Shown here: in pieces, positions 1-64,000 of the stretch
How the letters are laid out: the number at the start of each line of letters is the position of its first letter
How positions within the stretch are numbered: the first letter of the stretch is position 1
Assembly: GCA_008632985.1 (NCBI GenBank)
Contig: QPGO01000025.1
Span: forward strand, 1 to 64,000
Source: Psammoneis japonica
Taxonomy: Eukaryota
DNA: 64,000 bases
Direction: 5' to 3'
The notes under the pieces: model-generated
What the model was told of the DNA's origin: nothing
The model's input: only the letters and a program-made list of their open reading frames with translations
The model's database searches: none
Program-made: the position numbers and the translations under genes

Positions 1-464
1 AATCATCATCATCAAGACCTTCCCTGATGAGGGCTTTGATTACTCCCTTGCTTAACTTCGTGTTGGTCCTGCGTTTGATACAACAGAACAACAGAGCTTG
101 TTCACAAAAAGCGGTTTCGTGGCTTTATTTTATGTGCGTTTGCTCCCCTAGTCGTCAGTGCCACGTCATCTCAACGAGCGGTGGCGGCGGGCGGCGGGCG
201 CCAATGCGCGTTGAGGCCTGATATCTTCGCGATGTCTGGCGCCCTGCCCGGCGATCGGCTGCAGGGCGCTTTACTGCCCCGGGGCGCGAATGCGCGCTTG
301 TTATCCCGGCGTCTGACTGTGGTGAAATCAGACGTAGGAGTTACGAGCATACGTTAAATCAGTCATGCCTTGAAGCGGTGATGGCGGGTCCGATGACACC
401 AAAACTGCCGCCCTGGTCAGGGGTGCAGCATCTATCCACACCAGGTGGGTGCTTCTGTAGCATC

Positions 465-3400
465 TTCTGTTGCCACCACATCAAGACAGCAACATTGAAA
501 TCGAACACCACCAAGGCAGGCAACCATCACTGTGACAACCGCTGCTGCAACAAGTGTGGGGTTCCTGTGATGTGGGCCCCCCACATCAACAACCCCCAAG
601 AAGTGCACAAGCAGAGAGGGGAGGAGGGGAGCAAGGGAGCTCACTCAAAGCCACTGTGCGCCGGCTGCACTGCAAACTTGTTCTCACATTCACCCAGCAT
701 GAGCACCAAAAGATGTTAAAAATTTTGTGTGCCCCAAAAAGGGGTGGGGCTGCAAATCTTTCTGACTTCCTGACGCAGCCACTTTTTGCTTCCGCCAGCA
801 TTGGTTGGCTGTCCACGACATGCGTGTGACCAACCAAGCACTTTGGTGGCCTCCTCCAGAGACAAGTGCAACTCCCACATTGGCCAGTGCTGACAATCTT
901 GTCATGTCTTCTTGTGGTTGCTCATTGGGGCCTGCATCACCCACTGTGGCTGCCAGCGTGTGCCCTGGGTGCAGCATCGCGTCTCTGTTGCTTTCTGCTT
1001 TCTCAAGGACTCCACCCAGCTGGGTGCTGTTTCAATTGGCAGTGTCTGCAATCAACATAACTGCTGGAGAAAAAATGTGCAGTTCAACTGTGGTTGTGGA
1101 ATTTCTGCAGCCACAGCTTTGTGTGGCAGCTGCCCACCGTTGGAGGCTGTGTGTCATCTGCTGTGGCTCTGGAGGTGCTGCCATGTTTGTTGCTTCCAAG
1201 GATGCACTTCATCTGGTGGTGCAAGCACCAGCAGCTGTGGCTGCAACTCCTGCTGGAACCATGCTTGAAGAGTTGTTGCCAACTGCTTCTTGTCACACCC
1301 TTGTGCCACACCAAATGTTGTCGTGCGGCGCTTGGCTGGCTGCAAATGACAGCCACACTGCCTTCTCCATCACACATGCAACCTCTTTTGTTTGAGCCCC
1401 AATGTGTTTGCAGAGTCCCAATTTCTTGGACCTGGTGTTCTTGCATCTGCTGCCATCAGCTGTGTGCCTCCTGTTGCTGCAATGCAATGTCTCAAATTGA
1501 CAGTGCAGCTGCTGTCAATGCCCAGATGGATCTTGTGGCCACCAGCTCACCAAACATCAAGCCCATTGTGTTTGTCATGGTGCTTGTGAGTGAGCCATGT
1601 GCAGCAGTGATTTGTGCTGGTTTGCAGCTGTTGTCTGCCAGGATGGCAGCACTTTCTGCCAATGTTTGAACCAGCTTGATCTGAGCCCCAAAGGTTTCTG
1701 ATTCTGGCACTTGTGCCTTTTTCTGAGCAGCGGTGGTGGTTGCCACATTCTTCCAATGGATGGATCAGGTTGTGCCCATGCCACTTGCTGCCTCTGCAGC
1801 ACCATCATCATCTGACAAACATGGGTGCTGCCACCACTGTGTCAGCTGGTGCCAAGTTGAGCCACAGCACTCACATTGTCAACTCCACTCTTTCGCGCTG
1901 ATCTGAGCAAAACAAACAGAAATGGAGCAATGCCAAGTTTTATCGCCTTCACCTGCCAGTCATCAAATCTCTTTCCTCCACTGTCAAAGCCATTGTTGAA
2001 CTAAGCTGCACCCCCTTGCTGTGCTCCCAGCCTGCCTGCCATCATTGGCATGACCCCACAGTTCCCAACAAAAAGAGAGCAGGGCAGCAAAGTCATTTCA
2101 GGAGACACTGGCCAGCCAGCATGCGCCCATGCTTGTCCAATGCTGAGTCATTCTGCAATGTTTTTTCTTTGCCCAATGTGCTTTTGAGGGGCAAAGCAAA
2201 ATGCCATGTGGCAAAGGCACCAACTTTGACTGGCAGGCTGCCATTGCCTCATTTTGCTGCATTGTCCACCATGTGGTGAATTTTCACCTTGCTCCACTTT
2301 GCTCAATGAGACTCAACAATGCTGTGGCTTGCCAGAACATCCCTTGGACTTTGACAACTTTCTGTTGGTTGGTGTTTTTTGGGCACAAGACTTTGTTGAC
2401 AGGCAAGATTCATGGAAAGCTGCCACTGACTTTTTGTTGTTGTTGTTGAAAACTTTGATGGATTGCCAGCACGTGTGCCTGCCCACCACTGTCAGAGATG
2501 TTTCAGACACATTGATGCCCCCTGTGTGTTTCTTTCTTAAGACCTGCACTGTCTTTGGACAGATGCCACATGGATCAGGAGAGGCTGTCAGCATGCCAAC
2601 TCTGTGAGTGTCAGTCAAACCCAGATGCCTGCATGGACATCTGCCTCTCTTGCTCTTTCTCACCAGCACTCATGGCTCATTTGGCTGCAGGATGTTCTTG
2701 ATGGTGTTTGCAACAAGCTCAGCATCGCTTGTCAACTTGGTTGTTGCCAGTCTGACAGAAAGAAGAATAAAATCAACAAAATGAATCAAAGAAAAAGACC
2801 GCCACATCATTTTTGCAGTGTGTTTTGGGGTTTCAAGCAGACAAAACCTGGTGCAACAATTGCATTTGGCAAATGAGGAGAATGGTGCATCAACCTCATG
2901 TGCATCAACTCAAAAAAGAAGCTCATGTCAGAGAGAAAAGGGGGCATTTTTCTGCAGCAGTCAAGCAGCACTGGCATGTTTCTCTGCTTTCTGACATCAG
3001 TGTGCGTCACTGGATGAAAAAGAGCTCAACTGCAAACATGATCTGCCCCCCCCCCCCCCCCCNCCCAGGTGAATGCCTTGGCATCACTCACATTCAAGTG
3101 CAAGCTGCACTCTTCAAGAATGTGGGACATTGATGAAAAGTGCTTGAGTGGCAAGCTTGTGCTTGCCTGGAGCATGGACAAACAAAGGTTTTTCCAATCA
3201 CCAGCCAAATCTTCATGGGACAGGTCACACATTTGGTCTGCATGTTTTGTGCTGACTGTGCGACATTGTTGTGTGCCCACATGTGCAGAATAGCACCCAC
3301 AATGTTGTGTGTGCAATGCTTCTTTTTTTGTTTTCTAACATTCAAAGATGTCATGCAAATCTTCCAGATCAGAGATCAAAAATGATCCCTTGTCTTGCAA

Positions 3401-3468
3401 CTCATTTGGTGCAAATGAAAGACAAAGATGCTGCAAAAGCAACAATGTTGCACCACTGATGTCTCATC
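465..3468. other. TpA/CpG-depleted hypermutated block D1 (decayed repeat, family not identified)
   Basis: About 7 TpA in 3 kb by hand count; CA/TG-rich; overlapping Tyr-free, Cys/His/Gln-rich ORFs in all frames. Confidence 0.85.
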
Positions 3469-3681
3469 GGACTAGTCTACTGGCAGTCACCAGAACGTTG
3501 AGAGTGCTTCTAGCTGAAGGGGCAGCAGTCTTGCCCTAGGGCTGCTTTGCCAGTGGATGAGTCGGATGCTTGGTGGGGCGAAAAAGGTGGTGTCTTTGTT
3601 GGGCGCAGTGTCGGTGAATGGTTATTGAGTTGTTGCAGGATTCATACATTCGGTTCCTATGTAAGTAATTCAAGGCTGTTG

Positions 3682-4986
3682 CTACAAGGACTGGATTGAT
3701 TCCCCATCGCTGTCATAATACTCACTTTCCTCTTCATTCCCTAAAAACCATTCTTTGGTACCTGCTTCTGTCAGAACTTTCCAGCCAGCGTCTATCAGGA
3801 TTTGAGCAACAGCTTCGTCGTCTTTGGCCATTTCCCAAAACTTTTCAGAGGCATTGGCCACCAAAATTCCAGACGGCCTTTCGCTTAGCCAACGGCGACT
3901 TGCGTCTGCCCAAGCCTGGAATCCATTCTTTTCAGCGCATTTTGTTGTGCAGTAACAGGGTGATGGTACGATACGGCAAGGAAGCTCAAAAGCAACATGC
4001 AATTCGATCGAATTGTAAACAGCCTTTTCCTGGTCACGCACTTCCTTGCCACAACCATAACATTGCTCAATGTATTGAACTTTTGAGGTCACAGTGCCAT
4101 CGGAGATGCACAATTTTGAATCGAAAGTCTGGTTTGGAATGTTAAGGGGGGGCATTTCTTCGTTGTTTGCATGTTCTCTCTTGCGTTTTCTCTCGGATGT
4201 TACTTTGTGTGCGTGAAGATCGAGAGTTCTCCAGGGTGCAACTCTTACCGCCTCCGCACCGGGCGACTTTAGGGAAGGCATGAAACTTCCAGGGTCTGCT
4301 TCCGACACTCGTCGGTAAAGCTCTTCAACGGTCCATTGGATCCGAGCATCGTGTTCGTCGAGGTACCGTCTACCAAGAATGATACCATGACGCGAGCTGG
4401 GTGAAATACCAAGACGGGAACTGGGTGTTGTTGAATTGTTTATAGCTTCAGGTATCCAGAGTACATAGCCAGCAGATATGAAGTGTCCAAAGAGATTGTC
4501 ACCTTTGGCCACCACCAAGGCACCGTTCTCACCACTCGGTTGTGTGATATCGATTGCTGTCATGATGACATGAGAATGATCCTCGTGCTTCTTCTTGTCA
4601 CGTCCCTCTCCCATGTCCCAGCCAAGACCATCGACCATTTGGTAGTACCAAAACTCGTCCTTTCCACTCTTCTTTGGCGCGATGGTACCCGAGACATTGA
4701 AATCCATTTCCGATGCTTGAAAGGCCGAAAGATTCGGAGTCGGGACAGTCCTGGCATCTGGGTTATCTTCGCAGCCAATCCAAGAGCCCTTCCAGTCGAC
4801 GCGATCCTCCTCGTCATTGACCCTTGACATGCGACCTTCCCAGATGAATAACGTGTCTCTCCAACATCCTGTCATGATTGTTTTTGTTGGATTTGACATT
4901 ATCTGATGACACTTATCTTCAACACCAGCAGAAGATTTGAGATTGAGATGATGTTGACTGTTGACAGGCAGCGCATCAATCATCAA
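3682..4986 (-). CDS. Hypothetical protein with C-terminal Cys cluster (CYGC...CYCTTKC); start uncertain
   Basis: 434-aa ORF with normal Tyr usage and acidic tail, lying between two mutated blocks. Confidence 0.7.
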   Translation of the reverse strand: MMIDALPVNSQHHLNLKSSAGVEDKCHQIMSNPTKTIMTGCWRDTLFIWEGRMSRVNDEEDRVDWKGSWIGCEDNPDARTVPTPNLSAFQASEMDFNVSGTIAPKKSGKDEFWYYQMVDGLGWDMGEGRDKKKHEDHSHVIMTAIDITQPSGENGALVVAKGDNLFGHFISAGYVLWIPEAINNSTTPSSRLGISPSSRHGIILGRRYLDEHDARIQWTVEELYRRVSEADPGSFMPSLKSPGAEAVRVAPWRTLDLHAHKVTSERKRKREHANNEEMPPLNIPNQTFDSKLCISDGTVTSKVQYIEQCYGCGKEVRDQEKAVYNSIELHVAFELPCRIVPSPCYCTTKCAEKNGFQAWADASRRWLSERPSGILVANASEKFWEMAKDDEAVAQILIDAGWKVLTEAGTKEWFLGNEEESEYYDSDGESIQSL

Positions 4987-5049
4987 TCTTCAACCTCGGT
5001 TTAGTCCAACTAGTCAAATGATACGAGGCTTTCTGGGCGTTCTCCGCCC

Positions 5050-7320
5050 ATCACTGCGCACTGTGTCACAAACAGCAGTCTCGACAACACCTTTGCAATC
5101 GATTGATTCTCTGCAACTTTCAGCTGCATGCTGTGGTTTTAGACTCATTGCATGTCAACTCAAAACCAGCCAGATGCCATTGGTCTCATCACAGGAGCCC
5201 ACCAAGAGTCTCGCAGGGTTTTGTTCCCTCACTGCTGCCCTGCCTGTCAAAGGTGCTGGCTGCCGCTGTGAAACTGAGAAAGATCTGACTTGACCAACCA
5301 GACAAATCTCCAACTCAGTCTCTGCAGGGACAACAGTCAAACCCATCACAACCTGAAATCTTCAGCTGAGCAATGCCAAAGTGGCTCTTAAGTGCCCTGC
5401 CTTGTGTGTGGCCAACAAACACGTCTCTCTTGCCATGGCGCAGAAGTTGAGGACACACGCACAAAAACAGAGTCACTCTCTGCATGTGACACAGCTTCAA
5501 GTGACACATGTCAACTGCACCACTCAAAAAAAAAGCTGCCAAAGAGCAGCAGGCTTCCTCTTCCCAAAAGAGCTTGATGCACCCCGCAGTCTTGTGTCAA
5601 AAGCATGAGGAATGTCCACGCCACCTTGCCATCTGCAAAAAATGCTTTGACACATTTGAGTGCTGTTGCAAGTGGCAGCACACACTCTGCAGGAAAGCAA
5701 GCAACCACCAACAGACAAGCCACCATGAAATGAAAAAAGGCTCCTGCTGCAGCCTCCACAGCTGTCTTTCTGAAGTCAGGGCACAACGCTGCAGGCCCAG
5801 ACAATCTCAGCAAATTGATCGAGGACACCCCAACCATTGGGATGCAGTGAAAAGAGAAAGTCACAATTTGCCCTTTTTGGCTTGTCAACTTTGTTGGATC
5901 TCATGCTGGGAGCTGTGCAGAATGTGCACATCATGATTCCAACACATGCAACAGTGCACAATTGTCACACAAAGGCTTGCACCATGAGAGTGAGCAAACT
6001 GCCCTCATTGTTGCACTGCAGCAGTGACCAGCTTGCATTTGTCTCTGCTGTCTTTGCTCTCTCCCCTCTCTTCTTTTCAAGCAAATCATTGCTGAGCATG
6101 CAGACAGTTCAGTGCCACAAGCTGCAAGACAGACAAATTGCGCACATTCCAGACATGAGAATTTCACAGCTCTGCAGCTGATCTCACAGGCAGCAGCACC
6201 ACACAAAGCTCAGCACTCAACCTGCCACTTCTGTGGCTGGGCAGGATGGCTGCATGTTGGGCAGAGGCTCCAGCAGCTCTTTGTGCTTTGTTGGCTCCAT
6301 GCCAGCAAGCGTCAATCTCCTTTCTTGGAAATGAGTGGGCATTCATTGAAGATCTCTCCCATTTGTTGTCTGTGTTTCTCTGTGTGCAAGGTCACATGCC
6401 AAGTGTGCAGAAGATGTCATGCACCCATGTGTGCCTTTTTTTTCATTTTTCACTGCTCTCCCAGACTTTCACTGGTTTGACTCACCCTGTTGGCTGTGCC
6501 CAACTCACAAAAACTTTTGCCAAAAAGCTCCCCCCGCCATTTCACATCATGGGAGGGGAGCAACACATGTCAAAAAAAAAAAAAGAGCTCCATTTGTTTT
6601 GTGCTCTGTTTGCCACTCCTCTTGCTGCACTCTGTGTGTTGTGCATTCTTTGCCTCCAGACGAACAATGGAACACACAATTGTTCCTCATTCCACACATG
6701 CTCCATGTCCTCTGGTGCCACACAGGTGTGTGGCAGAAACTTCGAGACAACCATCTGTCAATGTCAGAAATGGAGTGCTGGATGGATCATCAAAGCTGTG
6801 TTGTGTCAACAAGTGTTGGAGAAATGCAAAGCTGACTGCCGTTCTTGCTGGGCTCTTCTGTGGTGCTGCACCAAGTTGTTTGAGACAGCACAAAAACAAG
6901 ACTCCTTTTTGGATGCTTTGTCATGGCTCTGCTGACAAAAAAAAATCAAAGAACAATCTCAAGACAGGAGCAGTTGCAAGCCACCTTCTCCAATTTGAGA
7001 TTCTTTCCTTGATGCTCATGCAACAAACAACCACAACAGAATGTGTGATGTGTGTTGAGCTCAACAAAAGAGCAATGCTCCAGTGCATTTTCAGATGCTG
7101 TTGTTGGCAGTGGTGCAGTGGCATGACAACACAGCAGCTGTTGGTGTCACACATCAGATCTTGGATGTGGTGTGAGCCACCAAAAGGTCCAAAATGAACA
7201 AGGCAGTTGTTACAATGATGGCCCCAGTTGGGCATTTCATGTGCAGATTTTCTTGTGTCACAACTGCCATGGCTGACACTTTGTCAAACAAAGCTGTGTT
7301 CAAGGTGCACTTTGAGCGTG
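5050..7320. other. TpA/CpG-depleted hypermutated block D2
   Basis: Only about 2 TpA seen in 2.2 kb (TTAG near 5140, TTAA near 5388). Confidence 0.85.
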
Positions 7321-7498
7321 ACTTTTTACCGCATAACACCAGGCACCGGTGGGGTGTGGGGCCCTCTGGCTCTACGATGTGGATGAACGTCACAAATGAG
7401 ATGCATCGTGTTAGAACATTTGCAGAAAAATGGTAATTAGCATAAGAAAGTAGCAGAAATAGTCTAGCTGATACCGCACGGCGGACACCTCATTGAAA

Positions 7499-10202
7499 CT
7501 ATTTTACGAAAAAAGTGGCGGTCGGATATAGCTGCTGCGCCTGAACTCCGGCTAGCATAAATTCAACAGTGGGTTCTTGTAGGATGTCCCGTATTGAATC
7601 AAATGTGCTGAGACCGACGCATGGTTTGTGATCTTGTAGAAACGATTCCTGTTCGGGACTAACATAACCTTGCACGTTTTCACTTAACTCGGAAGCACTA
7701 CTCACAGCTTGCGAGTTTTCGCTATCAGCCACATCATTCGTCGGACTGGGGCTCCCCTCTGTGTCTGATAAATTCGCATCAGATGAATCTCCAGCATCGC
7801 TCGCTTCTTGTTGTTCTTCTTCTGAAAAGAGCGCCTCGGTCTCGGGCTCGGCCACGCCGAGCTCATTATCCGTCTTGTTACGAGATATCTCAGGATTTCA
7901 GGTGGCTCTAAACCGTCGGGTAGCATGATTTTGATACCATTATCGTCCTCCGAATCTGGAGCGGGCGTTCCAACTACGGTTTCATCCGATGGTATACTCA
8001 ACACGCGAGGAGGCAACTTCGGGCTAGCTTCCCACCAAGGATGTCCTCCCGCCGGTTTTGATTTTGTATTCGTTTCTTTGGAGCCGGTGATGTCATTCTG
8101 TGTGTTGATAACACTATCATTTCGTCTTGAGAATCGAAATTGCTTAAGAGAGGGCGGCGTCCATGCAGTCTCGACCACCAAACCGGTCAGCCTCTGTGGG
8201 AGCATCGGTGTCATCAGCTTTACAAAGGCTCTGTTTTGCCAGCCGGGGCAGACCTCGGTTTGACCCGCCAGCATCGCTCGAACACCCTCGTGTGCTACAA
8301 TTGGAGCCGTGCGTGTATAACCCGGCAAGCTCCAGCACAAGGCCTGTTCACTACCGCTCTTGGATCGAAACCACGTGTTTCGAACAGCACCGGGCATAAG
8401 ACATGTAACCCCAACCCCATAAGGTTCAAGCTCTTTCCCCATTGACAAAGCTAGATTCTTCTCGAATGCCTTCGTCGCAGCGTAGGTGGCAACCTGAGGC
8501 CCAGCCGGCGAACAGCCAACAACAGAAGAAACAACTAAGATACGACCCCGTCCTTGTTCCTTCATGTCTCGTCCATACAAGTGATTAAGCATTGTGACGG
8601 ACATGGCGTTCACCTGGACCATCTGTCTCACGTCAGCAAGTGGCATATCAACTGATAATCCAGTGGTACAAACGCCCGCATTGTTGACCAAAATATCAAC
8701 CCGCAATCCAGCTTCACTAGTTGCCTTATGAATCTTGTCGGCGCTGTGAGGCTTTGCTAGGTCTGCAGGTAGCACACAGCATCGAACCCCGTAGCAGGTT
8801 TCAATTTCATTTGCAAGCTCTGTCAAACGGTCCGCATCACGAGCCACAAGGATGAGAGGAATGTCCCATCTGGCCAACTCAACAGCAATGGCGCGACCAA
8901 TCCCCCGGGAAGCGCCAGTCACCAGAGCATAGCCTAACTGAGGTACTTCAGCCTCTCCGTCCAGGTCTGCATCGCGTTTCTTTCGATTGCGCTTTCTCTT
9001 TTTCTCCGCATTTTTCTTCAATAACTTAAGTGCAATGAGCTCATCCATAATATCCTGACGACGAACTTTATCTTGCTGCCTTCTACGAGACTCTCTGACT
9101 CGGTTCCACTCCCGTACGGTCGACCGAAAGGTTCGCGGGTCAGGCGCCACCTCGTATAAATTTTGTAATTGACGTCTCAATTTTGGAGGCACTGAAGATA
9201 GCCCTTTCTGTAACGTGGCATCTTCTTCCTCCTCTTCGTTGCTTTTGGGTATATTGCTACTGGTGGGGAAAACCTCCTCTTCCACAAGCGAGGCATCAAC
9301 ATCGTCAACATTGGTTACCTCTTCGGGTAAGAAAGGGGGTAGCACCGCCTGCTGCGTATCTCGATACTGACTTTTGAGAGGCAATGGTACAAGACGACGC
9401 TTTCGATTGATTTCTGAGTGGGACCAACTCAGGATTGCAACGCCGACGTATCCCATCACAAGGTTACGAGCAAAAGCGTTTCGAAAAAAGGGTGGAGTTC
9501 GAGTTGTCACTTCACCAATTGTTACACGGCGAGGCAAGGTTGCAATAAGAATCAGTGGGGGAGCTGCAGGTGGCAAATGAAGCCATAAGTCACTTCCGAC
9601 TAGAAATAGAGATTCAAACCGAATTCAGATTGAGTCAGTGATGTTGTAATGAAAAGATGAAGGCTGTGACCCGAATGAGAAATCATACCTTGCTGCATCT
9701 GACGAGCCCCAATTCTTGCACGCTGACGAAAGTACAACCAAAAGAGTTGTGCATTGCTACGATAGCTCCCCTCCTCTGATGATGAAGGTTTTGATGATTG
9801 AGACTCGCCATAATCTCGCCTCTGTCGTTCTCGTTCTTGAGCCAGCAGATTGAACGGCCACGGGGGCCACATGCTTCCTTCACTTGATACTGCTACGGCC
9901 TTTTCATGAGAATTAGAAGCCGAATGTGCAGATCGCCTTCTCGACGATAAGAAAAGCGGATTATTATGCCGAGCGCTACTTCGACCAAGATTATGATCGG
10001 CATCTTGGGAATTTACACGTGACAGTCTTCGCGTTGCCCCATCAATCGGCGATGAATTCGCTAGCGCGCATTGCAGCAGTATAACGAAAACAACTTTTAG
10101 ACAGAAGGCAAGATTTCCTTTGAGACACAGAAAGCTCAGAGAAGAAGTCGCTACGTTCGGCGAACTGTGCATGGTGCTATCTCGCCGTTTGCAATCGGCC
10201 AT
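7499..10202 (-). CDS. Short-chain dehydrogenase/reductase with N-terminal extension; intron 9688-9600; probable 1-nt frameshift near 7895
   Basis: TGASRGIG, NNAG and YAATK motifs; a GT..AG intron joins ORFs 9600-10202 and 7702-9576 in frame; acidic tail continues in ORF 7499-7855. Confidence 0.85.
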
Positions 10203-10687
10203 CGTTGCTTGTGAGTTCTTGTGAAGATCGAAGATGCAGGAGATGTTTTGGAGTTTTCTGTTGAGGGACGGACGGCGATGCGGATGGACGGACGTACATA
10301 GCGTAGGACGGCATATTGTACGTAGGGCCCCCCACTGTAGCCCGTATGAATAGCTCCTCTGATCCTACTTCTAATCTGATTCTGGCCGGCTAGAAATAGG
10401 ACCTCTCTAGAGAGGGCCTATTCCAATTCATGTTGATCAACTGTGATGGTACCTATTATTTACAGTCTTTTGCTTATGAAGGGGAACAACAGAGCCACGT
10501 ATGTTAAGTAGTAGACGACGACTCCGTCAAGACAGACTTCAATTACTGCTCGTTGATAGCTTCACTCGCTACTTTGGTTGCTTAATGTGTCTAACAGTGT
10601 CCCAATGAAAACATGTCACAGCCCTTTTGTGCATTGTGTTGTTACAGTGCGTTTCGGCAAGAGTACAGGGCCGCAAAATGCAAACCC

Positions 10688-11332
10688 CTATCGTTTCGGT
10701 TTGTCATCGATACCGCGTTTGTCGTCTGCTTTCGCCGACGCTCGAAGGGCTTCCTCGAGCTGTTCAAATCTTGATTTCTTGTCTTTCATTAACAAATCAT
10801 CATTATCATTGCTAAGCTCATCAAGGACATCAGAATCGACGCCACATCTTTCAAGGAACTCGCGCGGATCAATAACAGTTTTGTCTCGAACAATCACGGC
10901 TTGGAACAATACTTGTGCGAGCACCTTGCTTCCCTTGTCTTGAGGATTTCGAAACATCTGGTAAAACCACAGATTTCTCTTGTCAATAGACCCTACGTAT
11001 GTTTCGATATCAAACCTCTTAAAGAGCGGACCAATCTCCTTTCGGTATCGAATTGCAGCACCAGTAACTACAAGCATTGATTCTTCACGAACATGCACAT
11101 CCAAAACTCCAGTGTATGCTCCCAATTCCCATCGAGCAAGCTCCGCATGCGTAAGGTACGACGCATTGTTCATGTGACCGAGAAGGTCAACGTCCCAAAC
11201 GCCAGCACGTGCTTGGTACCTTACAGGATTGTTGCGACCTACACCGGCGTTGGGGCTTGGTGGCATAGCCCGTCGTTTATAATATCCCCTTGCACAAGAA
11301 ACCATTACCCGGGGGATGTGAAGAAGACCCAT
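10688..11332 (-). CDS. Hot-dog fold thioesterase (4HBT/THEM6-like)
   Basis: DVDLLGHMNNASYL..AELARW motif. Confidence 0.85.
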   Translation of the reverse strand: MGLLHIPRVMVSCARGYYKRRAMPPSPNAGVGRNNPVRYQARAGVWDVDLLGHMNNASYLTHAELARWELGAYTGVLDVHVREESMLVVTGAAIRYRKEIGPLFKRFDIETYVGSIDKRNLWFYQMFRNPQDKGSKVLAQVLFQAVIVRDKTVIDPREFLERCGVDSDVLDELSNDNDDLLMKDKKSRFEQLEEALRASAKADDKRGIDDKPKR

Positions 11333-11748
11333 TGTCGACCGTAGTTGTCTCCGCTTCTTCCTGCTACGACTACAGGCTGATAGACCAATACAACTGGTTC
11401 ATTCCAGAGAGATACCCGCTGCACCTTCGCTTTTATAATCTCGAGAGGGATATGATGCGATGATTGATATGATGGTCGCGGATACGCCACGACTGATCTA
11501 AATGAATGAATAGCCGTTGCGATGAATATATGATGTAAATTCAGGATTGAATATTATATTCCCCTATCTGATCTAACGGTCACTATTCTGGATTTTCAGC
11601 TCACCAATCGCATCGAGAGAAAAGAACAAAGACGCGGTTCATTCCAAGAAGCTGTCGCAACTTGTTACCACAATACGACTACATAACAGGCTTTATAGAA
11701 CTTTAGCTGTACCGGTTGAGATCTTTGCTGCTCAACTTTTTGTAGAAA

Positions 11749-14700
11749 ATGTCGCCTTTAAAGAAGCGGCGCCGATCGGATGATTCTGAATCTTCGACGG
11801 AACAACTCGAGACTTCGATGGTGTCAGTCGACTCTGTGGATTTCGAAGCATCCAACGCGCAGAATGTGAGAGTCGTTGTGCGATTAAGGCCCCTCTCCTC
11901 CAAGGAACTTAATGAACTTTCAACTGAGTCGATTAGCTCGGACCATTGCGATGTTGTGGTTGACAAGAATCGAAGATTTCAATTCGATGCCGTCTTTGGA
12001 CCCAGTTCAACCCAGCAAGAATTGTACGACGGCACTGCAGGTGACATGGTGAAGACAAATGTCTTCAAGGGCTTTAATGTCACGATACTTGCGTACGGGC
12101 AAACTGGATCGGGGAAAACCTTCACGATGGGGACGAATGGAGGAGGGAACGGAACCGCAGCAAGCAGTGGAGATCTCTCGGCGCCAACACAGGGCGACGG
12201 CGTCATTCCACGTGCCGTTTATGACCTCTTCAAGACAAGGCAGTCTATGGAGGACGGGGAAAACCGTGTCAAAGTAGAGATGTCTTACCTCGAAATTTAC
12301 AATGAAGAAGCTCGCGACTTGCTTCAAGACGACAAGACAGGATCCTTGTTGAATATTCGCGATGGAAAGGATGGAGTCATTGTTCAGAATCTCTCCCTTG
12401 TCGAAGTAAAGTCTCCAAAGGACGTCAGTGACCTTATGGAATCAGCCGCTCTTCGAAGGGCGACGGCCAGCACAGCTATGAATTCGGTTTCTAGTCGGTC
12501 ACATGCTATATGCACGTTGAACGTCACTATTTCGCCATCGTCGAGTCCCAAGGCGTTGCAATCTTGCAGCGAGGTGATTCGTTCGAAGTTGACACTCGTT
12601 GATCTTGCGGGATCTGAGAGGATCAAAAGGACAGGTGCCGAAGGCCAACGTATGAAGGAGGGTATCAATATCAACAAAGGTCTTTTCGTCCTAGGTCAAG
12701 TGGTTTCGGCACTTTCTGAACTTGGTCAACAAAACAACGAGGCGACCGGTAGAACAGCGCATTCTCACATTCCATACCGCGACTCGAAGCTCACGCGTTT
12801 ACTGCAGGACTCTCTCGGGGGCAACTCGCGCACAGTCGTCGTCGCGTGTGTATCTCCTGCTAGTTCGAATATTGACGAATCGATCAACACGCTTCGGTAC
12901 GCAGAAAGGACGCGTAATATTCAGAACTCAGCTGTACGAAATGTTGTCGCTACAAACAGCGTATCTATTGAAGAAGCCAATGCTCTTCGTAGAGAGAATC
13001 AGATGCTCAAGCTGAAACTCCTTCAAGCCCAGGCTAACTTGCCCGCTCCAAAGATTGCGTCTCACACTGTCACTTCAGCACCCTTGTCATCAGGAGAGTC
13101 GGAGGTACGTACAACTTTTCTCACTTTGTTACTGTGCAAATGTCTTTCTATCACAGGAATGTTGATATAATCTCTCGTCGTTTGCCTCTCTTTGCAGAGT
13201 CTTTCGTGTCTTCTTGGCGTGAGTGACGAGAAGTTGGAGCTAGTGTCAAGATTGCGGGCTCGCATCGCTTCCCTAGAATGCAAGGTGGAGCAAATGGAAA
13301 GTCAAGTTCAATGTGCACATGAGGATACGCTGGAAGCAACGCTACGTGCTGACAAGTGGGAGCTCAAGTATAACCAGCTTTTTTCTTCAGTTGCTGAGAA
13401 GAATATGAGTGTCACACTTGACGAACCGGTGAACTCAGACGACTCGCTTGTCACCAGAATGAGGAAGGAGATCGCTGACCTTAAATCCCAGTTACAAGAA
13501 GCGCAGACGGATGCTGCTGTCGCGCGAGCAACGGCCGCCGCAGTTGTTGTGGGAGGAGGAGATATTGCAAACTTGTCGGAGATGATCGTGTCCACTGAAA
13601 GTGAGCTCGACCTTGACACACAAGGAGTTGATACTGATAATGCTAACCAAGAGAAGTGGACCGCAGAGCTAGTATCGATGAGTGGGCAGATCGAGCAGAA
13701 AGAAGCCATGGCTTCGCAAATGAATAAGAGCGTGAGTGTATGGATATGCTACGGTCTCATTTCGAAAACGCCGTTCACCAACTTCAGGAGGAGGTCAACG
13801 TATTGGCCTCTGAAAGAGATGGCCTCTTGACAAAAATCAACGATGATGTTGCTGAAAAAAGTGATTCTAAAGCAAGAACCCGTATTAAAGAGCTCGAGGC
13901 AAAAATTGCTGCATTGAAAAGGAAATCCGAAGAACACAAGAAGACTCTTCGTTTGCGAGAGCAAGCCGAGCAAAAATGCATCCGATTGGCGGAAGAGATT
14001 AAGGAAGACAAAAAACGTCGAGCCGAGCTGCAGCGAAAGCTAAAAGAGGAATCTCGGGAAAGGAGAAGTGAACAAAAGGCGGCAAGGGTACACGCTTCAA
14101 AAATGCTACGAGATCGGCAGAAACTGGAATACGAGTTGAAAAAGGTAAAGGATGCAGCCGCTAGGCAAACGGCCGTTCTCAGGAGGAAGAATGCCGAGGC
14201 ACTTAGTAAACAAAAGCAGATGGCTGAGCAGCAACGCAAGCGCAACGCGGCAGCATCCATTCGTCAGAATAGGAGCGGTCGTGCTAGAGGAAGTAGCGGC
14301 GACAGAAGACAAGACGAATTGAAAGCTTGGATGAATCGCGAAATGGAATCGTCTCTGGCCCTTAAGAGAACAAAGAGTCAAATCTCAGAACACACGACGA
14401 TGCTTCAAGAAATGATGTTAAGGAGGAGGGAAATCTGTTCTGATGACAACATGAAAAAGGAGTTACACGCCCTTGACAGAGAGATTGAGCTGCGCAGAGG
14501 CGTGGTTAAGCAACTGGAAGAGGCTGTGAAGGAACATCAGAAAGTTCGGTCTGAATCTTCATCGTCTTTAGGTTTCGAGGATAGTCATACCTGGAGTAAT
14601 CTCACGCGGACTGATGCCAAGTTTGTATTCACATGTGCTTTTGAACATCTTCTGGCAAACCGTGAAAAATCAGAGAACCTTGAAGCGTCTCAGAAAGATG

Positions 14701-15889
14701 TCGTAGCGGACGCGGTTAGAGATGCAGTAGACAAGGAGAAGCGACATGCCAATGAAACTATTGCCAAGCTCAAGATGCAGCATTCAGAAGAGGTGATGAC
14801 GTTGCTTTCGTCAACAAAGAGTGCCGTGGAGAACGACGTAAAACAGAAGGTATTGGAGTGCTCCAGCAGTGACGATCCAGACTTCCGAGCGGCAGTAGAT
14901 GAAATGATAGGATCATATTTGAAAGGATACGACGAAGTGGGAGAGAAAATGAAAAATGACTTACAGTCGATAAAGAACGAACACGATGGGATGCAGAGAC
15001 TGGTTGGTGAAGTTGCGCAGACTATGATAGCCAGCAACGAGGTCGCTGTTGATTCTGAGCCAAAGAAGAAGAAAGCAAAGAAGCCATCACGTCGATCTTT
15101 GGTTATTGCCGAGGAAGAAGAGGAATGGTTTGAAGACGAAGAAGACATTCCGTTTGAGGACAGTGATGATAGTGACTGGAATCCAGAGACTCCAGCCCGG
15201 AAGAAGCTTAAGCGTGAGAAAGAAATCGAAAAAGCAAATGCGAAGTCGCAGTTGAACTTTTCCAGAGCCAATAGGAATAATGCGGTTGGCGTGAACGAAG
15301 TAGAGAACCACGAGAATGGGGTACATTCGGAAGAGCTTGAAAAAATGAAGGTGGCTGAGTTGCGAGATCTTTTGCGACAGCGGGGGCTCGCGGTGTCCGG
15401 AAAGAAAGTAGATTTATTGAAGAGATTGCGAGGCAGCGGATTTGCTTCACAACCAGGCCATTCGAAAGACGCAGCAGTCGACGCGGAGACTTCGAATTCG
15501 AACGATTCGGAAAAGGGAAGTCTCGTACGAAGCATCAGTAGCTCTTTCGATTCTAGTGACCGTGGCTCCTTTTTGAAGTCGTCGGGAAGGAAAATCAACT
15601 CTCAGAATCGCCCATTGCCGTGGCTAGCAAAATCCAGCGAAAGCCACTTGGCCAGAAGGCCTTCATGCCGACAGCAAACCAGCGAGCAAATTCGCGAACA
15701 CAGGGCAAAGGCACTACGTTGCAGCAACCCCTTCATGCTCGGAAGCAGCTGGAGAACAATTCAAGCATTGCTTCCCCCCCGAAAAAGACAGCCACGAAAA
15801 AACTCTCTGTTAGTGCCAAGAAGCGCCGTCGAAGAGACATGGCAAAGGCAATGATGGCGGCGGAGAAAGCATGCCAAGGCATGAACTAA
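11749..15889 (+). CDS. Kinesin-4-like motor with coiled-coil stalk and C-terminal SAP domain; intron 13105-13197; apparent frameshifts near 13729 and 15585
   Basis: AYGQTGSGKT, SSRSH, DLAGSER and HIPYRDSKLTRLLQDSLGGN motifs; SAP motif MKVAELRDLLRQRGLAVSGKKVDLLKRL. Confidence 0.9.
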
Positions 15890-15974
15890 ACTTGTCACTG
15901 ATGTTGCTGGGGTTGGACTCCAGTTTTGCTAAAGTGCGTGTTTAGATTGCTCACCTCGTCTAGAGCATAAGATG

Positions 15975-15984
15975 TAGGGCCCTA
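15975..15984. promoter_or_regulatory. TAGGGCCCTA palindrome (also 21035, 56297, 63562; near-match 49764); function unknown
   Basis: Four exact 10-mer copies, each just downstream of a gene 3' end. Confidence 0.45.
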
Positions 15985-16032
15985 GTCATAGTACTGCACT
16001 ATCAAGGTGGAGATTTGTTCTACTCAACGACA

Positions 16033-17933
16033 TTATATCAATAGGAGTGAAACTAGCAGTGCAGGCAATAACACAAGCATCAATAAGGCGCTGAAACAAG
16101 CTTTGGTTGCACCCGAAAGCAAAAAATTCGACATTTCATTAGTTGAATGCCTCTCAGAATTTGACCCAACCCAATTAGTTCGCAAAGCCAAAGCCATCTG
16201 GAGATCGCGTTTCGTTCCTGATCTTGTGCCATCATACACGTAGTTGTCCATGTGCGGAAGTGCCACCGATCCTACATCAACAAGAGCAGAAGGCAGTGCG
16301 CTGGTACTTGTTTCGTACTCACTTTGCCCGCCTGGTGCCCAAGAATCGCTGTAGGAAAGCCCCCCGAGAAATACAATATCTCCACTATTCTCATCCTGGC
16401 AGTAAACCAAAACGGTGTCACCAGCGGCCGCTAAAGCAAACCCTGCATCTGATTCGTCCCACGATGAGGCGTACAAAAGAGAATCCCCGTAACCCATTAC
16501 ATTTCCGGCTTTTATCCCGCTTTCAGGCACCGTGAGCTAGTCATAAATAGCATCGAATAGAAGCGTTAGCATTCGAACCGGCTTCATAAAAGGAGAAGAT
16601 GAGCATCAACTTACCTTTAACGTGCCTTCGTTAGAACGAAAGGTGGTACCTGTCCAAGCGTTATCCGTCAAATAAATGTCAATTCCTCCGGGGATGTTTT
16701 CAAGTGCAACAAGACCTACGCTGTCTGGGTTATCGGAATTGAGCAACACCACCATGACGTCTCCAGCTTTGAGGTCCACACAAGTCCCATTCGTCGGAAC
16801 AGGATTCTCTTCTTCCTCTCCTCCTGCGGTGCAATTGTACCCAAACTGCCCTGGTACAATGGATTTTGGCTCTCCAAATATCGTGGTAGCCAATTGTGGA
16901 AAATCTATAAAAGGATTGCGATTTCCTTGCCAGCGTTCGCATGTGCGGTTGTTTCGTGCTTCTTCTCTAGCATCGGGAAGATCTTGCCAGTGCCACTCAA
17001 GCAACTGACTGAGATACGCCATTTCATTATCATTATTTGTAGGGCAGTCCGTCAACACCAAGTCTTCACCATCCAGCCCATCGTATCTCAAGTCCATGTA
17101 AAAGAGTGACCGTGCAATGTCCCCTCGACTTGCGGCTGGTGGTAACCAGACTGTCCCATCTGTAGCCGTGTCCTCTGCTGCTTCGCCATTGGCGGGTATT
17201 CGGCATTCGCTTAGGCTTTCGAAGAAACCACAACCCCCAAAGTATTTATTACTTCTAGCAGTGTTTACTGAAACAAAAGAAAAGCGAGCATTGGGTAAGA
17301 GGTGAAACCGTCCAGTACCAGCACCTTCCGCTCATTTGCCTTTATTTGTCAGGTCGCTCACCATTAGCATCCGCGGGTTTCAAGTGAAAGACCTTTGCAG
17401 AAAGCAAGGAAAAGAGAAACGCGGAGATGCACAGCATAAGGTACGGACGTAGAAAGCGGTGGCTCAAATCATTCAAATCTGGACACTTGAAGCAGTCCAC
17501 TCACATCTGTAAAATCCATGCCACCAGTCTCTACCCCACGACTCTTTGGCCATATGTGTTCCCTATTCCAAGTAGCAGAATCGCCAAAAGGGATTGCAGG
17601 AAAGAGAATATTTCTGTAGATCAAGCGTACCATTGTCTGAGTTTCCCCACTGGCGTCCACAGACTCAACTCCATCTAAATCAATTAGGGCTTTCCAAACA
17701 TCGTCACCACCAGTGGATGATGTATAGGGAAGAGCTTGTCGATGTGTGTTTCTAATCAAATCGTGCAATTCAGCTCTTTTCCATTCTTCCGGTGCGGTCC
17801 CAGACAGGCCCTCGTAGTAAGATGACAAATCACATCCCGAAAACGAATCCTGAGCGATACTTCTCGGCATCAAGATTATAAAGCACAAACTTTTGAAGAG
17901 ACATTGGCCTCTACTACCAGTAGCAAGAAACAT
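16033..17933 (-). CDS. Secreted or anchored Endonuclease I family (EndA/NucM-like) nuclease; exons 17933-17505, 17392-17362, 17267-16615, 16536-16033
   Basis: WNREHIWPKSRG, DVFHLKPADANVNTARSN, RGDIARSLFYMDLRY and QGNRNPFID motifs; three in-frame GT..AG introns; hydrophobic N- and C-termini. Confidence 0.88.
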
Positions 17934-18065
17934 CTTCTGCGGATGATGTCGAAGGGCAAAAAAAGTGACAGCGATGTGAGTGCACACCGACCGTGATCGC
18001 TGGTCAGGTTGAAGGTCGCGCGTTCAGATTCGCTCGCTCGATGCCCGCTTAGCTTGCCTCTCGCC

Positions 18066-18176
18066 ATCTCTCTACTAGGAGTGCTAGACTACCGGTAGTA
18101 GAGAGAGTAGAGAGAGTCTCTACTCTACTCTAGAGAGAGAGAGAGAGTAGAGTAGCTACCTCTACTCTAGAGCTAC
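18066..18176. repeat. Low-complexity AG/TAG/CTA tract with short inverted repeats
   Basis: tagagagagtagagagagtctctactctactctagagagagagagagagtagagtag. Confidence 0.7.
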
Positions 18177-18724
18177 GCTTGAGGGCATGCATGATGGTAC
18201 CAAGGCCAGTGTTTACATTTATGGTGTCAGTGGCATTCGATTTGAGATTGTAGTCCAGTGACCATCTCACTGGTGCCAAGATTGTTATACCCAGCTCACG
18301 AATATAGTGCTGTGTGTGTGCGGTGGAAAATCACAAGACAAGGCCCTATACTACGTACTACACATCATCAGAAGGAGGGACAAAACATGCTTGCCTTCCA
18401 AGCGATTCTACATATTAATGACCACACTGCATCCGTCATAATAAAAGGAGACTAGTGCTGCCTACTAGGCGAAAATAGACTAAACAGGATAGCCTGGCAG
18501 AAGCGGTTCTGCATGCCTACTTGTACTTCTCAATGCCACGCTGCCCTCACCACAAAAGGAGACTAATGGCTGGTCATGATAATTGGGCTTTGAACGTTTG
18601 ATAATGCTCTAGTACTTTACATGCTGCATACATCAACTACTTAATGTCGTTGTGATTTGCCTTGCTTGCGTGACACCCCGTGTATCAACCTTACGTCTGA
18701 TTTGTTGTTGATCCGTCAAATCAG

Positions 18725-19384
18725 TTACACGAGCCCATAGAGGAGCCAAACTGTGGTTGTGATTAGTGCAGCTGTTCCAAAGTATCCACTCCTGTCCGCA
18801 GCCGATGGATCCCCATCAGTCTGCACTTCGCCATTGGTAGGCTGCAAAGGACCCACATTCGGAGGTGAAGGCGGTGGAGAAGGGGTCGACGGGTCTGATG
18901 GGGTGGGTGGAGTTGGCTGTGTTTCTCCATCGGTGGGTTGAGAAGGAGCTTCATTGGTTGGAGGCGAAGGAGGTGCTGGGGAAGGTGTTGGATTGGAAGG
19001 TTCCGACGGGTTACTGGTCCATTCACAGCCTTGAGTAAGGATGCAGTCGCTTCTGCTGGTCAAGGTGGCGCAACTCGCAAATCCTTGACAAGAAACTTCA
19101 CTTCGGCATTGCAAAGTTGAACATCCCAGGCTGCGGTAACTGCATCTGCATTGAGAAGTACGCTCACAGAGAATCTCGCAGGTATTCATGAGGGTGGTGC
19201 AAACGCCGCTAATGCCCGGTGCTATAGAGCAACGAGATGGGCTGAAAGTATCGCCGCAGGACTGTGCCACACCCGAACAGAAACCAGTGGTACTCTGGGC
19301 GAGTGTGAAGACCGGAAACATCAACCAAAGGATTAAGGTTGTCCCGAGAGGAGAAGCATAAGACAGGGTCAAATTCTTTCTCAT
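18725..19384 (-). CDS. Secreted Cys-rich, Pro/Ser/Thr-rich surface protein, possibly GPI-anchored
   Basis: Signal-like N-terminus, Cys-rich domain, PSxPT repeats, hydrophobic C-terminus. Confidence 0.75.
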   Translation of the reverse strand: MRKNLTLSYASPLGTTLILWLMFPVFTLAQSTTGFCSGVAQSCGDTFSPSRCSIAPGISGVCTTLMNTCEILCERTSQCRCSYRSLGCSTLQCRSEVSCQGFASCATLTSRSDCILTQGCEWTSNPSEPSNPTPSPAPPSPPTNEAPSQPTDGETQPTPPTPSDPSTPSPPPSPPNVGPLQPTNGEVQTDGDPSAADRSGYFGTAALITTTVWLLYGLV

Positions 19385-19649
19385 GTTTTCGCTCAAGTGT
19401 GCAGCCGATGTATTTTTTTGTTTCGTTTTTTTTGTGTGACGAAACAACCAGATGAGACCAAAAGAGGCACGACTGCAACCATCCCCGCCACGTCACCAGG
19501 CAATTTTATGATTACATTCATGTACGATCATCACATCCCGAGGTGACGTCAGACTCGGAGAAAATAGAAACCCCGCATTTATTTTTGAAATCAACAACCG
19601 TCTTTCTCATGCTTTCCGAAACCAGTCCTAAAAACAACCAATGGATTAG

Positions 19650-21030
19650 TCTCTTTGTTCACAGAGGAAAAGAACAAGAGACAGCAAGCGAAGTGGTCGC
19701 CACGTTGGAGTGGCGACATGGAACATGGGTGTGCAGTGCTTCTGACTTGCTGCTGTGAGGGTGCGCCCCCCAACTCCAAAGTGAGGAGCAGTGGAGGGAG
19801 CTGAGACCAGAACAGGGGCAGTTTCTGGTGTCATGTTGGCATCATCAGTGGTTGCAGCTCTTGCAGTCTTGAAAGCATGAAACACCACAAAGCAACAAAG
19901 GCACCAGCAACCAGCAGCACAGAGTCGCTGCTCTCGAAGAAAAAAGAGGAGAGTCTCTCTCCCGAACCCCCCACATCTCCCAAAGGAGCAACACACCCAT
20001 GGTCACAACTGCCACAGTTATTTTTGGGATGCACAATTCACACACCTGATGGTTGCAAGCACATGTGCCACCAAAAGCCTCAAATTTGAAGCACAGCAGT
20101 TGTGTGCACCAGGCGCGACCCCCACACCTTGAAAACCACACCGGCCCACTGCTGTGAATGGAGCTCACAATCACTGTCATTTTGTGGTCACCTGGCCCAA
20201 ACACAAGAACCAAATGACAAGATGCAAGCACATGAATTTGCCCAATTGTGTCAGAAGTCACACCCAACTCTCTTCCAATGCTCTTCAGCTGCGCCATGTG
20301 GTGCGCAATGCGCAGTCATTTGCAGCAACAGCAACCTGAGAGGGAGAGCAGCTGTCTCTTCTTGTGTCCCTTTGTGTCACACCTAAGACTGAAGCAATCT
20401 TCAGAAACACACTTGTTGCACCAACAATGTGCCCTCTTTGTTTTCAGGATGCTGGGCTTCTCCTCAAACAAAGCCCCTCTCAAGCTCCCAGCCACAGGGG
20501 CAGAGCTGGCGTGTGTGTCTCTTTCCTTGAACAGCCCTCCTCATGCCTTCTCCTCTCCCACCTCCTCTAAAACATCACATTTGGAACACTTCCTCAGTGC
20601 ATCAAGAGGCAGACAATCATCATCACAACAGCAACAAATGCAAGGTTGAGCGTGGCACAATGTGCAGCTGGCTGGGATGTGAGGAAGTGCGACTTTGTGG
20701 CTGCACACATCACCAGTTGTGCCAGATCATTTGAAGACTGCCAAGATCCTCATCACATTGATTGAAGAGGCCTGTGATGAAGATGACACTGACATGAGAT
20801 TCTGTGAGAATGGTGCTGAGCTCTCGAAGCTTTGGTTTGCCAGCAATGACTTTCCAACCAACAGAATCGAAGACCATTCTGGATGCCCTTCTTCTTAAGT
20901 CAACAATTTGACATAAACATGTTTCTGTGCTCGGACACTCATCATAATTAACCTCATGTGTTCATTGAGAAAACGAGACACAGCGGTTCAGCGTGCAATT
21001 CAAGAAGAGAACAAGGCACCTACAAGACAC
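19650..21030. other. TpA/CpG-depleted hypermutated block D3
   Basis: Very few TpA; coding-like remnant near 20720-20898 without Tyr. Confidence 0.8.
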
Positions 21031-21102
21031 ATGTTAGGGCCCTAGATGCAACTCAATCTCGCGACTGGTGGGCTAACTAGAGTACAATGCCACTTTATTA
21101 GC

Positions 21103-22179
21103 TTATTGTGTCTCGGCACCAGTCAAAGCTGACTCTCGAATTTGCACTAGGTTGAAATTTCGGAACGATTTGTAATTTGGAATAACAGCCATGCCGCACA
21201 ACGTTTGGCAAATCTCAACGTTAATCGTAAACTCAGGTTCGTCAAGGTCAACCTTCCATGCTGAAGAGCTAGATGTCTCTGAAGCTATAATTATTTCCAC
21301 AATCGTGTCAATCACCTGCTTCGTTGTCATGTTGGAACAATGTCGTCTCTTAACTGACACTGCAAAAGAATGTACCGTGGTAGAGTCACTCGCAATGGAC
21401 AGCAGCTTTTGCTCTATCAAAATTCGTGCTGTCTTTCTAATCTCCTCCAAGGAGGCAAAGCAAGTAACCTGTATCGGAATCATTCGTGTCACAAACCGAG
21501 AGCTTGGAGCCCCAGCTCCAATGTTGTTTGTTTCAAGATCCTTCACAACACGTGCGACGGTGCTCAAAGGATCCCACTTGCGCTCAGCACTTTCCCCTGA
21601 AGTGGAGGCCTCTTCCTCGCCCTTATCTCCATCAGCCTCAGTGGAGTCACCTTGGTTCTCAACTCTTTGTCGCTTCTCTGAAACTGCCGCTTCTCCTTCT
21701 TCGCTATCAGCTGCTACATTCTCGGATTTCGTCTCCCCAAGTATTGAACAATGGGGCAGCGTACACATGAAAAACACTGATCCTCGACAACCGGTATCAT
21801 AGACCGCAAAAGGAGATGACTTTTTGCGCTCCTTATTGTTTCCAGTGGAACTAGCACCCGCTTGTAACGACAAGACTTGGTCTGTTGTGGCTCCGCCGTG
21901 GAGCATTGCAATTTCCTCATCAAGACTCATGCACTTCTTTGCCTCATTTTTCTTTTCTATTGCATTCTTTTCATTCGTTTCTTGGGGCTTGGCCTCCTGT
22001 CGTTGCGTATCTTGGCTGTAGTAGTAATGCGAAAGAATATCCAATCCCTCGCGACGGCACTTCGATTCACGCCCCGTTTCACAAGTTAGCAACACCCCGG
22101 GTCCACCGCGGCGCGGTTGATGACGATTGACCTTACCGTCGCCAAACTTTTTTCTCTTTTTATATTTAGTTTCACTCAT
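21103..22179 (-). CDS. THUMP domain protein (THUMPD1/Tan1-like)
   Basis: GVLLTC..GRESKC, RFVTRMIPIQVTC and WKVDLDEPEFTINVEI motifs. Confidence 0.85.
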   Translation of the reverse strand: MSETKYKKRKKFGDGKVNRHQPRRGGPGVLLTCETGRESKCRREGLDILSHYYYSQDTQRQEAKPQETNEKNAIEKKNEAKKCMSLDEEIAMLHGGATTDQVLSLQAGASSTGNNKERKKSSPFAVYDTGCRGSVFFMCTLPHCSILGETKSENVAADSEEGEAAVSEKRQRVENQGDSTEADGDKGEEEASTSGESAERKWDPLSTVARVVKDLETNNIGAGAPSSRFVTRMIPIQVTCFASLEEIRKTARILIEQKLLSIASDSTTVHSFAVSVKRRHCSNMTTKQVIDTIVEIIIASETSSSSAWKVDLDEPEFTINVEICQTLCGMAVIPNYKSFRNFNLVQIRESALTGAETQ

Positions 22180-22631
22180 CTGGTCGTAAAGTTTGACTGA
22201 TCGTTCTGTTGATGTCGTTGCCAATAGATTAGCTCCCTAGTTTTAATCACAGAGTACGCATATATTAGCAAAAGAAGCTTCAGCTTTTTGTTGCGATCGT
22301 CAATCGTCACCTGTCTTTGTTAGCTGCGCTCTGCTGGCTGCGACGACTCCCTCCGTCGTCGCTCGTCAAATGGGAATCTGGAATTCATATCTCAGTCGTG
22401 AGTCAGTCGTGCATGCCACTCTATTTCCGGGTCCGGGAAAAGTTCCGATCCCGACGAGTTCGCTTTCTTCCCGCACTTTCACGTGTAGCAACCGCGGCCA
22501 GAAATGCAATTGCCACAAGTGCGAACGCAAAACAAATAAACTATCAACGCAAAAAGAACAATCGAACAGAATCACAATCTATCACCACAAGACTTTACTA
22601 CAAGAGCCTGAAGCTGATATTATAAGCAAGC

Positions 22632-23885
22632 ATGTTGGTACGAAACAAGAAATTGGTCCTCTTGTTTGTTCTGTCGGTCTCGACGAGACGAACAGAAGCA
22701 TTCTTCGGTGGGCAACAAACCCGAAGCTTAAGCAGGCAGCCGATGATTCCTCGATCTTTATCTGGGACTCACATGAATAAGAATGGGTACCAAGACACAG
22801 ATGGTAGCCAAACACAAACAAAGAGGCGAGTTATCAATGTCGCTTCCGACCCGAATGTGGAGGGTAAATGTACCTGTGGTCGCACCCACGTGACGCCACG
22901 CGTAGCCCGAGTCATGATGCCCATGATGTCGATGCTTCCCGCTCCGTTTGGCTTACCCAAGGAGGCGCAAGCAACGTCCATTGCTTCTTTTGAAAAGTCG
23001 GCATCCTTGTACTTTCCTGGGTCGCAATCATCAAACAAGATTCTTTCACGAGTTGCAAAGACATTGCACAACAAGCGGCACTACTCTCCCGCAAACACGC
23101 TCTTTGGAACATCCATCTGTCCGGATGAAATCAACAGCAAACCGACAAAGAGCTTGAGCACAAAGCTCCTGCAGTCCATGAGTGGTAAAGACCGAAACGG
23201 TGTCTTCAATCTGGGAGGACTTGGGGGTTTGCCTTTTGTGGGACAAGCTGGTATGCAAGCTTTTCTGAGCCATTGCCCACAAAATGGAAAAGTGCTGATA
23301 TTCTTTGGTCCACACGTTGGAATTACAGCACAGGGCATGGTTGGATTGGTGGAGCGTCAGGGGCAAGTCAATCCCGGGGCTGCCTGCGGAGCTGTCGTTG
23401 GAGCATACAAGACGGTGCTGCGAGAAGCCGAGAACAAGAAAGAGTCGTCTGATGATTTCAGCATCATGGACTTTCAAGAGGAGTATCTCATTTCTCGTTT
23501 ACGATCCAAGGTGCCAGAGATTCGCAAAATACTGGAGGACGAGGGTGAAGACATGGTTGCTGCCTATGTCACGGAGCAAGTCTACATTATGGTGCAAGAA
23601 ATGCTCATGAAGGAGCTCGAAACCTCATGGGAGCGAGACTCGGGGAAGTTTTGGGACGGTATCTCAGAAGTTTCGCTTTTGGGGGGTATCCTCATAAATG
23701 GTGGATCTGAAGACTACTTCCAGCCCATGGTATTTGAGTCTTGGTCCAAGCCTCTTGAAGAGGGAGGCCGTCCCGCTCGGGAGGATCTGTTCTTTGATAC
23801 CTTTGGCACCGACTCTCCGTCGATGGGGTCAGACTCATCTTTGACGAAACGAAAATTAAACGGTGCAGTTGTAACTCGTTGGTAA
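22632..23885 (+). CDS. LCIB-family / theta-type carbonic anhydrase, probably plastid targeted
   Basis: TSICPDEIN, FNLGGLGGLPFVG, GPHVGI and ACGA motifs; signal peptide ending TEA-FF. Confidence 0.85.
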   Translation: MLVRNKKLVLLFVLSVSTRRTEAFFGGQQTRSLSRQPMIPRSLSGTHMNKNGYQDTDGSQTQTKRRVINVASDPNVEGKCTCGRTHVTPRVARVMMPMMSMLPAPFGLPKEAQATSIASFEKSASLYFPGSQSSNKILSRVAKTLHNKRHYSPANTLFGTSICPDEINSKPTKSLSTKLLQSMSGKDRNGVFNLGGLGGLPFVGQAGMQAFLSHCPQNGKVLIFFGPHVGITAQGMVGLVERQGQVNPGAACGAVVGAYKTVLREAENKKESSDDFSIMDFQEEYLISRLRSKVPEIRKILEDEGEDMVAAYVTEQVYIMVQEMLMKELETSWERDSGKFWDGISEVSLLGGILINGGSEDYFQPMVFESWSKPLEEGGRPAREDLFFDTFGTDSPSMGSDSSLTKRKLNGAVVTRW

Positions 23886-24027
23886 CGTACCCAAGACGTC
23901 TTTCAAGCAATGCTGCTTACACCAAGCTCCGTATTGCATTAGAACTGTACAAATGTAATTAGTAGAAACTCTCCCATATTTAAATGAAATGCTAGAGCGT
24001 ATGGATCAAGCGATGAGGTCTACCGCA

Positions 24028-25122
24028 CTATTTTACAGAGGTGATAAAGTCGATCCATTGATCAACGATTGGGCCATCTCCATACCACGGTTTACCGCCT
24101 TTATGATCTTCAGTCAATTCTGGAGCAAAGAAATGCCCCCACACACCAGCGTCTGACCACGGATAGTGCATAACATCGTTTAACGTCTTCTTTTGGACCT
24201 CGTCTCCTTCCATGGCCAGCGAGCTTTCAATCGGTGTCATTGAGTCTCCATCTAGGTCTGACCCATCACTTTCAGGATTGCAAAAGATATAAGAGTTCCT
24301 TGTTAGCTCACCCGAAGCGTCACCTGGGAACCCAACAGCGCCAATCGCAAGCCCTCGCACAGGCAGCGGTTCACGATTACACCATTCCACACCTTTAAAG
24401 GCAGGCCCAGGAGCGTCAGCGTGGGGCGTGCCCAGTGTAACTAGCGAATGAACTAGGTCCGTGCCATTGTACGATTTGCCCCCATAGTTTCGATTTGAGA
24501 GATACACTCGACTTATCCACCCCCCTGCAGAATGCCCGATTATTGCAATCTTTCCCTTTGGGTCATTTTGTGGAGGCGGAAACGAACCGCGAGGATGAAC
24601 GCTTGGAGGATAGTCATCCACGTCATCACTCCCTCCTACCTTGAAAACTCCTCCAGGGTTTTCCATAAAGTCCAGAAAGCAATCCAAGATGCTGTATTGA
24701 AAGGGTGGAACCGTCAAAGGCTCTTTAATGTTGGCCATGTCGTTTGGATCATCGGGAAGTGACGCGCAAACATGCTTTACAGTGTATTCGATTCGCTCCA
24801 ACATGGGCCGCATTGAACGACCTCCCACACACGGCAGCCAGTGCCATTCAGGCATGGGTACTACAACAGAAGGCACCCCTCGTTCCGAAAGAGCCTGAGC
24901 AAGAGGCTTGAAATCTTGTTCACCTGTGAGAAAGCCTGGTACAATCACTGCAGCTTTATAGTTTCGGAGTTCATTACTTGTTGTTCTTGATATTGCGGCG
25001 GACTGTGTTTTGCTACCTCCAAAGGAACGTGAAAACATTGTGAAAGTCTTGCAAACAGAAACAGGACAAGGAAGCGATGTTGCACCATGACAAATGGCAA
25101 GGTTGATGAGTGTTCTCAACAC
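24028..25122 (-). CDS. Alpha/beta hydrolase (PGAP1/lipase-like); start uncertain
   Basis: IVPGFL, GHSAGG nucleophile elbow, TLGTPH. Confidence 0.85.
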   Translation of the reverse strand: MLRTLINLAICHGATSLPCPVSVCKTFTMFSRSFGGSKTQSAAISRTTSNELRNYKAAVIVPGFLTGEQDFKPLAQALSERGVPSVVVPMPEWHWLPCVGGRSMRPMLERIEYTVKHVCASLPDDPNDMANIKEPLTVPPFQYSILDCFLDFMENPGGVFKVGGSDDVDDYPPSVHPRGSFPPPQNDPKGKIAIIGHSAGGWISRVYLSNRNYGGKSYNGTDLVHSLVTLGTPHADAPGPAFKGVEWCNREPLPVRGLAIGAVGFPGDASGELTRNSYIFCNPESDGSDLDGDSMTPIESSLAMEGDEVQKKTLNDVMHYPWSDAGVWGHFFAPELTEDHKGGKPWYGDGPIVDQWIDFITSVK

Positions 25123-25413
25123 AAGCTGTCAAGATGAAGTACAGTAGAAGTTTTCAAGTTAGGGATGTACCATGTACCAGTAACCAGCACCGGTAGAGCG
25201 TCATTGTGAAATCGAGAAAGATCCTCGGAAGATCGACTAGATTTCCGGGTGCCGATTGATTACGTCGACTGCTTTTCAGCAGCAACACAGGTACGGCGAC
25301 GTTATGGTAGACTGTTGAGAAAGAAGTACTACTACCTCTAAGCTCTAAATGTAAAGCTCTCAAGAGAAATTGAAAATCTCTGAATTAATACCTACTGTAG
25401 AATGATCTATGTA

Positions 25414-26493
25414 CTACAACCGCAGGTGCTGAACGATCGAAATCATTGGTTCCATCTCCATCACTTGCTCATGGGAGTGTTGCCGATTGAAACCAACCAA
25501 CATGTTATTTCTAGTTTGATCAAACGTAATGCCATCGGTCTCGCTTCCCAGCAACAAACCCTGAGACCCATTCAACTTCCCACTGTTTGGGTCAAGCATA
25601 TAAATGGTACATTGATAATCATCGCCCAGTAAAACAAGACGACCCTCGAGATCGAAAGCTGCAGATTGGACGTAGTTGATCCCGCCTTGGCTGAGGTGAT
25701 GTGGCAAGTCAAGTACGAGATCCGGGAGACGTTCAAGACTATCAATCGACACTCGATGAACCACCTTGACGTTGAAGAATTCGCCATAATAAAGCACTCC
25801 ATTGGAATGTGCTACCCAGTCAAGATTCACGTCGTGGAGAACAGCTCTGGATTGCTTCACCTCCAACGAATCCGCATCCACAGCAAACAGTCCACCTTTC
25901 CCGTCAATCCCATCGCTATGAGTTGCAATCCATACTTCTTCGCCATGTTCCTTTGAAGAAGCATAGTCGATCCCACCAATGTGTCGCACAGTTAAATTGT
26001 TTGAGAGGGGTGGAAAATCTGTAGGGCCGTTGAATACTCTTCGATTCCTAACTCCAGTCACTGTTCCAGAAGGATCCAGTTCCAAGACGCGGACACCCAG
26101 AGTGTGAAATTCATACAATAGAGTGCCGTCCGGATTCATGGCCAGTCCCTGTAAGCCGTAGTCTCCGACATCACTATTGAATTTAAGTTCATCCATGCCT
26201 GACGCATTCAGAATATCAACAATCGGTATCCACTGATTTTTCTTTTTCGATAGCGTCAATGATGACTTGTTGACGCCATTAACAACTCTCAAGGCTACAT
26301 CTACACCCAAGAGCAGTACCAAGAGACACACCGCAGAGGTCATGAGGTTGCATCTTCGCGATAGTACGCCACCATGTCCTGTAGTTGAAGTGTAAGGTTG
26401 TTGCGACGTGATTGGGATGCGTTCTCCCTCTTTTCCATCCAACGCAAACCGCTGCTCTTCAATATCCACGTTTCTATCAACTGCTTCTGACAT
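25414..26493 (-). CDS. Hypothetical single-pass membrane protein, beta-propeller-like
   Basis: Long ORF with one hydrophobic segment and repeated blade-like motifs (QGLAM, GGIDY, DGITFD). Confidence 0.7.
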   Translation of the reverse strand: MSEAVDRNVDIEEQRFALDGKEGERIPITSQQPYTSTTGHGGVLSRRCNLMTSAVCLLVLLLGVDVALRVVNGVNKSSLTLSKKKNQWIPIVDILNASGMDELKFNSDVGDYGLQGLAMNPDGTLLYEFHTLGVRVLELDPSGTVTGVRNRRVFNGPTDFPPLSNNLTVRHIGGIDYASSKEHGEEVWIATHSDGIDGKGGLFAVDADSLEVKQSRAVLHDVNLDWVAHSNGVLYYGEFFNVKVVHRVSIDSLERLPDLVLDLPHHLSQGGINYVQSAAFDLEGRLVLLGDDYQCTIYMLDPNSGKLNGSQGLLLGSETDGITFDQTRNNMLVGFNRQHSHEQVMEMEPMISIVQHLRL

Positions 26494-28254
26494 TATACGC
26501 GGGGTATGGATAACAGCGGATGAGGAAATGAGAACAACAAAACAGATACCTAGCAGAACCGAGGAAAGAGAAAAGTGCAAAGAGAGAAAAAATTGTCCGC
26601 TGTTTCTCACAGTACATCCGGGTGCTTCATGCGCGATTTATTGTTGGTGTGCGCGGCCGCGTCATTGTCGCCCGCAGCTATGAGACCCAGGCCTTAAGTA
26701 AATCCAAACTGGCGAGGCAGGCGCGCTCCGGATGAGCGTACAGACCATCACCGCGGTGACAACACGGAGAATTTGTCAAAAACCCGCCGGAGCCGACGAT
26801 GACATTGACGCGGTAGATAAGGTGTCTAAACATTCGTCGTTTCTTGGACCATTACAACAGAAGCTCTATTAGACCCTCATAGATATACAGTTGTAATCAT
26901 CCATTCGGAGACGTCCATTTTGGTGAGAAATATTGAAACATACCGTTTCGCTTTGTTGTGACGCGATGACACGTGCCGATTCTTCATACGCCCGCTACCA
27001 ACCGGATTTCCAGCACCAGCTGTGTTGAACTCCGACTTTATAAAAAGGCAAGTAAATAAAAATCAAAATGGTGTTATCAATGTGTCCAAGGCTCACCAGT
27101 TGTTGTCTCACTCAACTCTCTTGCCTCCGCAGCCAATTCTTGTTGTCTTTCTAGAGCATGAGCACATCGACGAATCCAACATCGTCGTCACATCGTCAAA
27201 CCCATTTGAGCAATGGTATTGACTAGACGAATATTTTTAAGACGTTGATAAAGCAACTGTAATGCATTCAGCCAAGTATTCTTAAATGGGAGAGAGTCGG
27301 GCGGATGGGAGTTAAAATGCAGAATGAAGTTGGCGTGCGGTTCAAGAAAGAAGCATTCAAACAACGTTGACAATATTATTCTGATGCTGCTATTCTATAG
27401 AATGATAAATAGTAGTGAATATTGCTCCTCCCTGGCTCGTATCTACTCTAGATTCATCGCAAAGAGACAAATGTCAAATCTCAAAATAGAAAAGTGTGGC
27501 TTGTAAATGAGTATTCATGGATTGCTTCGCCAATTTATAGCATTAAAGAGGTCAAATATAGTAGTCAGGAAGCCAGCCATGGATTAGAGAATAGAATATA
27601 GCCATGAAATAGGTCTTGTGTTGATGTTATCATCTAATCTCGGTGTCGAGAAAGGGTCAATTTCCAAATTTCCCTTCATCGTAAAGTGAGTCACGTGTCT
27701 TGAATCCCGTATGACCCGCTCGACTCAAAATTTTTGGAAGTTTTAGCTAGACTTTGACCCCCGAGAGAGCCACAAAATACGCAAGATATGAGCATTATCG
27801 GTCTCATACTCTTTAAACCGATGTCTTACGAGAATGTTATAGGTATGTATTGTTAATGGTATCTGGTATTTGAAAATAGAACTAACTTTTCGTGGAGCAC
27901 CTTTATCACACGGGAAAGTGCGAGAGTCCATTTTCAGTGATTGGGTGGTAACTAACGTTCACCCCCATTCTAGGCCCCCAAAAGTGTCGTGAACTTCGTA
28001 TCTGGATACTGTTAGTCGATCGAAGTGGGTATTTGGTTAAAAACGGGGGGTTAATTTTTACACGTGGCATCATGGAGCTGGGACGGAAAGCAGCACACGC
28101 AAAAGATCGCGTGGAGATCTTTTTGTTTTCTCGCTCTGTTTTATTGCTTCGCTCTTCGTCGGCACTTTCTCAGCAGATGGCCAACGAAGCAACTACTGTA
28201 GCAACGGCACTGCTTCCCCAATCACAACTCTATACGTACGTTAGTTACTATCGA

Positions 28255-29729
28255 ATGAAAGTAACCATGTCGAAGCCTCTTCTCATGTACCAGTTAGGAA
28301 CCAACAATTGGCAGCGCGAAGGCGAGTTCGCTCCTGGCTCGGGCATTCTTCACCAAGCTCATCACGGCGCATTCAACGAGATGGAAGGTGTCACGTGCTA
28401 TTCCATGTACCCAAGTCAGAAACAAACCCCTCACGAGGATCCGCTCGTGGAAGTCTTCAAGTTGACCCACCCCATTCCAATCTGTGAATCGGCGTCGCCC
28501 GTCAGCAGCTATCGCTGGCACTCCATGTCGGACGAGGAGTTTGAGGCATACAAGAAACGTCTAGAAGACGCTGTTTATAAGCAAATGGCCGAGGCCGAGG
28601 CCCGTGAAGGAACAACCTTTTCCGTTGCGGTAGCCCACCACACGTTTCTGAACCCTATCGTTCTTCGAAGTGTTCTTAGGAGACGTCATGCGGAGGGCAA
28701 GCCGAAATGTGCTCTTGTCTGCTTTGTCCATGGGACAGGTAAGTGATGATGGGGTCGGGATTCGATTGCTATGAAGCACGTTTATCCATGCGTTGTTGTG
28801 TACTGACATATATATTCTATCTTTCTGCTATAGCTCTCAAAATGTACGTTCACGAGCGCGATCAAGACATTCCTGGAGAGTTCCCGAGTCGCTTCTGGCC
28901 CATGCTCAAGGAATCCAAAGTCTTTGACGACGTGAACGGCGACGGTGTACAGCTGTGCTATGCCATTTCCAAGCAACAAGTGGACGCCTTTAGCGAAATC
29001 TTCCCTTCGTTTCCCCGAGATAACATCAGAATATCGCCGAATGGCATTGACCAAAACGTATTTCACCCGATTGAGGGTGCAACGATTGAGAGCGTCCTTT
29101 CCAAGTTTTCAACCGTTCACTACGAAGGGAGCCCCCGCACGGCTACGCCCATTGGCACGAGTGCCATTAAGCACATTGTGATTATCGTGTCCAAGTTTGC
29201 CGACTGGAAGCGCATTCCTGCGCTCTTGTACGCCGCCTCGTCGTTTGAAAAGGCGCTGCCCGGCACGGCTCTTGTGATTGTGGGAACCGGTCCTCATGAC
29301 GCGCAAAAGAAGCTTCAGGATCTTGCCTATGAAACGCTTGGATTGAAGCAGTGCTACTTCTTGGGACCTCAACCCCAGACGGTGCTTGCAGAGCTCTACA
29401 CAATTGCGTCTGTAGGTGTCTTTCCGAGTTACAAGGAACCCTTTGGGCTGGTCTTTGTCGAGTGCATGAGTACGGGGACACCCGTCATTGGAGCTCGTTC
29501 GGGTGGACCAAAGGACTTTGTCACGGAGGACGTTGGTCATCTTGTTGTGGAAACGGATGATCTTGAGGAGCTTGGAAGGAGGCTCGATGAGCAAGTGCAA
29601 GCCGCCATCAAGGACGATTGGAAAGCGTCTCGCGGCGAAGCTTGCAAGAAGCTTGTAGCTGATCGCTTTAGTGTCATGAAGCAGTGCAAGGAGCTACTGG
29701 ATTTCACGAGGGAGCATCTTGATATTTAG
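28255..29729 (+). CDS. GT4 (group 1) glycosyltransferase; intron 28739-28833
   Basis: VHGT, ISPNGID and FPSYKEPFGLVFVECMSTGTPVI motifs; GTAAGT..TAG intron in frame. Confidence 0.9.
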
Positions 29730-29802
29730 ATTTGATATTTACACTTTTTAGATTACCATGTTTGAAAACTCTTGAATACAACGAACAATACAACATACGC
29801 AA

Positions 29803-30630
29803 CTACATTTCGACACGATCGTCTTCCAACTCTCTTTTTTCGCCCTTGCGCACCGCGTGTCCAGCTGTCGAGAGTCCCAGGTTTGCCAGTAGCTCTCGCA
29901 ACAACGCAGCCCCCTTGATCTCGGCCAACTCGCTTCCGATCGTCTTTTGGAGACGTTGCGGCGAATCATTATCCTGCATTTGAATCATCACTTCTGCGAG
30001 AGTGAATGAGCCAAGGAGCCTGCCTTGGCTGGATACATCTGTCAAAGTGTTCTCTCTCCTACGAATATGCCCAGTTGCAAGGGCATGTAGAGCTTCCGTA
30101 ATGAAGCGTCTTTCTTCATAAAGAGCAAAGTGTCTCAGCTCTGACATGTTTAGGTCAGGTGTCTCGGGGGGCGGAAGATTCATGCCAGCGACGAGTGTGG
30201 CATGGATGGCGGAGCATATCGTCAAGAACTTGTCTTGGTCGTATTTTTCAACCAGTCCTTCATTTTCGTCCACGCAGACGGATGCACATTTTATCCCCTG
30301 ATCGGTATCCGCTGGTTGCCATCCAGCAGATAGCACGATCTTACCCTCCCGATCTTTGTCATCAAGATATGACAAGTGCCGAATGGGATCCTTATTCATG
30401 TTGATCTTCGATCTCTCATGATGAGTGACCCATGAGCCGTCATCCCATGCCGTGTACTCGTGTGAGTCAATCTTCTCGTCACAAACCGGACAATTTGGTG
30501 CAAAGAGGCGATTTTTGCTCACAATTGCATCAATTGTGCAACGAGGGCAAAGACAATGTCCGCACGGTATCAAATGAACCACGTCATGCTTGCCTCGTAA
30601 GAGAGGCCTCTGACATTCTTCACACTTCAT
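29803..30630 (-). CDS. RING-finger-containing hypothetical protein
   Basis: CEEC..PCGHCLCPRC..CPVC. Confidence 0.7.
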   Translation of the reverse strand: MKCEECQRPLLRGKHDVVHLIPCGHCLCPRCTIDAIVSKNRLFAPNCPVCDEKIDSHEYTAWDDGSWVTHHERSKINMNKDPIRHLSYLDDKDREGKIVLSAGWQPADTDQGIKCASVCVDENEGLVEKYDQDKFLTICSAIHATLVAGMNLPPPETPDLNMSELRHFALYEERRFITEALHALATGHIRRRENTLTDVSSQGRLLGSFTLAEVMIQMQDNDSPQRLQKTIGSELAEIKGAALLRELLANLGLSTAGHAVRKGEKRELEDDRVEM

Positions 30631-30804
30631 CCCTGTTGTCCTTTTGGGCTATGATAAGTTCTTTGGCGTGTCACCTGTCGCGGTGAGAAAAACTTCAAAC
30701 GAAAACTTGAACCGAGAAAAATGTGAGAAGCCGACTTACCGAAACTATCCATTCCCGAATAATAAGATTCAATTTTCGAAATTTCGGAAGCGGCTATCGG
30801 TGGT

Positions 30805-31442
30805 TGGTGATTGCAGACTTTTTCGTGTCGGTCGGGCATGCAGTCGGGGGGTCGGGCAGTCGGTCCGTCCGAATTTCAGAGTGTGTCCCTCGGATGTCGG
30901 AACGGTGTGTGTTGTTTAGTGCAAATGGATTATTGGATTTGCAGAATGATCATTGAGGACGTTAGAGGTCATGGGGAGACATCCCAAACAATCGACAAAT
31001 TCCCTGCGATGGGTGCGTGGAACTGTTTTTCAGGAGAGCTCGAAAGTGCTGCAAAATTGGGATTGCCGGCGTGCCACATTGACGAATTCATCAAGCTTTG
31101 AATGAAGACAATCATTGACCCCTCAGTGGTCAGTGATTGCAGACTTTTTTGTGTCGGGCAGTCGGGGGGTCGGGCAGTTGGGCAGTCGGGTTGTCCACCC
31201 GCTTTTGAAAGTGTGCCCCTCAGATTTTGGAGAACGGCGTGGGTTGTTTGGTGCAAATGATGTGCTCGGATTTGTGGAACAATCATTGAGGACATCAGAG
31301 GTTGTGGGGACATCCTAAAAATCAGCAAATTCCCTGCGACGGGTGTGTGGCATGGTTTTTCAGGAGAGCTCGAAAGTGCTGTAAAATTGGGGTTGCCAGC
31401 GTGGCATGTTGAAAAATGTGCCCAGCTTTGAACAAAGACAAT
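30805..31442. repeat. Diverged tandem duplication, unit about 320 bp (30805-31112 and 31133-31442)
   Basis: Shared blocks such as gtgattgcagacttttt and tttttcaggagagctcgaaagtgctg. Confidence 0.85.
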
Positions 31443-31464
31443 GTGTCGTGAATTCTACATGAAA

Positions 31465-32470
31465 TGGTCATGTTGGAAAAGATGTGTCAAGCAGTGAGTG
31501 TGTTTGTGCGATGTGCTGTTTTGGCAACAAATTGGAAAAAAGGAGTGTCTGCGCACTTCGCTGCAGCCCCAAAAATGGCATGAGCCATCAAGTGCAATGG
31601 TCATCTGTGTCACCGGTGCGGTGGCCACGCCACTGCTGTGCTCCAGAGTCTACACTGCCGCCATGCATGCAGGGCCCTGCGGCCTCAGCAGCACAGCAGG
31701 GCTCTGTGCATGCAGCACAGGCAATGTGCATGCAATGGCACACACCCACAGCCACAAAGAAACACACGCAAGTGGTCAATGCTCCCCGCAGGCCTGGTTT
31801 GTTGTGAACTGCACACAAAACAGTCACATTGTTGGAAAACACATGTCGAGCAATGAGTGTGTTTGTGCGATGTGCCATTTTGGTGACAAACTGGAAAAAA
31901 AGAGTGTCCGTGCACCTCCCTGCGGCCCTGAAAATGGCGTGAGCCATCAAACACAATGGTCATCTGCATCTCCGGTGTGGTGGCCATGCGCAGCATTGGC
32001 AACACATCATGCAACGGCACACACCCACAAAGAAAGACAAGCAAGTGTTCAATGCTCCCCGCAGGCCTGGTTCTTGTTTGTCCACTGCAGCAATGTTCAC
32101 AAGCTAGACAAGGACCAAACCAATGCAGGCTTGCACTCTCCCAAGAAAACCCAGGCTGGATGGCAAGGGCCAGAGGGCGGGAGAGGTGGGAGCATCAAAG
32201 ACCATCCATTTCGACTTGCTGTTGTTGTCTCAAAAGAACAAGCAAGCTTCATTGAACGGGTGGCTCACATGTTGCTGTGCGTTCAATGGAGTTGGGAATC
32301 TTGCTTGGTGCATTGCTTGAGGCCAGCAGCTGTTGCTGATTTTCTTGTTTGTCCACTGTGCAGCGACATTCACAAGCTGGACAAGGACCAAACCAATGCA
32401 GGAGTGGAGAGGGCTTTGCTGGCACAGGCTTGCACTCTCCCAAGAAAACCCAGAGGCTGGATGGCAAGGG
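31465..32470. repeat. Hypermutated tandemly duplicated repeat units; 32190-32340 is related to 39590-39690 and 39940-39995
   Basis: gagtgtgtttgtgcgatgtgc twice; gacaaggaccaaaccaatgcagg twice; gacttgctgttgttgtctc at 32212 and 39612. Confidence 0.8.
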
Positions 32471-35132
32471 CCTCCAACTCCTCCAAAGGAGGTGCAAGTG
32501 AATTTGGGAGGGAGAGGTGGGACTGGCTGGTGGGCTGTGGCACTCAAGGCACGCAAGGGGTTGCGGGGACATGGTTTTCAGGGAGAAGTACAAAGTTCCC
32601 ACCGGCTGACATGCATTGTGAGAAATTGCGCATGACAGGCTCTGCTTGCATGTGGAGGTGTTGAAGCATTTCATCAGAGCGCCAGCAGCCCAAGAGTCAG
32701 ACAATGTCAGTGTTCACTTGGCACACAGCAACCCCATGGCACCGGTGGCACAAAGGCAGTGCACAGAGACATCTGATGGGTTCAAACTGAGGTTCTGGGG
32801 GCCAAAGACAGTGACGGCAGTGCAGAGGATGGCCGCAATGTCAGCTGGGCTGACAAGGTGCCATGCTCCATCATGAAAGTGTGTGGAGAGGGGGGTGTCC
32901 GGGAGCATGCTGTGGGCGTGCAAATGTAACACTCGACGTGTTGCTGCTTTAACTGGGCAAAGCTGGGGGTGGCCAGAAAGGTCTGGGCTGATGACTTCAC
33001 CGTGCACACCGTTCTTTTGGTTGGTGAATGTGAGGGTGGTGAAGGTGGTGGCTGCAAGCTGTGTGGCTTGTGCTTGGCGCAGATCAAGGCACAAACCACT
33101 GGCGGAGAGAAGGATGTTGACAAGGCAGAAAGGGGTGGTGTTTGAGGGCGTGGCGGTGTGTTTGCCAGGGCACAAAAGGAAGAAAAAGGCCAGAGCAATC
33201 ATGTCAGTGATTGCTTGGGTGCCTGGGTGTTGGCCAAGGGCAGCAGCGGAAAGAATCCAGCACAGGACAGCGACTCTGTCTGGCAGAGGATCTTGCTTCT
33301 TGCAGCAACGGATTTGTTGGGCAAGTTGGAAATCCAAACCGCCTTGTGGTGTGAGGCGCGGGTCCGGGGACCCCATTGCAGCAAACGTTTGGCCAATGGA
33401 CTGCAGGGCATCTTCAGCAATGTGTCAACAGACGGGATTGCCATGTGGTGTGAGGATGCTGATGCGGTGTCAGTGGAGGTAGACCTGGATGCAGAGGATG
33501 GGATTGATGGCCACAGTGTCGCAGAAGTCGGTCCATTTTTCCCAATGGGCGTTGGCGGCAGAGGCACATGAAGTGGTGATGGTGAGAGTGACTGCTTGTT
33601 GTGCAGCACAGAGATCATGAAGGAACGCAGTTGGGTGGCAGGGTCCACAAGTGCCGAGGTTTGCTCTGAGGATGACAAGAGTTAAAGTGGTGCAAAAACT
33701 CAGTGTCAGTGAGGGATTGCAAGCATGAGGCATCATCATCAGCGGTGTTCTTGAGAGGGCCCGGCAGGCAGTCATGTGGGGTGAGGTGCCAGTGGAAACA
33801 TTGGCGGCAAACTTGGGGACACAAAAGGGGGGCACGGACTTTGGTGGCAGTTGAGGAACCTTTGCATTGCCAAAACATGGTGTGAAAGCTGTTGGTCCAT
33901 TGGAGGTGGGTGCGTTCCCACATGTCAAAGCATTTGGAGGCTGCACGTGTTTGCAGCATGATTGGTGTTGGTCATGGAGCAGGTGGGATGTTTGCAGGTG
34001 ATGAGATCAGATGTGACGGCTTTGGGGAAGGGCATTTGCCATGATGTTGGACCTGTTGATGTTTGACAGTGTGCATGTGCCAAAGGACTGAACTTGAGTT
34101 TAGTTGCCCATGGCACGGCATCTGCGCTGGTGGGCAGGAGCACTCCTCCTGCTCCATGCCTGGCGGCATCATGGCATCCATGCACAGTGGGTTCAAGTGG
34201 GGCTGGTTCTTGGATGTGAGCTGGATGATGTTTGACAGTGGCACAGAGGTCTCTGAAGTCATCCATGATTGTGTGGAAGGTGGGTGTGAGACTCACACAG
34301 GAGTCAGGTGTGGCGCAGTGCAGCAGCTCTTGGAGTTCCGAAAACAAGCCACGCGATCCGGGGATTGCTGTTGACAGTGAGCTCACTGAGAAGGTGGTGG
34401 CAGTTGGAAGCGGTTGCTTGATGATCACGCTGGCAGGGGAAGTCCTGATGCAGTGCAGTGTGGAGTCATGCAAGGCAACGGTCGGTGAGGCGCAGTGTCA
34501 TGGCATGGGTGTTGATGAGCCAGCCCAGCACCTCTTTTTGTGTTGACCAAGTTGTGTTGCCTTTGCACAATTTCTTTGCTGAGATGGGTTCTTGACATTG
34601 TTTGGTGTCATTGGCATCAAGCAGTCAAAATGTGTTGTTGAGGGCTGTCATGATGGTTTGCAGAACATTGAGCCGGGAGCACTGTGTTCCTTGTGAGGCA
34701 CCAATGCAGTCATCTGCACACATGTCAACACATTGTAGACATCGGCAGCATGTGTGATGCAGGTGTGGGTCCAGCGTGGCTGGCAAGGGCATGGCCAGTG
34801 TTGAATCTCTGAGTGGTGCAGTGCGCAATGGCAGGCAACGGCTGTTTGCCACCTGTTCCAGGCGGTGGGGCAGTGCCTGAAAGTTGTGCTGCTGGAGTCA
34901 GTTGGCCAAGTTGGTGCCAGTCTTGGCTGCAACACAAAATGCTGGTGGCGAGTTTTTTCCAGCCCATGGGCAGCCTGGCTGGCATTGCTGCTGAGGGTGG
35001 TCCACCAGGCAGCAATGGAAATGCAACAGCCAATGTTGGTGCTCGGTCCAGTGCAACGGAGAGATGACAAAAACCATCGGACATGTCCTTCTTGAGCAAG
35101 CAGATGCGTCCTTTGGATGGGTCAGTCAAAAG

Positions 35133-35577
35133 TGCAACACACAGCTGCTGACAAGAGTTGATGCATCACGGCGACGTGTTGCAGCCTTTAAATGTCACAA
35201 AGGGCGTGACAAAATGACCTTTTGTCTGCATGCATGCTGCATTGTGAATTCACAGCGGAGTGGTTCATCGCAACCATTGGGCAGGAGGCCAGGGGTTCGA
35301 AACCCTGAGTGGGAGTTGTCTGCAGCAACGTTGATCACTGTCGAACGCGTAAAACTCTGTGCAGTTCTGCGTGTTCCTTCGTGCGCACCCACACTGTTCC
35401 GCCAAAACCGTGCAGTGTCAGCACACGTCAGTAAAGAGCCGCATGGACGCGCGATGCATGGGGAGGAGTGCAATGTGCAGCTGCCAATGAGAGTTGATGC
35501 ATCACGGCGACGTGTTGCAGCCTTCAAATGTCACAAAGGGCGTGACAAAATAACCTTTTGTCTGTGTGCATGCTGCA
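35133..35577 (+). mobile_element. Miniature LTR element (TRIM-like): 109-bp LTRs 35133-35241 and 35469-35577, AAAG target duplication, internal tRNA-type A/B boxes
   Basis: TG..CA termini; purine tract GGGGAGGAG before the 3' LTR; removal restores the RT frame LLRCALLTDPSKG. Confidence 0.9.
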
Positions 35578-35971
35578 AAAGGGCACACCGCAAGAGGCGA
35601 TCAAGCACACGTCCAAACTGCATGGCTTTGACTGGGACGTTGGGTTGGGTGGTGTCATTGGCGCCAAAGCAGGTGTGGCCAACAATGGGGCGTGGGTGCT
35701 GACTGCATTGTGGGGCCACACCGATGGGGCCAATGCGCAAGCCTGGTTGATTTTTGACTTCATTGCATGGAACGACAACCCAAAAACCCTTGTCCATGCA
35801 GCCAGCCATGTCTTCTTGTAAGAAATTGATGCACCTGCAGGCGGACTTGTGTGGACCCCTGGCGATGCTGGCGTTGAGTTCCCTCAGCACTCCAGGGTGC
35901 ATTTGCAATGGTGACTGGGATGTCTCGATGCTTGTGGTGGTGAAGCACCTGGCATGCCGGGTGTTTCTTAA

Positions 35972-36573
35972 GGTGGCACGAGACAAAAATTGTGAAAATC
36001 GTTTCTGCGCACATTTTCATTGAAAATCACGGGAAAATCAGGAATCCGTCGTCACACAAAAGCATTGTGTCTCATTGGCAAACCACATGGGTCGGCATGC
36101 GTGTGATTGCGAGTGTGTCACTCAACGGAAATTCCGTTCGGCGATTGCTCATTGTTCATCGCCTCTTTCTCTGCTGTCTCGGAAGGGCCATGAAAGGCAC
36201 TTCCAAGATGAAAACACTTGTGAATTTAAGCATGCAGACACTTTCTACACTGTCTTGGCTTCCTGCCGAGTGAAAGAAAATGCACCTTTTGACACTTTTT
36301 TCCACTCAAATGTCCAATTCAAAAACTCAGGGCAAAAAAACAGGACCTTTTTTTTGCTGACAGGAACATCTCATTGACACAATCTCGAAACTTGCAGTTT
36401 CTTTCCATGGGCAAGTCAAGGAGACACCAGTTGAGGATGCAGGACACTTGGTTGAAGGAAACGCAACATTTGACAGCGTCCTGGGAGAAGCCGAAGTGTG
36501 ACCATCGCTTTGTGTAGAAACGTGCAGAAATCACACCAGAAAAAATTCCAAACAATTTTCATCTCGCACCACC
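35972..36573. mobile_element. Non-autonomous TIR element with TTAA target site and GG..CC ends (Kolobok-like)
   Basis: TIRs of about 22 bp; flanks TTAA (35968-35971) and TCAA (36574-36577); removal restores the frame PMSCIKKHPA. Confidence 0.8.
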
Positions 36574-39230
36574 TCAATGCAGCTCATTGGCCCCAAATCA
36601 CCTTGGCCGCAATGTAGATGCAACAAATGGTTGAGGCCATGTCGACATGATCTGGTGGCATCATGTGCAATCTGCTTGCCCAACTCATCAGTGTTTGCTG
36701 ATGCAGCAATTGCCTGTCCACATTGTCGCTTCGTGGTGCGGTGCTGTTGCTGGCCAAACCTTTCCGCCTGCAGTGGTGGTGGCACAATGGGCTCTTGGTT
36801 CACAGTCCCTGAACTAGAGCCATTGCCAACAACCTGTTTGGTTGTCCAGCACACGTTCGCCCATTCAAACAGATTGTCTTGCTCTTCCTGTGTGTGGCCA
36901 TGATGGTGGTCCACATGGGGCTGCCACAATTGGAGTTGCGTTGGCCCTTTAGATGGCAGGGCAAGCACCGTGAGTTGCCTGGGGCGTTGACAGGCAGGGC
37001 GATGTTGTTGCGTGCACATCGTTGCTTGACGTCCCGTGATTGTGCGTTCGGTCGAGCATGCAGTTCATCAAAGCATGTGTTGCACTGGAGGTTGCGCGCC
37101 AAGCTGTTGTCTCTGGGTGTTCCAGTGGCAGGTGCTGGTGCCGGTGCCTCGCCCAATGTCAAAGTTTGGGGTGGGCGCTGACACAGGTGCAGATGGGGCC
37201 AAGTGCACTGTGTGGGGCAAATTGCAGCCCCAGCACATGGATGGAACCTTTAGTGGCCTCGTGCACTGCTGAGCGGGCTGTTGAATGGCACCTTTTGATC
37301 ACTGCATTCCTGTTGGTGGAACCAGCAAAGAAGTTTGATTTGGGTGCACCATTGAAAATCCACTGTCAGTGAGGGGTGACAAAGCAGTTGCACAGCCAGG
37401 TTGCTGGCGCAAACATTGACATCCCATTGGAGGTCCCCAAGGTGGCACATTGTTGGATGCTGTGCTCTGAGCAGTGCTGACAGCAAGACTTGCAATCCAT
37501 CCAATTGATGTTGGGTGGCTTGGATTGTCATCACAACCTTGGTGTCATCTGGCACCTCCAACACCATGGTGTCAGCCAAGAAAGGTGCTCCATCTCCGCT
37601 GTGCATTTGTTGGTGCAGCACATTGCAATGGTCAATTTGGGCAGCTTGCTGTGGCATGGTGAGTCCAAACATGAAAGGACCAAGTCCTTGAGACAGCTCA
37701 TCTTGATCATGCCCGGCAAAGGTGAGCCACACAAGCTTGGTGACGAGATTGACAGTGACTGGTGCTTCAGTGTAAACACCTTGAGCTTGGTGCTGCTTGT
37801 CTGCAGTGTTTTGTGCCATTGCAATGTGCCCGGTTTTCAGTGCGGTGGCCAATCATGTCCACATCGGTGGCAGTTGTTGTTCCTGGTGCACTTGGCAGAC
37901 ACACATTGACTTTGGCACTCCATGTGCACCATGGAATTGCTGCTGCAGGACCTTCCCCCTTTCACTTGCTTGCTGCCTGGCGACAGTGTCTAAACGCTGC
38001 TGGCATTGCTTGGCATTGAGGTTGTCAATGGCATTGATGATGGGCTGCCACTGTTGCGTGATTGGATGACCTTGTCCAGTGCAGTTTGGGAAGTCCCTTT
38101 GCACCTTGCGTTCAAAGCATTGGACCAGCAAGGCATTCTGTGGTTGGGGCGGACTTGGCCAATTCTGCAGCATGGTGGATGCATGGGCATCTTGTTGTTG
38201 CGCAGCCATTGCTGCTGCCTTTAAGAAGTCCAACAGTGGACGGCACTCATCAACTTGATTGGCTGCTGTGGCCGCTCCATGGATTGCCGCAAAAGCTTGC
38301 TTGGGTCCAATGGCGTTTGCAACAATGGGCTCACACAAGCAAATGGCACGTGCATGGACATGCGTGTGCAAACCTTGACAGCAATGGGGGTCTGAGCTGT
38401 GACGGCCGGATGTGGCCCTTCCGGTGTGGCAGTGATTGCTGCCAGCATGGCATCGTCAGTCAATGCGTGCACACCATTTGGTGCTGAGTTTATCAGCAGA
38501 TCCAGAAACTCTGCGATTTGGCACTGGTTGCATGCTGGGTCTCCAACGACTCCACAAACGCAGCCATCCCCCCCATGGTTGTGGCTGTCCCACTGCTGCA
38601 GCAGGACAGGTGGAGATCCAGTGTGACACTTGCATGTGTCTGGTGTGGTTGGATGGTCCTGGCACTCAGCAGTGCATGACAACAGGCATGAGAACATCAT
38701 GCTCAGAGGCTGCTGTGTGCTGTCAAACAAAGCTGCCAGGTTGCATTGGGATTGACCGTTTGCGATGGCAGCAAAGTCCAACATGGCTTCTGCACAGCTG
38801 CGATGATGCAGATCTAAATCGGCAGTTGCACAAAAATCAGCACAGGTGTGCAGGATGCATGGCGGCTGGTGGTTTCCTGGAGGCAGCACTTGTCCAGCGG
38901 CGCCCGCCTGAGGCGGCGGTGCCAGCTGCACTTGTGGTTGAGCGGCTGCTCCTTGTTGCACTGCTGGCGGTCCTTGTGGGGCGCTTGCAGCACGGCGGCA
39001 CTTGCGGTTGTGGCGCACCTGTTGTGCCAGCGGTGCTGGGTGTGCAGGTGGTGGGGGCGCAACACCTTGTGCCGGTGATTGTGCCCCTTGTTGGGGCGGT
39101 TGATCCGCTCCTTGGTTTGACACATTGAAGTGTTGTTCTCATGCGAGTGGACAACAGCGGCGGAGGTGTCGACGCGTTCCAGACGTAGGTGGGAATCCGT
39201 GTGACATTGGGCCCGTAGACTTCTACGTGC

Positions 39231-39548
39231 GAGCTCCGTAGTAAAATTATACGGTAATTAATTAAAATGTCAATGATCGCCAACAGAAAATGAGGCAATT
39301 TTGCGAACGCACAAACTCGCCCATGATTGAAGTACATCATTTTTTACTTAGCCAGTTACATTCTTCAGACATTGAAGAATGTAACTGGCGCATTATTTTT
39401 TCTATAAATTCGTTATATAAAACGTCTGGGGCTTCGCAAAACAGCGAGTCTGGACAATTTTTTTTAAATATCACACGTAGAAAGCTACGTGCGAAACATA
39501 CGACGGATGATAAAAATTATTTGTGTCACACGTCAGTACTACGAGCTC
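39231..39548. mobile_element. Possible AT-rich MITE-like insertion, not hypermutated
   Basis: Ends gagctccgtagta and tactacgagctc are inverted repeats; interior is TpA-rich. Confidence 0.45.
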
Positions 39549-39799
39549 CCACCTAGGGCTGGAACGCGTCTGTCCTGCGTCAAACCAAGGGCATCAAAGA
39601 CTGTCCATTTAGACTTGCTGTTGTTGTCTCGAAAGAACAAGCGAGCTTCGTCGGATGGGTGGCTCATGCATTGCTGTGCATCAATGGCAATCTTTCGTGC
39701 CATGCAGTCATTGTAAAAAGACATGTAGAAATTGTGCAGATCAGTGCCAAGAGCAAACAATCATTTGTCTGTCCATCCACCCTCAGTGAATTTTAATTC

Positions 39800-39899
39800 T
39801 GCGAAAAATGGACTTGACTGCAAACTGATCAGGCTCATTTCAGAACAACGCATTTGCAGAAATACGCCTGATCAGTCAGCAGTCAAGTCCATTTTTGCA
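39800..39899. repeat. Inverted repeat with arms of about 42 bp and a 17-nt spacer
   Basis: aaaaatggacttgactgc..actgatcaggc pairs with gcctgatcagt..gcagtcaagtccattttt. Confidence 0.9.
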
Positions 39900-40152
39900 A
39901 AAGTTTTGAGAAGACAACAGTTTTGGTACAAAAACGTGCAACGGAATTGGGAATCTCGCTTGGTGTATTGCTCGAGGCCAGTGGACGCCGACCGTTTTTG
40001 CGCGCTTTTGCCAAAACGCAGAATGCAGGGCAGGTACTACTACTGTTGACTGTGCTGTAAGGGCCTACTCCTATGGTATCTTCTACTCCTATGAAGCAAG
40101 ACCTCGCTCATCAAATCATATCAGAGCCATAGGGCCTCTAAGATAGCGTACC

Positions 40153-41691
40153 ATGGGAGACATTAAGATTGTCGGTCCTGATGGTACTGAACTGTTAACC
40201 TTGGACAGTGTAGATGAAATCACAATAGCCGGAGTGCAACAAGAGCTAGGCAAATGCACCATCACGTTGAATGGAGTGACAAAAAGCATCAACCCGGCGT
40301 GGAAATTAGTTCCGGGCACCTACTTGGCGACACCCAAAAGGCAAGCAGTTTTCGCTGATCCTTCATCTCGGGAAGAAAATGAACGCATTCGCCTTCTTGA
40401 GAAGGTGGTGTATGGATTAAAGAGTCGTGATTCCAAGGCTGTTAGCTACGCAGACTACTACCAAGAGAAATTAAGGGAAGGGCGCATCAACCGCTGGACT
40501 GTCCCGTCGATAGCGAATCCGGAAATGTACTTGCCAGAAGCTCTGAAAAATTGGCAGAGCCTAGAGAAGGGGTCCGAGAAAGATGTCGTCAAGCCTTGCT
40601 GGAAGCGCCTTATCGACAAGTCAGACCTTTTCCCTGGCCATGCGGTTGGATATGAAGTTGGGGTGCTCGGCACGAAAATCCCAGATATTGCATTCTTTCC
40701 ATCCAACGTCGCAAAGCCTAGGGCGACAGAATACGTAGCCTATGGAGACTGTAAGGGACAGTCTTGGTCTGGAAATTCACTTTCAGAACTTGGACAAGGT
40801 ATTCAGTACGGACATCGAATTCTGGATGCGAACCCCCTTCGGACACATGTCTACGGATTCTTCACAAACAATTCAGTTGTGGTTCTGATAAAATCAACTC
40901 GATCCAGAGAGAGGCCATGCCTCGTGCATTGGGTTGTCTCTGGTGCCCTGACTTTTGATCAAGGAATGGCAACGTTTTTCCAACTAATACGAGACGACAG
41001 CGGGTACCTACAGCCACCGACTGTCCAAAACCGGCATGTGACAATAATAGCGAGCCTCGGTCAAGGGAGAACATGTCGTGCCTACCTGGCTGACTGTAAT
41101 GGTATGGAAGTTGTGGCTAAACTGTACGATTGCGACGAAACTGTCACGGAGGATGTGCGAAAGCTTGGGGACGCAAAAGCAGCGATGCAGGGGGCGACTG
41201 AAGTCCACGGTTGTCAAATTCCAACGGTAAAAGGATCCGAAGGCAGATGGCTGCTCATTGCCCCCGCCGGAATCCCATTCACTTTCAACACGATACGACA
41301 AGAACACATTCGCAAGCTGGTTTCAGCTCTGAAGGTCGTTCACGAAGCGGGCATAGTTCACCGTGACGTCCGTTTCGCAAACATTTTTCACCTAATAACA
41401 AACGACTCGGTGCTATTGAACGATTGGGGGTCTTCCATTCGGTCAGTAAGTTTGGAGCTGGTGGCTGGTTGCCCGGATCGATGGGCCCACCCGGATATTC
41501 GTGGCGCGACAGAGGCAGTGCCGCTCCCCAAACATGACCTCTACTCATTGATTTCTTCACTGGGCGACCTCATCGCACCAGGATTGTCGCCCGGAAAAAG
41601 GAACATATTGCTAAGGGAAGCTTTCCAGGCGGCGGAAAGTTGCGACTACGATCAGGTTGTAGAGGTTTTGGTACCACTTCTTACACATTAG
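40153..41691 (+). CDS. Header + PD-(D/E)xK-like nuclease + protein kinase-like domain (Crinkler/RHS-type architecture)
   Basis: IPDIAF..GDCK..GQGIQYG; kinase LGQGRT, VAKL, HRDVRFANI, LNDWG. Confidence 0.75.
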   Translation: MGDIKIVGPDGTELLTLDSVDEITIAGVQQELGKCTITLNGVTKSINPAWKLVPGTYLATPKRQAVFADPSSREENERIRLLEKVVYGLKSRDSKAVSYADYYQEKLREGRINRWTVPSIANPEMYLPEALKNWQSLEKGSEKDVVKPCWKRLIDKSDLFPGHAVGYEVGVLGTKIPDIAFFPSNVAKPRATEYVAYGDCKGQSWSGNSLSELGQGIQYGHRILDANPLRTHVYGFFTNNSVVVLIKSTRSRERPCLVHWVVSGALTFDQGMATFFQLIRDDSGYLQPPTVQNRHVTIIASLGQGRTCRAYLADCNGMEVVAKLYDCDETVTEDVRKLGDAKAAMQGATEVHGCQIPTVKGSEGRWLLIAPAGIPFTFNTIRQEHIRKLVSALKVVHEAGIVHRDVRFANIFHLITNDSVLLNDWGSSIRSVSLELVAGCPDRWAHPDIRGATEAVPLPKHDLYSLISSLGDLIAPGLSPGKRNILLREAFQAAESCDYDQVVEVLVPLLTH

Positions 41692-42883
41692 TATGTCTCT
41701 TATTCTACCAAATCCAATCCAATTCATATGATTGTGTCCTCAAGGACAAAAATTGATCATCATCCTTATCATCTTGTTGCGACTTTGCCAATACGTCCAC
41801 CCTCGTGGGAGGGAAAATGGAATTCTGGAATCCTTTTCTGTGATTAATTAATAAATTTATGATCAGGCCCTTCTGCCGACCTGGCTGGATGTCATTGTTT
41901 CACTTAAAATTTTGGGGCCACTTCGAGTTAACAGGTCAAGACTCAAAGACTTCTACGCACTTGTAGTTATCAGGCTGCCTGCCTCTTCTCACTTTTGCCA
42001 TTGCTTTTCAATATATTAAATAATGTCAGAACGGAATATGTACACTAAAGTTTAGGAATGCACTGTTAGTGACAGCACATCCGCCGTTAAGCTTTGACAT
42101 GCATTATTTGATTTGCAGCAGAAAGTGAGCGTTCCAGCTCTCGGTGGGAGAATCCGCATTCTAGTCTCCTATTTCTCCTTTTCTGAGGCCTCCGAGTCAA
42201 GTTCAGTTTCGCTGCTCTTGGCCTGCACTCCAGCAGCTATGTTAGAAGCAAGGGCCGGGCTTCTTGTTCAGGAAAGCGAATGGTTCAATGTTCTCAAAGC
42301 TGTGACCATTTCGACCACTGCCTCAGCATTCAGGATGGACTTCCCTTCATGGATACACTGCCGATTGAAGACAGCGACCTCAAACGCTACCCCATTGTCA
42401 ATTTGACCAGCCCCTGAGGCTGTGTTCCCCAGTGCGTTGATGACGAGCGCACCATTGAAGATCTCCTCCGTGATTCACCGCCTGCCAATGATTGCGTGCA
42501 GACCATGTGGGATTCTTGGGTTTTGCTCCTTGTGCTTCCATCACTGAACGAGTTGCTTCCCAGTTTCATGTCATGATTGAGCGCGTTGAAGATCAATTGG
42601 ATCACACCACCCTCCATTGCCAGAATGGCTTGCTTGATGATCATGCTCCATGGTTTTTCCTCCAGCTTCTCCATCTCCAGCTTTCTGCACCGGCGACCAA
42701 TGTGTGGTTCAGCAACTCAGTTCCTTCACCCCCGTCCCTCTTGTCCAGGGTTAGAAGTCAAAGCAAGATCTCAACTTCTTGGATCAGGTTCATCCCATGG
42801 TTGGTTTTATCCCCGAGGAATGGGTCAAGTCCACCTTCAAGCATGCTGTCCAACTTGGGCACCTCCATCACAACACTGCTTTC

Positions 42884-43914
42884 TGGGATGGGCAAGTTGT
42901 GATGGGGTCAGGATTTGATTGCTGTGAAGCATGAAAGTCCAAGCATTGTTGTGAACTGGGATTTGATTGCATTGTTGTGAACCAATGGACATGACACTCT
43001 GTTGTTCTGAAACAGCTCTCAAGATGTGCGTTCACGAGTGTGAGTGAAGACATCCCCCAAGAGTTCCCGAGTTGCTTCTGGCCCATGCTCAAGGAATCCA
43101 AAGTCTTTGATGATGTGAGTGGCAATGGTGTGCAGCTGTGCCATGCCATTTCCAAGCAACAAGTGGATGCTTTTGGCAAAATCTTCCCTTGTTTCCCTGT
43201 GATGACATCAGAACAATTTGCCGAATGGCGTTGACCAAAACAAATTGAGGGTGCAACAATTGAGAGTGTCCTTTCCCAAGTTTTAATGGTTCGCCACAAA
43301 GGGAGCCTCAAAAATGGCTGCTCCCATTGACACAAGTGCCGTTGAGCTCAAATTTTGGTTGTTGTGTCCAAGTTTGCTGTCTGGAAAAGGTGCATCCCTG
43401 CACTGTGGTGGACCACCTTGTTGTTTGGAAAGGAGCTGCCTGGCATGGCTCTTGTGATTGGGGGAGCCAGTCCCCATGATGCACAAAAGAAGCTTCAGGA
43501 CCTTGCACATGAGGCATTGAAAACCAAAGCAGCACCACTTCTTGGGACCTCAACCCAGGACGGTGCTTGCAGAGCTCTGCACAATTGCATCTGCAGGTGT
43601 CTTTCTGAGTCACAAGGAACCCTTTGGGCTGGTCTTTGTCAAGTGCATGAGCGCAGGGACCCCCGTCATTGGAGCTTGCTCAGGTGGGCCAAAGGACTCA
43701 GTCACGGGGGGATGTCAACTGTCTTGTTGAGGAAATGGATGATCCTGAGGAGCTTGGAAGGAGGCTCAACAAGCAAGTGCAATCTGCCATCAAGGATGAT
43801 GGGAAAGTGGTGTCTCATGGCGAAGCTTGCAAGAAGCTTGCAGCCAATCTCTTCAGTGTCATGAAGCAGCACACAGAGCTGCTGAATTTTGTGAGGGAGC
43901 ATCTTGACATTTAG
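42884..43914 (+). pseudogene. Hypermutated copy of the GT4 glycosyltransferase intron and exon 2
   Basis: Colinear with 28731-29729; frameshifts; Tyr to Cys/His changes (ELYT to ELCT, PSYKE to LSHKE). Confidence 0.95.
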
Positions 43915-43984
43915 ATTTGACACAAACACTTTTTAGACCACCATGTTTCCAGTGCTCTTGAGTGCAAATGAACAAAACAACATG

Positions 43985-44844
43985 TGCAACTGCATCCCGA
44001 CATCCTCTTCTTCCAACTCTCTCTTCTCACCCTTGCGTGCCATGCTCCCAGCAGTTGAGAGTCCCAGGTTTGCCAGAATCTCTTGCGACAACACAGCACC
44101 CTTAATCTTAGACAACTTGCTTCCAATGGTTTTTGGAGATGTTGTGGCAAACAAGTGTCCTGAACTCAAATCGTCACCTCTGCGAGAGTGAAGGAGCCAA
44201 GGAGCATCCCTTGGCTTGTGACACATCTGTCGCAGCACTCTCTCTCCTGTGAGTGTGCCCAGTTGCAAGTGCATGCAGAGCTTTTGCAATGAAGCACCCA
44301 TCTTCATAAAGAGCAAAGTGTCTCAGCTCTGACACGTTTGGGTCTGGTGGTGTGGGGGGTGGGCGGATGAATCACACCGGCAATGAGTGCAGCGTGGGTG
44401 GTGGTGGAGCATGTCACCAACAACTTGTCTTGGTCACATGTTTCAACTGGTCCTTCAGTTTTGTCCGTGTAGATGGTTGAACACTTTCTTTTGGCATGAT
44501 TGGTGTCTGCTGGTTGCCATCCAGCAGATGGTGGCAAGATTTTGCCCTCCCAGCCAATCTTTGTCAACAAGGTGTGACAAGTGCCGAGTGGGATCCTTTT
44601 TCACATTGATCTTTGATCTCTTGTGATGAGCAACCCAAGAGCCTTCATCCCATTCTGTGCATTTGTGTGACAACTCAATCTTCTCATCACAAACCGGACT
44701 GTTTGGTGCAAAGAATCGATTTTTGTTTGCATTTGCACCAGCAGCAGTTGTGCAACGAGGACAAAGACAATGTCCACAAGGTGTCAAATGAACCACGTCA
44801 TGTTTGCCTTGTAAGAGAGGCCTCTGACATTCTTCACACTTCAT
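43985..44844 (-). pseudogene. Hypermutated copy of the RING-finger gene at 29803-30630
   Basis: MKCEECQRPLLQGKHDVVHL matches the intact gene; frameshifted; HEYT to HKCT. Confidence 0.95.
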
Positions 44845-45111
44845 TCCGGTTGTTCTTTTGGGTCATGATAAGTTCTCTGGATTGTCACCATGTCGCGGTA
44901 AAGAAAAACTTCAAACAAAAACTTTGAACCGAACAGGATTTAATTTTCGAAATTTTGGAAGTTTGTGCTGTACGCCGACCGTTTTTGCACGGATTTCCCG
45001 GCACAAAAAATGAAGGGAGCGAGATGCCGCGATGGCATTCCGAGTTCCTTGGCGAACACAGCGTCGATCATTTGCAGGCTACGCTCCCAACTCAGAAAAG
45101 AAGTAGCAACA

Positions 45112-46272
45112 ATGGCAGTTTCATCTCAGCAGCACGTGTACCCGTCATGTGAACTATATGATCTGGTTATAGACATGGATTGGGATGCGGTGACGATACA
45201 TGCCAAGAAACACCCGGTAGATGCGCAATGGGAAGACCACGATGGGCGCGATGGAGGCGAAACGCCACTCTATCTTGCTTCTCAGTACGGCGCTCCTCTT
45301 GAAGTCATCCAAGCCATCATTTCAGCATATCCACAAGCACTGAGAGTACAAAACAGAAATGGCAATTCTCCTTTGCATATCGCATGTCACTACGACGTGA
45401 ATGTCGAGATTATCAGAGCCTTGGTGGAGGCGGATCCTGGCACGGTGTTTCTCGGAACAAAATGGGGGAAAACGCCCATGAATGCCCTTTACGATGGAAT
45501 ATTGAAACGAGCTGATCGCACTGATATCTCAACAATTGAAGACGGGCAATGGGAAAAGATCATGGTTTTGTTGAGAGCTGTTGCCATGGAAGAGAGTCTC
45601 GTCTCTTTGGATGGGGAAATGCTGTATGTGCATGCTGCAGTATCGCTAGGAGGATTTGGCTGTCCGCGCCGGGTATTTGAACTTGTCGTCGATCGCTTTC
45701 CGGAACAAGTATTCAAGAGAGATGTTCTAGGACGCCTGCCTATTCACCTTGCAGCTGGGCCCATTCGGAAGATTCGATTTCGACATTTTGTTCGTCGCAA
45801 CAACTCAACACGCGAACAGCATGTGTTTGCAAGACTGCTTAAAGAATACCCACAATCTGCACAAGTTGTTGATCCTCAAGGGCGTTGGCCTCTGCACATT
45901 GCTCTCGGCAATGGTCGCACCTGGGAAGGAGGCGTGGAAATGCTGTTTCAGGCTGCGCCACGCGCAATTTCTGTGGTTGATCCAGTCACTGGTCTATTCC
46001 CGTTCATGCTTACAGCTCAAGAGAAGAAGTCCGATCTAGACACTGTGTTTCTTCTGTTACTGTCTCAGCCTGACGTTTTGAACTCTTGCCGACCAGTCAA
46101 AGAATCGAAAACGAAAGATCTTATTACGATGCTAAGCTTTGAAGACTTGCATGACAAGTGGCATTGTGCAGTCACCAGAACCATGCCACACCGGCGCATT
46201 TCTAATGCAGCTTGCGTTGCTATATGCTCCATTTGTGTAGGAATTCTAATGACATCGAGACGATCGAGATAG
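45112..46272 (+). CDS. Ankyrin-repeat protein
   Basis: GETPLYLA, GNSPLHIAC, GRLPIHLA and GRWPLHIA repeats; FPFML tail motif. Confidence 0.85.
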   Translation: MAVSSQQHVYPSCELYDLVIDMDWDAVTIHAKKHPVDAQWEDHDGRDGGETPLYLASQYGAPLEVIQAIISAYPQALRVQNRNGNSPLHIACHYDVNVEIIRALVEADPGTVFLGTKWGKTPMNALYDGILKRADRTDISTIEDGQWEKIMVLLRAVAMEESLVSLDGEMLYVHAAVSLGGFGCPRRVFELVVDRFPEQVFKRDVLGRLPIHLAAGPIRKIRFRHFVRRNNSTREQHVFARLLKEYPQSAQVVDPQGRWPLHIALGNGRTWEGGVEMLFQAAPRAISVVDPVTGLFPFMLTAQEKKSDLDTVFLLLLSQPDVLNSCRPVKESKTKDLITMLSFEDLHDKWHCAVTRTMPHRRISNAACVAICSICVGILMTSRRSR

Positions 46273-46358
46273 TCAAAAATAATGATCATGCCGGTCCGTT
46301 TAGAACTGGAGAAGAATGCAGCTAGTACTGTAGATGTGACAGAGTTACAATACCTTCA

Positions 46359-47651
46359 TCATGCTGCCATCTCGTCCTCATCGGGCACAAACGGATCATG
46401 CTGGGGCAATGGCATGAACTCTTCGTGCTTCTCTCCAGTGCCGTCGACGCTTTCTTCATATTCAAACGTCGGTAGAGGAGGCATGTCCAGTTTCTCCGCA
46501 ACCTTGTCCGTGCCCCAGAGAGGCATTTTGACAGCATCACGAATTTCCACAAAACCACCCTTGTTGCCCGGAATGGCACCCTTAACGTACAAAAGGTTAC
46601 GTCCTCTGTCGACCTTGATGACACGAAGATTTTGAACAGTCACGCGGTCGGTGCCCATGCGACCAGCCATTTTCTTTCCCTTGAATACCTTTCCTGGATC
46701 TTGGCACTGTCCGGTGGATCCGAGCGCACGGTGTGACAAGGACGTTCCGTGTGAGGCTGGCATACCTCCGAAATTGTGCCGTTTCATGGCACCTTGAAAC
46801 CCCTTTCCCTTGCTAATGCCAGCAACGTCGACATTTTGACCGGGAGTGAAGTGGCGAGCGTGAATGCGAGAACCAATGGGTGGAAACAAGTCATCGCCCG
46901 TGACACGGAATTCTCGAACTAAATAAGGTGGTTGTTCCTGCACTTCTGGTAAGTCAGAGTACTGTCCCAAGACGCATTTATTAACGTTCTTCCGTTTGCG
47001 CTCTCCACCGCCAATCTGCACAGCCGTATAGCCGTGCTGCTCCATCGTCTTGTGCCCGAGAACAATGTTGGTGTCTAAAAATAGTACTGTGCAAGGATGA
47101 CGCTCGCCCCAATCATCCCACACAGGCATCATACCTAACTTAATTCCCAAGGCTCCACAACGTTTGTCCCTCGTAGTCCATCGACGTACGGATTTGTCAG
47201 GGTTCAGTTCGGCTTCGAAATCTTCCAGTCGATACGACATGACGAGGGGCCGCTTGCGTTCGCCCGGCTTCCAATCGGGATACTCCTTGGCTCGTTCCTC
47301 CTCCTCCATTTTCGCCAATTCTTCGTCGAGAAACTTTTCAATCTCTTCGTCAGACATGTCTGTGTTCATTTTCTGAATACCCTGCTGCTCCTCCAGAAGC
47401 TTTGCAATTTCTTCGTCATCATCGTTCTTCTTTTTCCTCAAAATTCTGCTTGTGGATGAGTAATCACGAGAATTAGCTACACATATTGAAACAACCGGTC
47501 CATGTCTCCTCGTCACATGGTTCAGAGTGGTGCGGACAAGCCGTTTGCAAGTCTCTGAAGCCGCTGCTCGTATCATCGTCGCTGACAGGAATTTTTGTGA
47601 ATGTGATGTGAGGGCGAGTTTCGATCGACGTACGTACGATCGCGCGTTCAT
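46359..47651 (-). CDS. MRPL3: Mitochondrial ribosomal protein uL3
   Basis: KLGMMPVWD, SKGKGFQGAMKRHNFGG, HGTSLSHRALGS, GKKMAGRMG; Arg/Ser-rich presequence. Confidence 0.93.
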   Translation of the reverse strand: MNARSYVRRSKLALTSHSQKFLSATMIRAAASETCKRLVRTTLNHVTRRHGPVVSICVANSRDYSSTSRILRKKKNDDDEEIAKLLEEQQGIQKMNTDMSDEEIEKFLDEELAKMEEEERAKEYPDWKPGERKRPLVMSYRLEDFEAELNPDKSVRRWTTRDKRCGALGIKLGMMPVWDDWGERHPCTVLFLDTNIVLGHKTMEQHGYTAVQIGGGERKRKNVNKCVLGQYSDLPEVQEQPPYLVREFRVTGDDLFPPIGSRIHARHFTPGQNVDVAGISKGKGFQGAMKRHNFGGMPASHGTSLSHRALGSTGQCQDPGKVFKGKKMAGRMGTDRVTVQNLRVIKVDRGRNLLYVKGAIPGNKGGFVEIRDAVKMPLWGTDKVAEKLDMPPLPTFEYEESVDGTGEKHEEFMPLPQHDPFVPDEDEMAA

Positions 47652-47821
47652 GCGCCGCGCGAGCGCAATGTAGTGAAACGTCCGTCACACGTCCGAAGGA
47701 CCGGTATGACGGAACACCGTCCGTTATCGAGCGGTTAAAAATGCTAGAGATGATGATTCAAAAAATCAACAGGATCACACAATTCAGATTTTAGTTGTTC
47801 TTGGCCGTTCGCCGAGACACC

Positions 47822-49276
47822 ATGGGCTTTCCTCTTGCGCTCTTTTCAGAAGAACCAGATGACGAATGGATCTGTGCCATTTGTCACGAGGTTCTGGAAT
47901 GCTCAGTTGCGACGCCGTGTGGCCATTCGTTTTGTTGTTCTTGTTTACAACAGTGTGTGGATGAAAAGGACGAATGCCCCACCTGCCGGACCGCTCGTGT
48001 AGACACACACTATGTTCTGGAGCGAAACTTTCAGGCACATGTGCTCAAGTCCAATGTGAAATGTGGCTTGGTGAACAAGGAAGAACCTTCTGCGGGTCGC
48101 CGAAAGCTCAACGACGGATCAGCAGCAGCGGCAGAAGAAGCGGGGTGTGGATGGACGGGAAAGCTGAGCGATTGGGAGCAGCACTGTAAAGAAGAGTGTG
48201 AGTTCTCCGTTGTTGGATGCTCGGTGGAAGGATGCAGGCATCGCTGTCCTCGCAAACTTTTGTCGACACACATGGCTAATGACATGGCACATCATATGGA
48301 GCTTGTGGTTCTCGCCAAAACCCGGGGGCTACAAAGGGAGTTCAACAAGAAGCTAAACGAGAAGACCAAAAAGCTGGAAAAGGAATTCGACAGAAAGCTA
48401 AACGAGAAGACCAAAAAGCTGGAAAAGGAATTTGACAGAAAGCTAAACGAGAAGACCAAAAAGCTGGAAAATGAACCGCGCAGTCACGGGGAAGTCTTGG
48501 AGCGACGACTGGCTGACTCATATTGCCAACAATTCTGTCAGCAATGGATGAGACACAAACCGGATGCACTCTTTGATTTCCGTGTTTACGGCCACCGGAG
48601 ATGTGTAACCCGTGTACATCATCCCGAGCAAAATCCTGATGACTTGGAGAATGCCACATCCCTTTTATTTGGAATTCCAGGTCCCGCTAACACGCCTTGG
48701 GAAGGTGGGTTGTTTCCTTTGGTCATGGATTGGCCTTCTATAGATGAGCCCCCAAGATTCAAGTATCCGGAAGGGTTTCACCATGTTAATGTTTACCCCT
48801 CTGGCACGGTGTGCGTTAGCACTCTGATTCCCTTGGCAGGATGGAAGACTGATTTCTCGCTTCCCGAAATGTTGTTTTCAATCCAAGCTCACTTGGCGCA
48901 CCCGAACGCGAACTCGCCTTCCCAAACAGAGGCTTACCACGTCTATATCAACGACATTGAAAAGTACAATTCAAAAGCGAAATTGCTTGTTAACAAGTAT
49001 CCCGCATCTGCCTCTTCGAAAGACTTTTTGGCCGCAGCGCGCACGGCATTTGGTCCAGAACGCATTCCTCCAACCCTGTCTCTCATTGACGACGAGGACG
49101 GAAGGTGGACCGAAGAAGGCGCCTTTCATCCTGGGCAGAAAATCATCCCGGTCTCTAGACCACCTACACCAAAAGCCAAAAATGGTACTACATGCGATTG
49201 TTCTTGTTGCGCCTGGGGGTCAACCTTTTGGGACAGTCGTAGAGAAATGCGCTTCATATTTGGTGAGGGCGGTTGA
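47822..49276 (+). CDS. RING + TRAF-type zinc finger + coiled coil + UBC (Ubc9-like) fusion protein
   Basis: CAIC..PCGHSFCCSC..CPTC; CGWTGKLSDWEQHCKEEC; TPWEGGLF..HVNVYPSGTVC..PSQTEAY. Confidence 0.85.
   Translation: MGFPLALFSEEPDDEWICAICHEVLECSVATPCGHSFCCSCLQQCVDEKDECPTCRTARVDTHYVLERNFQAHVLKSNVKCGLVNKEEPSAGRRKLNDGSAAAAEEAGCGWTGKLSDWEQHCKEECEFSVVGCSVEGCRHRCPRKLLSTHMANDMAHHMELVVLAKTRGLQREFNKKLNEKTKKLEKEFDRKLNEKTKKLEKEFDRKLNEKTKKLENEPRSHGEVLERRLADSYCQQFCQQWMRHKPDALFDFRVYGHRRCVTRVHHPEQNPDDLENATSLLFGIPGPANTPWEGGLFPLVMDWPSIDEPPRFKYPEGFHHVNVYPSGTVCVSTLIPLAGWKTDFSLPEMLFSIQAHLAHPNANSPSQTEAYHVYINDIEKYNSKAKLLVNKYPASASSKDFLAAARTAFGPERIPPTLSLIDDEDGRWTEEGAFHPGQKIIPVSRPPTPKAKNGTTCDCSCCAWGSTFWDSRREMRFIFGEGG
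48338..48470 (+). repeat. In-frame 45-bp tandem repeat, three copies (EFDRKLNEKTKKLEK)
   Basis: aagctaaacgagaagaccaaaaagctggaaa repeated at a 45-bp period. Confidence 0.95.
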
Positions 49277-49846
49277 TTGTGAAAACGAGGATAGTAGTCG
49301 TAGCTTTCTGTTTCACGTTCATGTACCGATTCTATGTTGTAAGAAGGGTAGAAAACAACTCGTCGAAGTCTCTACGTATGGAAAGAGCTTGGAGATATGG
49401 CATGTACACGATACTTTAGTTCGATGAAGTAGACACCTAAAAAATGTTATGTACCCGTGAACTCCGCACATCGGCAACTTAAACTGAAACTAGCCACTGC
49501 TGCGGGATAATGGTTGGCGCACGCAGATACGTTTTGTTTTCCATTTCAAAAGAATGATTTCGTGGAAGCTCCAACTGACGATTCAATGTGGCCAAGAGAA
49601 AAGCCCCGAGAACCGCTCTCCTGGAAAAAGCCGTTGCATCGACGAGGCCCACTAACTATTGTGGCCGCGAATGCACTTTGAACGTGCCACGGACTGCCCT
49701 ACAAGAGCAAGATCGTATGTAGTCCCATTCTCTCGAAGATTCAAATGGCGACAGCAGCCACCTTAGGGCCCTGTCATATCGCTTACTTCAGATGAACTGC
49801 TGGGAGTTTGCTCTATTACAAATATTTCTACTGCATGTTACTTAAA

Positions 49847-52589
49847 TTAGACCGAGACAACCCGAGGCCGAAAAATCGAGCTTGAAAAGGATTGAGAAGT
49901 TCCTGTGGTCGAGACACTCCTGTCGTCCCGTTGTCGTGAATCGCAGCGGTCTTTTCCGTGCGAGGATGAACCCTTGCGAGACTTATCATCCATTTTCTCC
50001 AGCCTATCCAAAACTGAGCTCTTTGATTTCGTTTCATCGTGCAGCATCTGCTTCAGGTGCTCGCGCTTCTTTCTGGCTTGTGCCAAAGTATGTTTCTTCT
50101 TTACAATTTCCCTCTCTTTGGTTACTCCCGTCTCCTCTGCAAGTTCTGTGAACCATCTTCTTAGCGTGTTTGAGGTTCGAGAAGTAACGCTCTGAACCAT
50201 ACTGTCATCATCGGTTTCGTCCTCTTCATCTCCAAATAATATCGAGTTCGCAACGGACTGGTAGGTTGAGCTAGCAGAAGTAGAGACAGATGATTCGTCG
50301 TCGAAAAAGGTGGTACACCGCGATGAAGACGAGCCATCGCCAATTGCATACAATTGTTTCTCGTGTTGTCCGACATGGCCCTGTGGATGGACTGCCTTGT
50401 ACAGGCTTCTGGCAGATTTCATGCTATGATCAATTTCTTTCTGCTCTCGTTCCATCTCTTTCACCATTTCTTTTTCCTCCCGGAGCATATTGATTGCCTC
50501 TTCTGCTGTATACATGGTCTGCAGCGAAAAGTATCTTTCAGCCCAATATGTGTCCATGGTAGAGACTGACGCTTCAGACTCGAAATCCCCAAGCAGGCTT
50601 TCTTCAACTCCAGAGTTCCGGCGGTCATGTATGGAAGAGTCGTCCGAAAAGTCAACGGAAATGTGACTGCCACGACTGCTGCGTCTTTGTGGCCGATGAG
50701 ATGACGTCTCCTCACCGCGGTAATTCTTCAGTGCCACTGCAGTTGTCCGCTTCTCGGGGCGTTGCTTTGTGGGCGATTTGCGACTGTGTCTACTTGAAGA
50801 TTCTGGGTCGCCTGGTTTGCGACTGTGCCTGCTACTTGAAGATTCTGGGTCGCTTGGTCTCCTTCGGCTCTTTCGTTTGGATGTTTTAAGAGACTGATCC
50901 TCTGATTCATCGACAGTTTGTCGGCTCCGACGTGACGAGGTGGTGGCGACAGACTTGGAGCTTCCTGGAATCCTCCGTTTGAGAGAGGCATCCTCCAGCG
51001 CATTCAGAGAGCGTTCCTTTCGACGTCGCCTTGACTTTTTGGGCTTTGAAAGCGATTTCATTAACACTTCATCAATAATTCGCCGGCTCGGAGGTGATGA
51101 ATCTGGCGTAACCGACGGGAGGTTACTTGGATTTCCTATTTCACCTGTTACGTCCTGCAACGCAAGCATCGTACGTTCCCTCTGTACACGATGCGACCTT
51201 TCTGATTCTGAAAGAGTCTGATTCAAAGATTCACTGACTATTCGGCGGCTCAATCGCGCTGTCGCTGTCGCCGTCGCAAGAGTTTGGTGAACATCAGTTA
51301 CGTCTGTGATGGTCGAACAATCATCCTTCTGTACCTTCGCGGTGCGGTCGTTTCGGCGACGATGCCTCCTTTCGGCTTCTACAACATGCTGTTTTTCAGA
51401 TTCGTTGGAAACTGGGTGACGGCTTGACATAGATGACTCTGTAGCGACCGTTTGACACCTATCACGATTTCTCACTCTGGGAGTAGCGTCCTCGGACTCG
51501 TTCTCAGCGCGCTCTCTTCGACGACGATGCGATGTGGGATTATTGGACCACTGCGCCACTCGTCACCAAAAGAGCTCCGTAGAGGTGTGATCGTTTGTAA
51601 TTTATTCAGTGGAACTGCTGAGTTAGCAGTGATGCGCGAGGTGCGCGCAGAATCATCGGAATTGTGGATATTCTCACACTCCCCGGCGGACGGATCACGG
51701 ATGGATGTTCAAGGTGAAGGAACTGGAGTGGTCTGGACGTAACTGAGTCTTGAAGATGATTCGATGTAAGCGTGTGTGCTTGATGTGGTGCGTGCCACGT
51801 GATGTCAGCGTTGTGACGTTTGACGTTCTGAATGTTGTCTTGTTGAAGATTGAGCTCTTCCCCGCGGTGCAGACATGCGTGCGAGTAGGGAAGGATCAGC
51901 TTTCCGAGGTGAGCGAGCGTGCTGAAGGATCTGAAAGTTGGGAATCGAACCCTTGGCCTCCAACGTTATATTGCAACCAAGTGGGATTATTGGACCACTG
52001 CGCCACTCGTCACCAAAAGAGCTCCCCGTAGAGGGGTGTTGATCGTTTTGTAATTTATTCAGTGGAACTGCTGAGTTAGCAGTGATGCGCGAGGTGCGCG
52101 CAGAATCATCGGAATTGTGGATATTCTCACATGCGACCTTTCTGATTTTGTAAGAGAGCGCCCTCTGCTTTCACTAGAAGTACCATGTTTTGTCGAAGCA
52201 AAAGCCGAACGCACAGAACGAACTGAACGCACGGAACGACCGTCACTTTCTCTTCTACTCCGGCGGCTTGTGAGCGAGGCTTCATCTCCGTTTCGACTCT
52301 GAGAAGACCTTTTCTTCTTCGTCCTTTTATGTTGAGATCTACGATGCAGCTCCTTCCTCTCTGTTTCCCTTCTCTGCAACCATTCCTTACTAGTTGACAT
52401 ATAAGCCGAGGTAGAACCGGATTCGACATCTTTTATACGGTTCTGGTCGAATTCTCTGGTGCTGCCGCTTTTTCGGTGATACTGTAGTTGCTGAAGCTGC
52501 TGTAGCTTGTGCGTTTTCGCTTGTTTTTCGCGAAGGCTGCGCAGTCTTTGCCTTAAAACTCGGAGATCTTCGTTCGATTGTTCGGCCAT
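49847..52589 (-). CDS. Ser/Arg-rich coiled-coil hypothetical protein interrupted by a TRIM; paralog of 53262-54800
   Basis: Removing 51533-52131 plus one target duplication gives one 713-codon ORF (..SERSH-RRRRERAE..); shares LRQRLR, ISVDFS and YWxERYF motifs with its neighbour. Confidence 0.85.
51533..52131 (-). mobile_element. Young miniature LTR element (TRIM-like): LTRs 52131-51981 and 51678-51533, 5-bp target duplication TGCGA
   Basis: TG..CA ends; PBS-like TGGTTGCA after the 5' LTR; GGGGAG before the 3' LTR; LTRs differ only in homopolymer lengths and the last base. Confidence 0.92.
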
Positions 52590-53261
52590 ACTACAAGAGT
52601 TGCAGCAGAGTTCGTGTGAAATGTGTGCTCTTTTTACGAGTTGAGTATTTGAGTATGGTCTTGAGTGGCGTGTGACGACAGTTCGACGATTTTGTTGACG
52701 GGGTTGAAGAGATGAGAAAGTGCAAAGATGAAGCGAACACGAAGGTGGTGCAAGTTTGATCCGATTTCAAAAGTTCTCCCAAGTACCTTCTTTAATTAAT
52801 ACATATTCAGACCCGAGGCTTATAGAAATGAAACGGGAACAGTGGGCCGAACCCTCTCCATTCATTGCAATTCAGTGCGATTTATTTTGGTGCCGTTGCG
52901 ACATTTCTGTAAGTTGGCTCGAGAACCGAAAACTGAGAAACAGACACGCGAGACACATCAGCCAATGCCGATTTCAAATTTGAATGCCACTCCCACAAAC
53001 TCTTTCTTCTACTTTGTCGGAGGAGGAAAAAGTGAACAGTTTGGTACTACGGTAGATGTTGCACACCAAAAGCTGCGGATGAATCAATCTCTAGAGTAGC
53101 TATTCCTAGAGTTGGCCTTCATACGGTAACAGAACACACTAGAATCATCTAAAACGTGCACGTCTTACCGTAGAGGTACGAGGGAGGGGTGGATACAGAA
53201 CTACCACACTGACAGCCGCTAGCAGTAACGTGTCAACAACCGAAACTCTCAGTCTCGTTAC

Positions 53262-54800
53262 CTACCTACCGGTGGACAAAAGGCTTGCCTCACCGAGGAT
53301 CTTTGGATGAAAAATCGCGCTCACAAAGGACCGAGAAGTCCCCATTGTCGACACACTCTCGTCGTCCCATCCGGCTTGAGAATCAGCACAACTATCCAAG
53401 AGAGAGTCATTATCGTGAGGTACTCCCTCCATTTTCTCAAGCTTATGCAGCAGTCTCGCATTCTGTTCGGTTCGTTTCGCCAACTTTTTGCGGAGCACGT
53501 CGCGTTCCTTTTTCGCTTGAGCCAGATTCCGCCGCATCTTTAGCTGTTCACGCTCAGTTTCTGTGCCTACTTCGTTTTGGAGGTTGGGGAACCATTTGTT
53601 TACAGCACTCGAAATACCTGAAGTCACACTCCTCCCTGTAGTGCTGGCCGCATCATCGCCATCATGAACTGACGGCTTTGAGAACATTGAGCCTACAATG
53701 GAACTGGCATACGTAGAGACACTTCTATCATCCCACGTGGCTTGCGATGCCGTCTCATCATCATTTCCATAAGGGTCTTTCTCTAGACGCTTCGAATTCT
53801 CCTTGCCCAGCATGTGCCGTTTGGAGAGGCTCTTCTTTAGAAGAGTTCGCTGCTGCTTTGCCTCTTCCATGTCCCTTTCCAACTCCCTCTTTTCTGCCTC
53901 CAGCAATCTCATCATTTCTTTTTCTTCCCGAAGCATCTCGAGGGCTTCTTCTGCTGTGTACTCAGACTGGAGCTGGAAGTAGCGTTCGCCCCAATATGTT
54001 TCAATAGAGGCATCATCGTTGAAGAGCGAATCATTGTCGTCAAGATGGCTTTCTTGGTTTCCACAAGACAACTCGCCAGAGACATTTCGTCTGCCAGCAT
54101 GAGAGGAGAGCGAAGGTACTTCAGAGAAATCCACAGAAATGTGGTTGAGACGTTTTGTAGGCTTTGGTTTTTCATAAGTTTTGCACTTGCTTCCCTCGTC
54201 AGACGAGGGCTTTTTCGAGCGCTCTTTGGAGTTCTTCTTGGAGCTGCGACTACGTCGCTTGTCTTTGCTATGTGATTTCTTAGTCTGCTTGAGAGAGAAT
54301 TCCTCAGAGTCATCAATGGTCTGGTGGCTTCGACGTGACTTCTTTGGAACATATGGTTGATCTGCAACGTCGATATTTTTGTAGCTGGAACGCCGAGGCT
54401 TGGGCGGTGACACCTCGGACTCGTCAACGTCATGGAGGTTGTGACATCGGAAAGATCCATGTTCAGACTTAGAAAGGGAGCGGTTACTGCCAAGGTCCGT
54501 TGTTTGAAGCCCGGAGGAACGCTGGGATTGGCTGTCGCTGGACCGCCTTGCTGGTTTCTTTCTTGATCTACGGCTTCGCTCTTCTCGCTTCTTTTCTCTC
54601 CTCTGTACCCACTCTTTAGCTGCGGCGAAATCAGAAGAAGGCGCTGCCGATGCCTCGCTGCTATTCTTCTTCACCTCTGCGTGATCGGTCTTCTTCAAAG
54701 CCGGTTTCTTGACTTGCTTTCGACGAAGCTTTCGAAGCCTCTGTCTCAAGCTTCGGAGCTCATCACTTGGCTGCTCGTTCGTTACTTCCTCAGCGGCCAT
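53262..54800 (-). CDS. Ser/Arg/Lys-rich coiled-coil hypothetical protein (tandem paralog)
   Basis: Intact ORF of about 512 aa; YWGERYFQLQSEYTAEEALEMLREEKEM matches the neighbour. Confidence 0.8.
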   Translation of the reverse strand: MAAEEVTNEQPSDELRSLRQRLRKLRRKQVKKPALKKTDHAEVKKNSSEASAAPSSDFAAAKEWVQRREKKREERSRRSRKKPARRSSDSQSQRSSGLQTTDLGSNRSLSKSEHGSFRCHNLHDVDESEVSPPKPRRSSYKNIDVADQPYVPKKSRRSHQTIDDSEEFSLKQTKKSHSKDKRRSRSSKKNSKERSKKPSSDEGSKCKTYEKPKPTKRLNHISVDFSEVPSLSSHAGRRNVSGELSCGNQESHLDDNDSLFNDDASIETYWGERYFQLQSEYTAEEALEMLREEKEMMRLLEAEKRELERDMEEAKQQRTLLKKSLSKRHMLGKENSKRLEKDPYGNDDETASQATWDDRSVSTYASSIVGSMFSKPSVHDGDDAASTTGRSVTSGISSAVNKWFPNLQNEVGTETEREQLKMRRNLAQAKKERDVLRKKLAKRTEQNARLLHKLEKMEGVPHDNDSLLDSCADSQAGWDDESVSTMGTSRSFVSAIFHPKILGEASLLSTGR

Positions 54801-55357
54801 TTGCGGCAGCCTTAGACAGGATACGGTAGTGCGGCAATACAGAGGAGGATCTGTTGTACCGTTACAATGAATAGCAGGGCTTTGCAATGCCCCCTCAGAC
54901 AATCTCACCCGTCATTACTCTTGGCAACGACATGCCCAACCAGCAACCAGACGCACTTGAGTTTTCCTGAGTTTTTCCTCATACTTCAGAATGACTCGTC
55001 AGTCCTGTATTGGGATCAATGACCTTTCTCGTGAATTGACTTTTGTCTTTCGTATGGTTTCACAGTCATCGTTTCCTAAGTGACTAGAAAGGTAGCATTG
55101 ATATTGGGCTTATACTGAGATTCTCTACCGAAAACCACGACTCGTCAAAATGACTGGCATAACGTAGATTGGAAAGACTTTCGAAAGTCAAAATTGTCTT
55201 TTCAAGTCATATGACCGTCTTAATCCGTTCGGGAGGTGTGAACGAAGTGTCATGCTCACGTTTTCCTCGAGATTTATGCCGACCTCCCCATCAGTGTTTC
55301 AACAAAAGACGTGCACAAATTACCGAAACAAGAGTAAGGAGGCTCAAAATTTCAGCC

Positions 55358-56152
55358 ATGGATGCATCCACCGACTATGGCGCTCTCCGTCTTGATTACT
55401 ACAGAATCGCCGCGGAATTGAACAACATTGGCGTTTGTCTCTTGGAGTCAAAAGCGTACAAACCGGCTATTGACACGTTGAAAGGGAGCTTGGAAGTAAT
55501 GAAACGCGTTGTTCGTCCGGCGTATTGTGGTGCTGAATCAGTCTTCAGTAATCAGGCTGTTTATTATATCGTAAACGCAAGAAAGCGATTGGCGCAACTG
55601 GAAAGCAATGGCACTATCGCAACCGCTTCGATTCTCTACAGTAGAGGCGAGGGATTTCAAGTGAAAACTGGAACGGTGGACGGATCGGGTGCTGACGAGA
55701 GCCCTCCCATGACGGGGAACCCTATCCTGATTGACGCCTCTTTAGAAATGGAGGGTACACATCTGAACCCAGATTTGGAATCCGCAATATTGTTTCACAA
55801 TTTGGCTCTTGCCGAGTTGCAAGCAATGAGTTCTCGTTCGAACCAAAGTATCTTTCTGCAAGGTGCACTGGACCTGTTCGAGATGGCCTACTCCATTACT
55901 CTTCTGGAAGCAGATTCGCTTTTAGAGATGACTCTCGAAGAAATCCAGGACCTCGGGGCAACAAGAGTGTTTCTGGCTATCGTCTTGGTAAACAACATAA
56001 TTCGGGTAAAGGAATCGCTCGGGAAACACGGGGATGCGCACGTGTCCTGTCGGCATCTTGTTCGGCTTGAGCTAGCAGTGATGAATAACAACCAAGATCA
56101 TGACATGGAGGAGGAGTATGTTGAAGTTTCTGTTTCTGCGCCTGCTGCATGA
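55358..56152 (+). CDS. Hypothetical helical (TPR-like) protein
   Basis: LNNIGVCLL, SAILFHNLALA; C-terminal APAA. Confidence 0.7.
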   Translation: MDASTDYGALRLDYYRIAAELNNIGVCLLESKAYKPAIDTLKGSLEVMKRVVRPAYCGAESVFSNQAVYYIVNARKRLAQLESNGTIATASILYSRGEGFQVKTGTVDGSGADESPPMTGNPILIDASLEMEGTHLNPDLESAILFHNLALAELQAMSSRSNQSIFLQGALDLFEMAYSITLLEADSLLEMTLEEIQDLGATRVFLAIVLVNNIIRVKESLGKHGDAHVSCRHLVRLELAVMNNNQDHDMEEEYVEVSVSAPAA

Positions 56153-56789
56153 CAGTAATGGGAAAAGGTTGGTTCTATTGGGACGTGATCGCTGTGCAAC
56201 AATGCAAGTGCTTTACACTAAATTTAGGATCATTTTGCACTAGTCTAAACGCTTTCATTGAAGCTCTTGATGGAAACGGTTGCACCTGACTGTCACTAGG
56301 GCCCTACTACAAAATCTTCCTGACATCGAATGACCAGAACAGCGTTTTGGCAAGATACAGCTTTCAGTAGGACACCTCAACCGCGACCTCAAGCGGTGGG
56401 TTAGATAAAGGATGGGTTGACTTCATTCAAAATTTCAGTTTTTGGTCTGACAATTTTGTTTAGGAGTCGATAAAACTGTTATGGGCGTACCAATGCCGAG
56501 CGTCCAATTGGAATGACCGTACATTGATAAAGCTCTAGCAACGAATTGTTTATAAATGCGTCAATCGGCACGGTGGATTTTTTAGTCGTGTCCAGCGTGA
56601 ATGTAATATTGTGCCTTGAAAAGATGAATGATTTCGTATGTATCATACCAACAGCGGCCTAAGAACTTTTTTCGCATTTAGAGAAATAGAGCAATGTCAT
56701 CCTCTCTCTGAACCATAGGAGTCAACAACGGATGAATTTAAGACATTGAACATGAATAAAAGTAATGAAGCTTCAACGTCTATTCCCTC

Positions 56790-59700
56790 CGATGGTGACC
56801 AAAAATTTGGCAATCTGCAGCAAGTTCAGCCCCGTCCACCCCAGCCATTTTTTGACTCTCATCCATCGTGTGCACAACAGGGGCCAGCTGGCAGCAGCAG
56901 CCATGCTCTGTGTGTTTTGCACACCCCATGCTTGCTGGGAGACACCTCAGAGGTGGCTCCGCTTTTGCGCTCCTCTTCTTCCTCCACGAGCTCCCCCAAG
57001 CCCAGAGGGGCAGAGTTTGGCCCGCGCTGCTGTGTTTCTTGAAAGTCTCTTTTCCTTTTCTTCGCTGGGTGCTGCTCTGCTTTGCACTGCATTTTTGGCC
57101 ATCAAGGCAGCCAGAGAGCTTTTTTCATTCCTCCTTCTCTTTCAAAACTTGTTTTTTGTGCCACCGCCAGCTGCCACTCTTTTTGTGGCGGAGCCCAAAG
57201 TGCCTGCCTGCTGCAAAGGGTGGCAAGGAGAGCAAGAAGAAAGTGATGCAGCCAGCCTGTCTGCGCTCTTTTTGTCAGCTGGCAATTTTTCAATGCAGCC
57301 AAGAAGGGACAAGAGAGCCACATCCATGCTGAGAGCAGAAAAGCGGGGCAGAGCCATGTCAGCAGCACGAGAGAAAGCGGGAAAACAAGCACAAAAGAGA
57401 GGCGAGAGAGAAATGAAGTCTCGAGAGGAAGGAGCCGCAGATGAAGGTGGGCAAAGAGGGTGTCAGAAGATGGCTTTTTACCCATTCCACCCTTCCACCA
57501 AGGTCCTCACTTGTGCTGTGTGGCAAGCCGCTCTTTTTGTCACCAACTTCCCCCCTGCAGATGCCAGCACGGCCTGCAGGTGCTGCAACAGTCACTCAGT
57601 CTGATGAGGAGTCCATGAACCGCGTGGGAACATTCTGTGTGCTGCCACACGCGATGCTGCGTGGCCACTTTGGTGGTCCATCATTGAAACACTGGGCCCC
57701 CTCAGTGGTCTGTGCCACTCTGGCTGACAAGTTTGTCCAGACCCCGCCGGTCTTCTTTCCACCCCCCCCCAAAATGCCCTGCCAATGTTGGCGTTCAACT
57801 CATCCCCAGTTCCACACCACCAGAAGCCCCATCCACCCACCAATTTTTGGCCATTGACATCAATGTGCCGACAGCTCTGGCTCCCGCGCCTCCTGTGCAC
57901 CTGGCTTGCCTGCCCCTGAAAAGAACCTGTTGAACAAGGCTCACCTCAGCAGTGCATGGGACAAGCTCCTTAGCTGAGCCTGACAAAATTAAGGCAAGTG
58001 GCAAGAATTCAAACAATGACTCCTTGCTGCTGTCTAAATGGCAGATGAGTCTCCACTCAGAGACCGTCACAGGAGCCGAAAGACGTGCAAGTCGGTGTGA
58101 TGGGCTGCTGTCATCGTTCTTGTGAGCCTTGTGGCTCGAAAGCAAACCACATCATGCGCGAACGCGCGGAACTGAAGCACACAAAACTGTGCACGGCAAA
58201 CTAAACAGCACGCGACATTTCACGCGCACCTGAGTCCTGCTCAAATCCTGTCACTCCCCAGTTTGCTTGAGGAGTCACAGAAACAGATTCGACTTCGGAT
58301 GGAATGAAGTTCCAAAACATGAGGGGATGGAGAAGGTTCCAGATTTGGGAGCAACCCCAATGCTTGCTGAGAATGTCAGCAGGGTTGCGGGAGCCTTCGA
58401 TGAAGTGGAGCTCAAGGCAGCCAGAGGCAATCGCCTCGCGCACACGATGGAATGAGAGAGCGGTGTGTCGCTTGTGCAACTTGGAGTGCAGGATGGTGGC
58501 ACTGTCCACAACTGACTTGTTGTCACCGAACATGCAACTGATGTCACGGATCGGGATGCCGAGGTGACACAGGGTGATGCGCAGGTCAACAATCTGCTCA
58601 ACACAAGTCCTTGCGGCAACAAATTCAGACACCCGCAGGTCGCAGTCTCCACGGTGGCTTGCTTCTTAGAGAACCAATCAGCCGGGCATTTGTTGAGGAA
58701 GTGGAGCATTCCCATGACAGAGCATCCGGTGAGCATGCAATGGTGCAAGTTTGCATTGACGCAGTGGGTGGCAGTGACGAACTTGCCAAGGGGCGGTGGA
58801 GCGTCCTTCGGGATCATCTCTTCTGCTTCGCCGCACACAGAGTGCATCCACTCACAGGCCGGAGCAGGGAGATCCGAATGGTCGGGCTCTTCTGTGCGAA
58901 CGCGGAGAGCGCCGTGTCGCATCTTGGAGAGGTGCCCACAGATGCATTTGGCACGATCCAAGTGGCCTTGACGGGGCGCAGCTCGGAAGCCAGACAGTGA
59001 CATGACGGCCGTGGCAATGTCAATTCGACTGAGAGACACTGCCCATTGGAGGGAGCCAACAAGAGACTGGAGCTGTTGAATGCCATCGGGTTCCAGCAGT
59101 TTGGAAGTGTCCAGTTCGGGGTGGTCACCCTTTTCCAGAGGGGACAGGACGTTGGTGGCAGGTTTCTCCCCAAACAGTCATGTGCAGCTGTCGACCATGC
59201 GTTCGATGCACTTGCGCGGAGACAGACACAAGGTGCCGTCAGGATCCTGGGAGAAGTCGCAGCCTGGGTGGAACTCAATCGGTCCCGCACCCTTGAGCTT
59301 GAACTTGTGCTTCTCCATGAGAGCATCAACGAAAGGCTGAGGATCCTTCATGGCAATGGCGAGGTCATCCACATGAACGGCAACACATTCACAGTGGTCG
59401 CCATTCCTGTGCACCCAAATGTCGGGTTCGGAGCGGCAGGGGAAGAAACCTTCAGCTCGCAGGCAGTCGGCGAAGCACTCGTGCCAGTGGAGGCCGGAGC
59501 TGCGCAGTCCACATGGGGCCTTGTAGATGACAAGAATGTGGCCTTCGAGTTTGCCAAATTCGGGTCCGCGTCATCTGCGCGCCATTCCAACGTTGTTGAT
59601 GCCATCAATCAAGCAGGGCTGCTCCTCTTGCCTCTCCTTTTCACCTTCGACCACCTGGGCAGTGTTGGGGGCACCACTTCCACATCTTCTTCTTTGGCAT

Positions 59701-60410
59701 CTCCACCACAACACCCCCCTCTGTCCCTCCTGTCCCTCCCAAACTGCCTTGGGCTGATCCATCTTCCCTCTCCAACTCCCAAGCTTCCTTCTCTGCCCTC
59801 AAACACTCACTCCCAGCTCCCTCTGACTTCCTTGCCCACTCGCCCAAAACAATGCCTCCTGGAAACAAGTGTCAGCAGACCGCTTTGGCACCTCCCATCA
59901 CACCACAACCCCTCAACCCTCAACTTCGGGCCTCACAAATCCTCAGCCTCAACTTCGGCGTTGCTCTCTCCAACCACCTTTCTGCATGCCAAGCCCTCCG
60001 CCTTCTCTGACACCCAACCATGCATCAATGAAGTGCAACTTGTTTGAGGCTTGATCGACATTCAGTGGCATTTTTTCAAACAGCTCGTGATTTTGCAATC
60101 TTCTCGCACTTCGCCCGCGTCATTTTGCGGCGCCTCTGAGCACCCCAAACACCCATGTGTGTGTCTGGCCCCCATCAGGGCTGTCAGACCTTTGCATGAA
60201 CTGTGCTTGTCAACCTTCAAATGCCAATTGTCGCATCAGGTGCGGTTGTGATTTTGGGCGAACCGCTGTTTTTCACCAAAATCGGGCTGTCAATGACAGA
60301 CAAGCCGCGGCTTTCCAGGAAAGGCCAAGAACTGGCGTTTGACTGGCCACAGACATGTCTGCTGGTGCGGTCGTTGTTCTGGAGATCCCGAACCTTCATG
60401 TTCATTGTGC
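56790..60410. other. TpA-depleted hypermutated block D6
   Basis: About 7 TpA in 3.6 kb; includes the Copia remnant. Confidence 0.9.
58254..59565 (-). mobile_element. Truncated Ty1/Copia RT-RNase H with polypurine tract; 3' LTR starts at 58253 and runs left (extent uncertain)
   Basis: KAPCGLRSSG, VHVDDL, WFSKKQATVETAT, MFGDNKSVV, FHRVREAIA, NPADILSK; GGGGAG then TG. Confidence 0.93.
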
Positions 60411-60715
60411 ATGCATTCTATGACATCTTACGAACGGACAAAGTTCGATCTACAGCATCGCTGAATGGCACATTTTTGGCGAACGCGCGCATTGTTAGTG
60501 CGACGAATCCGGGTTATTTTTATCATTTACGAGCTCTATAACACAAATAAAATCGACCGCTAAATTCCGTACCCTCGGCCCATCTTTCTTCTCTCCATCA
60601 CTTCTAACACTGTAACTAAAAACTAAAACAACAAGTCACAAGTCTCATCTCTCAGCTCCTCTGTGCGTAGGCATCGATTTCCTACGACTTCAGTGTCTCG
60701 AGGTAGATTCTAAAA

Positions 60716-61502
60716 ATGAAAAATGAATCCAAAAAACCGCTCGAGATGGTTGAAGATTCTGGAGTTGGAATGCACCCGGTCTTTGCAGCTGTTCTCGGAG
60801 GTGCCTTTGTCCTCAATCTGGGAATTCTTCTCAGCCTTCCTCCTGTCATTAATGGCAGGGGCGCTCCGTATCTTCCAACCTTTCAAAAGAAAATGGATTC
60901 CATGTTTCTGCAACTAAGAAAATTACCTCACTTGTCTTCAAAGAGTTCTCGGGGTGAAAAATTGAAGTTTGTTGACCTTGGCAGCGGTGACGGTCGAGTT
61001 GTCTTTCGAGCAGCTCGAGAGGGTTTCGTTGGCGTTGGATACGAAATAAATCCCTGTGAGTGTCTTTGATTTCCAGTCCTTTCCAGATATTTTAAGCTGT
61101 GGTTACACGGAGAGTGGCACACTAACAACGATCGCTGAATATATGTATTGTTTTGCCCTATCCAAAGTGCTGCATCTTTGGGCTGCTACGCGACGATGTA
61201 TCCAAGCACCGAAGTATTGGTCATCGACTAGTTTTGCCTTGCGCGATCTATGGAAAGTCGATGTTTCTGGTTTTGACGTAGTTGTTGTCTACGGATTGAA
61301 CCCTATGATGCTTGATCTGAGAGAGAAGCTGCAAGCAGAACTCAAACCTGGAAGTGTTGTTGTCTCGGAAGTATTTGAAATTCCGGGATGGAAACCATCT
61401 AATACGAGTCAGAATGAGGTCTACCTATATAATGTACCTTCTTGCTGGGAATCATTCAAAGCCGTGACTGCAAAAGAGAATACTATGTCGAATACAAAAT
61501 GA
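60716..61502 (+). CDS. Class I SAM-dependent methyltransferase (FAM173/ATPSCKMT-like); intron 61056-61167
   Basis: APYLPT, VDLGSGDGRVV, GYEINP, DLWKVD, ELKPGSVVVS. Confidence 0.85.
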
Positions 61503-61529
61503 AGACGTGTTGTCGAGTTCAAGATGACG

Positions 61530-63533
<2,004 letters not shown>

Positions 63534-64000
63534 GCCGAGATCCGACCCAATTCGTTGTGAGTAGGGCCCTACATTCCGTTTAGTTGCATTAGTGCATGGC
63601 GGACGCTACTAGCGTCCTGTATTCATCATGTCTTGCACTAGGTTGTGAAGCGTCCGTTTCTGTTGAACAATTGAATCCACGAACGGGGAATGGTCCGAAG
63701 AAATGAAAACGGGAAACGTCGACTATCGATTTACTCCGGCCAGATAGGTGTTTCTGCTTTCTCAATGTCGGAACTCAGTTTTTCTGTTTCGTTTGATGGC
63801 GGTGCTAATTGCGCAAGCTTACATTGTTTTTTGCCCCTTCTTTTGCGGACTGTAAGGCCTCTCTATCCTCAATGCACCGCGCCATATGGTTGCGTATTTA
63901 CCGAAAGAAAGCGAACTCTCTCTATGCAGCTACTATCACCTCTAGAGAGTACACAGTACACTATGGAGACAATGTATTCTATTAGTAGCTCTTCCTATTA

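Follow-up and report, generated by a model that had tools for sequence, protein, structure and literature searches.

Six tracts nearly free of TpA

The locus considered here raises the question of why several sharply delimited tracts have almost lost the TpA dinucleotide, whereas the DNA between them uses it normally, and what process has removed it. To our knowledge, the selective erasure of TpA from parts of the chromosomal DNA had not been described in any organism before 2026.

The dinucleotide composition of the entire 64-kb stretch (below, the window) was scanned in 500-bp windows, and blocks were segmented at no more than 2 TA per 300 bp. This yielded six blocks (Table 1; in the segmentation itself block 4 extends over 30918–39224) with a total length of 21,463 bp. 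They contain 80 TA (observed/expected ratio, o/e, 0.06), compared with 1631 (o/e 0.57) in the remaining 42,537 bp; at the outside rate 823 would be expected (binomial p = 4e-249). The CG o/e is 0.37 inside the blocks and 0.98 outside, while TG (1.72) and CA (1.79) are in excess inside, both being 1.13 outside. If TA and CG are converted to TG and CA by transitions, the share of pyrimidine-purine steps should stay constant, and indeed it is 0.248 in the blocks and 0.236 outside. The GC content is 0.517 and 0.480, respectively.

The depletion is confined to the blocks, whose edges are sharp to about 100 bp. At the edge of block 6, TA occurs every 5–30 bp until 56781, and then not once before 57479. 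The non-coding DNA flanking the blocks has been spared, with normal TA o/e of 0.50–0.84. Hence the observation of the first-pass annotation, six sharply bounded blocks nearly devoid of TpA with normal genes between them, is real and confirmed; its coordinates, 465–60410, agree with the first and last blocks to about 100 bp.

Table 1. Features of the window.
Feature	Coordinates	Strand	Description
Block 1	356..3473	.	Purged of TpA and CpG; 3118 bp; TA 10, CG 30, TG 390, CA 352
Block 2	5012..7334	.	Purged; 2323 bp; TA 5, CG 23
Block 3	19581..20945	.	Purged; 1365 bp; TA 7, CG 22
Intact source copy	28727..30726	+	Second half of a GT1 glycosyltransferase gene (from inside its intron) and its convergent neighbour gene; Glycos_transf_1, E 1.8e-26
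Block 4	30918..39170	.	Largest purged tract; 8253 bp; TA 32 (o/e 0.07), CG 250 (o/e 0.44)
MITE-like insertion	39171..39570	.	Unpurged, separates block 4 from its continuation; TA 31 (o/e 0.91), CG 27 (o/e 1.57)
Continuation of block 4	39571..40030	.	Partly purged; TA 7 (o/e 0.20), TG o/e 1.49, CA o/e 1.60
Block 5	42244..44899	.	Purged; 42880/42968 to 44943 is a DNA-level duplicate of 28727/28789–30726
Block 6	56758..60451	-	Purged, contains a 5'-truncated Ty1/Copia retrotransposon relic; 3694 bp; TA 11, CG 153
Copia pol relic	58285..59570	-	Second half of the reverse transcriptase to the C-terminus; RVT_2, E 2.9e-10, 40.6 bits (cut-off 31.6)

An origin from a transposable element or a duplication was demonstrated for two of the six blocks, 5 and 6. 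In block 1, none of the 26 ORFs of at least 70 aa has a Pfam match below E 0.01, and no repeat partner was found within the window, even with purine/pyrimidine coding. Pfam scans of blocks 2 and 3 produced no credible match; in block 2, there is not a single TA from 5389 to 7211. The ORFs of block 4 yielded neither a Pfam family nor a homologue. At its left end lies a tandem array with a unit of about 326 bp (30797–31989), the units differing by reciprocal TG↔CA pairs, and a short high-depth insert occupies 35248–35473. Past the MITE-like insertion, the segment 39582–39687 is a copy of 32183–32289, again with reciprocal TG↔CA differences.

The MITE-like insertion has terminal inverted repeats of 24 nt (92% complementary) with TGTC at both flanks. 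Its summed k-mer depth is 13,000–57,000 per bin, compared with about 60 nearby, a hint of many copies rather than a copy number. Since this unmutated insert is situated within a purged tract, the process is either not ongoing, or episodic, or spares short elements.

The sequence of the blocks is reproduced by k-mer contigs of the DNA run X1 (depth about 60): there are no differences over 36691–39196 and one over 33368–34586 in block 4, and none over 39898–43103 and 43081–44330 in the region of block 5. X1 is possibly the assembly's own source data, and hence would give no independent support.

Block 5 and its intact source

In block 5, a spare DNA copy of two host genes has decayed; the intact source of this copy lies in the same window. 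In the source copy, a contig of run X2 omits 28737–28831, a segment with GT..AG ends, so this copy is spliced and looks expressed. The block 5 copy retains a part of the intron, intergenic sequence and both convergent genes, and thus it arose at the DNA level and is not a retrocopy. The nucleotide identity of the pair is 79.8%, rising to 92.7% in purine/pyrimidine coding over 1.98 kb. The aligned core (28789–30715 against 42968–44932, 2002 columns, direction polarised with an outgroup) contains 261 transitions and 88 transversions.

The source core has normal composition, with 58 TA and 115 CG. In block 5, 24 of these TA became TG, 20 became CA, one became CG and five were kept, the mutated sites running along the whole length of the copy. 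The CG sites were converted to TG (51) or CA (31), with 18 kept. The direction of the change is therefore from TpA to TpG or CpA (44/58), as the first-pass annotation had claimed from internal comparisons, and four further pairs concur, namely three short repeat pairs and one pair with one copy inside and one outside the blocks.

The members of a 114-bp in-block pair differ by five reciprocal TG↔CA pairs and are 100% identical in purine/pyrimidine coding; a 190-bp in-block pair has eight such reciprocal pairs. As in-block copies differ in this reciprocal way, they were mutated after the duplication, in the chromosome.

Spectrum, context and strand

In the duplicate pair, A>G occurred at 46 of 114 TpA sites, a fraction with a ceiling of 0.5, as the first hit destroys the site, and at 77 of 830 sites in other contexts (OR 6.6, p = 1.4e-15). 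The enrichment at TpA, proposed as a test in the first-pass annotation, was thus found. The error-prone polymerase suggested there fares worse: A>G at ApA (28/274) is not enriched over CpA and GpA taken together (49/556; OR 1.18, p = 0.53), so the WA signature of Pol eta and somatic hypermutation is rejected. GpA is the lowest class (18/279). By the 3' neighbour, the fractions are 0.53 for TAC, 0.40 for TAT, 0.35 for TAG and 0.25 for TAA, the differences being not significant with 20–36 sites per class (hand calculation).

Both strands are affected: the 24 TG and 20 CA in block 5 have a counterpart in the sense strand of the Copia relic, where conserved tyrosines became cysteine in eight cases and histidine in three. 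Runs tests revealed no strand-coordinated tracts, with 23 runs of TA events (22.9 expected) and 45 runs of CG events (39.5 expected). Hence a processive single-strand deaminase is not indicated, the copy being, however, old and saturated.

The C>T changes of the gene duplicate are concentrated at CpG (86/228), compared with 22/276 at CpA. At TpC they number 49/279, other 5' contexts ranging from 20/184 to 32/210, that is, an APOBEC-type signature is weak. This C>T component seems to be a process of its own, and a slower one.

The Copia relic of block 6

The relic is matched by 739 library proteins at E ≤ 1e-10, and in tblastn it is collinear with residues 1454–1880 of the 1881-aa protein P0244 at 63–69% identity. 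Its reading frame runs on for 428 codons, interrupted by a single stop and a single change of frame. A tblastn search with 20 polyproteins for gag, protease and integrase gave nothing upstream of residue 1454, and a repeat search of block 6 found no long direct, LTR-like repeat. The element is a truncated Copia relic, not a complete element.

The catalytic YVDD motif reads HVDD. None of the 12 tyrosine columns conserved among 12 homologues is kept; eight are Cys (TAY>TGY), three His (TAY>CAY) and one Leu. Meanwhile, G, L, P, S, H, E, K, W, Q and N are retained at 91–100% relative to the same homologues. The pol relic contains 2 TA and 73 CG in 1286 bp. This is 1.6 TA per kb, whereas the homologous pol stretch has between 27.5 and 82 in every one of 79 metagenome loci, the median being 47.7; as all these relatives have normal TA, the family is not intrinsically TA-poor. 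Thus 94–97% of the expected TA have been lost from a reading frame that is otherwise almost intact, which points to fast mutation, probably at a rate far above background.

The CG density of the relic, 56.8 per kb, is not reduced relative to the median of its relatives, 45.4. As the relic has lost TpA without losing CpG, two separate processes are at work, and the TpA process is distinct from CpG decay. The earlier argument that deamination of 5-methylcytosine does not explain the TpA loss is borne out by the same observation.

Comparison with known systems

The closest match comes from the rhizarian alga Bigelowiella natans, a chlorarachniophyte, whose integrated viral DNA is hypermutated de novo from TpA to TpG or CpA (Mettrop et al., bioRxiv 10.64898/2026.01.13.699255); with this 2026 preprint, the earlier statement that no described system has such a spectrum is outdated. 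In the preprint, 231 of 302 de novo mutations in mutation-accumulation lines fell in two integrated viral regions, and 230 of these 231 were A>G or T>C, placed on TpA. The hypermutation rate is about 6e-7, the de novo rate in such a region being about 1000-fold above the genome baseline in some lines only. The genome also has 124 TpA-depleted, CpA+TpG-enriched clusters, which are enriched in RT and DDE domains (10.64898/2026.01.13.699255).

The B. natans process shares with ours a change of TpA to TpG on one strand and to CpA on the other, action on regions of non-host-like or silent DNA, and a long-term footprint of TpA-depleted, CpA+TpG-enriched clusters. The differences are the host, diatom-like here to judge by its best named protein matches, which are diatom proteins at 40–59% identity; the targets, giant-virus and virophage inserts there and a Copia relic and a host-gene duplicate here; and the completeness, TA o/e 0.06 here against Rho 0.45 in their NCLDV region. 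Moreover, the spectrum there is purely AT>GC, whereas most blocks here, the Copia relic excepted, have also lost CpG; in the preprint text searched, the term "CpG" has 0 occurrences (10.64898/2026.01.13.699255). A literature search for TpA hypermutation in diatoms found no report. The signature described here is a genuine further case of this newly described kind, far more complete, and in a diatom-like genome.

In the repeat-induced point mutation (RIP) known from Neurospora and other fungi, C>T occurs mainly at CpA, creating TpA and AT-rich DNA, and both duplicate copies are mutated. Both processes consist of transitions only, are dinucleotide-directed and regional, kill transposons and duplicates, and have boundaries that follow the element. 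However, TpA is destroyed here, the source copy has escaped mutation, and the sequence around an older gene pair has normal TpA. The block composition (TA o/e 0.06, GC above that outside), the low C>T at CpA and the unmutated source do not match fungal RIP, and the description of the process as its opposite in the first-pass annotation is apt. The authors of the preprint also cite RIP in their Discussion (10.64898/2026.01.13.699255).

The CG>TG/CA changes of these tracts, which affect 82 of the 115 CG of the duplicated genes, resemble the deamination of 5-methylcytosine in methylated transposons. Such deamination cannot remove TpA, which the Copia pol relic lost while keeping CpG.

Among polynucleotide deaminases, APOBEC3 and AID convert C to U in DNA, and ADAR converts A to I in dsRNA with a 5'-U preference. 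We know of no natural deaminase that purges TpA from chromosomal DNA. Inactivation of parasites by base deamination is a common theme, and the 5'-U/T preference of ADAR and ADAT substrates fits TpA, although the TpC signature of APOBEC is weak here. DNA activity has been reported for ADAT2 of amphioxus and trypanosomes, as cited in 10.64898/2026.01.13.699255.

Proposed mechanism and alternatives

The reading that we prefer, with a probability of roughly 0.7, is that silenced blocks, including at least one Copia relic and one spare copy of host genes, were rewritten in place by a regional TpA>TpG/CpA process of the same kind as in B. natans. The six blocks would then be silenced, non-functional DNA of a diatom-like nuclear genome. 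TpG or CpA would arise from TpA by an A:T>G:C transition at one or the other position of this palindromic step. The agent would be an adenine deaminase that acts on DNA and prefers a 5' T, directed to silenced chromatin and not to sequence repeats as such, and fast bursts of its editing may serve genome defence. Tyrosine codons (TAY), TAA and TAG stops and TA-containing signals would be destroyed, and ordinary 5-methylcytosine deamination would then deplete these silent tracts of CpG as well, more slowly.

The first-pass annotation had the process target repeats and act on adenine; both the repeat targeting and the adenine deaminase remain inferences. The former is not supported, as the intact gene copy is unmutated and both the high-depth MITE-like element and an older tandem gene-duplicate pair keep TpA; the latter pair (49859–50573 and 53298–54020) is outside all blocks, the 500-bp windows over 49501–54500 having TA o/e of 0.36–0.78. 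As for the latter claim, the sequence reads equally as A>G or as T>C on the other strand. That the window encodes no candidate enzyme agrees with our Pfam scan, in which no deaminase domain was seen in 16 + 36 ORFs out of the 90 ORFs of at least 100 aa listed outside the blocks.

Enzymes of the ADAT2/3 or TadA type natively deaminate A34 of tRNA, directly after the conserved U33. This makes conceivable a bolder scheme, which we put forward tentatively and would not favour as a whole: a dedicated, fast, TpA-specific DNA-editing defence of diatom-like algae, in the simplest case a natural adenine deaminase that evolved from the enzyme for A34 of tRNA. Its targets would be stretches of DNA that have just been silenced, be they transposons or superfluous copies of genes, with no dependence on cytosine methylation. 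It would be homologous to the B. natans system, an ancient genome-defence module of the SAR lineages, a functional mirror image of RIP and a natural counterpart of laboratory adenine base editors.

The same regional process may instead attack thymine, if a TET/JBP-type dioxygenase or another enzyme modified T in TpA, for example to 5-hydroxymethyluracil, which would mispair with G during replication and lead to T>C. TpA being palindromic, TA>CA is T>C and TA>TG is T>C on the other strand, so that the changes fit this reading as well, and in dinoflagellates the 5-hydroxymethyluracil of the DNA occurs preferentially at TpA and TpC. On the other side, we know of no such enzyme or modification in diatoms. 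There is no visible excess of T>C at TpC here, its complement, A>G at GpA, being the lowest class; overall we consider a thymine-directed agent unlikely. Adenine deamination is also what the B. natans authors favour (10.64898/2026.01.13.699255). Still less likely is a by-product of silent chromatin with no dedicated defence, be it gap filling by a Y-family, Pol eta-like polymerase or a TpA-specific lesion that persists for want of transcription-coupled repair. The blocks do look transcriptionally dead and show CpG decay as in methylated heterochromatin, but the WA motif fails, the near-complete TA loss in the nearly frame-intact relic points to a rate far above background, and the boundaries track the element ends to about 100 bp.

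Two further explanations are very improbable, to a similar degree. One is that, before integration, transposon RNA or dsRNA was hyper-edited from A to I by an ADAR-like enzyme and then reverse transcribed, which would suit block 6 as a retrotransposon relic with boundaries at the element ends, and the 5' U favoured by ADAR according to the preprint (10.64898/2026.01.13.699255). However, both strands are changed about equally, the tandem units of a single block differ from one another by reciprocal TG↔CA changes, and block 5, a DNA-level copy with an intron, intergenic sequence and two convergent genes, excludes RNA-level editing for this block. The other is an artefact or intrinsic composition: modified bases may have led to systematic errors in basecalling or polishing, or the DNA may be foreign and TA-poor from the start. 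The sequencing platform is unrecorded, and the assembly may have been built from X1 itself; yet noisy reads would not let contigs at a depth of about 60 reproduce block stretches of 3.2 kb and 2.5 kb without a difference, and strand-specific miscalls should leave a mixture of TA and CG, whereas, of the 58 sites, 44 read unambiguously as TG or CA and only one as CG. The changes are also coherent at the protein level (Tyr to Cys or His), and TA is normal in all 79 related Copia loci and in the paralogue from the same window.

Implications for other genomes

With another host and other targets, TpA hypermutation is no oddity of chlorarachniophytes, viral origin does not define its target, and it is separable from the decay of methylated CpG. 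The question of the enzyme becomes approachable by comparing the distribution of deaminase and thymine-modifying genes with that of the footprint, and by genetic work on diatoms that can be transformed; if there is a natural DNA adenine deaminase directed at TpA, it would be of interest to genome editing. Purged tracts evade both Pfam and transposon annotation and hence are easily mis-annotated: the purged glycosyltransferase copy in block 5 has no match in a Pfam scan. As TAA and TAG are absent from such tracts, they also yield long spurious ORFs.

Composition and boundaries of the blocks

Six segments of the window are strongly depleted in the dinucleotide TpA, and all results on these blocks (numbered left to right) concern this one 64-kb window. 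The blocks were called from observed-to-expected (o/e) dinucleotide ratios in 500-bp windows and by segmentation at no more than two TA per 300 bp, and their summed length is 21,463 bp. They contain 80 TA (o/e 0.06), compared with 823 expected at the outside rate (binomial p = 4e-249), the remaining 42,537 bp having 1631 TA (o/e 0.57). For CG, the o/e drops from 0.98 outside to 0.37 inside the blocks; for TG and CA it rises from 1.13 each to 1.72 and 1.79, respectively. At that, pyrimidine-purine steps make up an unchanged share of the sequence, 0.248 inside and 0.236 outside, as expected if transitions turned TA and CG into TG or CA. The block edges are sharp, about 100 bp or less, and the depletion of TA and that of CG start and stop at the same places. 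Thus the sharply bounded, TpA-poor blocks described in the first-pass annotation are confirmed by direct counts. Non-coding DNA adjoining the blocks has TA o/e of 0.50-0.84, and hence the loss of TpA is not a general neutral bias opposed by selection in genes. A single N is found at position 3063, within block 1.

Coordinates of the blocks, the duplicated genes and the inserted elements
Feature	Position	Strand	Description
Block 1	356-3473		TA segmentation
Block 2	5012-7334		TA segmentation
Block 3	19581-20945		TA segmentation
Block 4	30918-39224		TA segmentation
Block 5	42244-44899		TA segmentation
Block 6	56758-60451		TA segmentation
Source copy	28789-30715		intact gene pair
Decayed duplicate	42968-44932		in block 5
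Copia relic	58285-59570	minus	Ty1/Copia pol remnant in block 6
226-bp element	35248-35473		114-bp direct repeats 35128-35241 and 35464-35577 on either side
MITE-like element	39171-39570		400 bp; 24-nt terminal inverted repeats, 92% complementary; TGTC both sides
Paralogous ORFs	49850-51562 and 53265-54911	minus	571 and 549 aa, tandem

A decayed duplicate of host genes

Self-comparison of the window showed that the decayed duplicate in block 5 is a copy of the intact source pair, with 79.8% identity over 1983 bp. When both are recoded as purines and pyrimidines, they are 92.7% identical and can be aligned as far as 28727/42880. The source copy contains the second half of a GT1 glycosyltransferase gene and its convergent neighbour. 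The 95-nt intron of the former (28737-28831) has GT..AG ends and is skipped by a contig from sequencing run X2, hence the source copy is spliced; the duplicate begins inside this intron, and therefore it was copied at the DNA level. Run X2 is labelled "DNA?", yet it behaves like RNA-derived contigs. Among the block 5 ORFs there is a weak Pfam match to zf-RING_5 (E 3.6e-4), below its cut-off.

The 2002 aligned columns contain 261 transitions and 88 transversions. Out of 58 TA in the source, 24 read TG and 20 read CA in the duplicate and five are kept, so that the earlier reading of TpA becoming TpG or CpA holds for 44 of 58 sites; out of 115 CG, 51 read TG, 31 read CA and 18 are kept. Collapsed over strands, A>G changes from source to copy occur at 46/114 TpA, where the maximum attainable is 0.5, at 28/274 ApA, 31/277 CpA and 18/279 GpA, the odds ratio (OR) for TpA against all other contexts being 6.6 (p = 1.4e-15). 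The C>T changes affect 86/228 CpG vs 46/693 other sites (OR 8.5, p = 5e-27).

A Copia relic

In the Pfam scan of 173 block ORFs of at least 70 aa (after the first 25), the sole significant match to a transposable element is RVT_2, in the block 6 ORF 59181-59570 on the minus strand (40.6 bits, cut-off 31.6). A protein library search with this relic yielded 739 proteins at E<=1e-10. By tblastn with 20 long proteins among these, the region 59567-58285 corresponds to residues 1454-1880 of a Copia polyprotein 1881 aa in length, with 63-69% identity, one stop and one frame change; none of the 20 matches any other block. Tyr predominates (70% or more of 12 homologues) in twelve columns, and not one of these is Tyr in the relic, where eight are Cys, three His and one Leu. 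Meanwhile, G, L, P, S, H, E, K, W, Q and N are retained at 91-100%, and Arg in 12 of 17 columns, the rest being two His, one Gln and two Cys. The YVDD motif, typical of Copia reverse transcriptases and present in the homologue consensus, reads HVDD.

The Copia family itself is not TA-poor. Whole-locus TA o/e is 0.50-0.94 in all 79 of 79 related loci from metagenome contigs, and over the homologous part of pol these relatives have 27.5-82 TA per kb (median 47.7) vs 1.6 per kb in the relic. The peptide patterns used in the metagenome scan contained Tyr/Phe, so purged relatives were selected against and would mostly be missed, and the scan cannot gauge how widespread the purge is.

The Pfam scan assigned no identity to blocks 1-4, and no homologue was found for a 305-aa ORF at 38224-39138 (minus strand). 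Purine/pyrimidine self-comparison showed no hidden repeats joining blocks 1-3 and 6 (control maximum 167 bits).

Relation to CpG decay

The first-pass annotation had CpG decay accompanying the loss of TpA, which agrees with the CG depletion of the blocks taken together; both TA and CG are lost in blocks 1-3 and 5. In the Copia relic the two come apart: it has 56.8 CG per kb, more than the median relative (45.4). Conversely, four metagenome Copia loci (L035, L061, L007, L066) have CG o/e of 0.10-0.26 and normal TA o/e (0.50-0.78), hence CpG decay proceeds without the TpA purge in other hosts. As the relic has lost TA and kept CG, and its relatives show the reverse, the two processes are separable. 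The loss of TpA is the faster one, since it has run to completion in the relic while the reading frame there remains nearly open.

Mutation after duplication

Where both copies of a repeat lie in purged DNA, they differ by reciprocal TG and CA pairs, because each copy was hit on a different strand at an ancestral TA or CG. There are five such pairs in the 114-bp repeats 35128/35464 (identity 100% in purine/pyrimidine coding, 89% in nucleotides), eight in 31444/31800, six in the tandem units 30797/31123 and four in 32183/39582. These alignments show that mutation happened in place, later than the duplication. The tandem array 30797-31989, with a period of about 326 bp, spans the left edge of block 4; its outermost unit has 20 CpG vs 12 in the next inward unit, hence the degree of mutation climbs across this boundary.

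Artefacts and candidate mechanisms

Of the 31-mers sampled from 39500-47500, 96% are present in DNA run X1. Contigs of this run (k-mer depth about 60) show no differences from blocks 4 and 5 over 36691-39196, 39898-43103 and 43081-44330, and one difference over 33368-34586; X1 is possibly the assembly's own data and hence not independent support. Still, contigs of this kind would not come from noisy reads, and a noisy-read artefact is very unlikely. Miscalling at a modified palindrome predicts a mixture with TA and CG, and it is very unlikely as well, 44 of the 58 source TA sites being cleanly TG or CA and one being CG. The X2 contigs match some genes and the 226-bp element, not the remaining block DNA, and silence cannot be read from such a gap in coverage. 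A third run, X3, gave no matching contigs, and none of the runs listed is an RNA run.

RNA editing prior to integration is excluded for block 5 by its DNA-level origin, and it is contradicted by changes on both strands and by the tandem copies. Pol eta-like error-prone repair, one of the candidates proposed earlier, is disfavoured, as its WA signature would include an excess of A>G at ApA, which is absent (OR 1.18, p = 0.53). An APOBEC-like signal at TpC is weak (C>T 49/279 vs 20/184 to 32/210 in other 5' contexts), and runs tests gave no significant indication that the mutations form strand-coordinated tracts. What remains would be an enzyme that acts at TpA in chromosomal DNA, the simplest candidate being an adenine deaminase with a preference for 5'-T; the native target of ADAT/TadA is A34, which is preceded by U33. 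Alternatively, the sequence changes may be due to a thymine-modifying enzyme. As the first-pass annotation stated, no candidate enzyme is encoded in the window, at least among the 52 ORFs outside the blocks scanned against Pfam, none of which has a deaminase domain. The central interpretation of that annotation, in which a TpA-directed A:T>G:C mutator is restricted to dead DNA, is upheld; its "repeat-targeted" label and the enzyme are inferences.

A precedent in Bigelowiella natans

The earlier statement that no system with such a spectrum has been described does not hold, given the available text of a 2026 preprint on B. natans (bioRxiv 10.64898/2026.01.13.699255). There, of the 302 de novo mutations recorded across 15 mutation-accumulation lines, 231 were located in integrated giant-virus and virophage regions, 230 of these 231 being A>G or T>C, placed on TpA, at a rate of about 6e-7; TpA-depleted coding sequences were enriched in RT and DDE domains, and ADAT2/3 homologues were suggested as candidates. 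The system seen in the window is of the same kind. Unlike B. natans, it is found in a different lineage and on new kinds of target, the purge is much more complete, and independence from CpG decay can be demonstrated. The words CpG, diatom and stramenopile do not occur in that text of the preprint, and full-text literature searches turned up nothing on the loss of TpA in repeats of diatoms.

The window genes are eukaryotic and intron-poor, and include those for a kinesin-4-like protein, an LCIB/theta carbonic anhydrase and a RING-UBC protein, among others. The best named matches are from diatoms both for the kinesin (59% in a Thalassiosira species, about 50% in Seminavis, Nitzschia and Cylindrotheca) and for the carbonic anhydrase (about 40%), and the organism is termed diatom-like. 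Among the matches listed, none exceeds 69% identity, and the named ones do not include Bigelowiella.

Spared sequences and inserts

Between the blocks, every gene and spacer is normal, and the source copy is intact. TpA is also normal where two unknown genes form an older tandem pair (49859-50573 / 53298-54020): the paralogous ORFs, with 76% purine/pyrimidine identity over about 730 bp and no Pfam family, belong to no block and lie in windows whose TA o/e is 0.36-0.78.

The MITE-like element is AT-rich, with TA o/e of 0.91 and CG o/e of 1.57, and lies within purged DNA (TA o/e 0.20 in 39571-40030). Its summed k-mer depth in X1 is 13,000-57,000 per bin vs about 60 nearby, which hints at many copies. 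As TpA is kept at such depth, high copy number alone is not what attracts the process. The process may be episodic, or short or young elements may be spared.

The 226-bp element also has a very high summed depth in X1, and an X2 contig matches it with 10 differences; its CpG o/e is 0.94 and it has only two TA. By eye, its stretch GGTTCGAAACC resembles a tRNA T-arm. A tRNA origin is unsupported, with no tRNAs by ARAGORN and no Rfam matches at E<=1 in 35100-35620; at gathering thresholds, Rfam gave no matches in the window.

In the gap between blocks 1 and 2, both of them purged, a 435-aa ORF (3685-4989 on the minus strand) stands like an island; its TpA and CpG are both normal, and it has no Pfam match. 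Finally, a near-perfect palindrome of 93 bp (39804-39896, 83% self-complementary) is situated in a partly purged stretch upstream of a kinase-like gene.

Follow-up and report, generated by a model that had tools for sequence, protein, structure and literature searches.

Which process stripped TpA from parts of this 64-kb window (the whole stretch of 64,000 nucleotides analysed here), and what do the bases flanking the remaining TpA sites say about it? With borders set from TA positions, six blocks totalling 20,848 bp stand out: A (459..3472), B (5023..7326) and C (19648..20895), all poor in both TA and CG, D (30964..39185), the largest, and the TA-poor blocks E (42389..44811) and F (56782..60418). 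Observed/expected dinucleotide ratios in the blocks are 0.05 for TA (n = 60), 0.36 for CG, 1.81 for CA and 1.74 for TG, compared with 0.56, 0.97, 1.12 and 1.13 in the rest of the window. Block A has 2.65 TA per kb against a background of 37.7, block B contains no TA across 1,820 bp (5391-7210), and the ORF separating the two (3682-4986) has normal TA content. CpG decay (CpG to TpG/CpA) shares the blocks with TA loss, and the extents of the two vary independently: TA loss is equally complete across blocks, though CpG loss, strongest in A and smallest in F, differs six-fold between them. Both erased dinucleotides are self-complementary.

The blocks probably represent silenced DNA, comprising remnants of transposons together with a defunct second copy of a host gene segment, a judgement that stands together with the whole explanation given below. 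On the minus strand of block D, a relic ORF (32717..33424) encodes a tyrosine-recombinase-like (DIRS-like) element protein according to a homologue search, which returned 1,447 homologues at E ≤ 1e-3, one carrying an RVT_1 domain. The relic has 0 Tyr versus 5.1 in its homologues and 6 Arg versus 19.8, and its 14 consensus-Arg columns now read 4 R, 4 H, 4 C and 2 Q. Block F holds a Copia-type reverse-transcriptase relic, also on the minus strand (59181..59570; Pfam RVT_2, E = 2.9e-10). Block D has tandem repeats at its left end. Parts of this block occur in many copies across the source genome, most differences between the copies being transitions, and the bin 39017-39517 is very highly repeated there. 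Just beyond the sharp right border of this block stands an unmutated repeat copy (39586..39687, plus strand), the mutated counterpart of which lies inside it (32187-32289). The block border falls within a repeat unit, and non-coding tandem repeats are mutated as well. Two genes in the window have diatoms as their best named matches, at 40-59% identity.

An earlier note on this DNA had counted by hand about 30 surviving YTAR sites, about 20 showing TAY on just one strand, and a single RTAY, and had proposed that the mutator prefers A in TAY. Exact counts bear out the tally: the 60 block TAs, 60/60 of which fall in the range that the note had given (716-59530), comprise 33 YTAR, 26 with TAY on one strand (mixed) and one RTAY, the GTAC at 32588-32591 (TA at 32589-32590) already singled out, which is the sole RTAY in the six blocks. 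The YTAR skew appears in 6/6 blocks, with YTAR and mixed sites numbering 4 and 4 among the 8 TpA of block A, 2 and 1 among 3 in both B and C, 14 and 15 among 30 in D (which also holds the RTAY), 6 and 3 among 9 in E, and 5 and 2 among 7 in F. The skew is real, and the 1:2:1 expectation against which the note had set it was too generous to YTAR, which makes up a still smaller share of the 1,662 TAs found elsewhere in the window (327:872:463). Compared with this background, the block split gives a chi-square of 50.2 (p = 1.2e-11), with p between 3.7e-9 and 3.8e-11 when one block is left out at a time and p = 1.3e-10 with looser borders (80 TAs, 37:40:3).

The proposed preference hinges on YTAR and RTAY mutating at different rates after normalisation, and their rates are unequal under all models. 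In a survival model, TAY is lost at 2.4-5.1 times the hazard of TAR across five ancestral priors, with likelihood-ratio tests against a uniform rate giving chi-square values of 36-86 under four of them; the fifth prior (tetramers 2547:6669:3312), for which 80 intact relatives of the block-D element in metagenomes were counted, puts the ratio at 2.8 (p = 6e-12). A steady-state model yields 6.8 (95% CI 4.1-11.6), so the size of the preference is model-dependent, from 2.4 to 6.8. These ancestral tetramer counts are proxies, except in one ancestor-descendant pair (60 ancestral TA) that, with the 60 block TAs, forms the data basis in this single 64-kb window. Hazards by the base at +1 are 0.47 for A, 1.06 for G, 1.95 for C and 2.54 for T. 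TpA is lost fastest where a pyrimidine follows the A, with C and T roughly equivalent, at an intermediate rate with G and most slowly with A, a ranking that shares the likelihood we attach to the explanation as a whole.

The flank rule of the note was incomplete in that a second determinant, equally strong, is a protective A at +2. This base is found in 56% of block contexts versus 26% of the background, while positions +3 to +5 are flat in the same comparison. Adding +2 to the model gives a chi-square of 27 (p = 6e-6), and apparent survival is 0.027, 0.19 and 0.47 with 0, 1 and 2 strands in TARA context. In the ancestor-descendant pair, ancestral sites still TA number 0/46, 1/9 and 2/2 with 0, 1 and 2 TARA strands (p = 0.006), though the +2 effect per adenine is non-significant there (11/33 vs 35/81, p = 0.40). 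An A at +2 would slow loss by a further ~2.5-fold. The refractory contexts are likely, again jointly with the full explanation, to be TAAA and TAGA (T-A-R-A), and above all T-Y-T-A-R-A, which offers T-A-R-A context on both strands.

The pair in question was found by a purine/pyrimidine-space search, in which 42884 to 44962 emerged as a decayed, hypermutated duplicate of 28731-30791. The intact paralogue (28731..30791, plus strand) serves as an ancestral proxy, has normal TA and CG content, and carries a GT1 glycosyltransferase ORF (28743-29729; Pfam Glycos_transf_1, E = 1.8e-26) and a convergent ORF (29803-30630). The alignment with block E spans 1,984 columns at 81.6% identity, with 282 transitions, 83 transversions and 30 indels. 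Of the 60 ancestral TAs, 47 turned into TG/CA and 5 were kept; changes in the opposite direction, from TG/CA in the intact copy to TA in block E, are seen at 4/290 sites. What the note had called survivors are in part re-created sites, since at least 4 of 7 checkable block-E TAs are non-TA in the intact copy. A>G changes per adenine were 49/118 after T, 31/281 after A, 33/285 after C and 17/288 after G, and TpA adenines underwent 49 transitions vs 7 other changes. No RTAY (0/21) or YTAY (0/21) site was retained, versus 3/12 RTAR and 2/6 YTAR (0/42 vs 5/18). The per-adenine rates of A>G follow the same order (TAC 20/37, TAT 16/36, TAG 8/24, TAA 5/21; pooled TAY 36/73 vs TAR 13/45, Fisher p = 0.035). 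The products were TG at 25 sites and CA at 22, with a runs test of z = 0.18; strand choice is random along the DNA, which indicates many independent events on both DNA strands. C>T at CpG showed no clear dependence on the 5' base in this pair (ACG 26/66, CCG 13/44, GCG 21/54, TCG 29/68). Our data establish in which direction the mutations run, that they are confined to TpA, how they depend on the flanks and where the affected regions end.

Which side of the site is read is a finer question. The faster loss of TAY stands after normalisation, but surviving sites alone do not distinguish a pyrimidine 3' of the A from a purine 5' of the T. The 3'-side reading is favoured over its mirror image. Informative mixed sites in the pair run 16:9 towards it (p = 0.11), and the per-adenine difference by +1 base has no equivalent at -2 (RTA 27/75 vs YTA 20/45, recounted from the pair classes). 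Product tetramers (RCAR+YTGY : RTGR+YCAY) number 1404:996 in the blocks vs 1514:1304 in the background (p = 6e-4) and lean to the 3' reading in 5/6 blocks, significantly in A and B; the ratio in individual background segments runs from 1.03 to 1.58, apart from one 58-bp terminal segment holding 5 tetramers, and is 1.12 in block E. These same lines of evidence weigh against a symmetric reading of a four- to six-base site in the duplex (R-T-A-Y preferred, T-Y-T-A-R-A refractory), for example by a dimeric enzyme or through a symmetric TpA modification, in which case it would be random which adenine changes. We consider this unlikely, while acknowledging that a model carrying no strand information fits the pair best (logL -32.6; 3' model -33.7, mirror -39.2), that the 3' model is right at only 18 of the 32 sites for which it expects an asymmetry (p = 0.30), and that random strand choice and the self-complementarity of TpA and CpG both suit it. 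Were it correct, the flank rule would be real, but there would be no TadA-type single-strand preference for T-A-Y.

Our preferred explanation, which we hold to be likely, is a region-limited, flank-filtered hypermutation of silenced blocks from TpA to TpG/CpA. Each event would be an A-to-G change on one strand or the other, and the TAs left in the blocks would be a filtered population, some unmutated and others re-created from TG/CA by ordinary transitions. The agent may be a DNA adenine deaminase that prefers T-A-Y-(not A) and turns the A into hypoxanthine, which is read as G, conceivably targeted by chromatin state, and CpG decay could be a separate consequence of cytosine methylation. No deaminase gene was found in the 64-kb window, and the flank rule narrows the search for the responsible enzyme. 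The comparison with TadA drawn in the note holds as an analogy only; its remark that TAY is also the Tyr codon has no bearing, since the process strikes non-coding relics on both strands.

Because the data record net loss by context, a flank bias of the mutator would look identical to flank-independent TpA damage in which hypoxanthine opposite T is better removed before purines or an A-tract. We regard such a repair-side bias as distinctly improbable: the limitation of the effect to +1/+2 is the footprint expected of an active site, though that of a glycosylase would be similar.

Error-prone repair synthesis of the polymerase-eta type, in which deamination of methylated CpG leads to patch repair with G mis-inserted opposite T at WA, resembles somatic hypermutation of immunoglobulin genes in its second phase. 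The CpG decay does coincide with the TA loss block by block, yet we find this model very hard to reconcile with our data. Polymerase eta also mutates AA and produces many transversions, whereas here AA is spared (A>G after A equals that after C) and transitions at TpA adenines far outnumber other changes. TA is one of two WA motifs tied to this polymerase in somatic hypermutation (PMC7884765), but TA loss is equally complete despite the six-fold differences in CpG loss, and the main text on Bigelowiella natans describes a TA signature without a C>T component (10.64898/2026.01.13.699255).

ADAR-like editing of element RNA followed by reverse transcription, which would make the DNA pattern a fossil of edited RNA, strains belief further, even though blocks D and F come from retroelement-like sequences and ADARs prefer U 5' of the edited A (10.64898/2026.01.13.699255, Discussion). 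Block E goes back to the duplication of a host gene segment, and its indels and mutations were acquired in situ. The changes are spread evenly over the two strands and interleaved, and mutation extends to non-coding tandem repeats, with a block border inside a repeat unit. ADARs require dsRNA and favour a 3' G, contrary to the slow TAG context here. Both ADAR and polymerase eta prefer A after T/U, as here, and both are a poor fit as agents (AA spared, few non-transitions, both strands interleaved).

A skew without any mutator, due to chance, compositional artefact, biased TA re-creation or selection, is close to inconceivable, for despite the re-created TAs of block E and the proxy nature of the priors, re-creation from the blocks' TG/CA predicts 22:52:26 against an observed 55:43:2 (chi-square 43.9, p = 3e-10), the skew persists under five priors, in all blocks and under jackknife, the block E/paralogue pair gives the same rule, and the blocks are decayed and non-coding.

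Hypermutation of TpA to TpG/CpA is in print only for B. natans, in a 2026 preprint on whose main text our comparison draws (Mettrop et al., 10.64898/2026.01.13.699255). That study reports TpA-targeted hypermutation of integrated viral DNA and de novo TpA-to-TpG/CpA mutations in mutation-accumulation lines, and proposes an adenine deaminase as the agent. The two systems share region-limited A:T-to-G:C transitions confined to TpA, yielding TpG or CpA by strand, as well as a lasting scarcity of TpA and a surplus of CpA+TpG in clusters that include transposon-type genes, with the rest of the genome untouched. Whereas B. natans is a chlorarachniophyte, the alga here is a diatom-like stramenopile, hypermutation has struck relics of transposons and a duplicated host gene segment rather than integrated viral DNA, and depletion is near-saturating (TA O/E 0.05 vs 0.45 in the B. 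natans viral region). Activity here is inferred from fossils, whereas it was seen in mutation-accumulation lines there. CpG has also decayed in our blocks, while CpG has 0 occurrences in the B. natans main text, which likewise reports no preference for particular bases around the TpA (the words 'context', 'flank' and 'trinucleotide' are absent from it). TpA-to-TpG/CpA hypermutation would extend to a diatom-like stramenopile, alongside CpG decay.

The substrates of TadA are loops of tRNA or single strands. The wild-type enzyme depends on U-A-C-G(A), with T (U) 5' of the A and a pyrimidine at +1 (PMC8052359, PMC12296453), and TadA-8e is described as showing UA without clear downstream preference (PMC12296453). 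The signature here is TadA-like in having T directly 5' of the A and a pyrimidine at +1; it differs in that T at +1 equals C, and +2 is anything but A, not G. Amphioxus ADAT2, a eukaryotic tRNA-deaminase subunit, deaminates DNA in E. coli (C-to-U and A-to-I) at the motifs T-C-G (a CpG) and G-A-A (PMC10354150). Its action on both bases and the CpG within its cytosine motif have parallels here. Its adenine motif contrasts with the T-A found here, and its cytosine motif with a CpG C>T change lacking clear 5'-base dependence.

RIP in fungi changes C to T, creates TpA and mutates both copies of a duplication. The blocks resemble its products in their defence-like transitions in a dinucleotide context on repeated or selfish DNA, with skewed relics and sharp borders. 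Unlike in RIP, TpA is here destroyed by A-to-G change, and the intact paralogue is untouched, though it ends 170 bp from block D.

The window is gene-dense and eukaryotic (G+C ~48%), with long uninterrupted ORFs for a kinesin motor, an LCIB/theta-type carbonic anhydrase, a GT1 glycosyltransferase, ankyrin, RING/UBC and other proteins; no tRNA genes were found in it. Diatoms were the best named relatives of both the carbonic anhydrase (~36–43% identity) and the kinesin (47–59% identity), and protein searches returned no near-identical protein for either. These relatives point to a diatom-like stramenopile as the host, not to Bigelowiella natans. Six stretches of the window (blocks A–F, 20,848 bp in total) have almost no TpA and little CpG, with tight borders at 459–3472 (A), 5023–7326 (B), 19648–20895 (C), 30964–39185 (D), 42389–44811 (E) and 56782–60418 (F). 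Observed/expected ratios in the blocks versus the rest of the window (the background) were 0.05 (60 TA) versus 0.56 for TA and 0.36 versus 0.97 for CG, and rose to 1.81 versus 1.12 for CA and 1.74 versus 1.13 for TG, a regional loss of TpA with gain of CpA and TpG beside normal DNA of the type described in B. natans. A 434-aa ORF of ~1.3 kb between blocks A and B (3682–4986, minus strand; no Pfam match) has normal TA and CpG content, which shows that the change from hypermutated to normal DNA is completed within a few hundred bases. Block A also contains a single N, at 3063.

A transition replaces purine by purine or pyrimidine by pyrimidine, so we compared the window with itself after reducing the sequence to two letters (purine, pyrimidine), and then again with every YpR step written alike. 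Block E proved to be, over 42884–44962, a copy of 28731–30791: a 2-kb host segment is present twice, 14 kb apart, once intact and once hypermutated at TpA and CpG. The intact copy, which carries a GT1 glycosyltransferase ORF with a Pfam-recognizable GT1 domain and a convergent ORF, and whose TA and CG content is normal, served as the ancestral proxy. A plain blastn comparison of the blocks revealed shared repeats only within block D, and missed this paralogue because the intact copy lies outside the blocks; alignment in purine/pyrimidine space offers a practical route to the unmutated source of hypermutated relics. The alignment of the pair (1,984 columns, 81.6% identity) contained 282 transitions, 83 transversions and 30 indels, 27 of which were insertions in E.

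Among 60 ancestral TAs in the pair, 47 had become TG or CA, 5 were still TA and 8 had changed otherwise, while the reverse change (TG or CA to TA) occurred at 4 of 290 sites. A-to-G and T-to-C changes were confined to TpA, as in B. natans: A>G was seen at 49/118 adenines preceded by T, and at 31/281, 33/285 and 17/288 of those preceded by A, C and G. No TA remained at 21 RTAY sites (pyrimidine 3' of the A on both strands) or at 21 YTAY sites, compared with 3/12 RTAR and 2/6 YTAR sites (the last with a purine 3' of the A on both strands). Per adenine and strand-symmetrized, A>G affected 20/37 TAC, 16/36 TAT, 8/24 TAG and 5/21 TAA, or 36/73 TAY versus 13/45 TAR when pooled (Fisher p=0.035). The pair establishes the direction of mutation, its restriction to TpA and an order of flanks that matches the block TAs.

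An earlier note had proposed a TAY preference of the mutator from a hand tally of leftover TpA sites (~30 YTAR, ~20 with TAY on one strand only and one RTAY). Our recount of the 60 block TAs agrees, with 33 YTAR, 26 mixed and 1 RTAY, the last being the GTAC the note had placed near 32588 (TA at 32589). The 1,662 background TAs split 327:872:463 (YTAR:mixed:RTAY), from which the blocks differ strongly (chi-square 50.2, p=1.2e-11). The YTAR skew is present in each of the six blocks and withstands both the removal of any single block and looser borders (80 TAs, 37:40:3). In a hazard model in which loss at a site is the sum of two strand hazards, each set by the base 3' of the A, the TAY/TAR ratio was 3.0 (95% CI 2.25–4.15) with the window background as prior, 2.4 with either uniform NTAN or present block base composition, 5.1 with the intact paralogue of block E, and 2.8 (p=6e-12) with 80 intact metagenomic relatives of the block D element (2547:6669:3312). 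These relatives, none of whose 80 loci is TA-depleted (lowest TA observed/expected 0.38), provide an ancestral prior only and do not count as a replicate; they came from search patterns that are biased toward intact copies. A four-base fit ordered the hazards by 3' base as A (0.47) < G (1.06) < C (1.95) ≤ T (2.54), and the small repeat pairs of block D held too few ancestral TAs to add to these rates. The proposal hinged on YTAR and RTAY rates staying unequal once normalized, which they did, at TAY/TAR ratios of 2.4–5.1.

Some of the TAs now in the blocks appear to be secondary. Tight block E has 7 TAs within the alignment, three of which are also TA in the intact copy (TTAG, TTAG, ATAA); the other four are TCAA, TTGA, TCGG and GCAG there, and ordinary transitions at TG, CA or CG are their probable source. 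The blocks are alike in TA density (1.3–3.7 per kb), and this uniformity looks like a floor at which re-creation balances removal. TAs re-created from the blocks' own TG and CA would be expected to split 22:52:26, compared with 55:43:2 observed (p=3e-10), and a steady-state model puts the TAY/TAR removal ratio at 6.8 (CI 4.1–11.6). The direction of the preference is robust, with a magnitude between 2.4 and ~7 that depends on the model.

A second determinant lies two bases 3' of the mutated A. The +1 base was A in 49% of block-TA strand contexts versus 22% in the background and the +2 base was A in 56% versus 26%, while positions +3 to +5 around block TAs showed no difference from background. 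Among block TAs, TAGN was TAGA in 23/33 cases and TAAN was TAAA in 30/59. Adding +2 improved the model fit (chi-square 27, p=6e-6), giving relative rates at +1 of 1 (A), 2.2 (G), 3.6 (T) and 3.8 (C), and at +2 of 1 for A and ~2.5 for C, G or T. Apparent survival rose from 0.027 with the TARA context (T-A-purine-A) on neither strand to 0.19 with it on one strand and 0.47 with it on both; in the pair, the ancestral sites still TA numbered 0/46, 1/9 and 2/2 for the same classes (p=0.006), both two-strand sites being TTTAGA. The per-adenine +2 contrast taken alone in the pair was not significant (11/33 versus 35/81, p=0.40). TTTAGA recurs among the leftover block TAs at 5140, 36950, 43912 and 43934, and CTTAGA is found at 44109.

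Surviving sites cannot separate a 3' pyrimidine from a 5' purine, since each is the other viewed from the opposite strand, and only the changed strand at mixed sites distinguishes the 3' reading from its mirror. In the pair, RTAR went to CA and TG at 6:2 and YTAY to TG and CA at 10:7, together 16:9 toward the 3' reading (p=0.11). With rates fitted on block TAs, the log-likelihood was −33.7 for the 3' model and −39.2 for the mirror. The product tetramers RCAR+YTGY and RTGR+YCAY stood at 1404:996 in the blocks versus 1514:1304 outside (p=6e-4), with ratios of 1.64, 1.85, 1.34, 1.37, 1.12 and 1.27 in blocks A–F and 1.03–1.58 in background segments (a 58-bp end segment with 5 tetramers left out). 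These data favour the base 3' of the A as the side that is read; a duplex site read symmetrically is less favoured, although a strand-blind model fits the strand choices of the pair as well as the 3' model does (log-likelihood −32.6). The TAY preference proposed in the earlier note is thus supported at the level of the site and moderately at that of the strand, and has to be joined by the +2 rule and the caveat of re-creation. Both strands were mutated in the pair (25 TG, 22 CA; runs z=0.18), and this random choice of strand along the DNA argues for many independent hits on both DNA strands.

CpG was lost from the same DNA: in the pair, 85 of 117 ancestral CpGs had become TG or CA and 18 were kept, a pattern that resembles methylation-type decay of CpG to TpG and CpA. 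The CpG-derived changes in block E (42884–44943) were strand-skewed (53 TpG versus 32 CpA, binomial p=0.03), unlike the TpA-derived ones (25:22). A block-wide fit of a flank rule for CpG loss was unstable, with reverse-complement tetramers disagreeing (GCGT 55 versus ACGC 22), and CpG loss in the pair showed no clear effect of the 5' base. Since CpG loss differs six-fold among blocks (−ln survival 0.32 in F, 1.88 in A) whereas TA loss is constant, we regard them as distinct processes that act on the same silenced DNA. We think it improbable that a single chromatin-guided system, common to stramenopiles and rhizarians, erases the two self-complementary YpR steps of silenced DNA, turning CpG and TpA alike into TpG/CpA, whether through a dual-specificity ADAT2-type deaminase or through paired deaminated symmetric marks (5-methylcytosine at CpG, an adenine mark at TpA), with the duplex site R-T-A-Y fast and T-Y-T-A-R-A refractory.

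Hypoxanthine pairs as G, and the most economical reading of the TpA changes would be deamination of adenine in DNA at TpA, limited to chromatin-defined regions, by a putative enzyme whose pocket would also sense +1 and +2; no deaminase domain was found among 171 scanned ORF translations of the window. A flank bias lying in repair rather than in the mutator would be indistinguishable from such a preference. Polymerase-eta-type mutagenesis acts on WA, mutating both AA and TA with a sizeable share of transversions, and fits poorly: AA is spared (A>G after A, 31/281, is close to that after C, 33/285), and the TA adenines of the pair show 49 transitions versus 7 other changes. RNA editing followed by reverse transcription, which in its ADAR form changes one strand (the transcript) and prefers a 3' G, also fits poorly, since both strands are equally mutated in the pair, a duplicated host segment and non-coding repeats are affected, and TAG mutates more slowly (8/24) than TAC (20/37) or TAT (16/36).

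In the three blocks with an assigned origin, the affected DNA comprises selfish or foreign relics in D (a recombinase element) and F (a Copia reverse transcriptase) and, in block E, a dead host-gene duplicate. The Copia-type relic inside block F (RVT_2, E=2.9e-10), together with three weak sub-threshold matches that include zf-RING_5 (E=3.6e-4) and CNRIP1, was all that Pfam returned for 110 block ORFs of at least 90 aa. Block D contains a relic ORF (32717–33424, minus strand) with 1,447 homologues, a family that we take to be tyrosine recombinases from the RPGEYT, ARSLRAGGAMALL and RYLH motifs in its alignment consensus; a relaxed Pfam scan of 12 ORFs gave the relic no recombinase name, and the RVT_1 domain carried by one homologue suggests a DIRS-like element. 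The relic has no Tyr versus 5.1 in homologues and 6 Arg versus 19.8. At the 14 columns where the consensus is Arg, it carries R in 4, H in 4, C in 4 and Q in 2, which is what conversion of both TA and CG to TG and CA would produce.

Contigs of one DNA run, compared over 30500–45500, show a high copy number in the source genome for parts of block D; the copies in these contigs differ at ~1,100 places, 834 with transitions versus 266 with transversions. Tandem repeats of roughly 326 and 350–430 bp (30797–32600) occupy its left end, and the first unit lies only half within the TA-poor zone, so that the left border of D cuts a repeat unit. An unmutated copy of a block D repeat adjoins the sharp right border: the TA-rich segment 39017–40050, directly beside it, shares pieces of 97 and 65 bases with mutated block D, has a summed contig depth of ~100,000 versus ~60 for single-copy DNA, and could represent a recent insertion of the element family seen in block D. 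The intact paralogue of block E is untouched though it ends 170 bp from block D, which, with the untouched ORF at 3682–4986, argues for targeting by locus state, not homology. Fungal RIP raises TpA through C-to-T transitions and mutates both copies of a duplication, whereas here TpA is destroyed and the copy at 28731–30791 is intact; the pair shows a process that, unlike RIP, tracks chromatin or locus state and not sequence homology.

Hypermutation of this kind has been described only once before, and the case reported here adds a second eukaryotic supergroup lineage. Our literature search found no report of TpA-to-TpG/CpA hypermutation besides the 2026 B. natans preprint (10.64898/2026.01.13.699255), which describes it in two integrated viral regions of that one chlorarachniophyte, with 230 of 231 de novo changes on TpA; its main text names no enzyme and no motif beyond TpA, and does not use the words 'context', 'flank', 'trinucleotide' or 'CpG'. 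Confinement to TpA, discrete regions and changes on both strands are common to both cases, whereas de novo changes were seen in B. natans and the process is known here from fossil sequence alone. A signature at saturation in a diatom-like stramenopile suggests that the process is widespread in SAR lineages.

The T (or U) directly 5' of the edited A is a feature of TadA/ADAT enzymes that is also found here. Wild-type TadA is described as dependent on UACG(A) (PMC8052359, PMC12296453) and TadA-8e as retaining UA alone (PMC12296453), while amphioxus ADAT2 in E. coli is described as preferring GAA for adenine and TCG for cytosine (PMC10354150). On the comparison with TadA drawn in the earlier note, T-A-Y-not A comes closest to wild-type TadA at −1 and +1, where its C agrees with the pyrimidine preferred here, but the G at +2 is not singled out, and the rule is identical to that of no enzyme compared. 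We offer the TadA link, and the identity of the enzyme, as hypotheses. The four-base rule, with T-A-Y-not A fast and T-A-R-A refractory, gives a specific biochemical signature that can be tested on the published de novo mutations and can guide in vitro screens of candidate deaminases. It could also discriminate between a TadA-like enzyme that reads single strands and one that reads the duplex.

Several other ORFs were annotated in the window. Downstream of the kinesin motor ORF (11749–13170, plus strand) lies another (13740–15854, plus strand) whose domains are KIF21A-like and SAP; both probably belong to a single gene that is interrupted by an intron or a change of frame. An Endonuclease I domain ORF (16609–17331, minus strand; E=3.5e-18) lies outside the blocks, in normal DNA. 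Two paralogous ORFs of 570 and 548 aa (49847–51559 and 53262–54908, both minus strand), assigned to no Pfam family, are similar at the DNA level in several pieces.

Follow-up and report, generated by a model that had tools for sequence, protein, structure and literature searches.

Loss of TpA and CpG dinucleotides, and of conserved tyrosines, in a dead Ngaro-type retrotransposon of a diatom-like genome

The window analysed here (the whole 64,000-nucleotide stretch of contig QPGO01000025.1) carries on its minus strand a single, long-dead and decayed tyrosine-recombinase retrotransposon, which is assigned by its domains and repeat arrangement to the Ngaro type (DIRS order) and spans, repeats included, ~32066 to ~40013. 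We consider it probable (roughly 85%) that the DNA of this dead copy lost its TpA and CpG dinucleotides after insertion, turning Tyr codons into Cys and His codons, with further damage from ordinary decay. As the comparisons below show, nearly all TpA became TpG or CpA on both strands throughout the inserted DNA and the adjoining repeat array, and most CpG likewise became TpG or CpA; ordinary decay contributed frameshifts and insertions. The agent was most likely a region-targeted mutator changing A:T to G:C at TpA in silenced or foreign DNA, the process directly measured in Bigelowiella natans, with enzymatic deamination of adenine in DNA as a candidate chemistry. The loss of CpG would be explained most simply as a separate, slower deamination of 5-methylcytosine in methylated transposon DNA. 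The island and the element comprise the following features.

30964-40013, unstranded: TA-poor, TG/CA-rich island housing the element, delimited by TA o/e per segment and broken by the unmutated insertion at 39171-39575
32066-32171, minus: repeat B2, 3′ end of the element; ~105 nt aligned with B1, differences including TA versus CA and CA versus TG
32187-32358, minus: repeat A2; 80% nucleotide and 99% purine/pyrimidine identity with 39586-39682
Second match of repeat A2, minus: with 39934-40013, 64% nucleotide and 91% purine/pyrimidine identity
32346-32472, minus: repeat B1, by alignment with B2
32559-33640, minus: tyrosine-recombinase domain whose frame shifts once near 32712-32720; an HMM of 30 relatives matches with columns 7-340 (score 290.4, iE 2.9e-90) and, in a different frame, with columns 326-380 (score 52.5)
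32658-32660, minus: codon CAC (His) at the nucleophile position; relatives Y 27, H 1, gap 2 of 30
33615-34383, minus: pol segment with the RNase H-like and connecting sequences, in two further frames; pol HMM columns 451-571 (94.6) and 580-691 (58.2)
34379-35126, minus: central and C-terminal RT in two frames; pol HMM columns 203-260 (45.2) and 259-450 (130.0), and tblastn
34706-34723, minus: RT active-site motif M-C-A-D-D-C; relatives V-[Y/F]-V-D-D-F
35128-35577, unstranded: 450-nt insertion in RT; 114-nt direct repeats (35128-35241 and 35464-35577) flank a CpG-rich core
35588-35974, minus: N-terminal part of RT; pol HMM columns 68-198 (score 108.7)
36917-39138, minus: ORF1 in the Gag position, with no known domain; tblastn 38389-36917 (best E 2.7e-25), open frame 38221-39138
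39171-39575, unstranded: high-copy insertion of later date, unmutated, separating ORF1 from A1; TA o/e 0.91, CG o/e 1.54
39586-40013, minus: repeat A1 at the 5′ end, enlarged by ~250 nt at 39683-39933; TA o/e 0.17-0.28

ORF1 is followed by a single pol frame, in which RT precedes RNase H-like sequence and a tyrosine recombinase resembling Cre. A phmmer search with the read-through translation of the element returned 1959 matches at E ≤ 1e-3 (best 7.5e-56), and the named relatives of its proteins belong to three diatom species (of Fragilaria, Chaetoceros and Cyclostephanos). In tblastn, the 882-aa relative P0017, which extends from RT to YR, aligns colinearly with 35123-32720 of the window, and both this protein and a second one (P0144) match the RT part. 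The element aligns to the HMM of the relatives' pol across RT columns 68-450; at the borders of the RT insertion, column 198 lies at 35588 and column 203 follows at 35126. Pfam analysis of 40 relatives found RVT_1 in 27 (best E 2.9e-9, the majority below the Pfam cut-off), no other relevant family, and rve or protease in none. The element's own raw translation matched no Pfam model, neither the recombinase nor ORF1 reaches one (0 of 3 ORF1s tested), and a PDB sequence-profile search for the recombinase was negative. The structure model of P0017 matches the RTs of MMLV, XMRV, Ty3 and CaMV (E ~1e-7) and also Cre/Tre, while the AlphaFold model of another relative (P0002, pLDDT 87.5) matches Cre 2hof_B (E 1.5e-7, TM 0.60/0.70) as well as Tn1549 Int, IntI and XerA. 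The recombinases of relatives share near-invariant or invariant R, K, RxxR, W and Y, which, by order and spacing, we take to be the Cre catalytic positions. Downstream of RT, relatives keep CDA...SDN...ADD-type motifs and a strand/helix pattern, without a Pfam RNase H match. ORF1 (~700 aa) is common to relatives and gave 29 tblastn matches with the upstream ORFs of metagenomic relatives as queries. The element has split direct repeats (A1-[ORFs]-B1-A2-B2), and direct repeats 5.8-6.7 kb apart were seen in 7 of the 9 relatives' contigs examined. Read depth suggests that the element is now single-copy.

The first-pass annotation had proposed a tyrosine-recombinase retrotransposon at 32560-39130. 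The homology searches, RVT_1 in relatives and the Cre-like folds bear out the class; the range covers the coding part, but the repeats extend to ~32066 and ~40013. DIRS1/PAT-like elements carry a methyltransferase-like domain, and DIRS1 also has inverted terminal repeats. Such an affiliation was rejected, as the methyltransferase family occurs in 0 of 40 relatives and no inverted repeats of at least 40 nt were detected, even in purine/pyrimidine code. The split arrangement A1-[ORFs]-B1A2B2 is given for Ngaro elements in the available text of PMC8547959, and the Ngaro of Cafeteria burkhardae described there agrees with our element in size (~6-7 kb), in ORF1 at the Gag position, in RT and a putative RNase H, in a tyrosine recombinase replacing the DDE integrase, and in split repeats. 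It differs in having a separate ORF3, whereas RT, the RNase H-like part and YR share one frame in full-length relatives of the present element (P0017, Fragilaria, Chaetoceros). Among host genes of the window, the nearest cluster of a uL3m is mostly Bacillariophyta.

Because every Tyr codon contains TpA, Tyr has given way to Cys or His throughout the element. At the 16 columns in which Tyr is commonest in relatives, the element reads C 7, H 7, A 1, P 1 and Y 0, i.e. ~88% are converted (binomial P for at least 14 of 16 being Cys or His 7.5e-12, given that Cys and His make up 11.6% of mapped residues). Overall, a single Tyr is found among 727 residues, next to 6.3% Cys and 6.5% His, versus 1.8%, 1.7% and 2.6% respectively in host ORFs. 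Both active sites are included, as the first-pass annotation had read correctly: the reverse complement of 34700-34729, GTTGACATGTGTGCAGATGACTGCATTGGT, translates to VDMCADDCIG (motif codons ATG TGT GCA GAT GAC TGC), and plus-strand GTG at 32658-32660 is CAC on the minus strand, in the frame reading LLGCWRSDEMLQHLHMQAEP (WRSDEMLQHLH). A single TpA transition separates each of the codons TGT (RT) and CAC (recombinase) from TAT or TAC. The claimed conservation of these tyrosines is confirmed by relatives, with Y 76, F 42, H 1 and C 0 of 120 in RT and Y 27 and H 1 of 30 at the nucleophile. By these counts, the check that the first-pass annotation had set as a refutation did not go against it. The proposed ancestral motif IYVDDY has to be corrected, since relatives have V (97/120), Y/F, V (106/120), D, D, F (100/120). 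The last Cys of the motif requires a Tyr ancestor, and Tyr stands there in just 8 of 120 relatives; for the Met, a CpG to CpA change over the codon border (GAC GTG to GAC ATG) fits at least as well.

TA o/e is ~0.05 in the element and 0.05-0.10 across its coding segments, compared with 0.40-0.61 for flanking host ORFs, and only 25 TA dinucleotides are left in 32560-39130. TG/CA o/e reaches 1.6-2.2, and TAA and TAG together occur 38 times versus 281 in an equally long piece of host sequence. By segment, TA o/e is 0.07 for 30964-32186, 0.00-0.10 within the element and 0.17-0.28 for 39586-40013, with flanks of 0.40-0.41 (left) and of 1.39 and 0.61 (right). The insertion at 39171-39575 (summed depth ~141,000, many contigs diverging from the window at 39171-39260) lies unmutated within the island, as a recent arrival or because targeting does not depend on position alone.

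CpG is depleted as well (CG o/e 0.37-0.47 in coding parts), and CpG decay damaged conserved residues more than TpA loss did. Among 129 changes at conserved columns, with ancestral states inferred from relatives of only 30-55% protein identity, CpG transitions explain 53 and TpA transitions 15, and 60 are explained by neither reversal. CpG loss being the larger at conserved residues, TpA loss may not have killed this copy alone. Of 44 conserved Arg, 32 are lost, and CpG transitions account for 30 replacements, recombinase active-site Arg included, with Cys, His, Gln, Trp or a TGA stop as the outcome (three in-frame TGA); in the catalytic set of the recombinase, 4 of 6 positions are replaced (R>C, R>H, R>C, Y>H). 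At least five frameshifts and the 450-nt RT insertion (summed contig depth ~107,000 versus ~61) add to the damage. The core of this insertion (35242-35463) keeps a CG o/e of 0.98 at a TA o/e of 0.19, and the two losses therefore proceed at different speeds. The suggestion that such elements are inactivated without stop codons is chemically sound, since TpA is present in all Tyr codons and its change creates no new stop, but its effect is inseparable here from the CpG changes, frameshifts and insertion in the same copy.

That the change occurred in DNA, and after insertion, follows from repeats within the element differing at reciprocal CA/TG sites. Compared over 717 nt, eight repeat pairs from the island and its surroundings have 119 differences, among them 23 reciprocal CA/TG sites, 5 sites with TA versus TG/CA and 27 with CG versus TG/CA. 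The arms of the RT insertion (88% nucleotide identity, 100% in purine/pyrimidine code) are 14 transitions apart, 12 of them at inferred TA sites. This speaks against ADAR-like A-to-I editing of the element's RNA before reverse transcription, with fixation on integration, which we regard as highly improbable even though the element replicates via RNA and ADAR-type enzymes favour a 5′ U according to the available text of bioRxiv 10.64898/2026.01.13.699255. Sense-strand directions are balanced (TA>CA 14, TA>TG 13 at conserved columns; Y>H 7, Y>C 7), and the non-element array at 30964-32060 is affected, as is a duplicated piece of a host gene in another island of the window, where 31 of 41 host TA sites are now TG/CA and 2 are kept. 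The strongest competitor, although still unlikely, is slow, untargeted neutral decay of an old junk sequence, with a context bias acting across the genome. Its frameshifts and insertions mark the copy as clearly old, and nearly half of the changes lie outside TpA and CpG; moreover, methylated transposons commonly lose CpG, and PMC2806351 reports that LTR elements of diatoms are CpG-methylated. Such decay is difficult to reconcile with the sharp borders of TA o/e (0.07 from 30964 versus 0.41 immediately to the left; 0.06 in ORF1 versus 0.91 in the insertion at 39171), with the retention of TA in adjacent non-coding host DNA, and with the near-complete conversion of Tyr columns when transitions outside TG/CA contexts can account for only 17 of 131 changed conserved columns.

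A base-calling or assembly artefact at modified bases of heterochromatin is very doubtful. Some long-read base callers may misread modified A and C, and the sole run containing the stretch, X1, is probably the sample behind the assembly itself. However, the short contigs of X1 show an even depth of ~50-66 and 0-1 differences over pieces of 2506, 1219, 602 and 490 nt; the indels are genuine and the amino-acid changes consistent with relatives, and the same signature was obtained from Illumina data in another alga (bioRxiv 10.64898/2026.01.13.699255, as far as its text is available). Least probable of all is a live element selected to avoid UpA and CpG. Many RNA viruses do avoid both, and the joint depletion of TA and CG with an excess of TG/CA resembles theirs. 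Against this, intact metagenomic relatives have ordinary TA and CG contents (TA o/e 0.32-0.85 in 79 of 79, median 0.63; median CG o/e 0.96), and, judged from these sequences, TA depletion is not a family trait. Non-coding repeats and neighbouring DNA are depleted as well, the in-frame TGA and the replaced catalytic residues also count against it, and for this copy the broken frames refute it.

For post-insertion mutation of a dead element, the closest known system is the chlorarachniophyte Bigelowiella natans, in which hypermutation restricted to TpA in the integrated DNA of giant viruses and virophages was measured directly in mutation-accumulation lines, at a de novo rate ~1000-fold above that of the rest of the genome, and in which RT and transposase domains are over-represented among TpA-poor coding sequences (Mettrop et al., bioRxiv 10.64898/2026.01.13.699255, available text). 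Both cases present bounded blocks of foreign or selfish DNA, depleted in TpA and rich in CpA and TpG, with A:T to G:C changes at TpA giving TpG or CpA by strand. The host here is a diatom-like stramenopile, the target is a retrotransposon with adjoining repeats, and TpA depletion is near saturation (TA o/e ~0.05, compared with 0.45 in the Bigelowiella NCLDV region). Strong CpG loss is an additional element here, and the mechanism may differ, because no CpG component is described for Bigelowiella in that portion of the source. CpG decay of methylated transposons likewise yields TpG/CpA and Arg losses, yet it accounts for the CpG half only.

In ascomycete fungi, RIP changes C to T at CpA (or CpG), enriches TpA and makes stop codons. 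Dense transitions limited to repeats and transposons, with genes killed, are a common trait, but RIP was rejected as the process, the TA and TG/CA ratios of the element being the opposite outcome. RIP generates stops, whereas TAA and TAG are removed here; dependence on duplication is not evident, the element being single-copy by depth.

It is conceivable, though we would put it slightly below even odds, that diatoms possess an active, chromatin-targeted mutator that converts TpA in silenced transposons and in stray duplicates to TpG/CpA, a kind of 'reverse RIP' that would inactivate genes through the loss of all Tyr codons and remove stop codons as well. If so, its signature, measured also in a rhizarian alga, would point to a system that is old within SAR lineages and that shapes which repeats survive in such genomes. 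The present data document an unannotated Ngaro-type family in diatoms, with recombinase and ORF1 outside Pfam models, extend the process to a second major algal lineage, and distinguish it from slower CpG decay on the same DNA. The mutated DNA appears 'open' in six frames, by which gene finders are misled. Replacement of Tyr by Cys or His at conserved columns is a simple coding read-out by which the process can be dated and mapped across diatom genomes. Where a mutator erases TpA, any protein requiring Tyr is disabled, including both enzymes on which YR retrotransposons depend, and no stops are created.

The block at about 30964-40013 (the island) is TA-poor and TG/CA-rich and contains a decayed minus-strand tyrosine-recombinase retrotransposon of Ngaro type, DIRS order (the element), in which ORF1 precedes a pol with reverse transcriptase (RT), an RNase H-like part and tyrosine recombinase (YR). 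Pfam analysis of raw element translations returned no relevant match (15 pieces at E<=0.1; the read-through translation P0001 and the N-terminal RT piece at E<=10), and homology was therefore established by phmmer searches and by HMMs built on relatives. P0001, built with X at stops and compared with 1.84 billion representatives, obtained 1959 phmmer matches at E<=1e-3. The best (7.5e-56) covers residues 424-726, and one such match, P0144, covers residues 9-174. Over 35123-32720 the window is colinear with the relative P0017 (882 aa), among whose own relatives of 900-1000 aa are proteins named from Fragilaria crotonensis, Chaetoceros tenuissimus and Cyclostephanos tholiformis. Pfam analysis of 40 relatives detected RVT_1 in 27 and integrase, protease or methyltransferase families in none. 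PDB sequence-profile searches with the YR and pol alignments gave no meaningful match, so that fold searches were required. The AlphaFold model of the relative P0002 (pLDDT 87.5) matches Cre recombinase (2hof_B, E 1.5e-7, TM 0.60/0.70) and resembles further tyrosine recombinases; the P0017 model matches MMLV, XMRV, Ty3 and CaMV reverse transcriptases, plus Cre/Tre. As a lead only, a language-model look-up pointed to Phage_integrase clusters. Upstream of pol, the range 38389-36917 is homologous to the first ORF (about 700 aa) of metagenomic relatives (29 matches, best 2.7e-25), an ORF1 that has no Pfam match in the relatives tested (0/3). A metagenome scan with P0017 alone yielded 163 pattern matches, none confirmed, but an alignment-based scan did succeed. 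Concerning the host, the nearest cluster to gene uL3m consists mostly of Bacillariophyta.

Because all changes of interest are transitions, repeats were sought in purine/pyrimidine (R/Y) code. The ranges 32187-32283 and 39586-39682 share 80% nucleotide identity and 99% in R/Y code, 32279-32358 and 39934-40013 share 64% and 91%, respectively, and 32346-32472 pairs with 32066-32171. On the element's own strand the layout reads A1-[ORF1, pol]-B1-A2-B2, which equals the split direct repeats given in this order for Ngaro elements in PMC8547959. The repeat positions therefore place the element at about 32066-40013, wider than the 32560-39130 of the first-pass annotation. Direct repeats lie 5.8-6.7 kb apart in 7/9 examined contigs of relatives. 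At L046:1-8958 and other metagenome loci, ORF1 flanks pol on both sides, with a spacing of 5766 nt and 100% identical repeats, an arrangement compatible with head-to-tail arrays or with a circular form. The element holds two later insertions, and a tandem array lies beside it:

30797-32060: tandem array, units of about 273-359 bp, summed depth about 3200-4000
35128-35577: 450-nt insertion inside the RT; direct terminal repeats of 114 nt enclose a CpG-rich core, which holds a tRNA-like GGTTCGAAACC stretch
39171-39575: TA-rich, CpG-rich high-copy repeat between ORF1 and A1, unmutated inside the island, summed depth about 141,000

The RT insertion is TA-poor with normal CpG; its summed contig depth of about 107,000 (versus about 61) assigns it to a very abundant family. 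A tRNA scan and an Rfam search of the island found nothing, despite the GGTTCGAAACC-like stretch. Many contigs part from the window sequence at 39171-39260. The tandem array is TA-poor from 30964, and its leftmost part retains TA and CG. The spacer between ORF1 and pol (35975-36916) exceeds that of relatives by about 400-450 nt; within it, 36000-36560 is CpG-rich and rich in A/T runs, with depth raised to 730-880, and is possibly another insertion.

In 1-kb windows at 31001-39000 the observed/expected ratio (o/e) is 0.04-0.11 for TA, 1.6-2.4 for TG and CA, and 0.27-0.63 for CG, versus TA 0.4-0.9 and CG near 1 in gene-bearing windows. Only 25 TA dinucleotides are left in 32560-39130. At the left border, TA o/e falls from 0.41 over 30649-30963 to 0.07 starting at 30964. 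It amounts to 0.06 in ORF1, 0.91 in the high-copy repeat and 0.17-0.28 in A1 (39586-40013), followed by 1.39 and then 0.61 beyond 40013. At 35242-35463, the CpG-rich core of the insertion in the RT, TA o/e is 0.19 and CG o/e 0.98; the losses of TA and CG are therefore out of step. We read this as two processes, a fast one at TpA and another, slower, in which methylated CpG decays. Diatom LTR elements are CpG-methylated according to PMC2806351. Similar blocks occur elsewhere in the window: TA o/e is 0.00-0.11 and CG o/e 0.07-0.26 at 1001-3500, 5001-7000 and 20001-21000, and the island 57000-60000, with TA o/e of 0.02-0.06, contains a copia-like pol (e.g. the ORF 58275-59177) whose translation is likewise rich in Cys and His.

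The first-pass annotation had proposed that the key tyrosines of the element were lost at TpA. Re-reading of the window sequence at 34700-34729 and 32658-32660 confirmed its MCADDC motif and its CAC codon exactly: the minus strand of the former is GTTGACATGTGTGCAGATGACTGCATTGGT, translating as VDMCADDCIG, and plus-strand GTG in the latter is CAC on the minus strand, within LLGCWRSDEMLQHLHMQAEP. The RT motif column, where the element has TGT, is Y in 76, F in 42, H in 1 and C in 0 of 120 relatives, and the nucleophile column, where it has CAC, is Y in 27, H in 1 and a gap in 2 of 30. Relatives thus do not share these Cys/His residues, whose presence in intact copies would have refuted the proposal. 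Both tyrosines fit a change of TpA to TpG/CpA, but the exact reverted motif IYVDDY is unsupported by relatives. At the recombinase positions that we take, from order and spacing, to be the catalytic set of Cre, the element shows, in order, R>C, an unchanged K, R>H, R>C, an unchanged W and Y>H.

The predicted exchange of Tyr for Cys/His extends beyond these motifs. Mapping of 966 HMM columns to element codons left no Tyr in the 16 columns in which it is the relatives' commonest residue: 7 are Cys, 7 are His, one is Ala and one Pro. The 14 Cys/His columns fit TpA to TpG/CpA, an excess with P 7.5e-12 at a background of 11.6% Cys plus His. Across 371 columns conserved in at least 70% of relatives, the element agrees with the consensus in 242 and departs from it in 129. 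In 15 of the latter, TG/CA-to-TA back-changes alone restore the consensus; in 53 TG/CA-to-CG back-changes alone do so, in 1 both jointly and in 60 neither. Shuffling the consensus among the 129 columns gave means of 4.9 (TA) and 15.7 (CG), and 0/1000 shuffles reached either observed count. Transitions outside TG/CA context restore the consensus in 17/131 columns, in a mapping with out-of-frame residues at YR columns 327-340. Of the 44 conserved Arg columns, 12 still read R; the others read C (12), H (7), Q (6), stop (3), W (2) and S (2). As for inactivation without stop codons, the idea stands as chemistry, in that saturating TpA loss removes every Tyr codon and creates no stop; but the death of this copy owes at least as much to CpG decay, frameshifts and insertion. 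The recombinase relatives P0067, P0028, P0029 and P0020 contain <1% Tyr with Cys or His raised, and could be copies hypermutated in other organisms.

HMMs built on 120 relatives of pol and 30 of the recombinase align to the element in seven pieces of alternating frame, which implies at least 5 frameshifts in addition to the interruption by the 450-nt insertion. A single continuous frame at 34897-32717 (P0001) was rejected, its middle third being out of frame by this mapping. Wrong frames appear open because TAA and TAG are erased (38 in the region versus 281 in an equal length of host DNA); for the same reason long frames occur in all six, with 58 ORFs of at least 80 aa overlapping the 8.5 kb at 31000-39500, where gene finders are liable to over-call. 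Contigs from X1, the one public sequencing run that contains the stretch, reproduce the element's sequence: over stretches of 2506, 1219, 602 and 490 nt, evenly covered, they show 0-1 differences from it. X1 is probably the assembly's own sample, with library type unrecorded, and the agreement is therefore a partial control only; runs X2 and X3 contain next to none of the stretch, and no RNA run is listed as containing it. Contig depth in X1 is about 50-66 over coding parts versus thousands over neighbouring repeats, consistent with a single-copy element at a likeness of at least 85%.

TA o/e lies at 0.32-0.85 (median 0.63) in 79/79 metagenomic relatives, most of which have long open frames; their median CG o/e is 0.96, and Tyr content is ordinary in the phmmer matches to P0001; the depletion is therefore not a family trait. 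Inside and around the island, eight repeat pairs totalling 717 nt differ at 119 sites, 97 of them transitions. At 23 sites CA in one copy stands opposite TG in its partner, the mark of an ancestral TA that was hit twice, independently; 5 further sites are TA versus TG/CA, and 27 are CG versus TG/CA. The 114-nt arms of the RT insertion are 14 transitions apart, 12 of these at inferred TA sites, and hence the process was still active on DNA after this insertion arrived. Both strands are affected: on the sense strand of conserved columns TA>CA (14) and TA>TG (13) are equal. TG outnumbers CA on the plus strand at 32750-35000, but we claim no strand bias, given these equal counts and the bias inherent in detecting coding changes.

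A duplicated piece of the host gene 28731-29850, 80% identical to the intact gene, lies in another TA-poor island (42884-44037). Here 31/41 host TA sites read TG/CA, with TA kept at 2, and 52/70 host CG sites read TG/CA, with 10 kept, so that non-transposon DNA is affected too. Taken together, the composition of relatives, the repeat pairs, the insertion arms, the involvement of both strands and the mutated host-gene duplicate make it very improbable that the changes arose by editing of the element's RNA. The same points argue against selection on a live element as the cause of TA and CG depletion, which we regard as even less credible.

The nearest classical analogue of mutation at TpA is fungal RIP, yet it is opposite in direction. 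In the non-subscription literature searched, TpA hypermutation is nowhere described for diatoms. The terms DIRS, Ngaro, tyrosine recombinase, hypermutation and TpA and the stem deaminat- are all absent from a 2025 preprint on diatom transposons (10.1101/2025.10.24.684338), and none of the diatom/stramenopile terms sought occurs in PMC3266345. According to a preprint on Bigelowiella natans (10.64898/2026.01.13.699255), 230/231 mutations in two integrated viral regions of mutation-accumulation lines were A>G or T>C, all of these at TpA, at rates about 1000-fold over background; TpA-poor windows rich in CpA and TpG were clustered, and an ADAT2-like adenine deaminase was proposed as candidate. The targets described there are integrated viral regions, whereas here a retrotransposon in a diatom-like genome is affected. 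By analogy, the window would show the long-term end state of a B. natans-like process.

Follow-up and report, generated by a model that had tools for sequence, protein, structure and literature searches.

Two LTRs of a TRIM-like retroelement from Psammoneis japonica differ only at CA, TG and TA dinucleotides, the probable footprint of a targeted TpA process

The 64-kb stretch of Psammoneis japonica DNA analysed here (the window) contains a 445-bp unit bounded by two direct repeats of 109 bp each in the same orientation (35133-35241 and 35469-35577). A repeat search of the window returned them as one two-copy family (111 nt, 89% identity, spacing 336, gap-free). The unit is a non-autonomous TRIM-like LTR retroelement with the repeats as its LTRs and has the following parts:

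35129..35132, + strand, left copy of the target-site duplication AAAG (the same 4 bases stand after the 3' LTR)
35133..35241, + strand, 5' LTR, 109 bp, TG...CA ends, direct repeat
35242..35468, + strand, internal domain, 227 bp, non-coding (from direct sequence reading)
35469..35577, + strand, 3' LTR, differing from the 5' LTR in 12 bases at 7 YR sites
35578..35581, + strand, right copy of the target-site duplication AAAG (from sequence reading)

The AAAG duplication has only 4 bases, for which a chance match is expected in about 1 of 256 cases. A polypurine run of nine purines (35460-35468) directly adjoins the T of the 3' LTR. The first few bases behind 35241 contain no primer-binding site of the TGG type; one candidate is located some 18 bp into the internal domain. 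The internal domain also has what may be an A-box-like (35252-35262) and a B-box-like motif (35294-35304). ARAGORN found no tRNA in the element, and Rfam gave no match at gathering score over the window and no tRNA match at E values up to 10 in 35100-35620, where the sole match was a chance CRISPR-repeat (E 4.1). Elements of the TRIM/Cassandra type have LTRs of about 100 bp, an ORF-less interior of about 230 bp, a polypurine tract, a short target duplication and a high copy number. Our element resembles them in the size of LTRs and interior, in the polypurine tract, in the short duplication and in copy number, and with Cassandra it shares a possible Pol III-type promoter motif, although its boxes are not supported by ARAGORN or Rfam. 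It may differ from TRIMs in that no tRNA-complementary primer-binding site was recognisable beside the 5' LTR.

Contigs from one public sequencing run (one sample) were compared with the window, and 1318 of them aligned. The summed contig depth is 45,000-147,000 (peak 147,152) over 35111-35514, whereas the left flank has about 60-350 and the right one 58-1,340; the element is thus one of a dispersed family with a very high copy number. In contigs from other copies the similarity breaks off just before 35132/35133 and just behind 35241 (flank agreement 0.44-0.49), from which it follows that the LTR borders are the true ends of the element. Within the family, variation is mainly at YR sites, and 223 of the 302 variable places show transitions. 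In metagenome, prokaryote genome and viral contig collections there were no matches to other family copies.

When the two LTRs are aligned, 12 of 111 columns mismatch, and these fall in seven sites, five of which are swaps (CA in one LTR facing TG in the other) and two of which have kept TA in one LTR:

35138-39 CA versus 35474-75 TG, swap
35140-41 CA versus 35476-77 TG, swap
35149-50 TG versus 35485-86 CA, swap
35152-53 CA versus 35488-89 TG, swap
35229-30 CA versus 35565-66 TG, swap
35189 T (in TA) versus 35525 C (in CA), single-hit site
35216 G (in TG) versus 35552 A (in TA), single-hit site

This is the pattern that had been described in a previous, sequence-only reading (five CA/TG swaps, one TA/CA and one TG/TA), as is the retention of four CpGs in both LTRs, and both observations were reproduced in the aligned pair. 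The dinucleotide pairs are CG/CG 4, CG/TG 0, CG/CA 0, TG/CA 5, TA/TG 1, TA/CA 1 and TA/TA 0, and outside the seven CA/TG/TA sites there is not one difference in 99 columns. When 12 random transitions were placed on the first repeat, at least five CA/TG swaps arose in none of 200,000 trials; the maximum was four, reached in 7 trials. If each of the seven visible sites is taken as ancestral TA, 12 of the 14 TA copies have been converted. Inversion of dinucleotides as the origin of the swaps can be ruled out, TG-A-CA versus CA-A-TG not being a reverse complement.

The run just mentioned contains 92% of the sampled words from 33000-38000. Contigs identical to the window over 34559-35160 tie four swap sites of the left LTR to unique flank, and others identical over 35548-36010 do the same for positions 35552 and 35565-66 of the right LTR. 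A base-calling artefact of the nanopore type at modified bases was considered and dropped, since the flank contigs (word depth about 50-65) match the window exactly. It should be noted, however, that the exact contigs anchor each swap site in one LTR only and that the inner halves of the LTRs are unanchored among the contigs listed. Short-read polishing could there write in variants of other copies, and it has to be asked whether the differences were imported, either by such errors of assembly or polishing or by exchange (gene conversion, unequal recombination) with the rest of the family. The family is very large and varies chiefly at YR sites, the 5' LTR segment occurs in other contigs in either version (loose contig ends at 35148 and 35473), and four of the five swaps lie close enough together (16 bp) for a single conversion tract. 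Exchange between copies that had mutated before would look no different. But the assembly is confirmed at both outer junctions, the three differences beyond the 16-bp cluster are likewise at presumably TA-derived sites, and import would shift the origin of the CA and TG variants to other copies, where the same process acting on TpA would still be needed. We consider import unlikely.

The element does not lie in DNA of ordinary composition. In the window there are six blocks, together 20,200 bp, from which TpA has nearly been erased (73 TA, o/e 0.06; CG o/e 0.36), while the remaining 43,800 bp have 1650 TA (o/e 0.56) and a CG o/e of 0.97. The blocks are sharply bounded: the composition index is bimodal and the edges are sharper than 400 bp. 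GC is 0.52 within the blocks versus 0.48 outside. The blocks are:

401..3400, TpA-erased block, TA o/e 0.05, CG o/e 0.14
5001..7200, TpA-erased block, TA o/e 0.03, CG o/e 0.17
19601..20600, TpA-erased block, TA o/e 0.08, CG o/e 0.25
30801..39000, TpA-erased block hosting the element, TA o/e 0.07, CG o/e 0.44, with flanks that are multi-copy in the genome
42201..44600, TpA-erased block, TA o/e 0.09, CG o/e 0.30
56801..60200, TpA-erased block with much CpG left, TA o/e 0.04, CG o/e 0.53

Within them lie the TRIM-like element, a Copia fragment, a pseudogene and a mobile ORF of no assigned class. As TAA and TAG disappear, long spurious ORFs open up on both strands, and a Pfam search of 16 ORFs gave no match below E 0.05 for the 14 that belong to the 32.7-39.3 kb block. 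For control, a repeat pair of 145 bp in a normal block (51534-51678 and 51981-52131) has kept TA at 6 of 6 and CG at 8 of 8 sites and has no swap.

The direction of the change can be read from a cellular gene that is present in the window twice, once in normal and once in TpA-erased DNA. Two further features, both decayed mobile-element ORFs, can be compared with their relatives:

28789..30715, + strand, intact copy A, a GT1 glycosyltransferase gene plus part of a RING-like ORF, of normal composition
42968..44932, + strand, decayed copy B of the same segment, in the TpA-erased block 42201-44600
58240..59567, - strand, truncated Copia (RVT_2) reverse transcriptase/RNase H fragment, in block 56801-60200
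32556..33658, - strand, decayed ORF of a family of about 380 amino acids without Pfam domain, in the host block 30801..39000

Copies A and B are 80% identical over 1983 columns. From A to B the total of TA falls from 58 to 9 and that of CG from 115 to 31. The 58 TA of copy A are found in copy B as 5 TA, 24 TG and 20 CA, and its 115 CG as 19 CG, 51 TG and 31 CA. Reverse changes are near nil (TG to TA 1, CA to TA 2). With 24 TG and 20 CA among the products of lost TA, both strands were hit, and from this it follows, the decayed copy being one of a cellular gene, that RNA editing and reverse-transcriptase error are excluded. A>G is found at 46 of 114 TAN versus 77 of 829 positions in other contexts. 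Outgroups agree with the direction TA to TG or CA: among 91 non-synonymous codon differences they have the state of copy A in 66 cases and that of copy B in 6 (19 ties), and among the 15 codons whose sole difference is TA>TG/CA they have the TA state in 11 cases and the other state in 2 (2 ties). GC-biased gene conversion fails as sole cause, CpG loss being opposite to it in direction and the A>G excess being TpA-specific. Strand-coordinated runs of conversions, as left by a processive single-strand deaminase, were not seen between the copies (z 0.06 for TA and 1.29 for CG). Copy B does not reach the left edge of its block: similarity ends near 42884-42968, and the block begins near 42300. The RING-like ORF, on the opposite strand, lies partly inside the decayed copy.

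The two mobile-element ORFs show the same direction, and the Copia fragment also shows the speed of the change. In the Copia fragment all 16 conserved Tyr are lost (11 to Cys, 4 to His, 1 to Leu), and YVDD has become HVDD, while 249 of the 285 other conserved codons (87%) are kept. In the ORF of the host block, which has 136 homologs at E<=0.001 and was placed by tblastn, all 6 conserved Tyr are changed (4 to His, 2 to Cys), and 155 of 225 other conserved codons are kept. Pooled, none of the 22 conserved Tyr is left, and 21 have become TGY or CAY (Cys 13, His 8). The relatives do not share this deficit. Among 80 related Copia loci the TA o/e is 0.33-1.06 and never below 0.3; one of the two search patterns by which relatives were collected required Tyr or Phe, and it may have missed hypermutated Copia copies. 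The 120 homolog proteins have 2.9-6.1% Tyr, and none is Tyr-poor.

One could think of TpA>TpG/CpA as a genome-wide neutral bias against which genes keep their TA by purifying selection alone. The TA-poor blocks do all consist of non-functional DNA (transposon fragments, a pseudogene), and TA is mildly under-represented also in the rest of the window. An untargeted bias should, however, have removed the synonymous and intergenic TA from the normal 43.8 kb, where those 1650 remain, and the repeat pair in the normal block should not have retained all of its TA. Also the bimodal index with its narrow edges does not fit, nor does the fact that near-saturation precedes background change, as evidenced by the lack of other differences between the LTRs and by the Copia codons other than Tyr. 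This explanation is scarcely credible.

More has to be said about CpG decay, according to which the swap sites were methylated CpGs at insertion and 5-methylcytosine was deaminated on either strand to give TG or CA. The two processes are alike in that a self-complementary dinucleotide becomes TG or CA depending on the strand, which leads to swaps between copies, and CpG decay is strong in the very same blocks. For example, 82 of the 115 CG in the decayed gene copy went to TG or CA; in the ORF of the host block only 8 of 28 Arg are kept, and 16 of 28 have become Cys, His, Gln or stop; and in further repeat pairs from decayed blocks half-decayed CpGs are frequent and occur alongside swaps (15 and 7 in one, 8 and 8 in another). 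Within the element itself, 35370-71 is CG in the window, while the family has TG there at 77% and CA at 26% of depth. In diatoms, transposons are CpG-methylated, and in Phaeodactylum loss of DNMT5a is reported to deplete methylation and to de-repress young elements (PMC9998398). The LTRs themselves argue against it: each of their 4 CpGs has survived in both copies, with no half-decayed one among them, and a single rate of CpG decay cannot yield five double losses, no single losses and four double survivals. The sites that were hit in one LTR only are TA/CA and TG/TA rather than CG paired with something else. The whole element is CpG-rich (o/e 0.82) but TA-poor (0.16), with flanks at 0.37-0.42 for CG and 0.05-0.07 for TA; since its CpG is nearly intact and its TA mostly gone, TA is the likelier ancestor of the swaps. 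Finally, among the variable places listed (40 of 302), other family copies have TA at four sites of the element where the window has TG or CA, namely 35383 (71% of depth), 35386 (42%), 35429 (52%) and 35442 (7%), and at no such site do they have CG. As the source of the LTR differences, CpG decay is very improbable. As a process in its own right it is separate from the loss of TA and of Tyr codons and slower: it begins at CG and not at TA, it has left a CG o/e of 0.14-0.53 in the blocks versus 0.03-0.09 for TA, it is absent from the focal LTRs, and several of the related Copia loci are CpG-poor (0.14-0.26) and yet have ordinary TA.

The LTR differences were thus probably made by a targeted process that converts TpA to TpG or CpA in silenced chromosomal DNA and that is distinct from the slower decay of CpG. 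The TRIM-like element would have inserted into a block that was already silenced and transposon-derived, an order of events for which the higher o/e values of the element than of its flanks speak. In such blocks the process would act on chromosomal double-stranded DNA, a change in the top strand giving TpG and one in the bottom strand CpA, and would reach near-saturation long before ordinary substitutions build up. The direction TA>TG/CA, the hits on both strands, the confinement to sharply bounded blocks, the speed compared with background and the independence from CpG decay can be regarded as shown. The five swap sites were presumably TA originally, and the ancestral TAs would have been resolved independently in each LTR: opposite-strand resolution would give a CA/TG swap (five sites), a hit in one LTR only would give TA/CA or TG/TA (two sites), and the same resolution in both would leave nothing visible. 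Decay of CpG to TpG or CpA, for which 5-methylcytosine in transposons is the presumed source, runs in parallel and has not yet touched these LTRs. Part of this had been put forward in the sequence-only reading. Its proposal of post-integration resolution of ancestral TA (or CG) on opposite strands is supported, for TA, by three polarised tests of TA>TG/CA, with TA at the swap sites themselves being the probable ancestral state. That the change affects chromosomal DNA on both strands and is not RNA editing or reverse-transcriptase error is borne out by the decayed cellular-gene copy, and that it is much faster than background by the LTRs, which have no other differences, and by the Copia fragment, in which 0 of 16 Tyr versus 249 of 285 other codons survive.

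Two well-known kinds of hypermutation can be set apart from this process. RIP of ascomycete fungi changes C to T mainly at CpA, creates TpA and AT-rich DNA, and hits all copies of a duplication. It is alike in being a dinucleotide-specific transition hypermutation of both chromosomal strands with sharp-edged repeat domains and destroyed coding capacity. The direction is opposite, however (here TA to CA or TG 44 versus CA to TA 2 and TG to TA 1, with GC rising), for which reason fungal RIP was rejected as the process acting here; and where RIP hits every duplicate, the functional copy A is untouched. ADAR and APOBEC share the deaminase-type transition signature. ADAR prefers G as 3' neighbour, whereas the 3' preference here is for a pyrimidine. 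Acting before integration on one strand, these enzymes would leave the same change in both LTRs, and here the LTRs differ; since, in addition, both strands were hit and a cellular-gene duplicate that was not retrotransposed is affected, pre-integration editing of RNA or cDNA was rejected. The preference of ADAR for a 5' U (bioRxiv 10.64898/2026.01.13.699255) is a further point of likeness.

The closest parallel comes from the chlorarachniophyte Bigelowiella natans, whose integrated viral DNA undergoes TpA-specific hypermutation (Mettrop et al., April 2026, bioRxiv 10.64898/2026.01.13.699255). According to this preprint, 231 of 302 new mutations in mutation-accumulation lines fell in two integrated viral regions, where 210 of 211 and 20 of 20 were A>G or T>C, all on TpA, at a rate about 1000-fold over background. 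An ADAT2-like adenine deaminase is proposed there as the agent, and TpA-depleted clusters enriched in CpA and TpG are described, with reverse-transcriptase and DDE domains over-represented in them. Common to both cases are A>G or T>C at TpA only, blocks of foreign DNA and a rate far over background. Bigelowiella is, however, a rhizarian and our host a diatom-like stramenopile; the targets there are inserts of giant viruses and virophages and here Copia, a TRIM-like family, an unclassified mobile ORF and a cellular-gene pseudogene; Rho of the viral region is 0.45, while erasure here is near complete (TA o/e 0.03-0.09); and the evidence there consists of new mutations and here is comparative. 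CpG decay accompanies erasure in our blocks, and the main text of the preprint is silent on CpG as well as on diatoms, stramenopiles and retrotransposons. A literature search for TpA loss or hypermutation in diatoms returned nothing on these; only the Bigelowiella preprint surfaced. The window contains, in a diatom-like genome, the footprint of a signature so far reported once, in an unrelated alga.

As to the chemistry, the footprint would fit a TadA/ADAT2-like enzyme that prefers T-A-Y and deaminates adenine to inosine, and targeting would be via silent chromatin. It should be kept in mind that adenine deamination and thymine-directed chemistry are inseparable here because TpA is its own complement. 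In none of the 36 window ORFs scanned was a deaminase domain found. Tentatively, and with the balance somewhat against it, one may go further and suppose that diatoms and chlorarachniophytes share an old dedicated defence enzyme, a DNA adenine deaminase of the tRNA-editing TadA/ADAT2 lineage whose T-A-Y preference echoes U33-A34 of the anticodon loop, and which is aimed at silent chromatin and active after insertion. If so, retroelements would be disabled by erasing every Tyr codon, including that of YxDD, and every TAA and TAG stop; it would be a "reverse RIP" by which transposons are made GC-richer, and LTR pairs would be a built-in clock of the enzyme rate. Whether or not there is such a shared enzyme, a near-saturating footprint of this signature in a diatom-like genome, on retrotransposons and a pseudogene, would turn what is now a curiosity of one rhizarian into a defence that is widespread and reaches a second major group of marine phytoplankton. 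A gene-set comparison with Bigelowiella could name the agent, and a natural adenine deaminase of chromosomal DNA would be of direct interest for base editing. What mutation-accumulation data cannot provide, and the LTR pair does, is evidence of a process that works on integrated DNA, hits two copies 336 bp apart independently of each other and is ahead of all other substitutions. In such genomes, dating by LTR divergence and annotation of transposons would be badly wrong; proteins without Tyr escape Pfam, as in the host block with its 14 ORFs and no significant match.

The T-A-Y preference is best seen in the TA that have survived. Their 3' base is A in 45%, G in 31%, C in 15% and T in 10% of cases, versus 20, 21, 30 and 29% in the related Copia loci; the preference is significant in this survivor analysis only, in which each TA was counted on both strands. 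The main text of the Bigelowiella preprint gives no trinucleotide context with which this could be compared. Among the TA converted between copies A and B the preference is a trend only: 19 of 36 TAC, 14 of 35 TAT, 8 of 23 TAG and 5 of 20 TAA.

A single family of direct repeats, with two copies of 111 nt (89% identity without gaps, spacing 336 bp), is present in the region around the focal element; after trimming to TG...CA ends the copies lie at 35133-35241 and 35469-35577. In the alignment of this focal LTR pair 12 of 111 columns differ, and these form the seven differing sites that a sequence-only reading had listed, five CA/TG swaps and two single hits:

35138-39, 35140-41, 35152-53 and 35229-30: CA in the 5' LTR, TG in the 3' LTR (swaps)
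35149-50: TG in the 5' LTR, CA in the 3' LTR (swap)
35189: T in the 5' LTR, C in the 3' LTR (TA versus CA, single hit)
35216: G in the 5' LTR, A in the 3' LTR (TG versus TA, single hit)

Counted as dinucleotides, the pair has CG/CG 4, CG/TG 0, CG/CA 0, TG/CA 5, TA/TG 1, TA/CA 1 and TA/TA 0. No difference is of any other kind, and the four CpGs are intact in both LTRs, as had been claimed; all statements of that reading about the sequence of the pair are correct. When 12 transitions were placed at random on the first repeat in 200,000 trials, five swaps never arose, and the maximum of four was reached in 7 trials.

This spectrum would be expected if nearly every TA in a block is converted to TG or CA, the strand hit being random, in LTRs that were identical at insertion. 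Former TA sites are then predicted to appear as CA/TG swaps in about half of the cases, to be invisible in the other half, and to appear as TA/CA or TA/TG where only one copy was hit; a conversion probability of ~0.86 per TA copy, at a single rate, fits the observed pair. If the five swap sites had instead been CG, lost on opposite strands, five double losses, no single loss and four double survivals would be required, which is impossible under one rate, and the near-intact CpG content of the element contradicts this explanation. In other repeat pairs from TA-poor blocks the swap is the commonest double difference (14, 6 and 7), whereas in a control pair from a block of normal composition (51534-51678 and 51981-52131) TA is retained at 6/6 and CG at 8/8 sites and there are no swaps. 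The control pair (145 bp aligned, 95% identity, 447 bp apart) may be another small terminal-repeat element. The conversion of TA dates, from the focal LTR pair, to after insertion. Editing of RNA or cDNA before integration is ruled out.

For the whole window the observed/expected (o/e) ratios are 0.42 for TA, 1.34 for CA, 1.33 for TG and 0.76 for CG, averages that hide two states. The share of CG plus TA among the four YR dinucleotides (CG, TA, CA, TG), taken per 400-bp window, has a bimodal distribution, and the edges between the states span less than 400 bp.

TA-poor blocks of the window and their o/e ratios
401-3400: TA 0.05, CG 0.14
5001-7200: TA 0.03, CG 0.17
19601-20600: TA 0.08, CG 0.25
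30801-39000 (host block of the focal element): TA 0.07, CG 0.44
42201-44600: TA 0.09, CG 0.30
56801-60200: TA 0.04, CG 0.53
Six blocks together (20,200 bp, 73 TA): TA 0.06, CG 0.36
Outside the blocks (43,800 bp, 1650 TA): TA 0.56, CG 0.97

In the six blocks TG and CA rise to 1.72 and 1.80. Because TA is equally low in all of them while CG varies about four-fold, the loss of TA is separate from that of CpG and more complete. The focal element (TA 0.16, CG 0.82) is by both measures younger than its host block (flanks TA 0.05-0.07, CG 0.37-0.42); most of its TA is gone and its CpG is almost untouched. Taken over the window, the phenomenon is real: a TpA-specific transition process acts at the DNA level on two strands and is confined to mobile or dead DNA in blocks with sharp boundaries, where it outpaces the background by far and CpG decay as well.

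The direction of change can be polarised with a duplication found by self-comparison of the window, in which 28789-30715 (the first copy) recurs at 42968-44932 (the second; 80% identity across 1983 columns). Of the two, the first has normal composition and carries a GT1 glycosyltransferase gene and part of a RING-like ORF; the second lies in a TA-poor block.

Fate of first-copy dinucleotides in the second copy
58 TA: TA 5, CG 1, TG 24, CA 20
115 CG: TA 1, CG 19, TG 51, CA 31

Changes in the opposite direction are almost nil (TG to TA 1, CA to TA 2, TG to CG 1, CA to CG 9). Per base, A>G occurred at 46/114 TAN versus 77/829 in all other contexts, and C>T at 86/228 NCG versus 48/692. Eight homologs of 43-84% identity served as outgroups for the GT1 gene, the one of the two ORFs covered by this comparison. 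They agreed with the first copy in 66 of the 91 non-synonymous codon differences and with the second in 6 (19 ties); for the 15 codons differing by TA>TG/CA alone the vote was 11 for the first copy, 2 against and 2 ties, and for the 20 differing by CG>TG/CA alone 17, 0 and 3. Since it spans parts of two opposite-strand ORFs, the duplicated segment is not a retrocopy. The 24 TG and 20 CA products, which alternate at random along the decayed copy (runs test z 0.06), therefore bear out the earlier claim of chromosomal action, and both DNA strands were hit. Duplication by itself is not the targeting signal, as the functional copy has escaped.

Two decayed protein-coding sequences provide further polarity:

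59567-58240, minus strand: truncated Copia RT/RNase H fragment in block 56801-60200, homologs with PF07727 at 62-69% identity
33658-32556, minus strand: decayed ORF in the block hosting the focal element, from a ~380-aa family with 136 homologs at E<=0.001

In the Copia fragment 301 codons were scored for which 6 or more of the 8 homologs agree. None of the 16 conserved Tyr survives (now Cys (TGY) at 11, His (CAY) at 4 and Leu at 1), versus 249 of 285 other conserved codons retained, which upholds the claim of a rate much above background. The catalytic YVDD reads HVDD, and Arg is retained at 14/20 positions, the changes being to Cys, His or Gln. In the decayed ORF conserved Tyr is changed at 6/6 positions (His 4, Cys 2), and 155/225 other conserved codons are retained; Arg is retained at 8/28. 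Its family has no Pfam domain, is abundant in environmental and transcriptome data (35-64% identity, 120 of the 136 matches listed) and resembles by eye the catalytic half of a tyrosine recombinase. Relatives of the Copia fragment are not TA-poor. Among 80 related Copia loci from metagenomes TA o/e is 0.33-1.06 (median 0.645) and in none below 0.3, mutated copies being perhaps under-sampled, as one of the two search patterns demanded Tyr or Phe; the Tyr content of 120 homolog proteins is 2.9-6.1%. Relatives strongly depleted in CpG (L043, L022, L050, L036, L017, L032 and L053; CpG o/e 0.14-0.26) keep ordinary TA (0.41-0.53), which shows that decay of CpG is not by itself sufficient to remove TA; in these loci methylation decay seems to have run with the TpA process absent.

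The focal element has TG...CA ends, nine purines (35460-35468) adjoining the second repeat, AAAG at 35129-32 and 35578-81, and an interior of 227 bp without an ORF. This is the anatomy of LTRs from a miniature non-coding LTR element, which we provisionally file as TRIM-like. The interior has sense-orientation motifs ~30 bp apart that resemble the Pol III A box (35252-62) and B box (35294-304); neither a tRNA (ARAGORN; Rfam at E up to 10) nor a convincing primer-binding site adjoining the 5' LTR was found.

The contigs of a public sequencing run that contains 92% of sampled words of 33000-38000 were aligned to 34000-37000 at 80% likeness. Summed contig depth, which is not equal to copy number, rises from ~60-350 (left flank) and 58-1,340 (right flank) to 45,000-147,000 across 35111-35514 (1318 contigs). 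In contigs of other copies the similarity breaks off immediately before 35132/35133 and immediately after 35241, and their flanks agree with one another at just 0.44-0.49. Unrelated flanks and very high depth show the family to be dispersed and present in very many copies, with 35132/35133 and 35241 as true LTR ends. Among 13 variable sites listed inside the element, other copies have TA where the window has TG/CA at four, and CG at no window TG/CA site:

35383: TA in 71% of depth
35386: TA in 42% of depth
35429: TA in 52% of depth
35442: TA in 7% of depth
35370-71: CG in the window, TG or CA in other copies
35350: TA in the window, CA in other copies
35159-60 (repeated in the other LTR at 35495-96) and 35278-79: TG in the window, CA in other copies

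The five swap sites are outside the 40 variable sites listed of 302 in the family alignment, and three collections (metagenome, prokaryote genome, viral contigs) had no match to the family; for these sites we infer the ancestral TA. Taken with the polarised tests and the spectrum of the pair, TA in other copies supports the earlier reading of ancestral TA resolved after integration. The LTR differences could also stem from unequal recombination, gene conversion or a polishing step that drew on reads from other copies. Each version of the 5' LTR segment is present in other contigs of the family, and contigs with exact matches tie only the outer halves of the LTRs to unique flank: those over 34559-35160 cover four left-LTR swap sites, and those over 35548-36010 one swap and one single site in the right LTR. 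Under any of these routes the variants would still have to originate from the TpA process.

The base after surviving TA in the blocks is A in 45%, G in 31%, C in 15% and T in 10%, versus 20%, 21%, 30% and 29% in the related unmutated Copia loci (chi-square P ~3e-17, with both strands counted for each TA). In the polarised pair there is a trend in the same order (TAC 19/36, TAT 14/35, TAG 8/23, TAA 5/20), and a preference for T-A-pyrimidine is possible. Bacterial tRNA adenosine deaminase acts in the context U33-A34-C35, and U33 before A34 is invariant in eukaryotic ADAT2/3 substrates; by analogy, the putative preference resembles this context. We tentatively prefer deamination of adenine to inosine as the chemistry, a possible rather than probable assignment; a thymine-directed modification would leave an identical symmetric footprint.

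The signature is not unprecedented, one earlier report having been found (Mettrop et al., bioRxiv 10.64898/2026.01.13.699255, April 2026). According to the accessible part of that report, mutation-accumulation lines of Bigelowiella natans acquired 302 new single-nucleotide mutations, of which 231 fell in two integrated viral regions, where 210/211 and 20/20 were A>G or T>C, all at TpA, at ~6e-7 per site per generation, ~1000-fold above the remaining genome. It also describes clusters genome-wide that are TpA-depleted, CpA- and TpG-enriched, and enriched in reverse-transcriptase and DDE domains, and proposes an ADAT2-like protein as agent; the main text, as far as accessible, does not mention diatoms, stramenopiles, retrotransposons, CpG or any trinucleotide context (10.64898/2026.01.13.699255). 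The window shows the same signature in another lineage, probably the diatoms: the named best matches of its kinesin motor are diatoms (47-59% identity), with a few non-diatom labels lower down. In contrast to B. natans, the process here hits retroelements and a pseudogene and comes close to complete erasure, and the window adds an LTR pair dating the process to after insertion and the possible T-A-Y preference. Relative to fungal RIP the direction of change is the reverse. CpG decay is distinct from the TpA process and coexists with it; the accessible part of one study describes diatom transposons as CpG-methylated (PMC9998398).

The genes of the window are long and nearly intron-free. Over-calling by gene finders is to be expected in the TA-poor blocks. 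With TAA and TAG removed there, long open frames overlap on both strands, as seen at 30500-40200 in all frames (54 ORFs of at least 90 aa in 9.7 kb); their translations lack Tyr and abound in Cys, His, Gln and Trp. Further features are:

3063: single N within a long run of C, which probably marks an uncertain consensus base of the assembly
3400-5000: near-normal island between two TA-poor blocks, with a 24-bp tandem repeat (4382-4427) and a 435-aa ORF (3682-4989, minus strand; no Pfam match), which could be a gene or a young, still unmutated insertion
30797-32472: left edge of the large TA-poor block, with a cluster of diverged local duplications (units ~270-360 bp) that contain numerous CA/TG swaps and half-decayed CpGs
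32192-32289 versus 39591-39687: one duplicated piece again 7.4 kb off, near the right edge of that block
39804-39896: 93-bp palindrome (83% match to its own reverse complement) in normal-composition sequence ~800 bp past that edge

The products are unevenly distributed between the strands in 30801-39000 and 56801-60200. Left of the element (32800-35133, plus strand) TG outnumbers CA by 317 to 221, with a GC skew of +0.18 to +0.24. The Copia block 56801-60200 has the opposite asymmetry (TG 290, CA 344), and on its sense strand Tyr>Cys (11) exceeds Tyr>His (4); such asymmetry could reflect the direction of transcription or replication.

Follow-up and report, generated by a model that had tools for sequence, protein, structure and literature searches.

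Probable locus-directed hypermutation at TpA and CpG of a dead, derived copy of a duplicated host gene pair

The DNA analysed here, a stretch of 64,000 nucleotides referred to as the window, contains two copies of a host gene pair lying ~14 kb apart, one of which (copy A) is intact, whereas the other (copy B) is a pseudogene pair from which nearly all TpA and most CpG dinucleotides have been removed. There is very little doubt that copy B records a hypermutation that is domain-restricted, context-specific, derived and other than RIP. The fuller reading, that silent DNA is subject to a locus-directed hypermutation with two parts, is considered likely, and the enzyme and targeting signal suggested below stand at about even chances of being right. 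So far, the one other protist for which region-targeted TpA mutation appears to be known is Bigelowiella natans, through a preprint of 2026 (Mettrop et al., bioRxiv 2026, 10.64898/2026.01.13.699255). The two copies constitute a natural before-and-after experiment, from which the spectrum of a eukaryotic hypermutation can be read at base resolution and with its polarity. The destruction of one host gene copy with its partner spared distinguishes the process from pairing-based RIP, and such one-sided destruction bears on the survival of gene duplicates.

The Duplicated Gene Pair

Copy A (28731-30790), the intact source segment, covers parts of two convergent genes: gene 1 contributes its intron 1 and exon 2, and gene 2, which lies across a 73-bp spacer, is accompanied by ~140 bp of its upstream sequence. 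Gene 1 encodes a GT4-type glycosyltransferase on the plus strand and consists of exon 1 (28267-28736), which is found only at A and is absent from the B duplicate, a 95-bp GT..AG intron (28737-28831) and exon 2 (28832-29729), which carries a Glycos_transf_1 domain (Pfam PF00534, 1.4e-26). The model join(28267..28736, 28832..29729) yields 455 aa with a single terminal stop, its exon junction between FVHGT and ALKMYVHE agrees with the homolog P0002, and a 1274-base contig of run X2 that joins 28736 to 28832, skipping the 95 bases, represents spliced gene 1 at A. Homologs of gene 1 are numerous (n = 916), the closest being 75-83% identical and the closest with a taxon label being thraustochytrids (60-62%). 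From these two taxon-labelled homologs the host, a marine protist, appears to be a labyrinthulomycete, and the gene homologs point away from a fungal host. Gene 2 (29803-30648, minus strand) is a putative gene, represented by an ORF of 281 aa whose N-terminus weakly resembles a RING domain (zf-C3HC4_3, E = 0.0033, below the Pfam cut-off); a search of proteins 154-492 aa long yielded no homologs for it at E <= 1e-3. The composition of copy A is ordinary (TpA rho 0.41-0.67, CpG rho 0.96-1.08), and its intron 1 and spacer are rich in TpA, the 95-bp intron alone holding ~9.

The colinearity of copy A with copy B (42889-44960), claimed in a preliminary description of this DNA, was borne out by self-blastn, in which A 28789-30715 matches B 42968-44932 at 79.8% identity over 1983 columns, and by global MAFFT alignment, in which the homology extends from approximately A 28731 / B 42884 to approximately A 30790 / B 44960. 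When gaps are left out the identity is 81.7%, with 268 transitions and 92 transversions, and there are 25 indel events. Copy B contains gene 1 without exon 1, followed by gene 2, and its frames are broken by 8 frameshifting indels relative to A in gene 1 exon 2 and by four more, together with one TGA, in gene 2. The change of the gene 1 splice donor from GGTAAGT in A to GGCAAGT in B (GT to GC), which had been reported previously, is likewise seen in the alignment. With exon 1 absent, twelve frameshifts and an altered donor, copy B is a pseudogene. Features of a processed (retro-)pseudogene are absent from it: intron 1, the spacer and both convergent genes are retained and neither end has poly(A).

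Copy B is unlikely to be an assembly artefact. In Logan contigs of run X1, the sole DNA run found and possibly the source sample of the assembled window, the depth over B is 59-66, as on the single-copy flanks. The X1 k-mer contigs match B along 3206 and 1250 bases without a single difference, and the left edge of B is bridged by the 3206-base contig (39898-43103); joints with sides of <31 letters were disregarded. Base modifications can cause systematic miscalls on some sequencing platforms, and an explanation of the pattern by modified bases miscalled in the islands, or by mis-assembly of B as a chimera, might draw on this and on the possible identity of X1 with the source sample. It is nevertheless scarcely credible, given the exact match of the contigs at flank-like depth and the 92 transversions and 25 indel events between A and B, which go beyond what miscalling yields. 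Contigs of run X2 gave no cover over 42082-44617, an observation that was kept apart from the evidence.

Mutational Signature of Copy B

Over the whole duplicate, copy B keeps only 5 of the 62 TpA and 19 of the 120 CpG sites of A, compared with 1309 of 1787 (73%) other dinucleotides (Fisher tests against the latter, p = 3e-26 for TpA and 1e-36 for CpG). The lost sites have become nearly exclusively TG or CA, which in the duplicate core account for 46 of 61 TpA (25 TG, 21 CA) and 85 of 118 CpG. Per strand, the A>G frequency is 0.41 at TpA versus 0.06-0.11 behind A, C or G, that is, 4-7 times that of other A sites, and C>T reaches 0.38 at CpG versus 0.05-0.08 ahead of A, C or T. Among the context-specific changes, A:T to G:C makes up about one third, and only 4 TpA have been gained in B (3 CA>TA, 1 TG>TA). 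Partial counts made previously hold up: all 5 TpA of A 28832-29031 are changed in B (4 to TG, 1 to CA), the CpG loss given there as about 11 of 15 comes to 12 of 15 on recounting, and in 29380-29520 none of the 4 TpA persists, one having turned into CG.

Loss of CpG varies little with the 5′ neighbour (0.29-0.42; ACG 27/68, CCG 13/45, GCG 20/54, TCG 30/71), which fits 5-methylcytosine decay. Both strands have been struck randomly, the observed strand runs of 25, 48, and 68 comparing with expected values of 24, 41, and 65, and run tests over B gave no clustering by strand. The commonest adjacent double changes are exchanges between TG and CA (18/82). The random runs and these doubles fit a long series of independent events and not one processive burst. 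A mild strand bias is present at CpG (CG>TG versus CG>CA 54:32, p = 0.02), and 17 of the 25 informative TpA have a pyrimidine 3′ of the mutated A, which is not significant (p = 0.11). The background divergence of the two copies is high (~5% transversions, 6-11% non-context transitions), and slow decay could take the place of "hyper"-mutation for part of the pattern.

The preference for A>G behind T is like the neighbour preference of ADAR, and the signature could in principle stem from A-to-I hyperediting of RNA by an ADAR-like enzyme with 5′-U preference, acting on dsRNA such as the convergent genes might produce, followed by reverse transcription and insertion beside a retroelement, a fragment of which adjoins B. 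This route is highly improbable: it leaves the CpG loss without cause, B retains intron and spacer and lacks poly(A) on both sides, and the signature is shared by the flanking retroelement fragment and by unrelated islands. ADARs, moreover, are known from animals only.

Polarity of the Changes

Polarity was determined from the non-synonymous codon differences of gene 1, gene 2 having given no homologs at E <= 1e-3. The best ortholog locus in a metagenome scan (L001) is just 66% identical (77% identity in tblastn with gene 1) and has neither gene 2 beside the ortholog nor an intron at the site of the gene 1 intron. Ten outgroup proteins favour A at 74 of the 81 differences and B at 5, with 2 ties. 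Tyrosine codons (TAY) of A that differ in B have without exception become CAY or TGY, once TGG, at positions occupied by Tyr or Phe in the outgroups. As the outgroups agree with A, B is the derived copy, and the TG/CA states, for which an ancestral origin had been named as the outcome that would overturn the preliminary description, are derived. None of the 5 amino-acid changes assigned to the A lineage is a TpA or CpG loss. The view that hypermutation has struck a single copy and left its partner intact stands, copy A having an ordinary composition and none of the signature; selection may have kept one copy, as was additionally suggested, but this is not needed, since A is without trace of the process.

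Depleted Islands and Their Boundaries

Segmentation of the window into two states (TA/CG versus TG/CA) indicated that the signature fills ~34% of its 64 kb. The depleted blocks have a TpA rho of 0.06 and a CpG rho of 0.36, against 0.80 and 0.92 in the non-coding DNA of normal segments (7.3 kb of introns and intergenic sequence), and the switch between the two states takes place within 100-200 bp. The largest island (30970-39156), which starts ~180 bp beyond the right end of copy A, has 30 TA, 247 CG and 1876 TG+CA in 8187 bp and a depth of mostly 61-94x, which is single-copy-like. Most of B and an adjoining mobile-element relic lie in an island (42281-44892) with 13 TA, 46 CG and 549 TG+CA in 2612 bp, and an island at 56793-60415, with 7 TA in 3623 bp, contains a truncated Copia-like element. 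Islands at 394-3466 (10 TA, 26 CG in 3073 bp), 4854-7314 (8 TA, 23 CG in 2461 bp) and 19656-20885 (3 TA, 19 CG in 1230 bp) gave no Pfam match. Were there an untargeted, genome-wide neutral bias against TpA and CpG, the islands might represent old unconstrained DNA at equilibrium, in keeping with the age of B and the lack of recognisable genes in the islands. However, the near-normal rho values of the introns and intergenic DNA just given, a CpG frequency across codon boundaries (third to first position) of 0.91 of expectation, the TpA retained in the 95-bp intron of A and the sharpness of the boundaries make such a bias very unlikely.

The island containing B begins ~600 bp to the left of the duplication, inside a Copia-like fragment, and ends ~70-100 bp inside the right edge of the duplication. 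In the right end of B (44860-44960) TpA and CpG are kept, with CpG at 44894, 44896, and 44948 and TpA at 44869; next to this end lies the start of an ankyrin-repeat gene (ORF 44944-46272) with Ank domains and an X2 contig at 45107-46309. The fragment that abuts B on the left (42281-42885, plus strand) is a Copia-like polyprotein relic corresponding to profile positions ~676-862. It was detected by tblastn with residues 679-736 of P0122 (E = 0.004) and by two colinear same-strand matches (12.7-12.9 and 4.2-4.9 bits) to a profile built from 40 polyproteins, for which 300 dinucleotide shuffles gave a maximum of 1.2 bits. On the minus strand of this region, a 68-aa ORF (42268-42474) gave one weak phmmer match among 1.84 billion representatives, the repeat protein P0121 (3e-6), and was rejected as a spurious frame, the plus strand being the one that carries the relic.

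A second Copia-like relic, encoding RT/RNase H (58297-59567, minus strand; polyprotein residues ~1426-1848; RVT_2, 2.9e-10), has P0122 as its closest homolog (E = 2.9e-140, 68% identity) and was matched by tblastn as well. In its predicted protein all 12 conserved Tyr are changed (8 Cys, 3 His, 1 Leu), as are 7 of 16 conserved Arg, and 17 of these 19 changes lead to Cys, His or Gln. Judged from these replacements, the relic is a second, independent substrate of the signature. By origin, then, two substrates are mobile (the Copia-like relics) and B is host-derived, in agreement with the earlier proposal that ordinary genes can be substrates; three large islands and two short segments were without match.

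Because the edges of the island (42281-44892) do not match those of the duplicate (42889-44960), targeting looks locus-based rather than pairing-based, as had been suggested before. The competing view is that a RIP-like, homology-triggered process struck both A/B and repeated transposons, and that lineages with a damaged A were purged by selection. B is indeed a duplicate of ~2 kb, and the remaining substrates to which an identity could be given derive from retroelements of a repeat family; a homology trigger thus retains a formal standing. Nonetheless, this view is quite unlikely, since A lacks the signature, including any TpA or CpG loss among its 5 lineage-specific changes, and has a TpA-rich intron and spacer; the island overshoots the homology by ~600 bp on the left and falls short of it on the right; and the chemistry is opposite, TpA being destroyed. 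A TIR element of ~400 bp, located amid depleted DNA in a very high-depth bin, is also still rich in TpA, although its small size or young age may disqualify it as evidence.

Proposed Mechanism

In the locus-directed reading, copy B would be an old, partial, dead duplicate of the host gene pair, probably truncated at birth because exon 1 of gene 1 and the promoter are missing, that became fused to a Copia-like fragment; the two would lie in a silent island with an active gene on either side. The island would then have been reworked by domain-restricted mutation with two context-specific parts, the first converting TpA to TpG/CpA by an A:T to G:C change of the A, whichever strand carries it, and the second converting CpG to TpG/CpA. 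The TpA part may be the work of an enzyme that deaminates adenine in DNA, as has been suggested for B. natans, and the CpG part may reflect deamination of 5-methylcytosine in methylated silent DNA. Targeting would be by locus, the trigger most likely being a chromatin state, typical of silent or foreign DNA, that relics of mobile elements would have seeded, and copy A, an expressed gene pair, would have been spared because such targeting ignores duplicate pairing.

In B. natans, the preprint describes de novo TpA to TpG/CpA hypermutation that is restricted to integrated viral DNA, occurs in some lines only, at ~1000 times the background rate, and comprises AT to GC changes in 230 of 231 events; a multi-copy target is unnecessary, and the candidate enzyme is ADAT2-like, DNA activity being reported for only a few ADAT2 enzymes (10.64898/2026.01.13.699255). 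The same source gives a TpA rho of 0.45 for an NCLDV region, describes the long-term trace as TpA depletion with more CpA and TpG, seen in clusters where reverse-transcriptase and transposase domains are overrepresented, and refers in its Discussion to A>G changes by ADAR with a preference for a 5′ T/U neighbour (10.64898/2026.01.13.699255). As there, TpA in the present window has gone to TpG or CpA on either strand (25 TG and 21 CA among 61 TpA), and the effect is confined to discrete regions, with rho at 0.80 in normal non-coding DNA and 0.06 in the islands. Unlike the rhizarian B. natans, however, the host here is apparently a labyrinthulomycete stramenopile, depletion is near saturation (0.06 versus 0.45), one substrate is a duplicated host gene pair in place of viral DNA, and the process is read from its sequence trace, not from de novo events. 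The strong loss of CpG (85 of 118 to TG/CA) also departs from the AT to GC spectrum and may be due to a second, separate process; being at least as large here as the TpA loss, it leaves room for the two organisms to possess two different systems. DNMT6 in Aplanochytrium indicates that some labyrinthulomycetes encode a C5 methyltransferase, which is as much as that source shows (PMC9998398). Titles and abstract openings in the literature yielded no tie of thraustochytrids or labyrinthulomycetes to TpA depletion or hypermutation. If the system is the same as in B. natans, TpA-directed DNA editing would be an old and widespread genome defence, and the thraustochytrid relatives are culturable.

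RIP is a fungal, premeiotic process, known from Neurospora and other ascomycetes and associated with a RID/DIM-2-type methyltransferase, that converts C:G to T:A mainly at CpA, with TpA rising, marks both partners of a duplication and leaves a tract that follows the duplicated segment. The present process is like RIP in that extra copies are inactivated by dense transitions with a dinucleotide signature, and in that transposon relics are struck and duplicated host genes destroyed. It is unlike RIP in that TpA is removed (57 of 62), A:T to G:C accounts for ~one third of the context-specific changes, only one partner is mutated, A being normal in composition and polarity, and the tract ignores the homology edges, its left 600 bp consisting of an unrelated Copia-like fragment. 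The earlier framing in terms of RIP does not survive these figures, with only 4 TpA gained.

Methylation-driven decay of CpG takes place in silenced repeats of vertebrates and plants, and TCG hypermutation is found in some basidiomycetes. Common to such decay and the present pattern are the conversion of CpG to TpG/CpA, its limitation to silent or repeated DNA and the elevation of C>T at CpG (0.38 versus 0.05-0.08 elsewhere) with no further preference; TpA is also struck here, however, and a 5′ preference of the TCG type is absent. Deaminases of the ADAR/ADAT2 type likewise cause A to be read as G and prefer a 5′ T/U, but act on RNA (ADAR) or tRNA (ADAT), whereas resident genomic DNA, intron and spacer among it, serves as substrate here.

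A bolder version, which is somewhat unlikely, would be a chromatin-directed DNA-editing defence in labyrinthulomycetes that deaminates A in TpA as well as C in CpG, perhaps through a single enzyme complex acting at these two self-complementary pyrimidine-purine steps. This would be the same ancient system as in Bigelowiella, hence widespread in SAR, and would turn any DNA in silent chromatin, be it transposons or stray gene duplicates, into a TG/CA-only "compost." If such a defence exists across labyrinthulomycetes or SAR, it would restrain the rise of new gene families, and much of the genome would go unseen by annotation that relies on homology.

Content and Annotation of the Islands

Identifiable content is absent from 5 of the 8 islands (3 of the 6 that exceed 1 kb), and the islands are nearly invisible to repeat and homology annotation. 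Among 99 ORFs of at least 90 aa from the depleted blocks, Pfam gave one real match, RVT_2, and a read-through six-frame Pfam scan of 56793-60416 likewise gave RVT_2 alone; none of the ORFs of at least 90 aa in the largest island (30970-39156) had a credible match. Four further Pfam matches in depleted blocks were set aside as chance (E >0.003, below their cut-offs). Searched by tblastn against the depleted blocks, 401 ORFs from normal segments gave just the match of A to B and short repeat matches near 31.1-32.4 kb, and Rfam and tRNA scans of the 64-kb window gave 0 matches. Long spurious ORFs crowd the islands because TpA loss deletes the stop codons TAA and TAG; between 30.8 and 39.6 kb there are 18 ORFs of at least 150 aa.

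Gene content and alignment of the two copies

The intact source segment (copy A, 28731..30790) carries a convergent pair consisting of gene 1, a Glycos_transf_1 glycosyltransferase gene of 455 aa on the forward strand (join(28267..28736, 28832..29729); Pfam 1.4e-26), and gene 2, a putative gene on the reverse strand (30648..29803) comprising a 281-aa ORF whose N-terminus is weakly RING-like. The exon junction of gene 1 agrees with the homologous protein P0002, and its intron is supported by a contig from sequencing run X2 that joins 28736 to 28832 over a 95-base GT..AG gap. This spliced contig was seen when X2, which is labelled 'DNA?', was compared with positions 28201-29569, and the run therefore probably holds transcript-derived sequence. 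The best named homologs of gene 1 are from Hondaea fermentalgiana (62%) and Mucochytrium quahogii (60%), from which we infer that the host is a labyrinthulomycete. Gene 2 is regarded as putative because a search of the 154-492-aa proteins in a database of 5.8 billion detected no homologs at E ≤ 1e-3; if it is a gene at all, it is apparently a lineage-specific orphan. The metagenomic locus holding the closest gene 1 ortholog (L001:1184-2536; 66-77% amino-acid identity, GC 41%) reads through without an intron corresponding to 28737-28831, has no gene 2 neighbor and is normal in TpA and CpG content across its whole 5.5 kb.

The colinearity previously described between copy A and the hypermutated duplicate some 14 kb away (copy B, 42889..44960) was borne out by self-blastn of the window, in which 28789-30715 versus 42968-44932 is the single long internal match (79.8% identity over 1983 columns), and by global MAFFT alignment, in which homology extends from approximately A 28731/B 42884 to A 30790/B 44960 and begins a few bases upstream of the splice donor of the intron. 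The aligned core (A 28738-30715) contains 1606 matches, 360 mismatches (268 transitions and 92 transversions) and 87 gap columns. Copy B is a pseudogene pair: its gene 1 has neither exon 1 nor a promoter, exon 2 has eight frameshifting indels, the donor is destroyed (GGTAAGT in A, GGCAAGT in B, as earlier reported), and its gene 2 carries four frameshifting indels and one TGA.

An assembly artefact, which the preliminary description had named as a refuting outcome for copy B, is ruled against by Logan contigs from sequencing run X1. These cover copy B at a depth of 59-66, equal to that of neighboring single-copy genes, and two of them (3206 and 1250 bases, the former spanning the left edge of B) show no differences from the window, although X1 may be the source sample of the window assembly and so provides an independent assembly rather than an independent sample.

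Polarity and signature of the mutations

The differences were polarized over exon 2 of gene 1, skipping codons gapped in B, by alignment with 10 of the 120 homologs listed (P0001-P0007 and P0009-P0011), namely the closest homologs and two named thraustochytrids, with P0008 and all remaining ones left out. The copies differ at 117 codons, 36 synonymously and 81 non-synonymously; at the latter, the outgroups side with A in 74 cases and with B in five, with two ties. In this exon, the TG and CA states of copy B are thus derived and not ancestral, contrary to the refuting outcome that the preliminary description had named. The five changes assigned to the A lineage include no loss of TpA or CpG. 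All differing Tyr codons are TAY in A and CAY or TGY (TGG once) in B, the outgroups having Tyr or Phe.

Local TpA and CpG counts made earlier agree essentially exactly with our recount, and the same pattern extends along the duplicate. In the core, only five of the 61 TpA of A are unchanged in B, with 25 converted to TG and 21 to CA, and 18 of the 118 CpG are unchanged, with 53 converted to TG and 32 to CA; every remaining dinucleotide is retained at 53-85%. Over the full duplicate, retention is 5/62 for TpA and 19/120 for CpG versus 1309/1787 for all other dinucleotides (Fisher p = 3e-26 and 1e-36, respectively). Per strand, A>G change amounts to 0.41 at TpA versus 0.06-0.11 elsewhere, and C>T change to 0.38 at CpG versus 0.05-0.08 elsewhere.

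TG and CA outcomes are randomly ordered along copy B (runs observed/expected: TpA 25/24, CpG 48/41, combined 68/65), and TG<->CA is the most frequent adjacent double change between the copies (18 of 82), as expected if a TG or CA drifting to TA or CG is soon re-resolved. Together with the level of transversions (∼5%), this points to many independent events across a long time, and not to a single processive event.

Depleted islands across the window

Two-state segmentation, with emission values chosen by eye from a 1-kb profile, placed TpA- and CpG-depleted islands at 394-3466, 4854-7314, 19656-20885, 30970-39156 (an 8-kb island), 42281-44892 (which holds most of copy B) and 56793-60415, along with three further short segments, in total 21,909 of 64,000 bases (34% of the window). 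In the 1-kb profile, block interiors have observed/expected ratios (rho) of 0.00-0.11 for TpA, 0.07-0.75 for CpG and ∼1.4-2.1 for TG/CA. The normal segments encode a kinesin, a short-chain dehydrogenase, a thioesterase, a THUMP protein, an LCIB-type carbonic anhydrase, ribosomal protein L3 and a UBC-RING protein. A genome-wide neutral bias was considered and rejected, since the non-coding DNA of these segments (7.3 kb outside ORFs of at least 100 aa) has a TpA rho of 0.80 and a CpG rho of 0.92, versus 0.06 and 0.36 in the islands; CpG at codon boundaries likewise stands at 0.91 of expectation. The mutational process is therefore confined to domains.

Because TAA and TAG are gone, long ORFs abound in each of the six reading frames of the islands, with 18 ORFs of at least 150 aa in 30.8-39.6 kb, and gene finders are likely to predict spurious genes there. 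No credible Pfam match was obtained for ORFs of at least 90 aa in 30800-39600, and among 99 island ORFs of at least 90 aa the only real match was RVT_2 at 59181-59570 on the reverse strand.

Part of the 8-kb island (33000-35000) has a strongly positive GC skew (0.25-0.34) and more TG than CA (e.g., 148 versus 98), which suggests that either the process or the original sequence is strand-asymmetric. The only X1 contig at 32928 (depth 50) differs from the window at an island TpA (tgtAaca to G), and an adjacent TG to CA pair is found in X1 at 34555-34556 (depth 34 of 119); these differences may reflect the same process at allelic or paralogous sequences and are too few to interpret.

Copia-like relics and island edges

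Read through one TGA, 58278-59570 matches 733 Copia-like polyproteins (best E = 2.9e-140, 68% identity), spanning only aa ∼1426-1848 of these ∼1860-aa proteins. Compared with 30 of these homologs, the relic deviates at 51 of the 215 columns whose conservation is at least 80%: none of the 12 conserved Tyr survives (eight Cys, three His, one Leu), and seven of 16 Arg are replaced (three Cys, two His, one Gln, one Thr), with no change at five Trp, nine His and 16 Pro. This unrelated, independently polarized substrate bears the same signature as copy B.

The left edge of the island containing copy B, at ∼42281, lies about 600 bp outside the duplication. A profile built from 40 of 72 full-length polyproteins matches this flank twice, colinearly and on the same strand, at 42286-42453 (profile positions 676-731; 12.7-12.9 bits) and ∼42783-42881 (positions ∼828-862; 4.2-4.9 bits). 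Both exceed the best score of 1.2 bits from 300 dinucleotide-preserving shuffles searched in six frames each, indicating that copy B is fused to a Copia-like element fragment. At the other end, the rightmost 70-100 bp of the duplicate, adjoining the start of an ankyrin-repeat gene, retain TpA and CpG, and the clean copy A lies only ∼180 bp from the 8-kb island. Island edges thus do not follow homology edges and lie close to active genes. This agrees with the earlier proposal of asymmetric targeting, with one copy hypermutated and the other clean.

Comparison with known systems

The repeat-induced point mutation (RIP) of ascomycetes, in terms of which the preliminary description had framed the duplicate, does not fit: the chemistry at TpA is opposite, one partner is spared and the mutated tract does not track the duplication. 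The sole known precedent for the TpA component is the process in Bigelowiella natans, where mutation accumulation reportedly yielded 231 events in two integrated viral regions, all but one of them (230) A-to-G or T-to-C changes at TpA, for which an ADAT2-like enzyme deaminating DNA adenine has been proposed (bioRxiv 10.64898/2026.01.13.699255). The TpA component is alike here, whereas the CpG decay is additional, and the present case belongs to another major lineage, has reached saturation and involves a host-derived duplicate besides retroelement relics. No publication linking the signature with labyrinthulomycetes was found, as judged by the titles and abstract openings listed.

A locus-directed process acting on silent DNA that is seeded by mobile elements best accounts for these features. 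The signature, its polarity and its confinement to domains are demonstrated here, whereas both an enzyme and a targeting signal are inferred. One component would change TpA as in B. natans; the other would be CpG loss by 5-methylcytosine decay, with which the lack of any 5′-neighbor preference in the A/B comparison is consistent. At least some labyrinthulomycetes are reported to have a C5 methyltransferase, namely DNMT6 in Aplanochytrium (PMC9998398). It is also conceivable that one machinery acts at both of these self-complementary pyrimidine-purine steps; however, CpG loss varies between islands (8-41 CpG per kb) whereas TpA loss does not (2-5 TpA per kb), which favors two processes of differing rates.

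Repeats in and beside the 8-kb island

A TpA-rich, MITE-like element of ∼400 bp (39171-39570), with 24-nt terminal inverted repeats that are 92% complementary, is flanked on both sides by depleted DNA. The bin containing most of it has a summed X1 k-mer depth of ∼64,000 versus ∼60 for single-copy DNA, and the element resembles a young insertion of very high copy number that hypermutation has so far not affected. Within the island, a short high-copy element at 35131-35577 (bin depth ∼46,000) has direct repeats (35131-35241 and 35467-35577; 89% identity) and a tRNA-like GGTTCGAAACC stretch near 35295, and a 226-base X2 contig spans 35248-35473. Many CpG persist in this element, which may have inserted later and may be SINE-like; ARAGORN detected no tRNA in it. 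A tandem pair, r1 (30797-31122) and r2 (31123-31443), with ∼78% identity, straddles the island edge. The inner copy, r2, is the more decayed, since 11 of 20 r1 CpG are TG or CA in r2 versus four of 12 in the reverse direction. Bin depth over 30797-31443 is 1000-2000, which suggests that the pair belongs to a family of repeats numbering a few tens.
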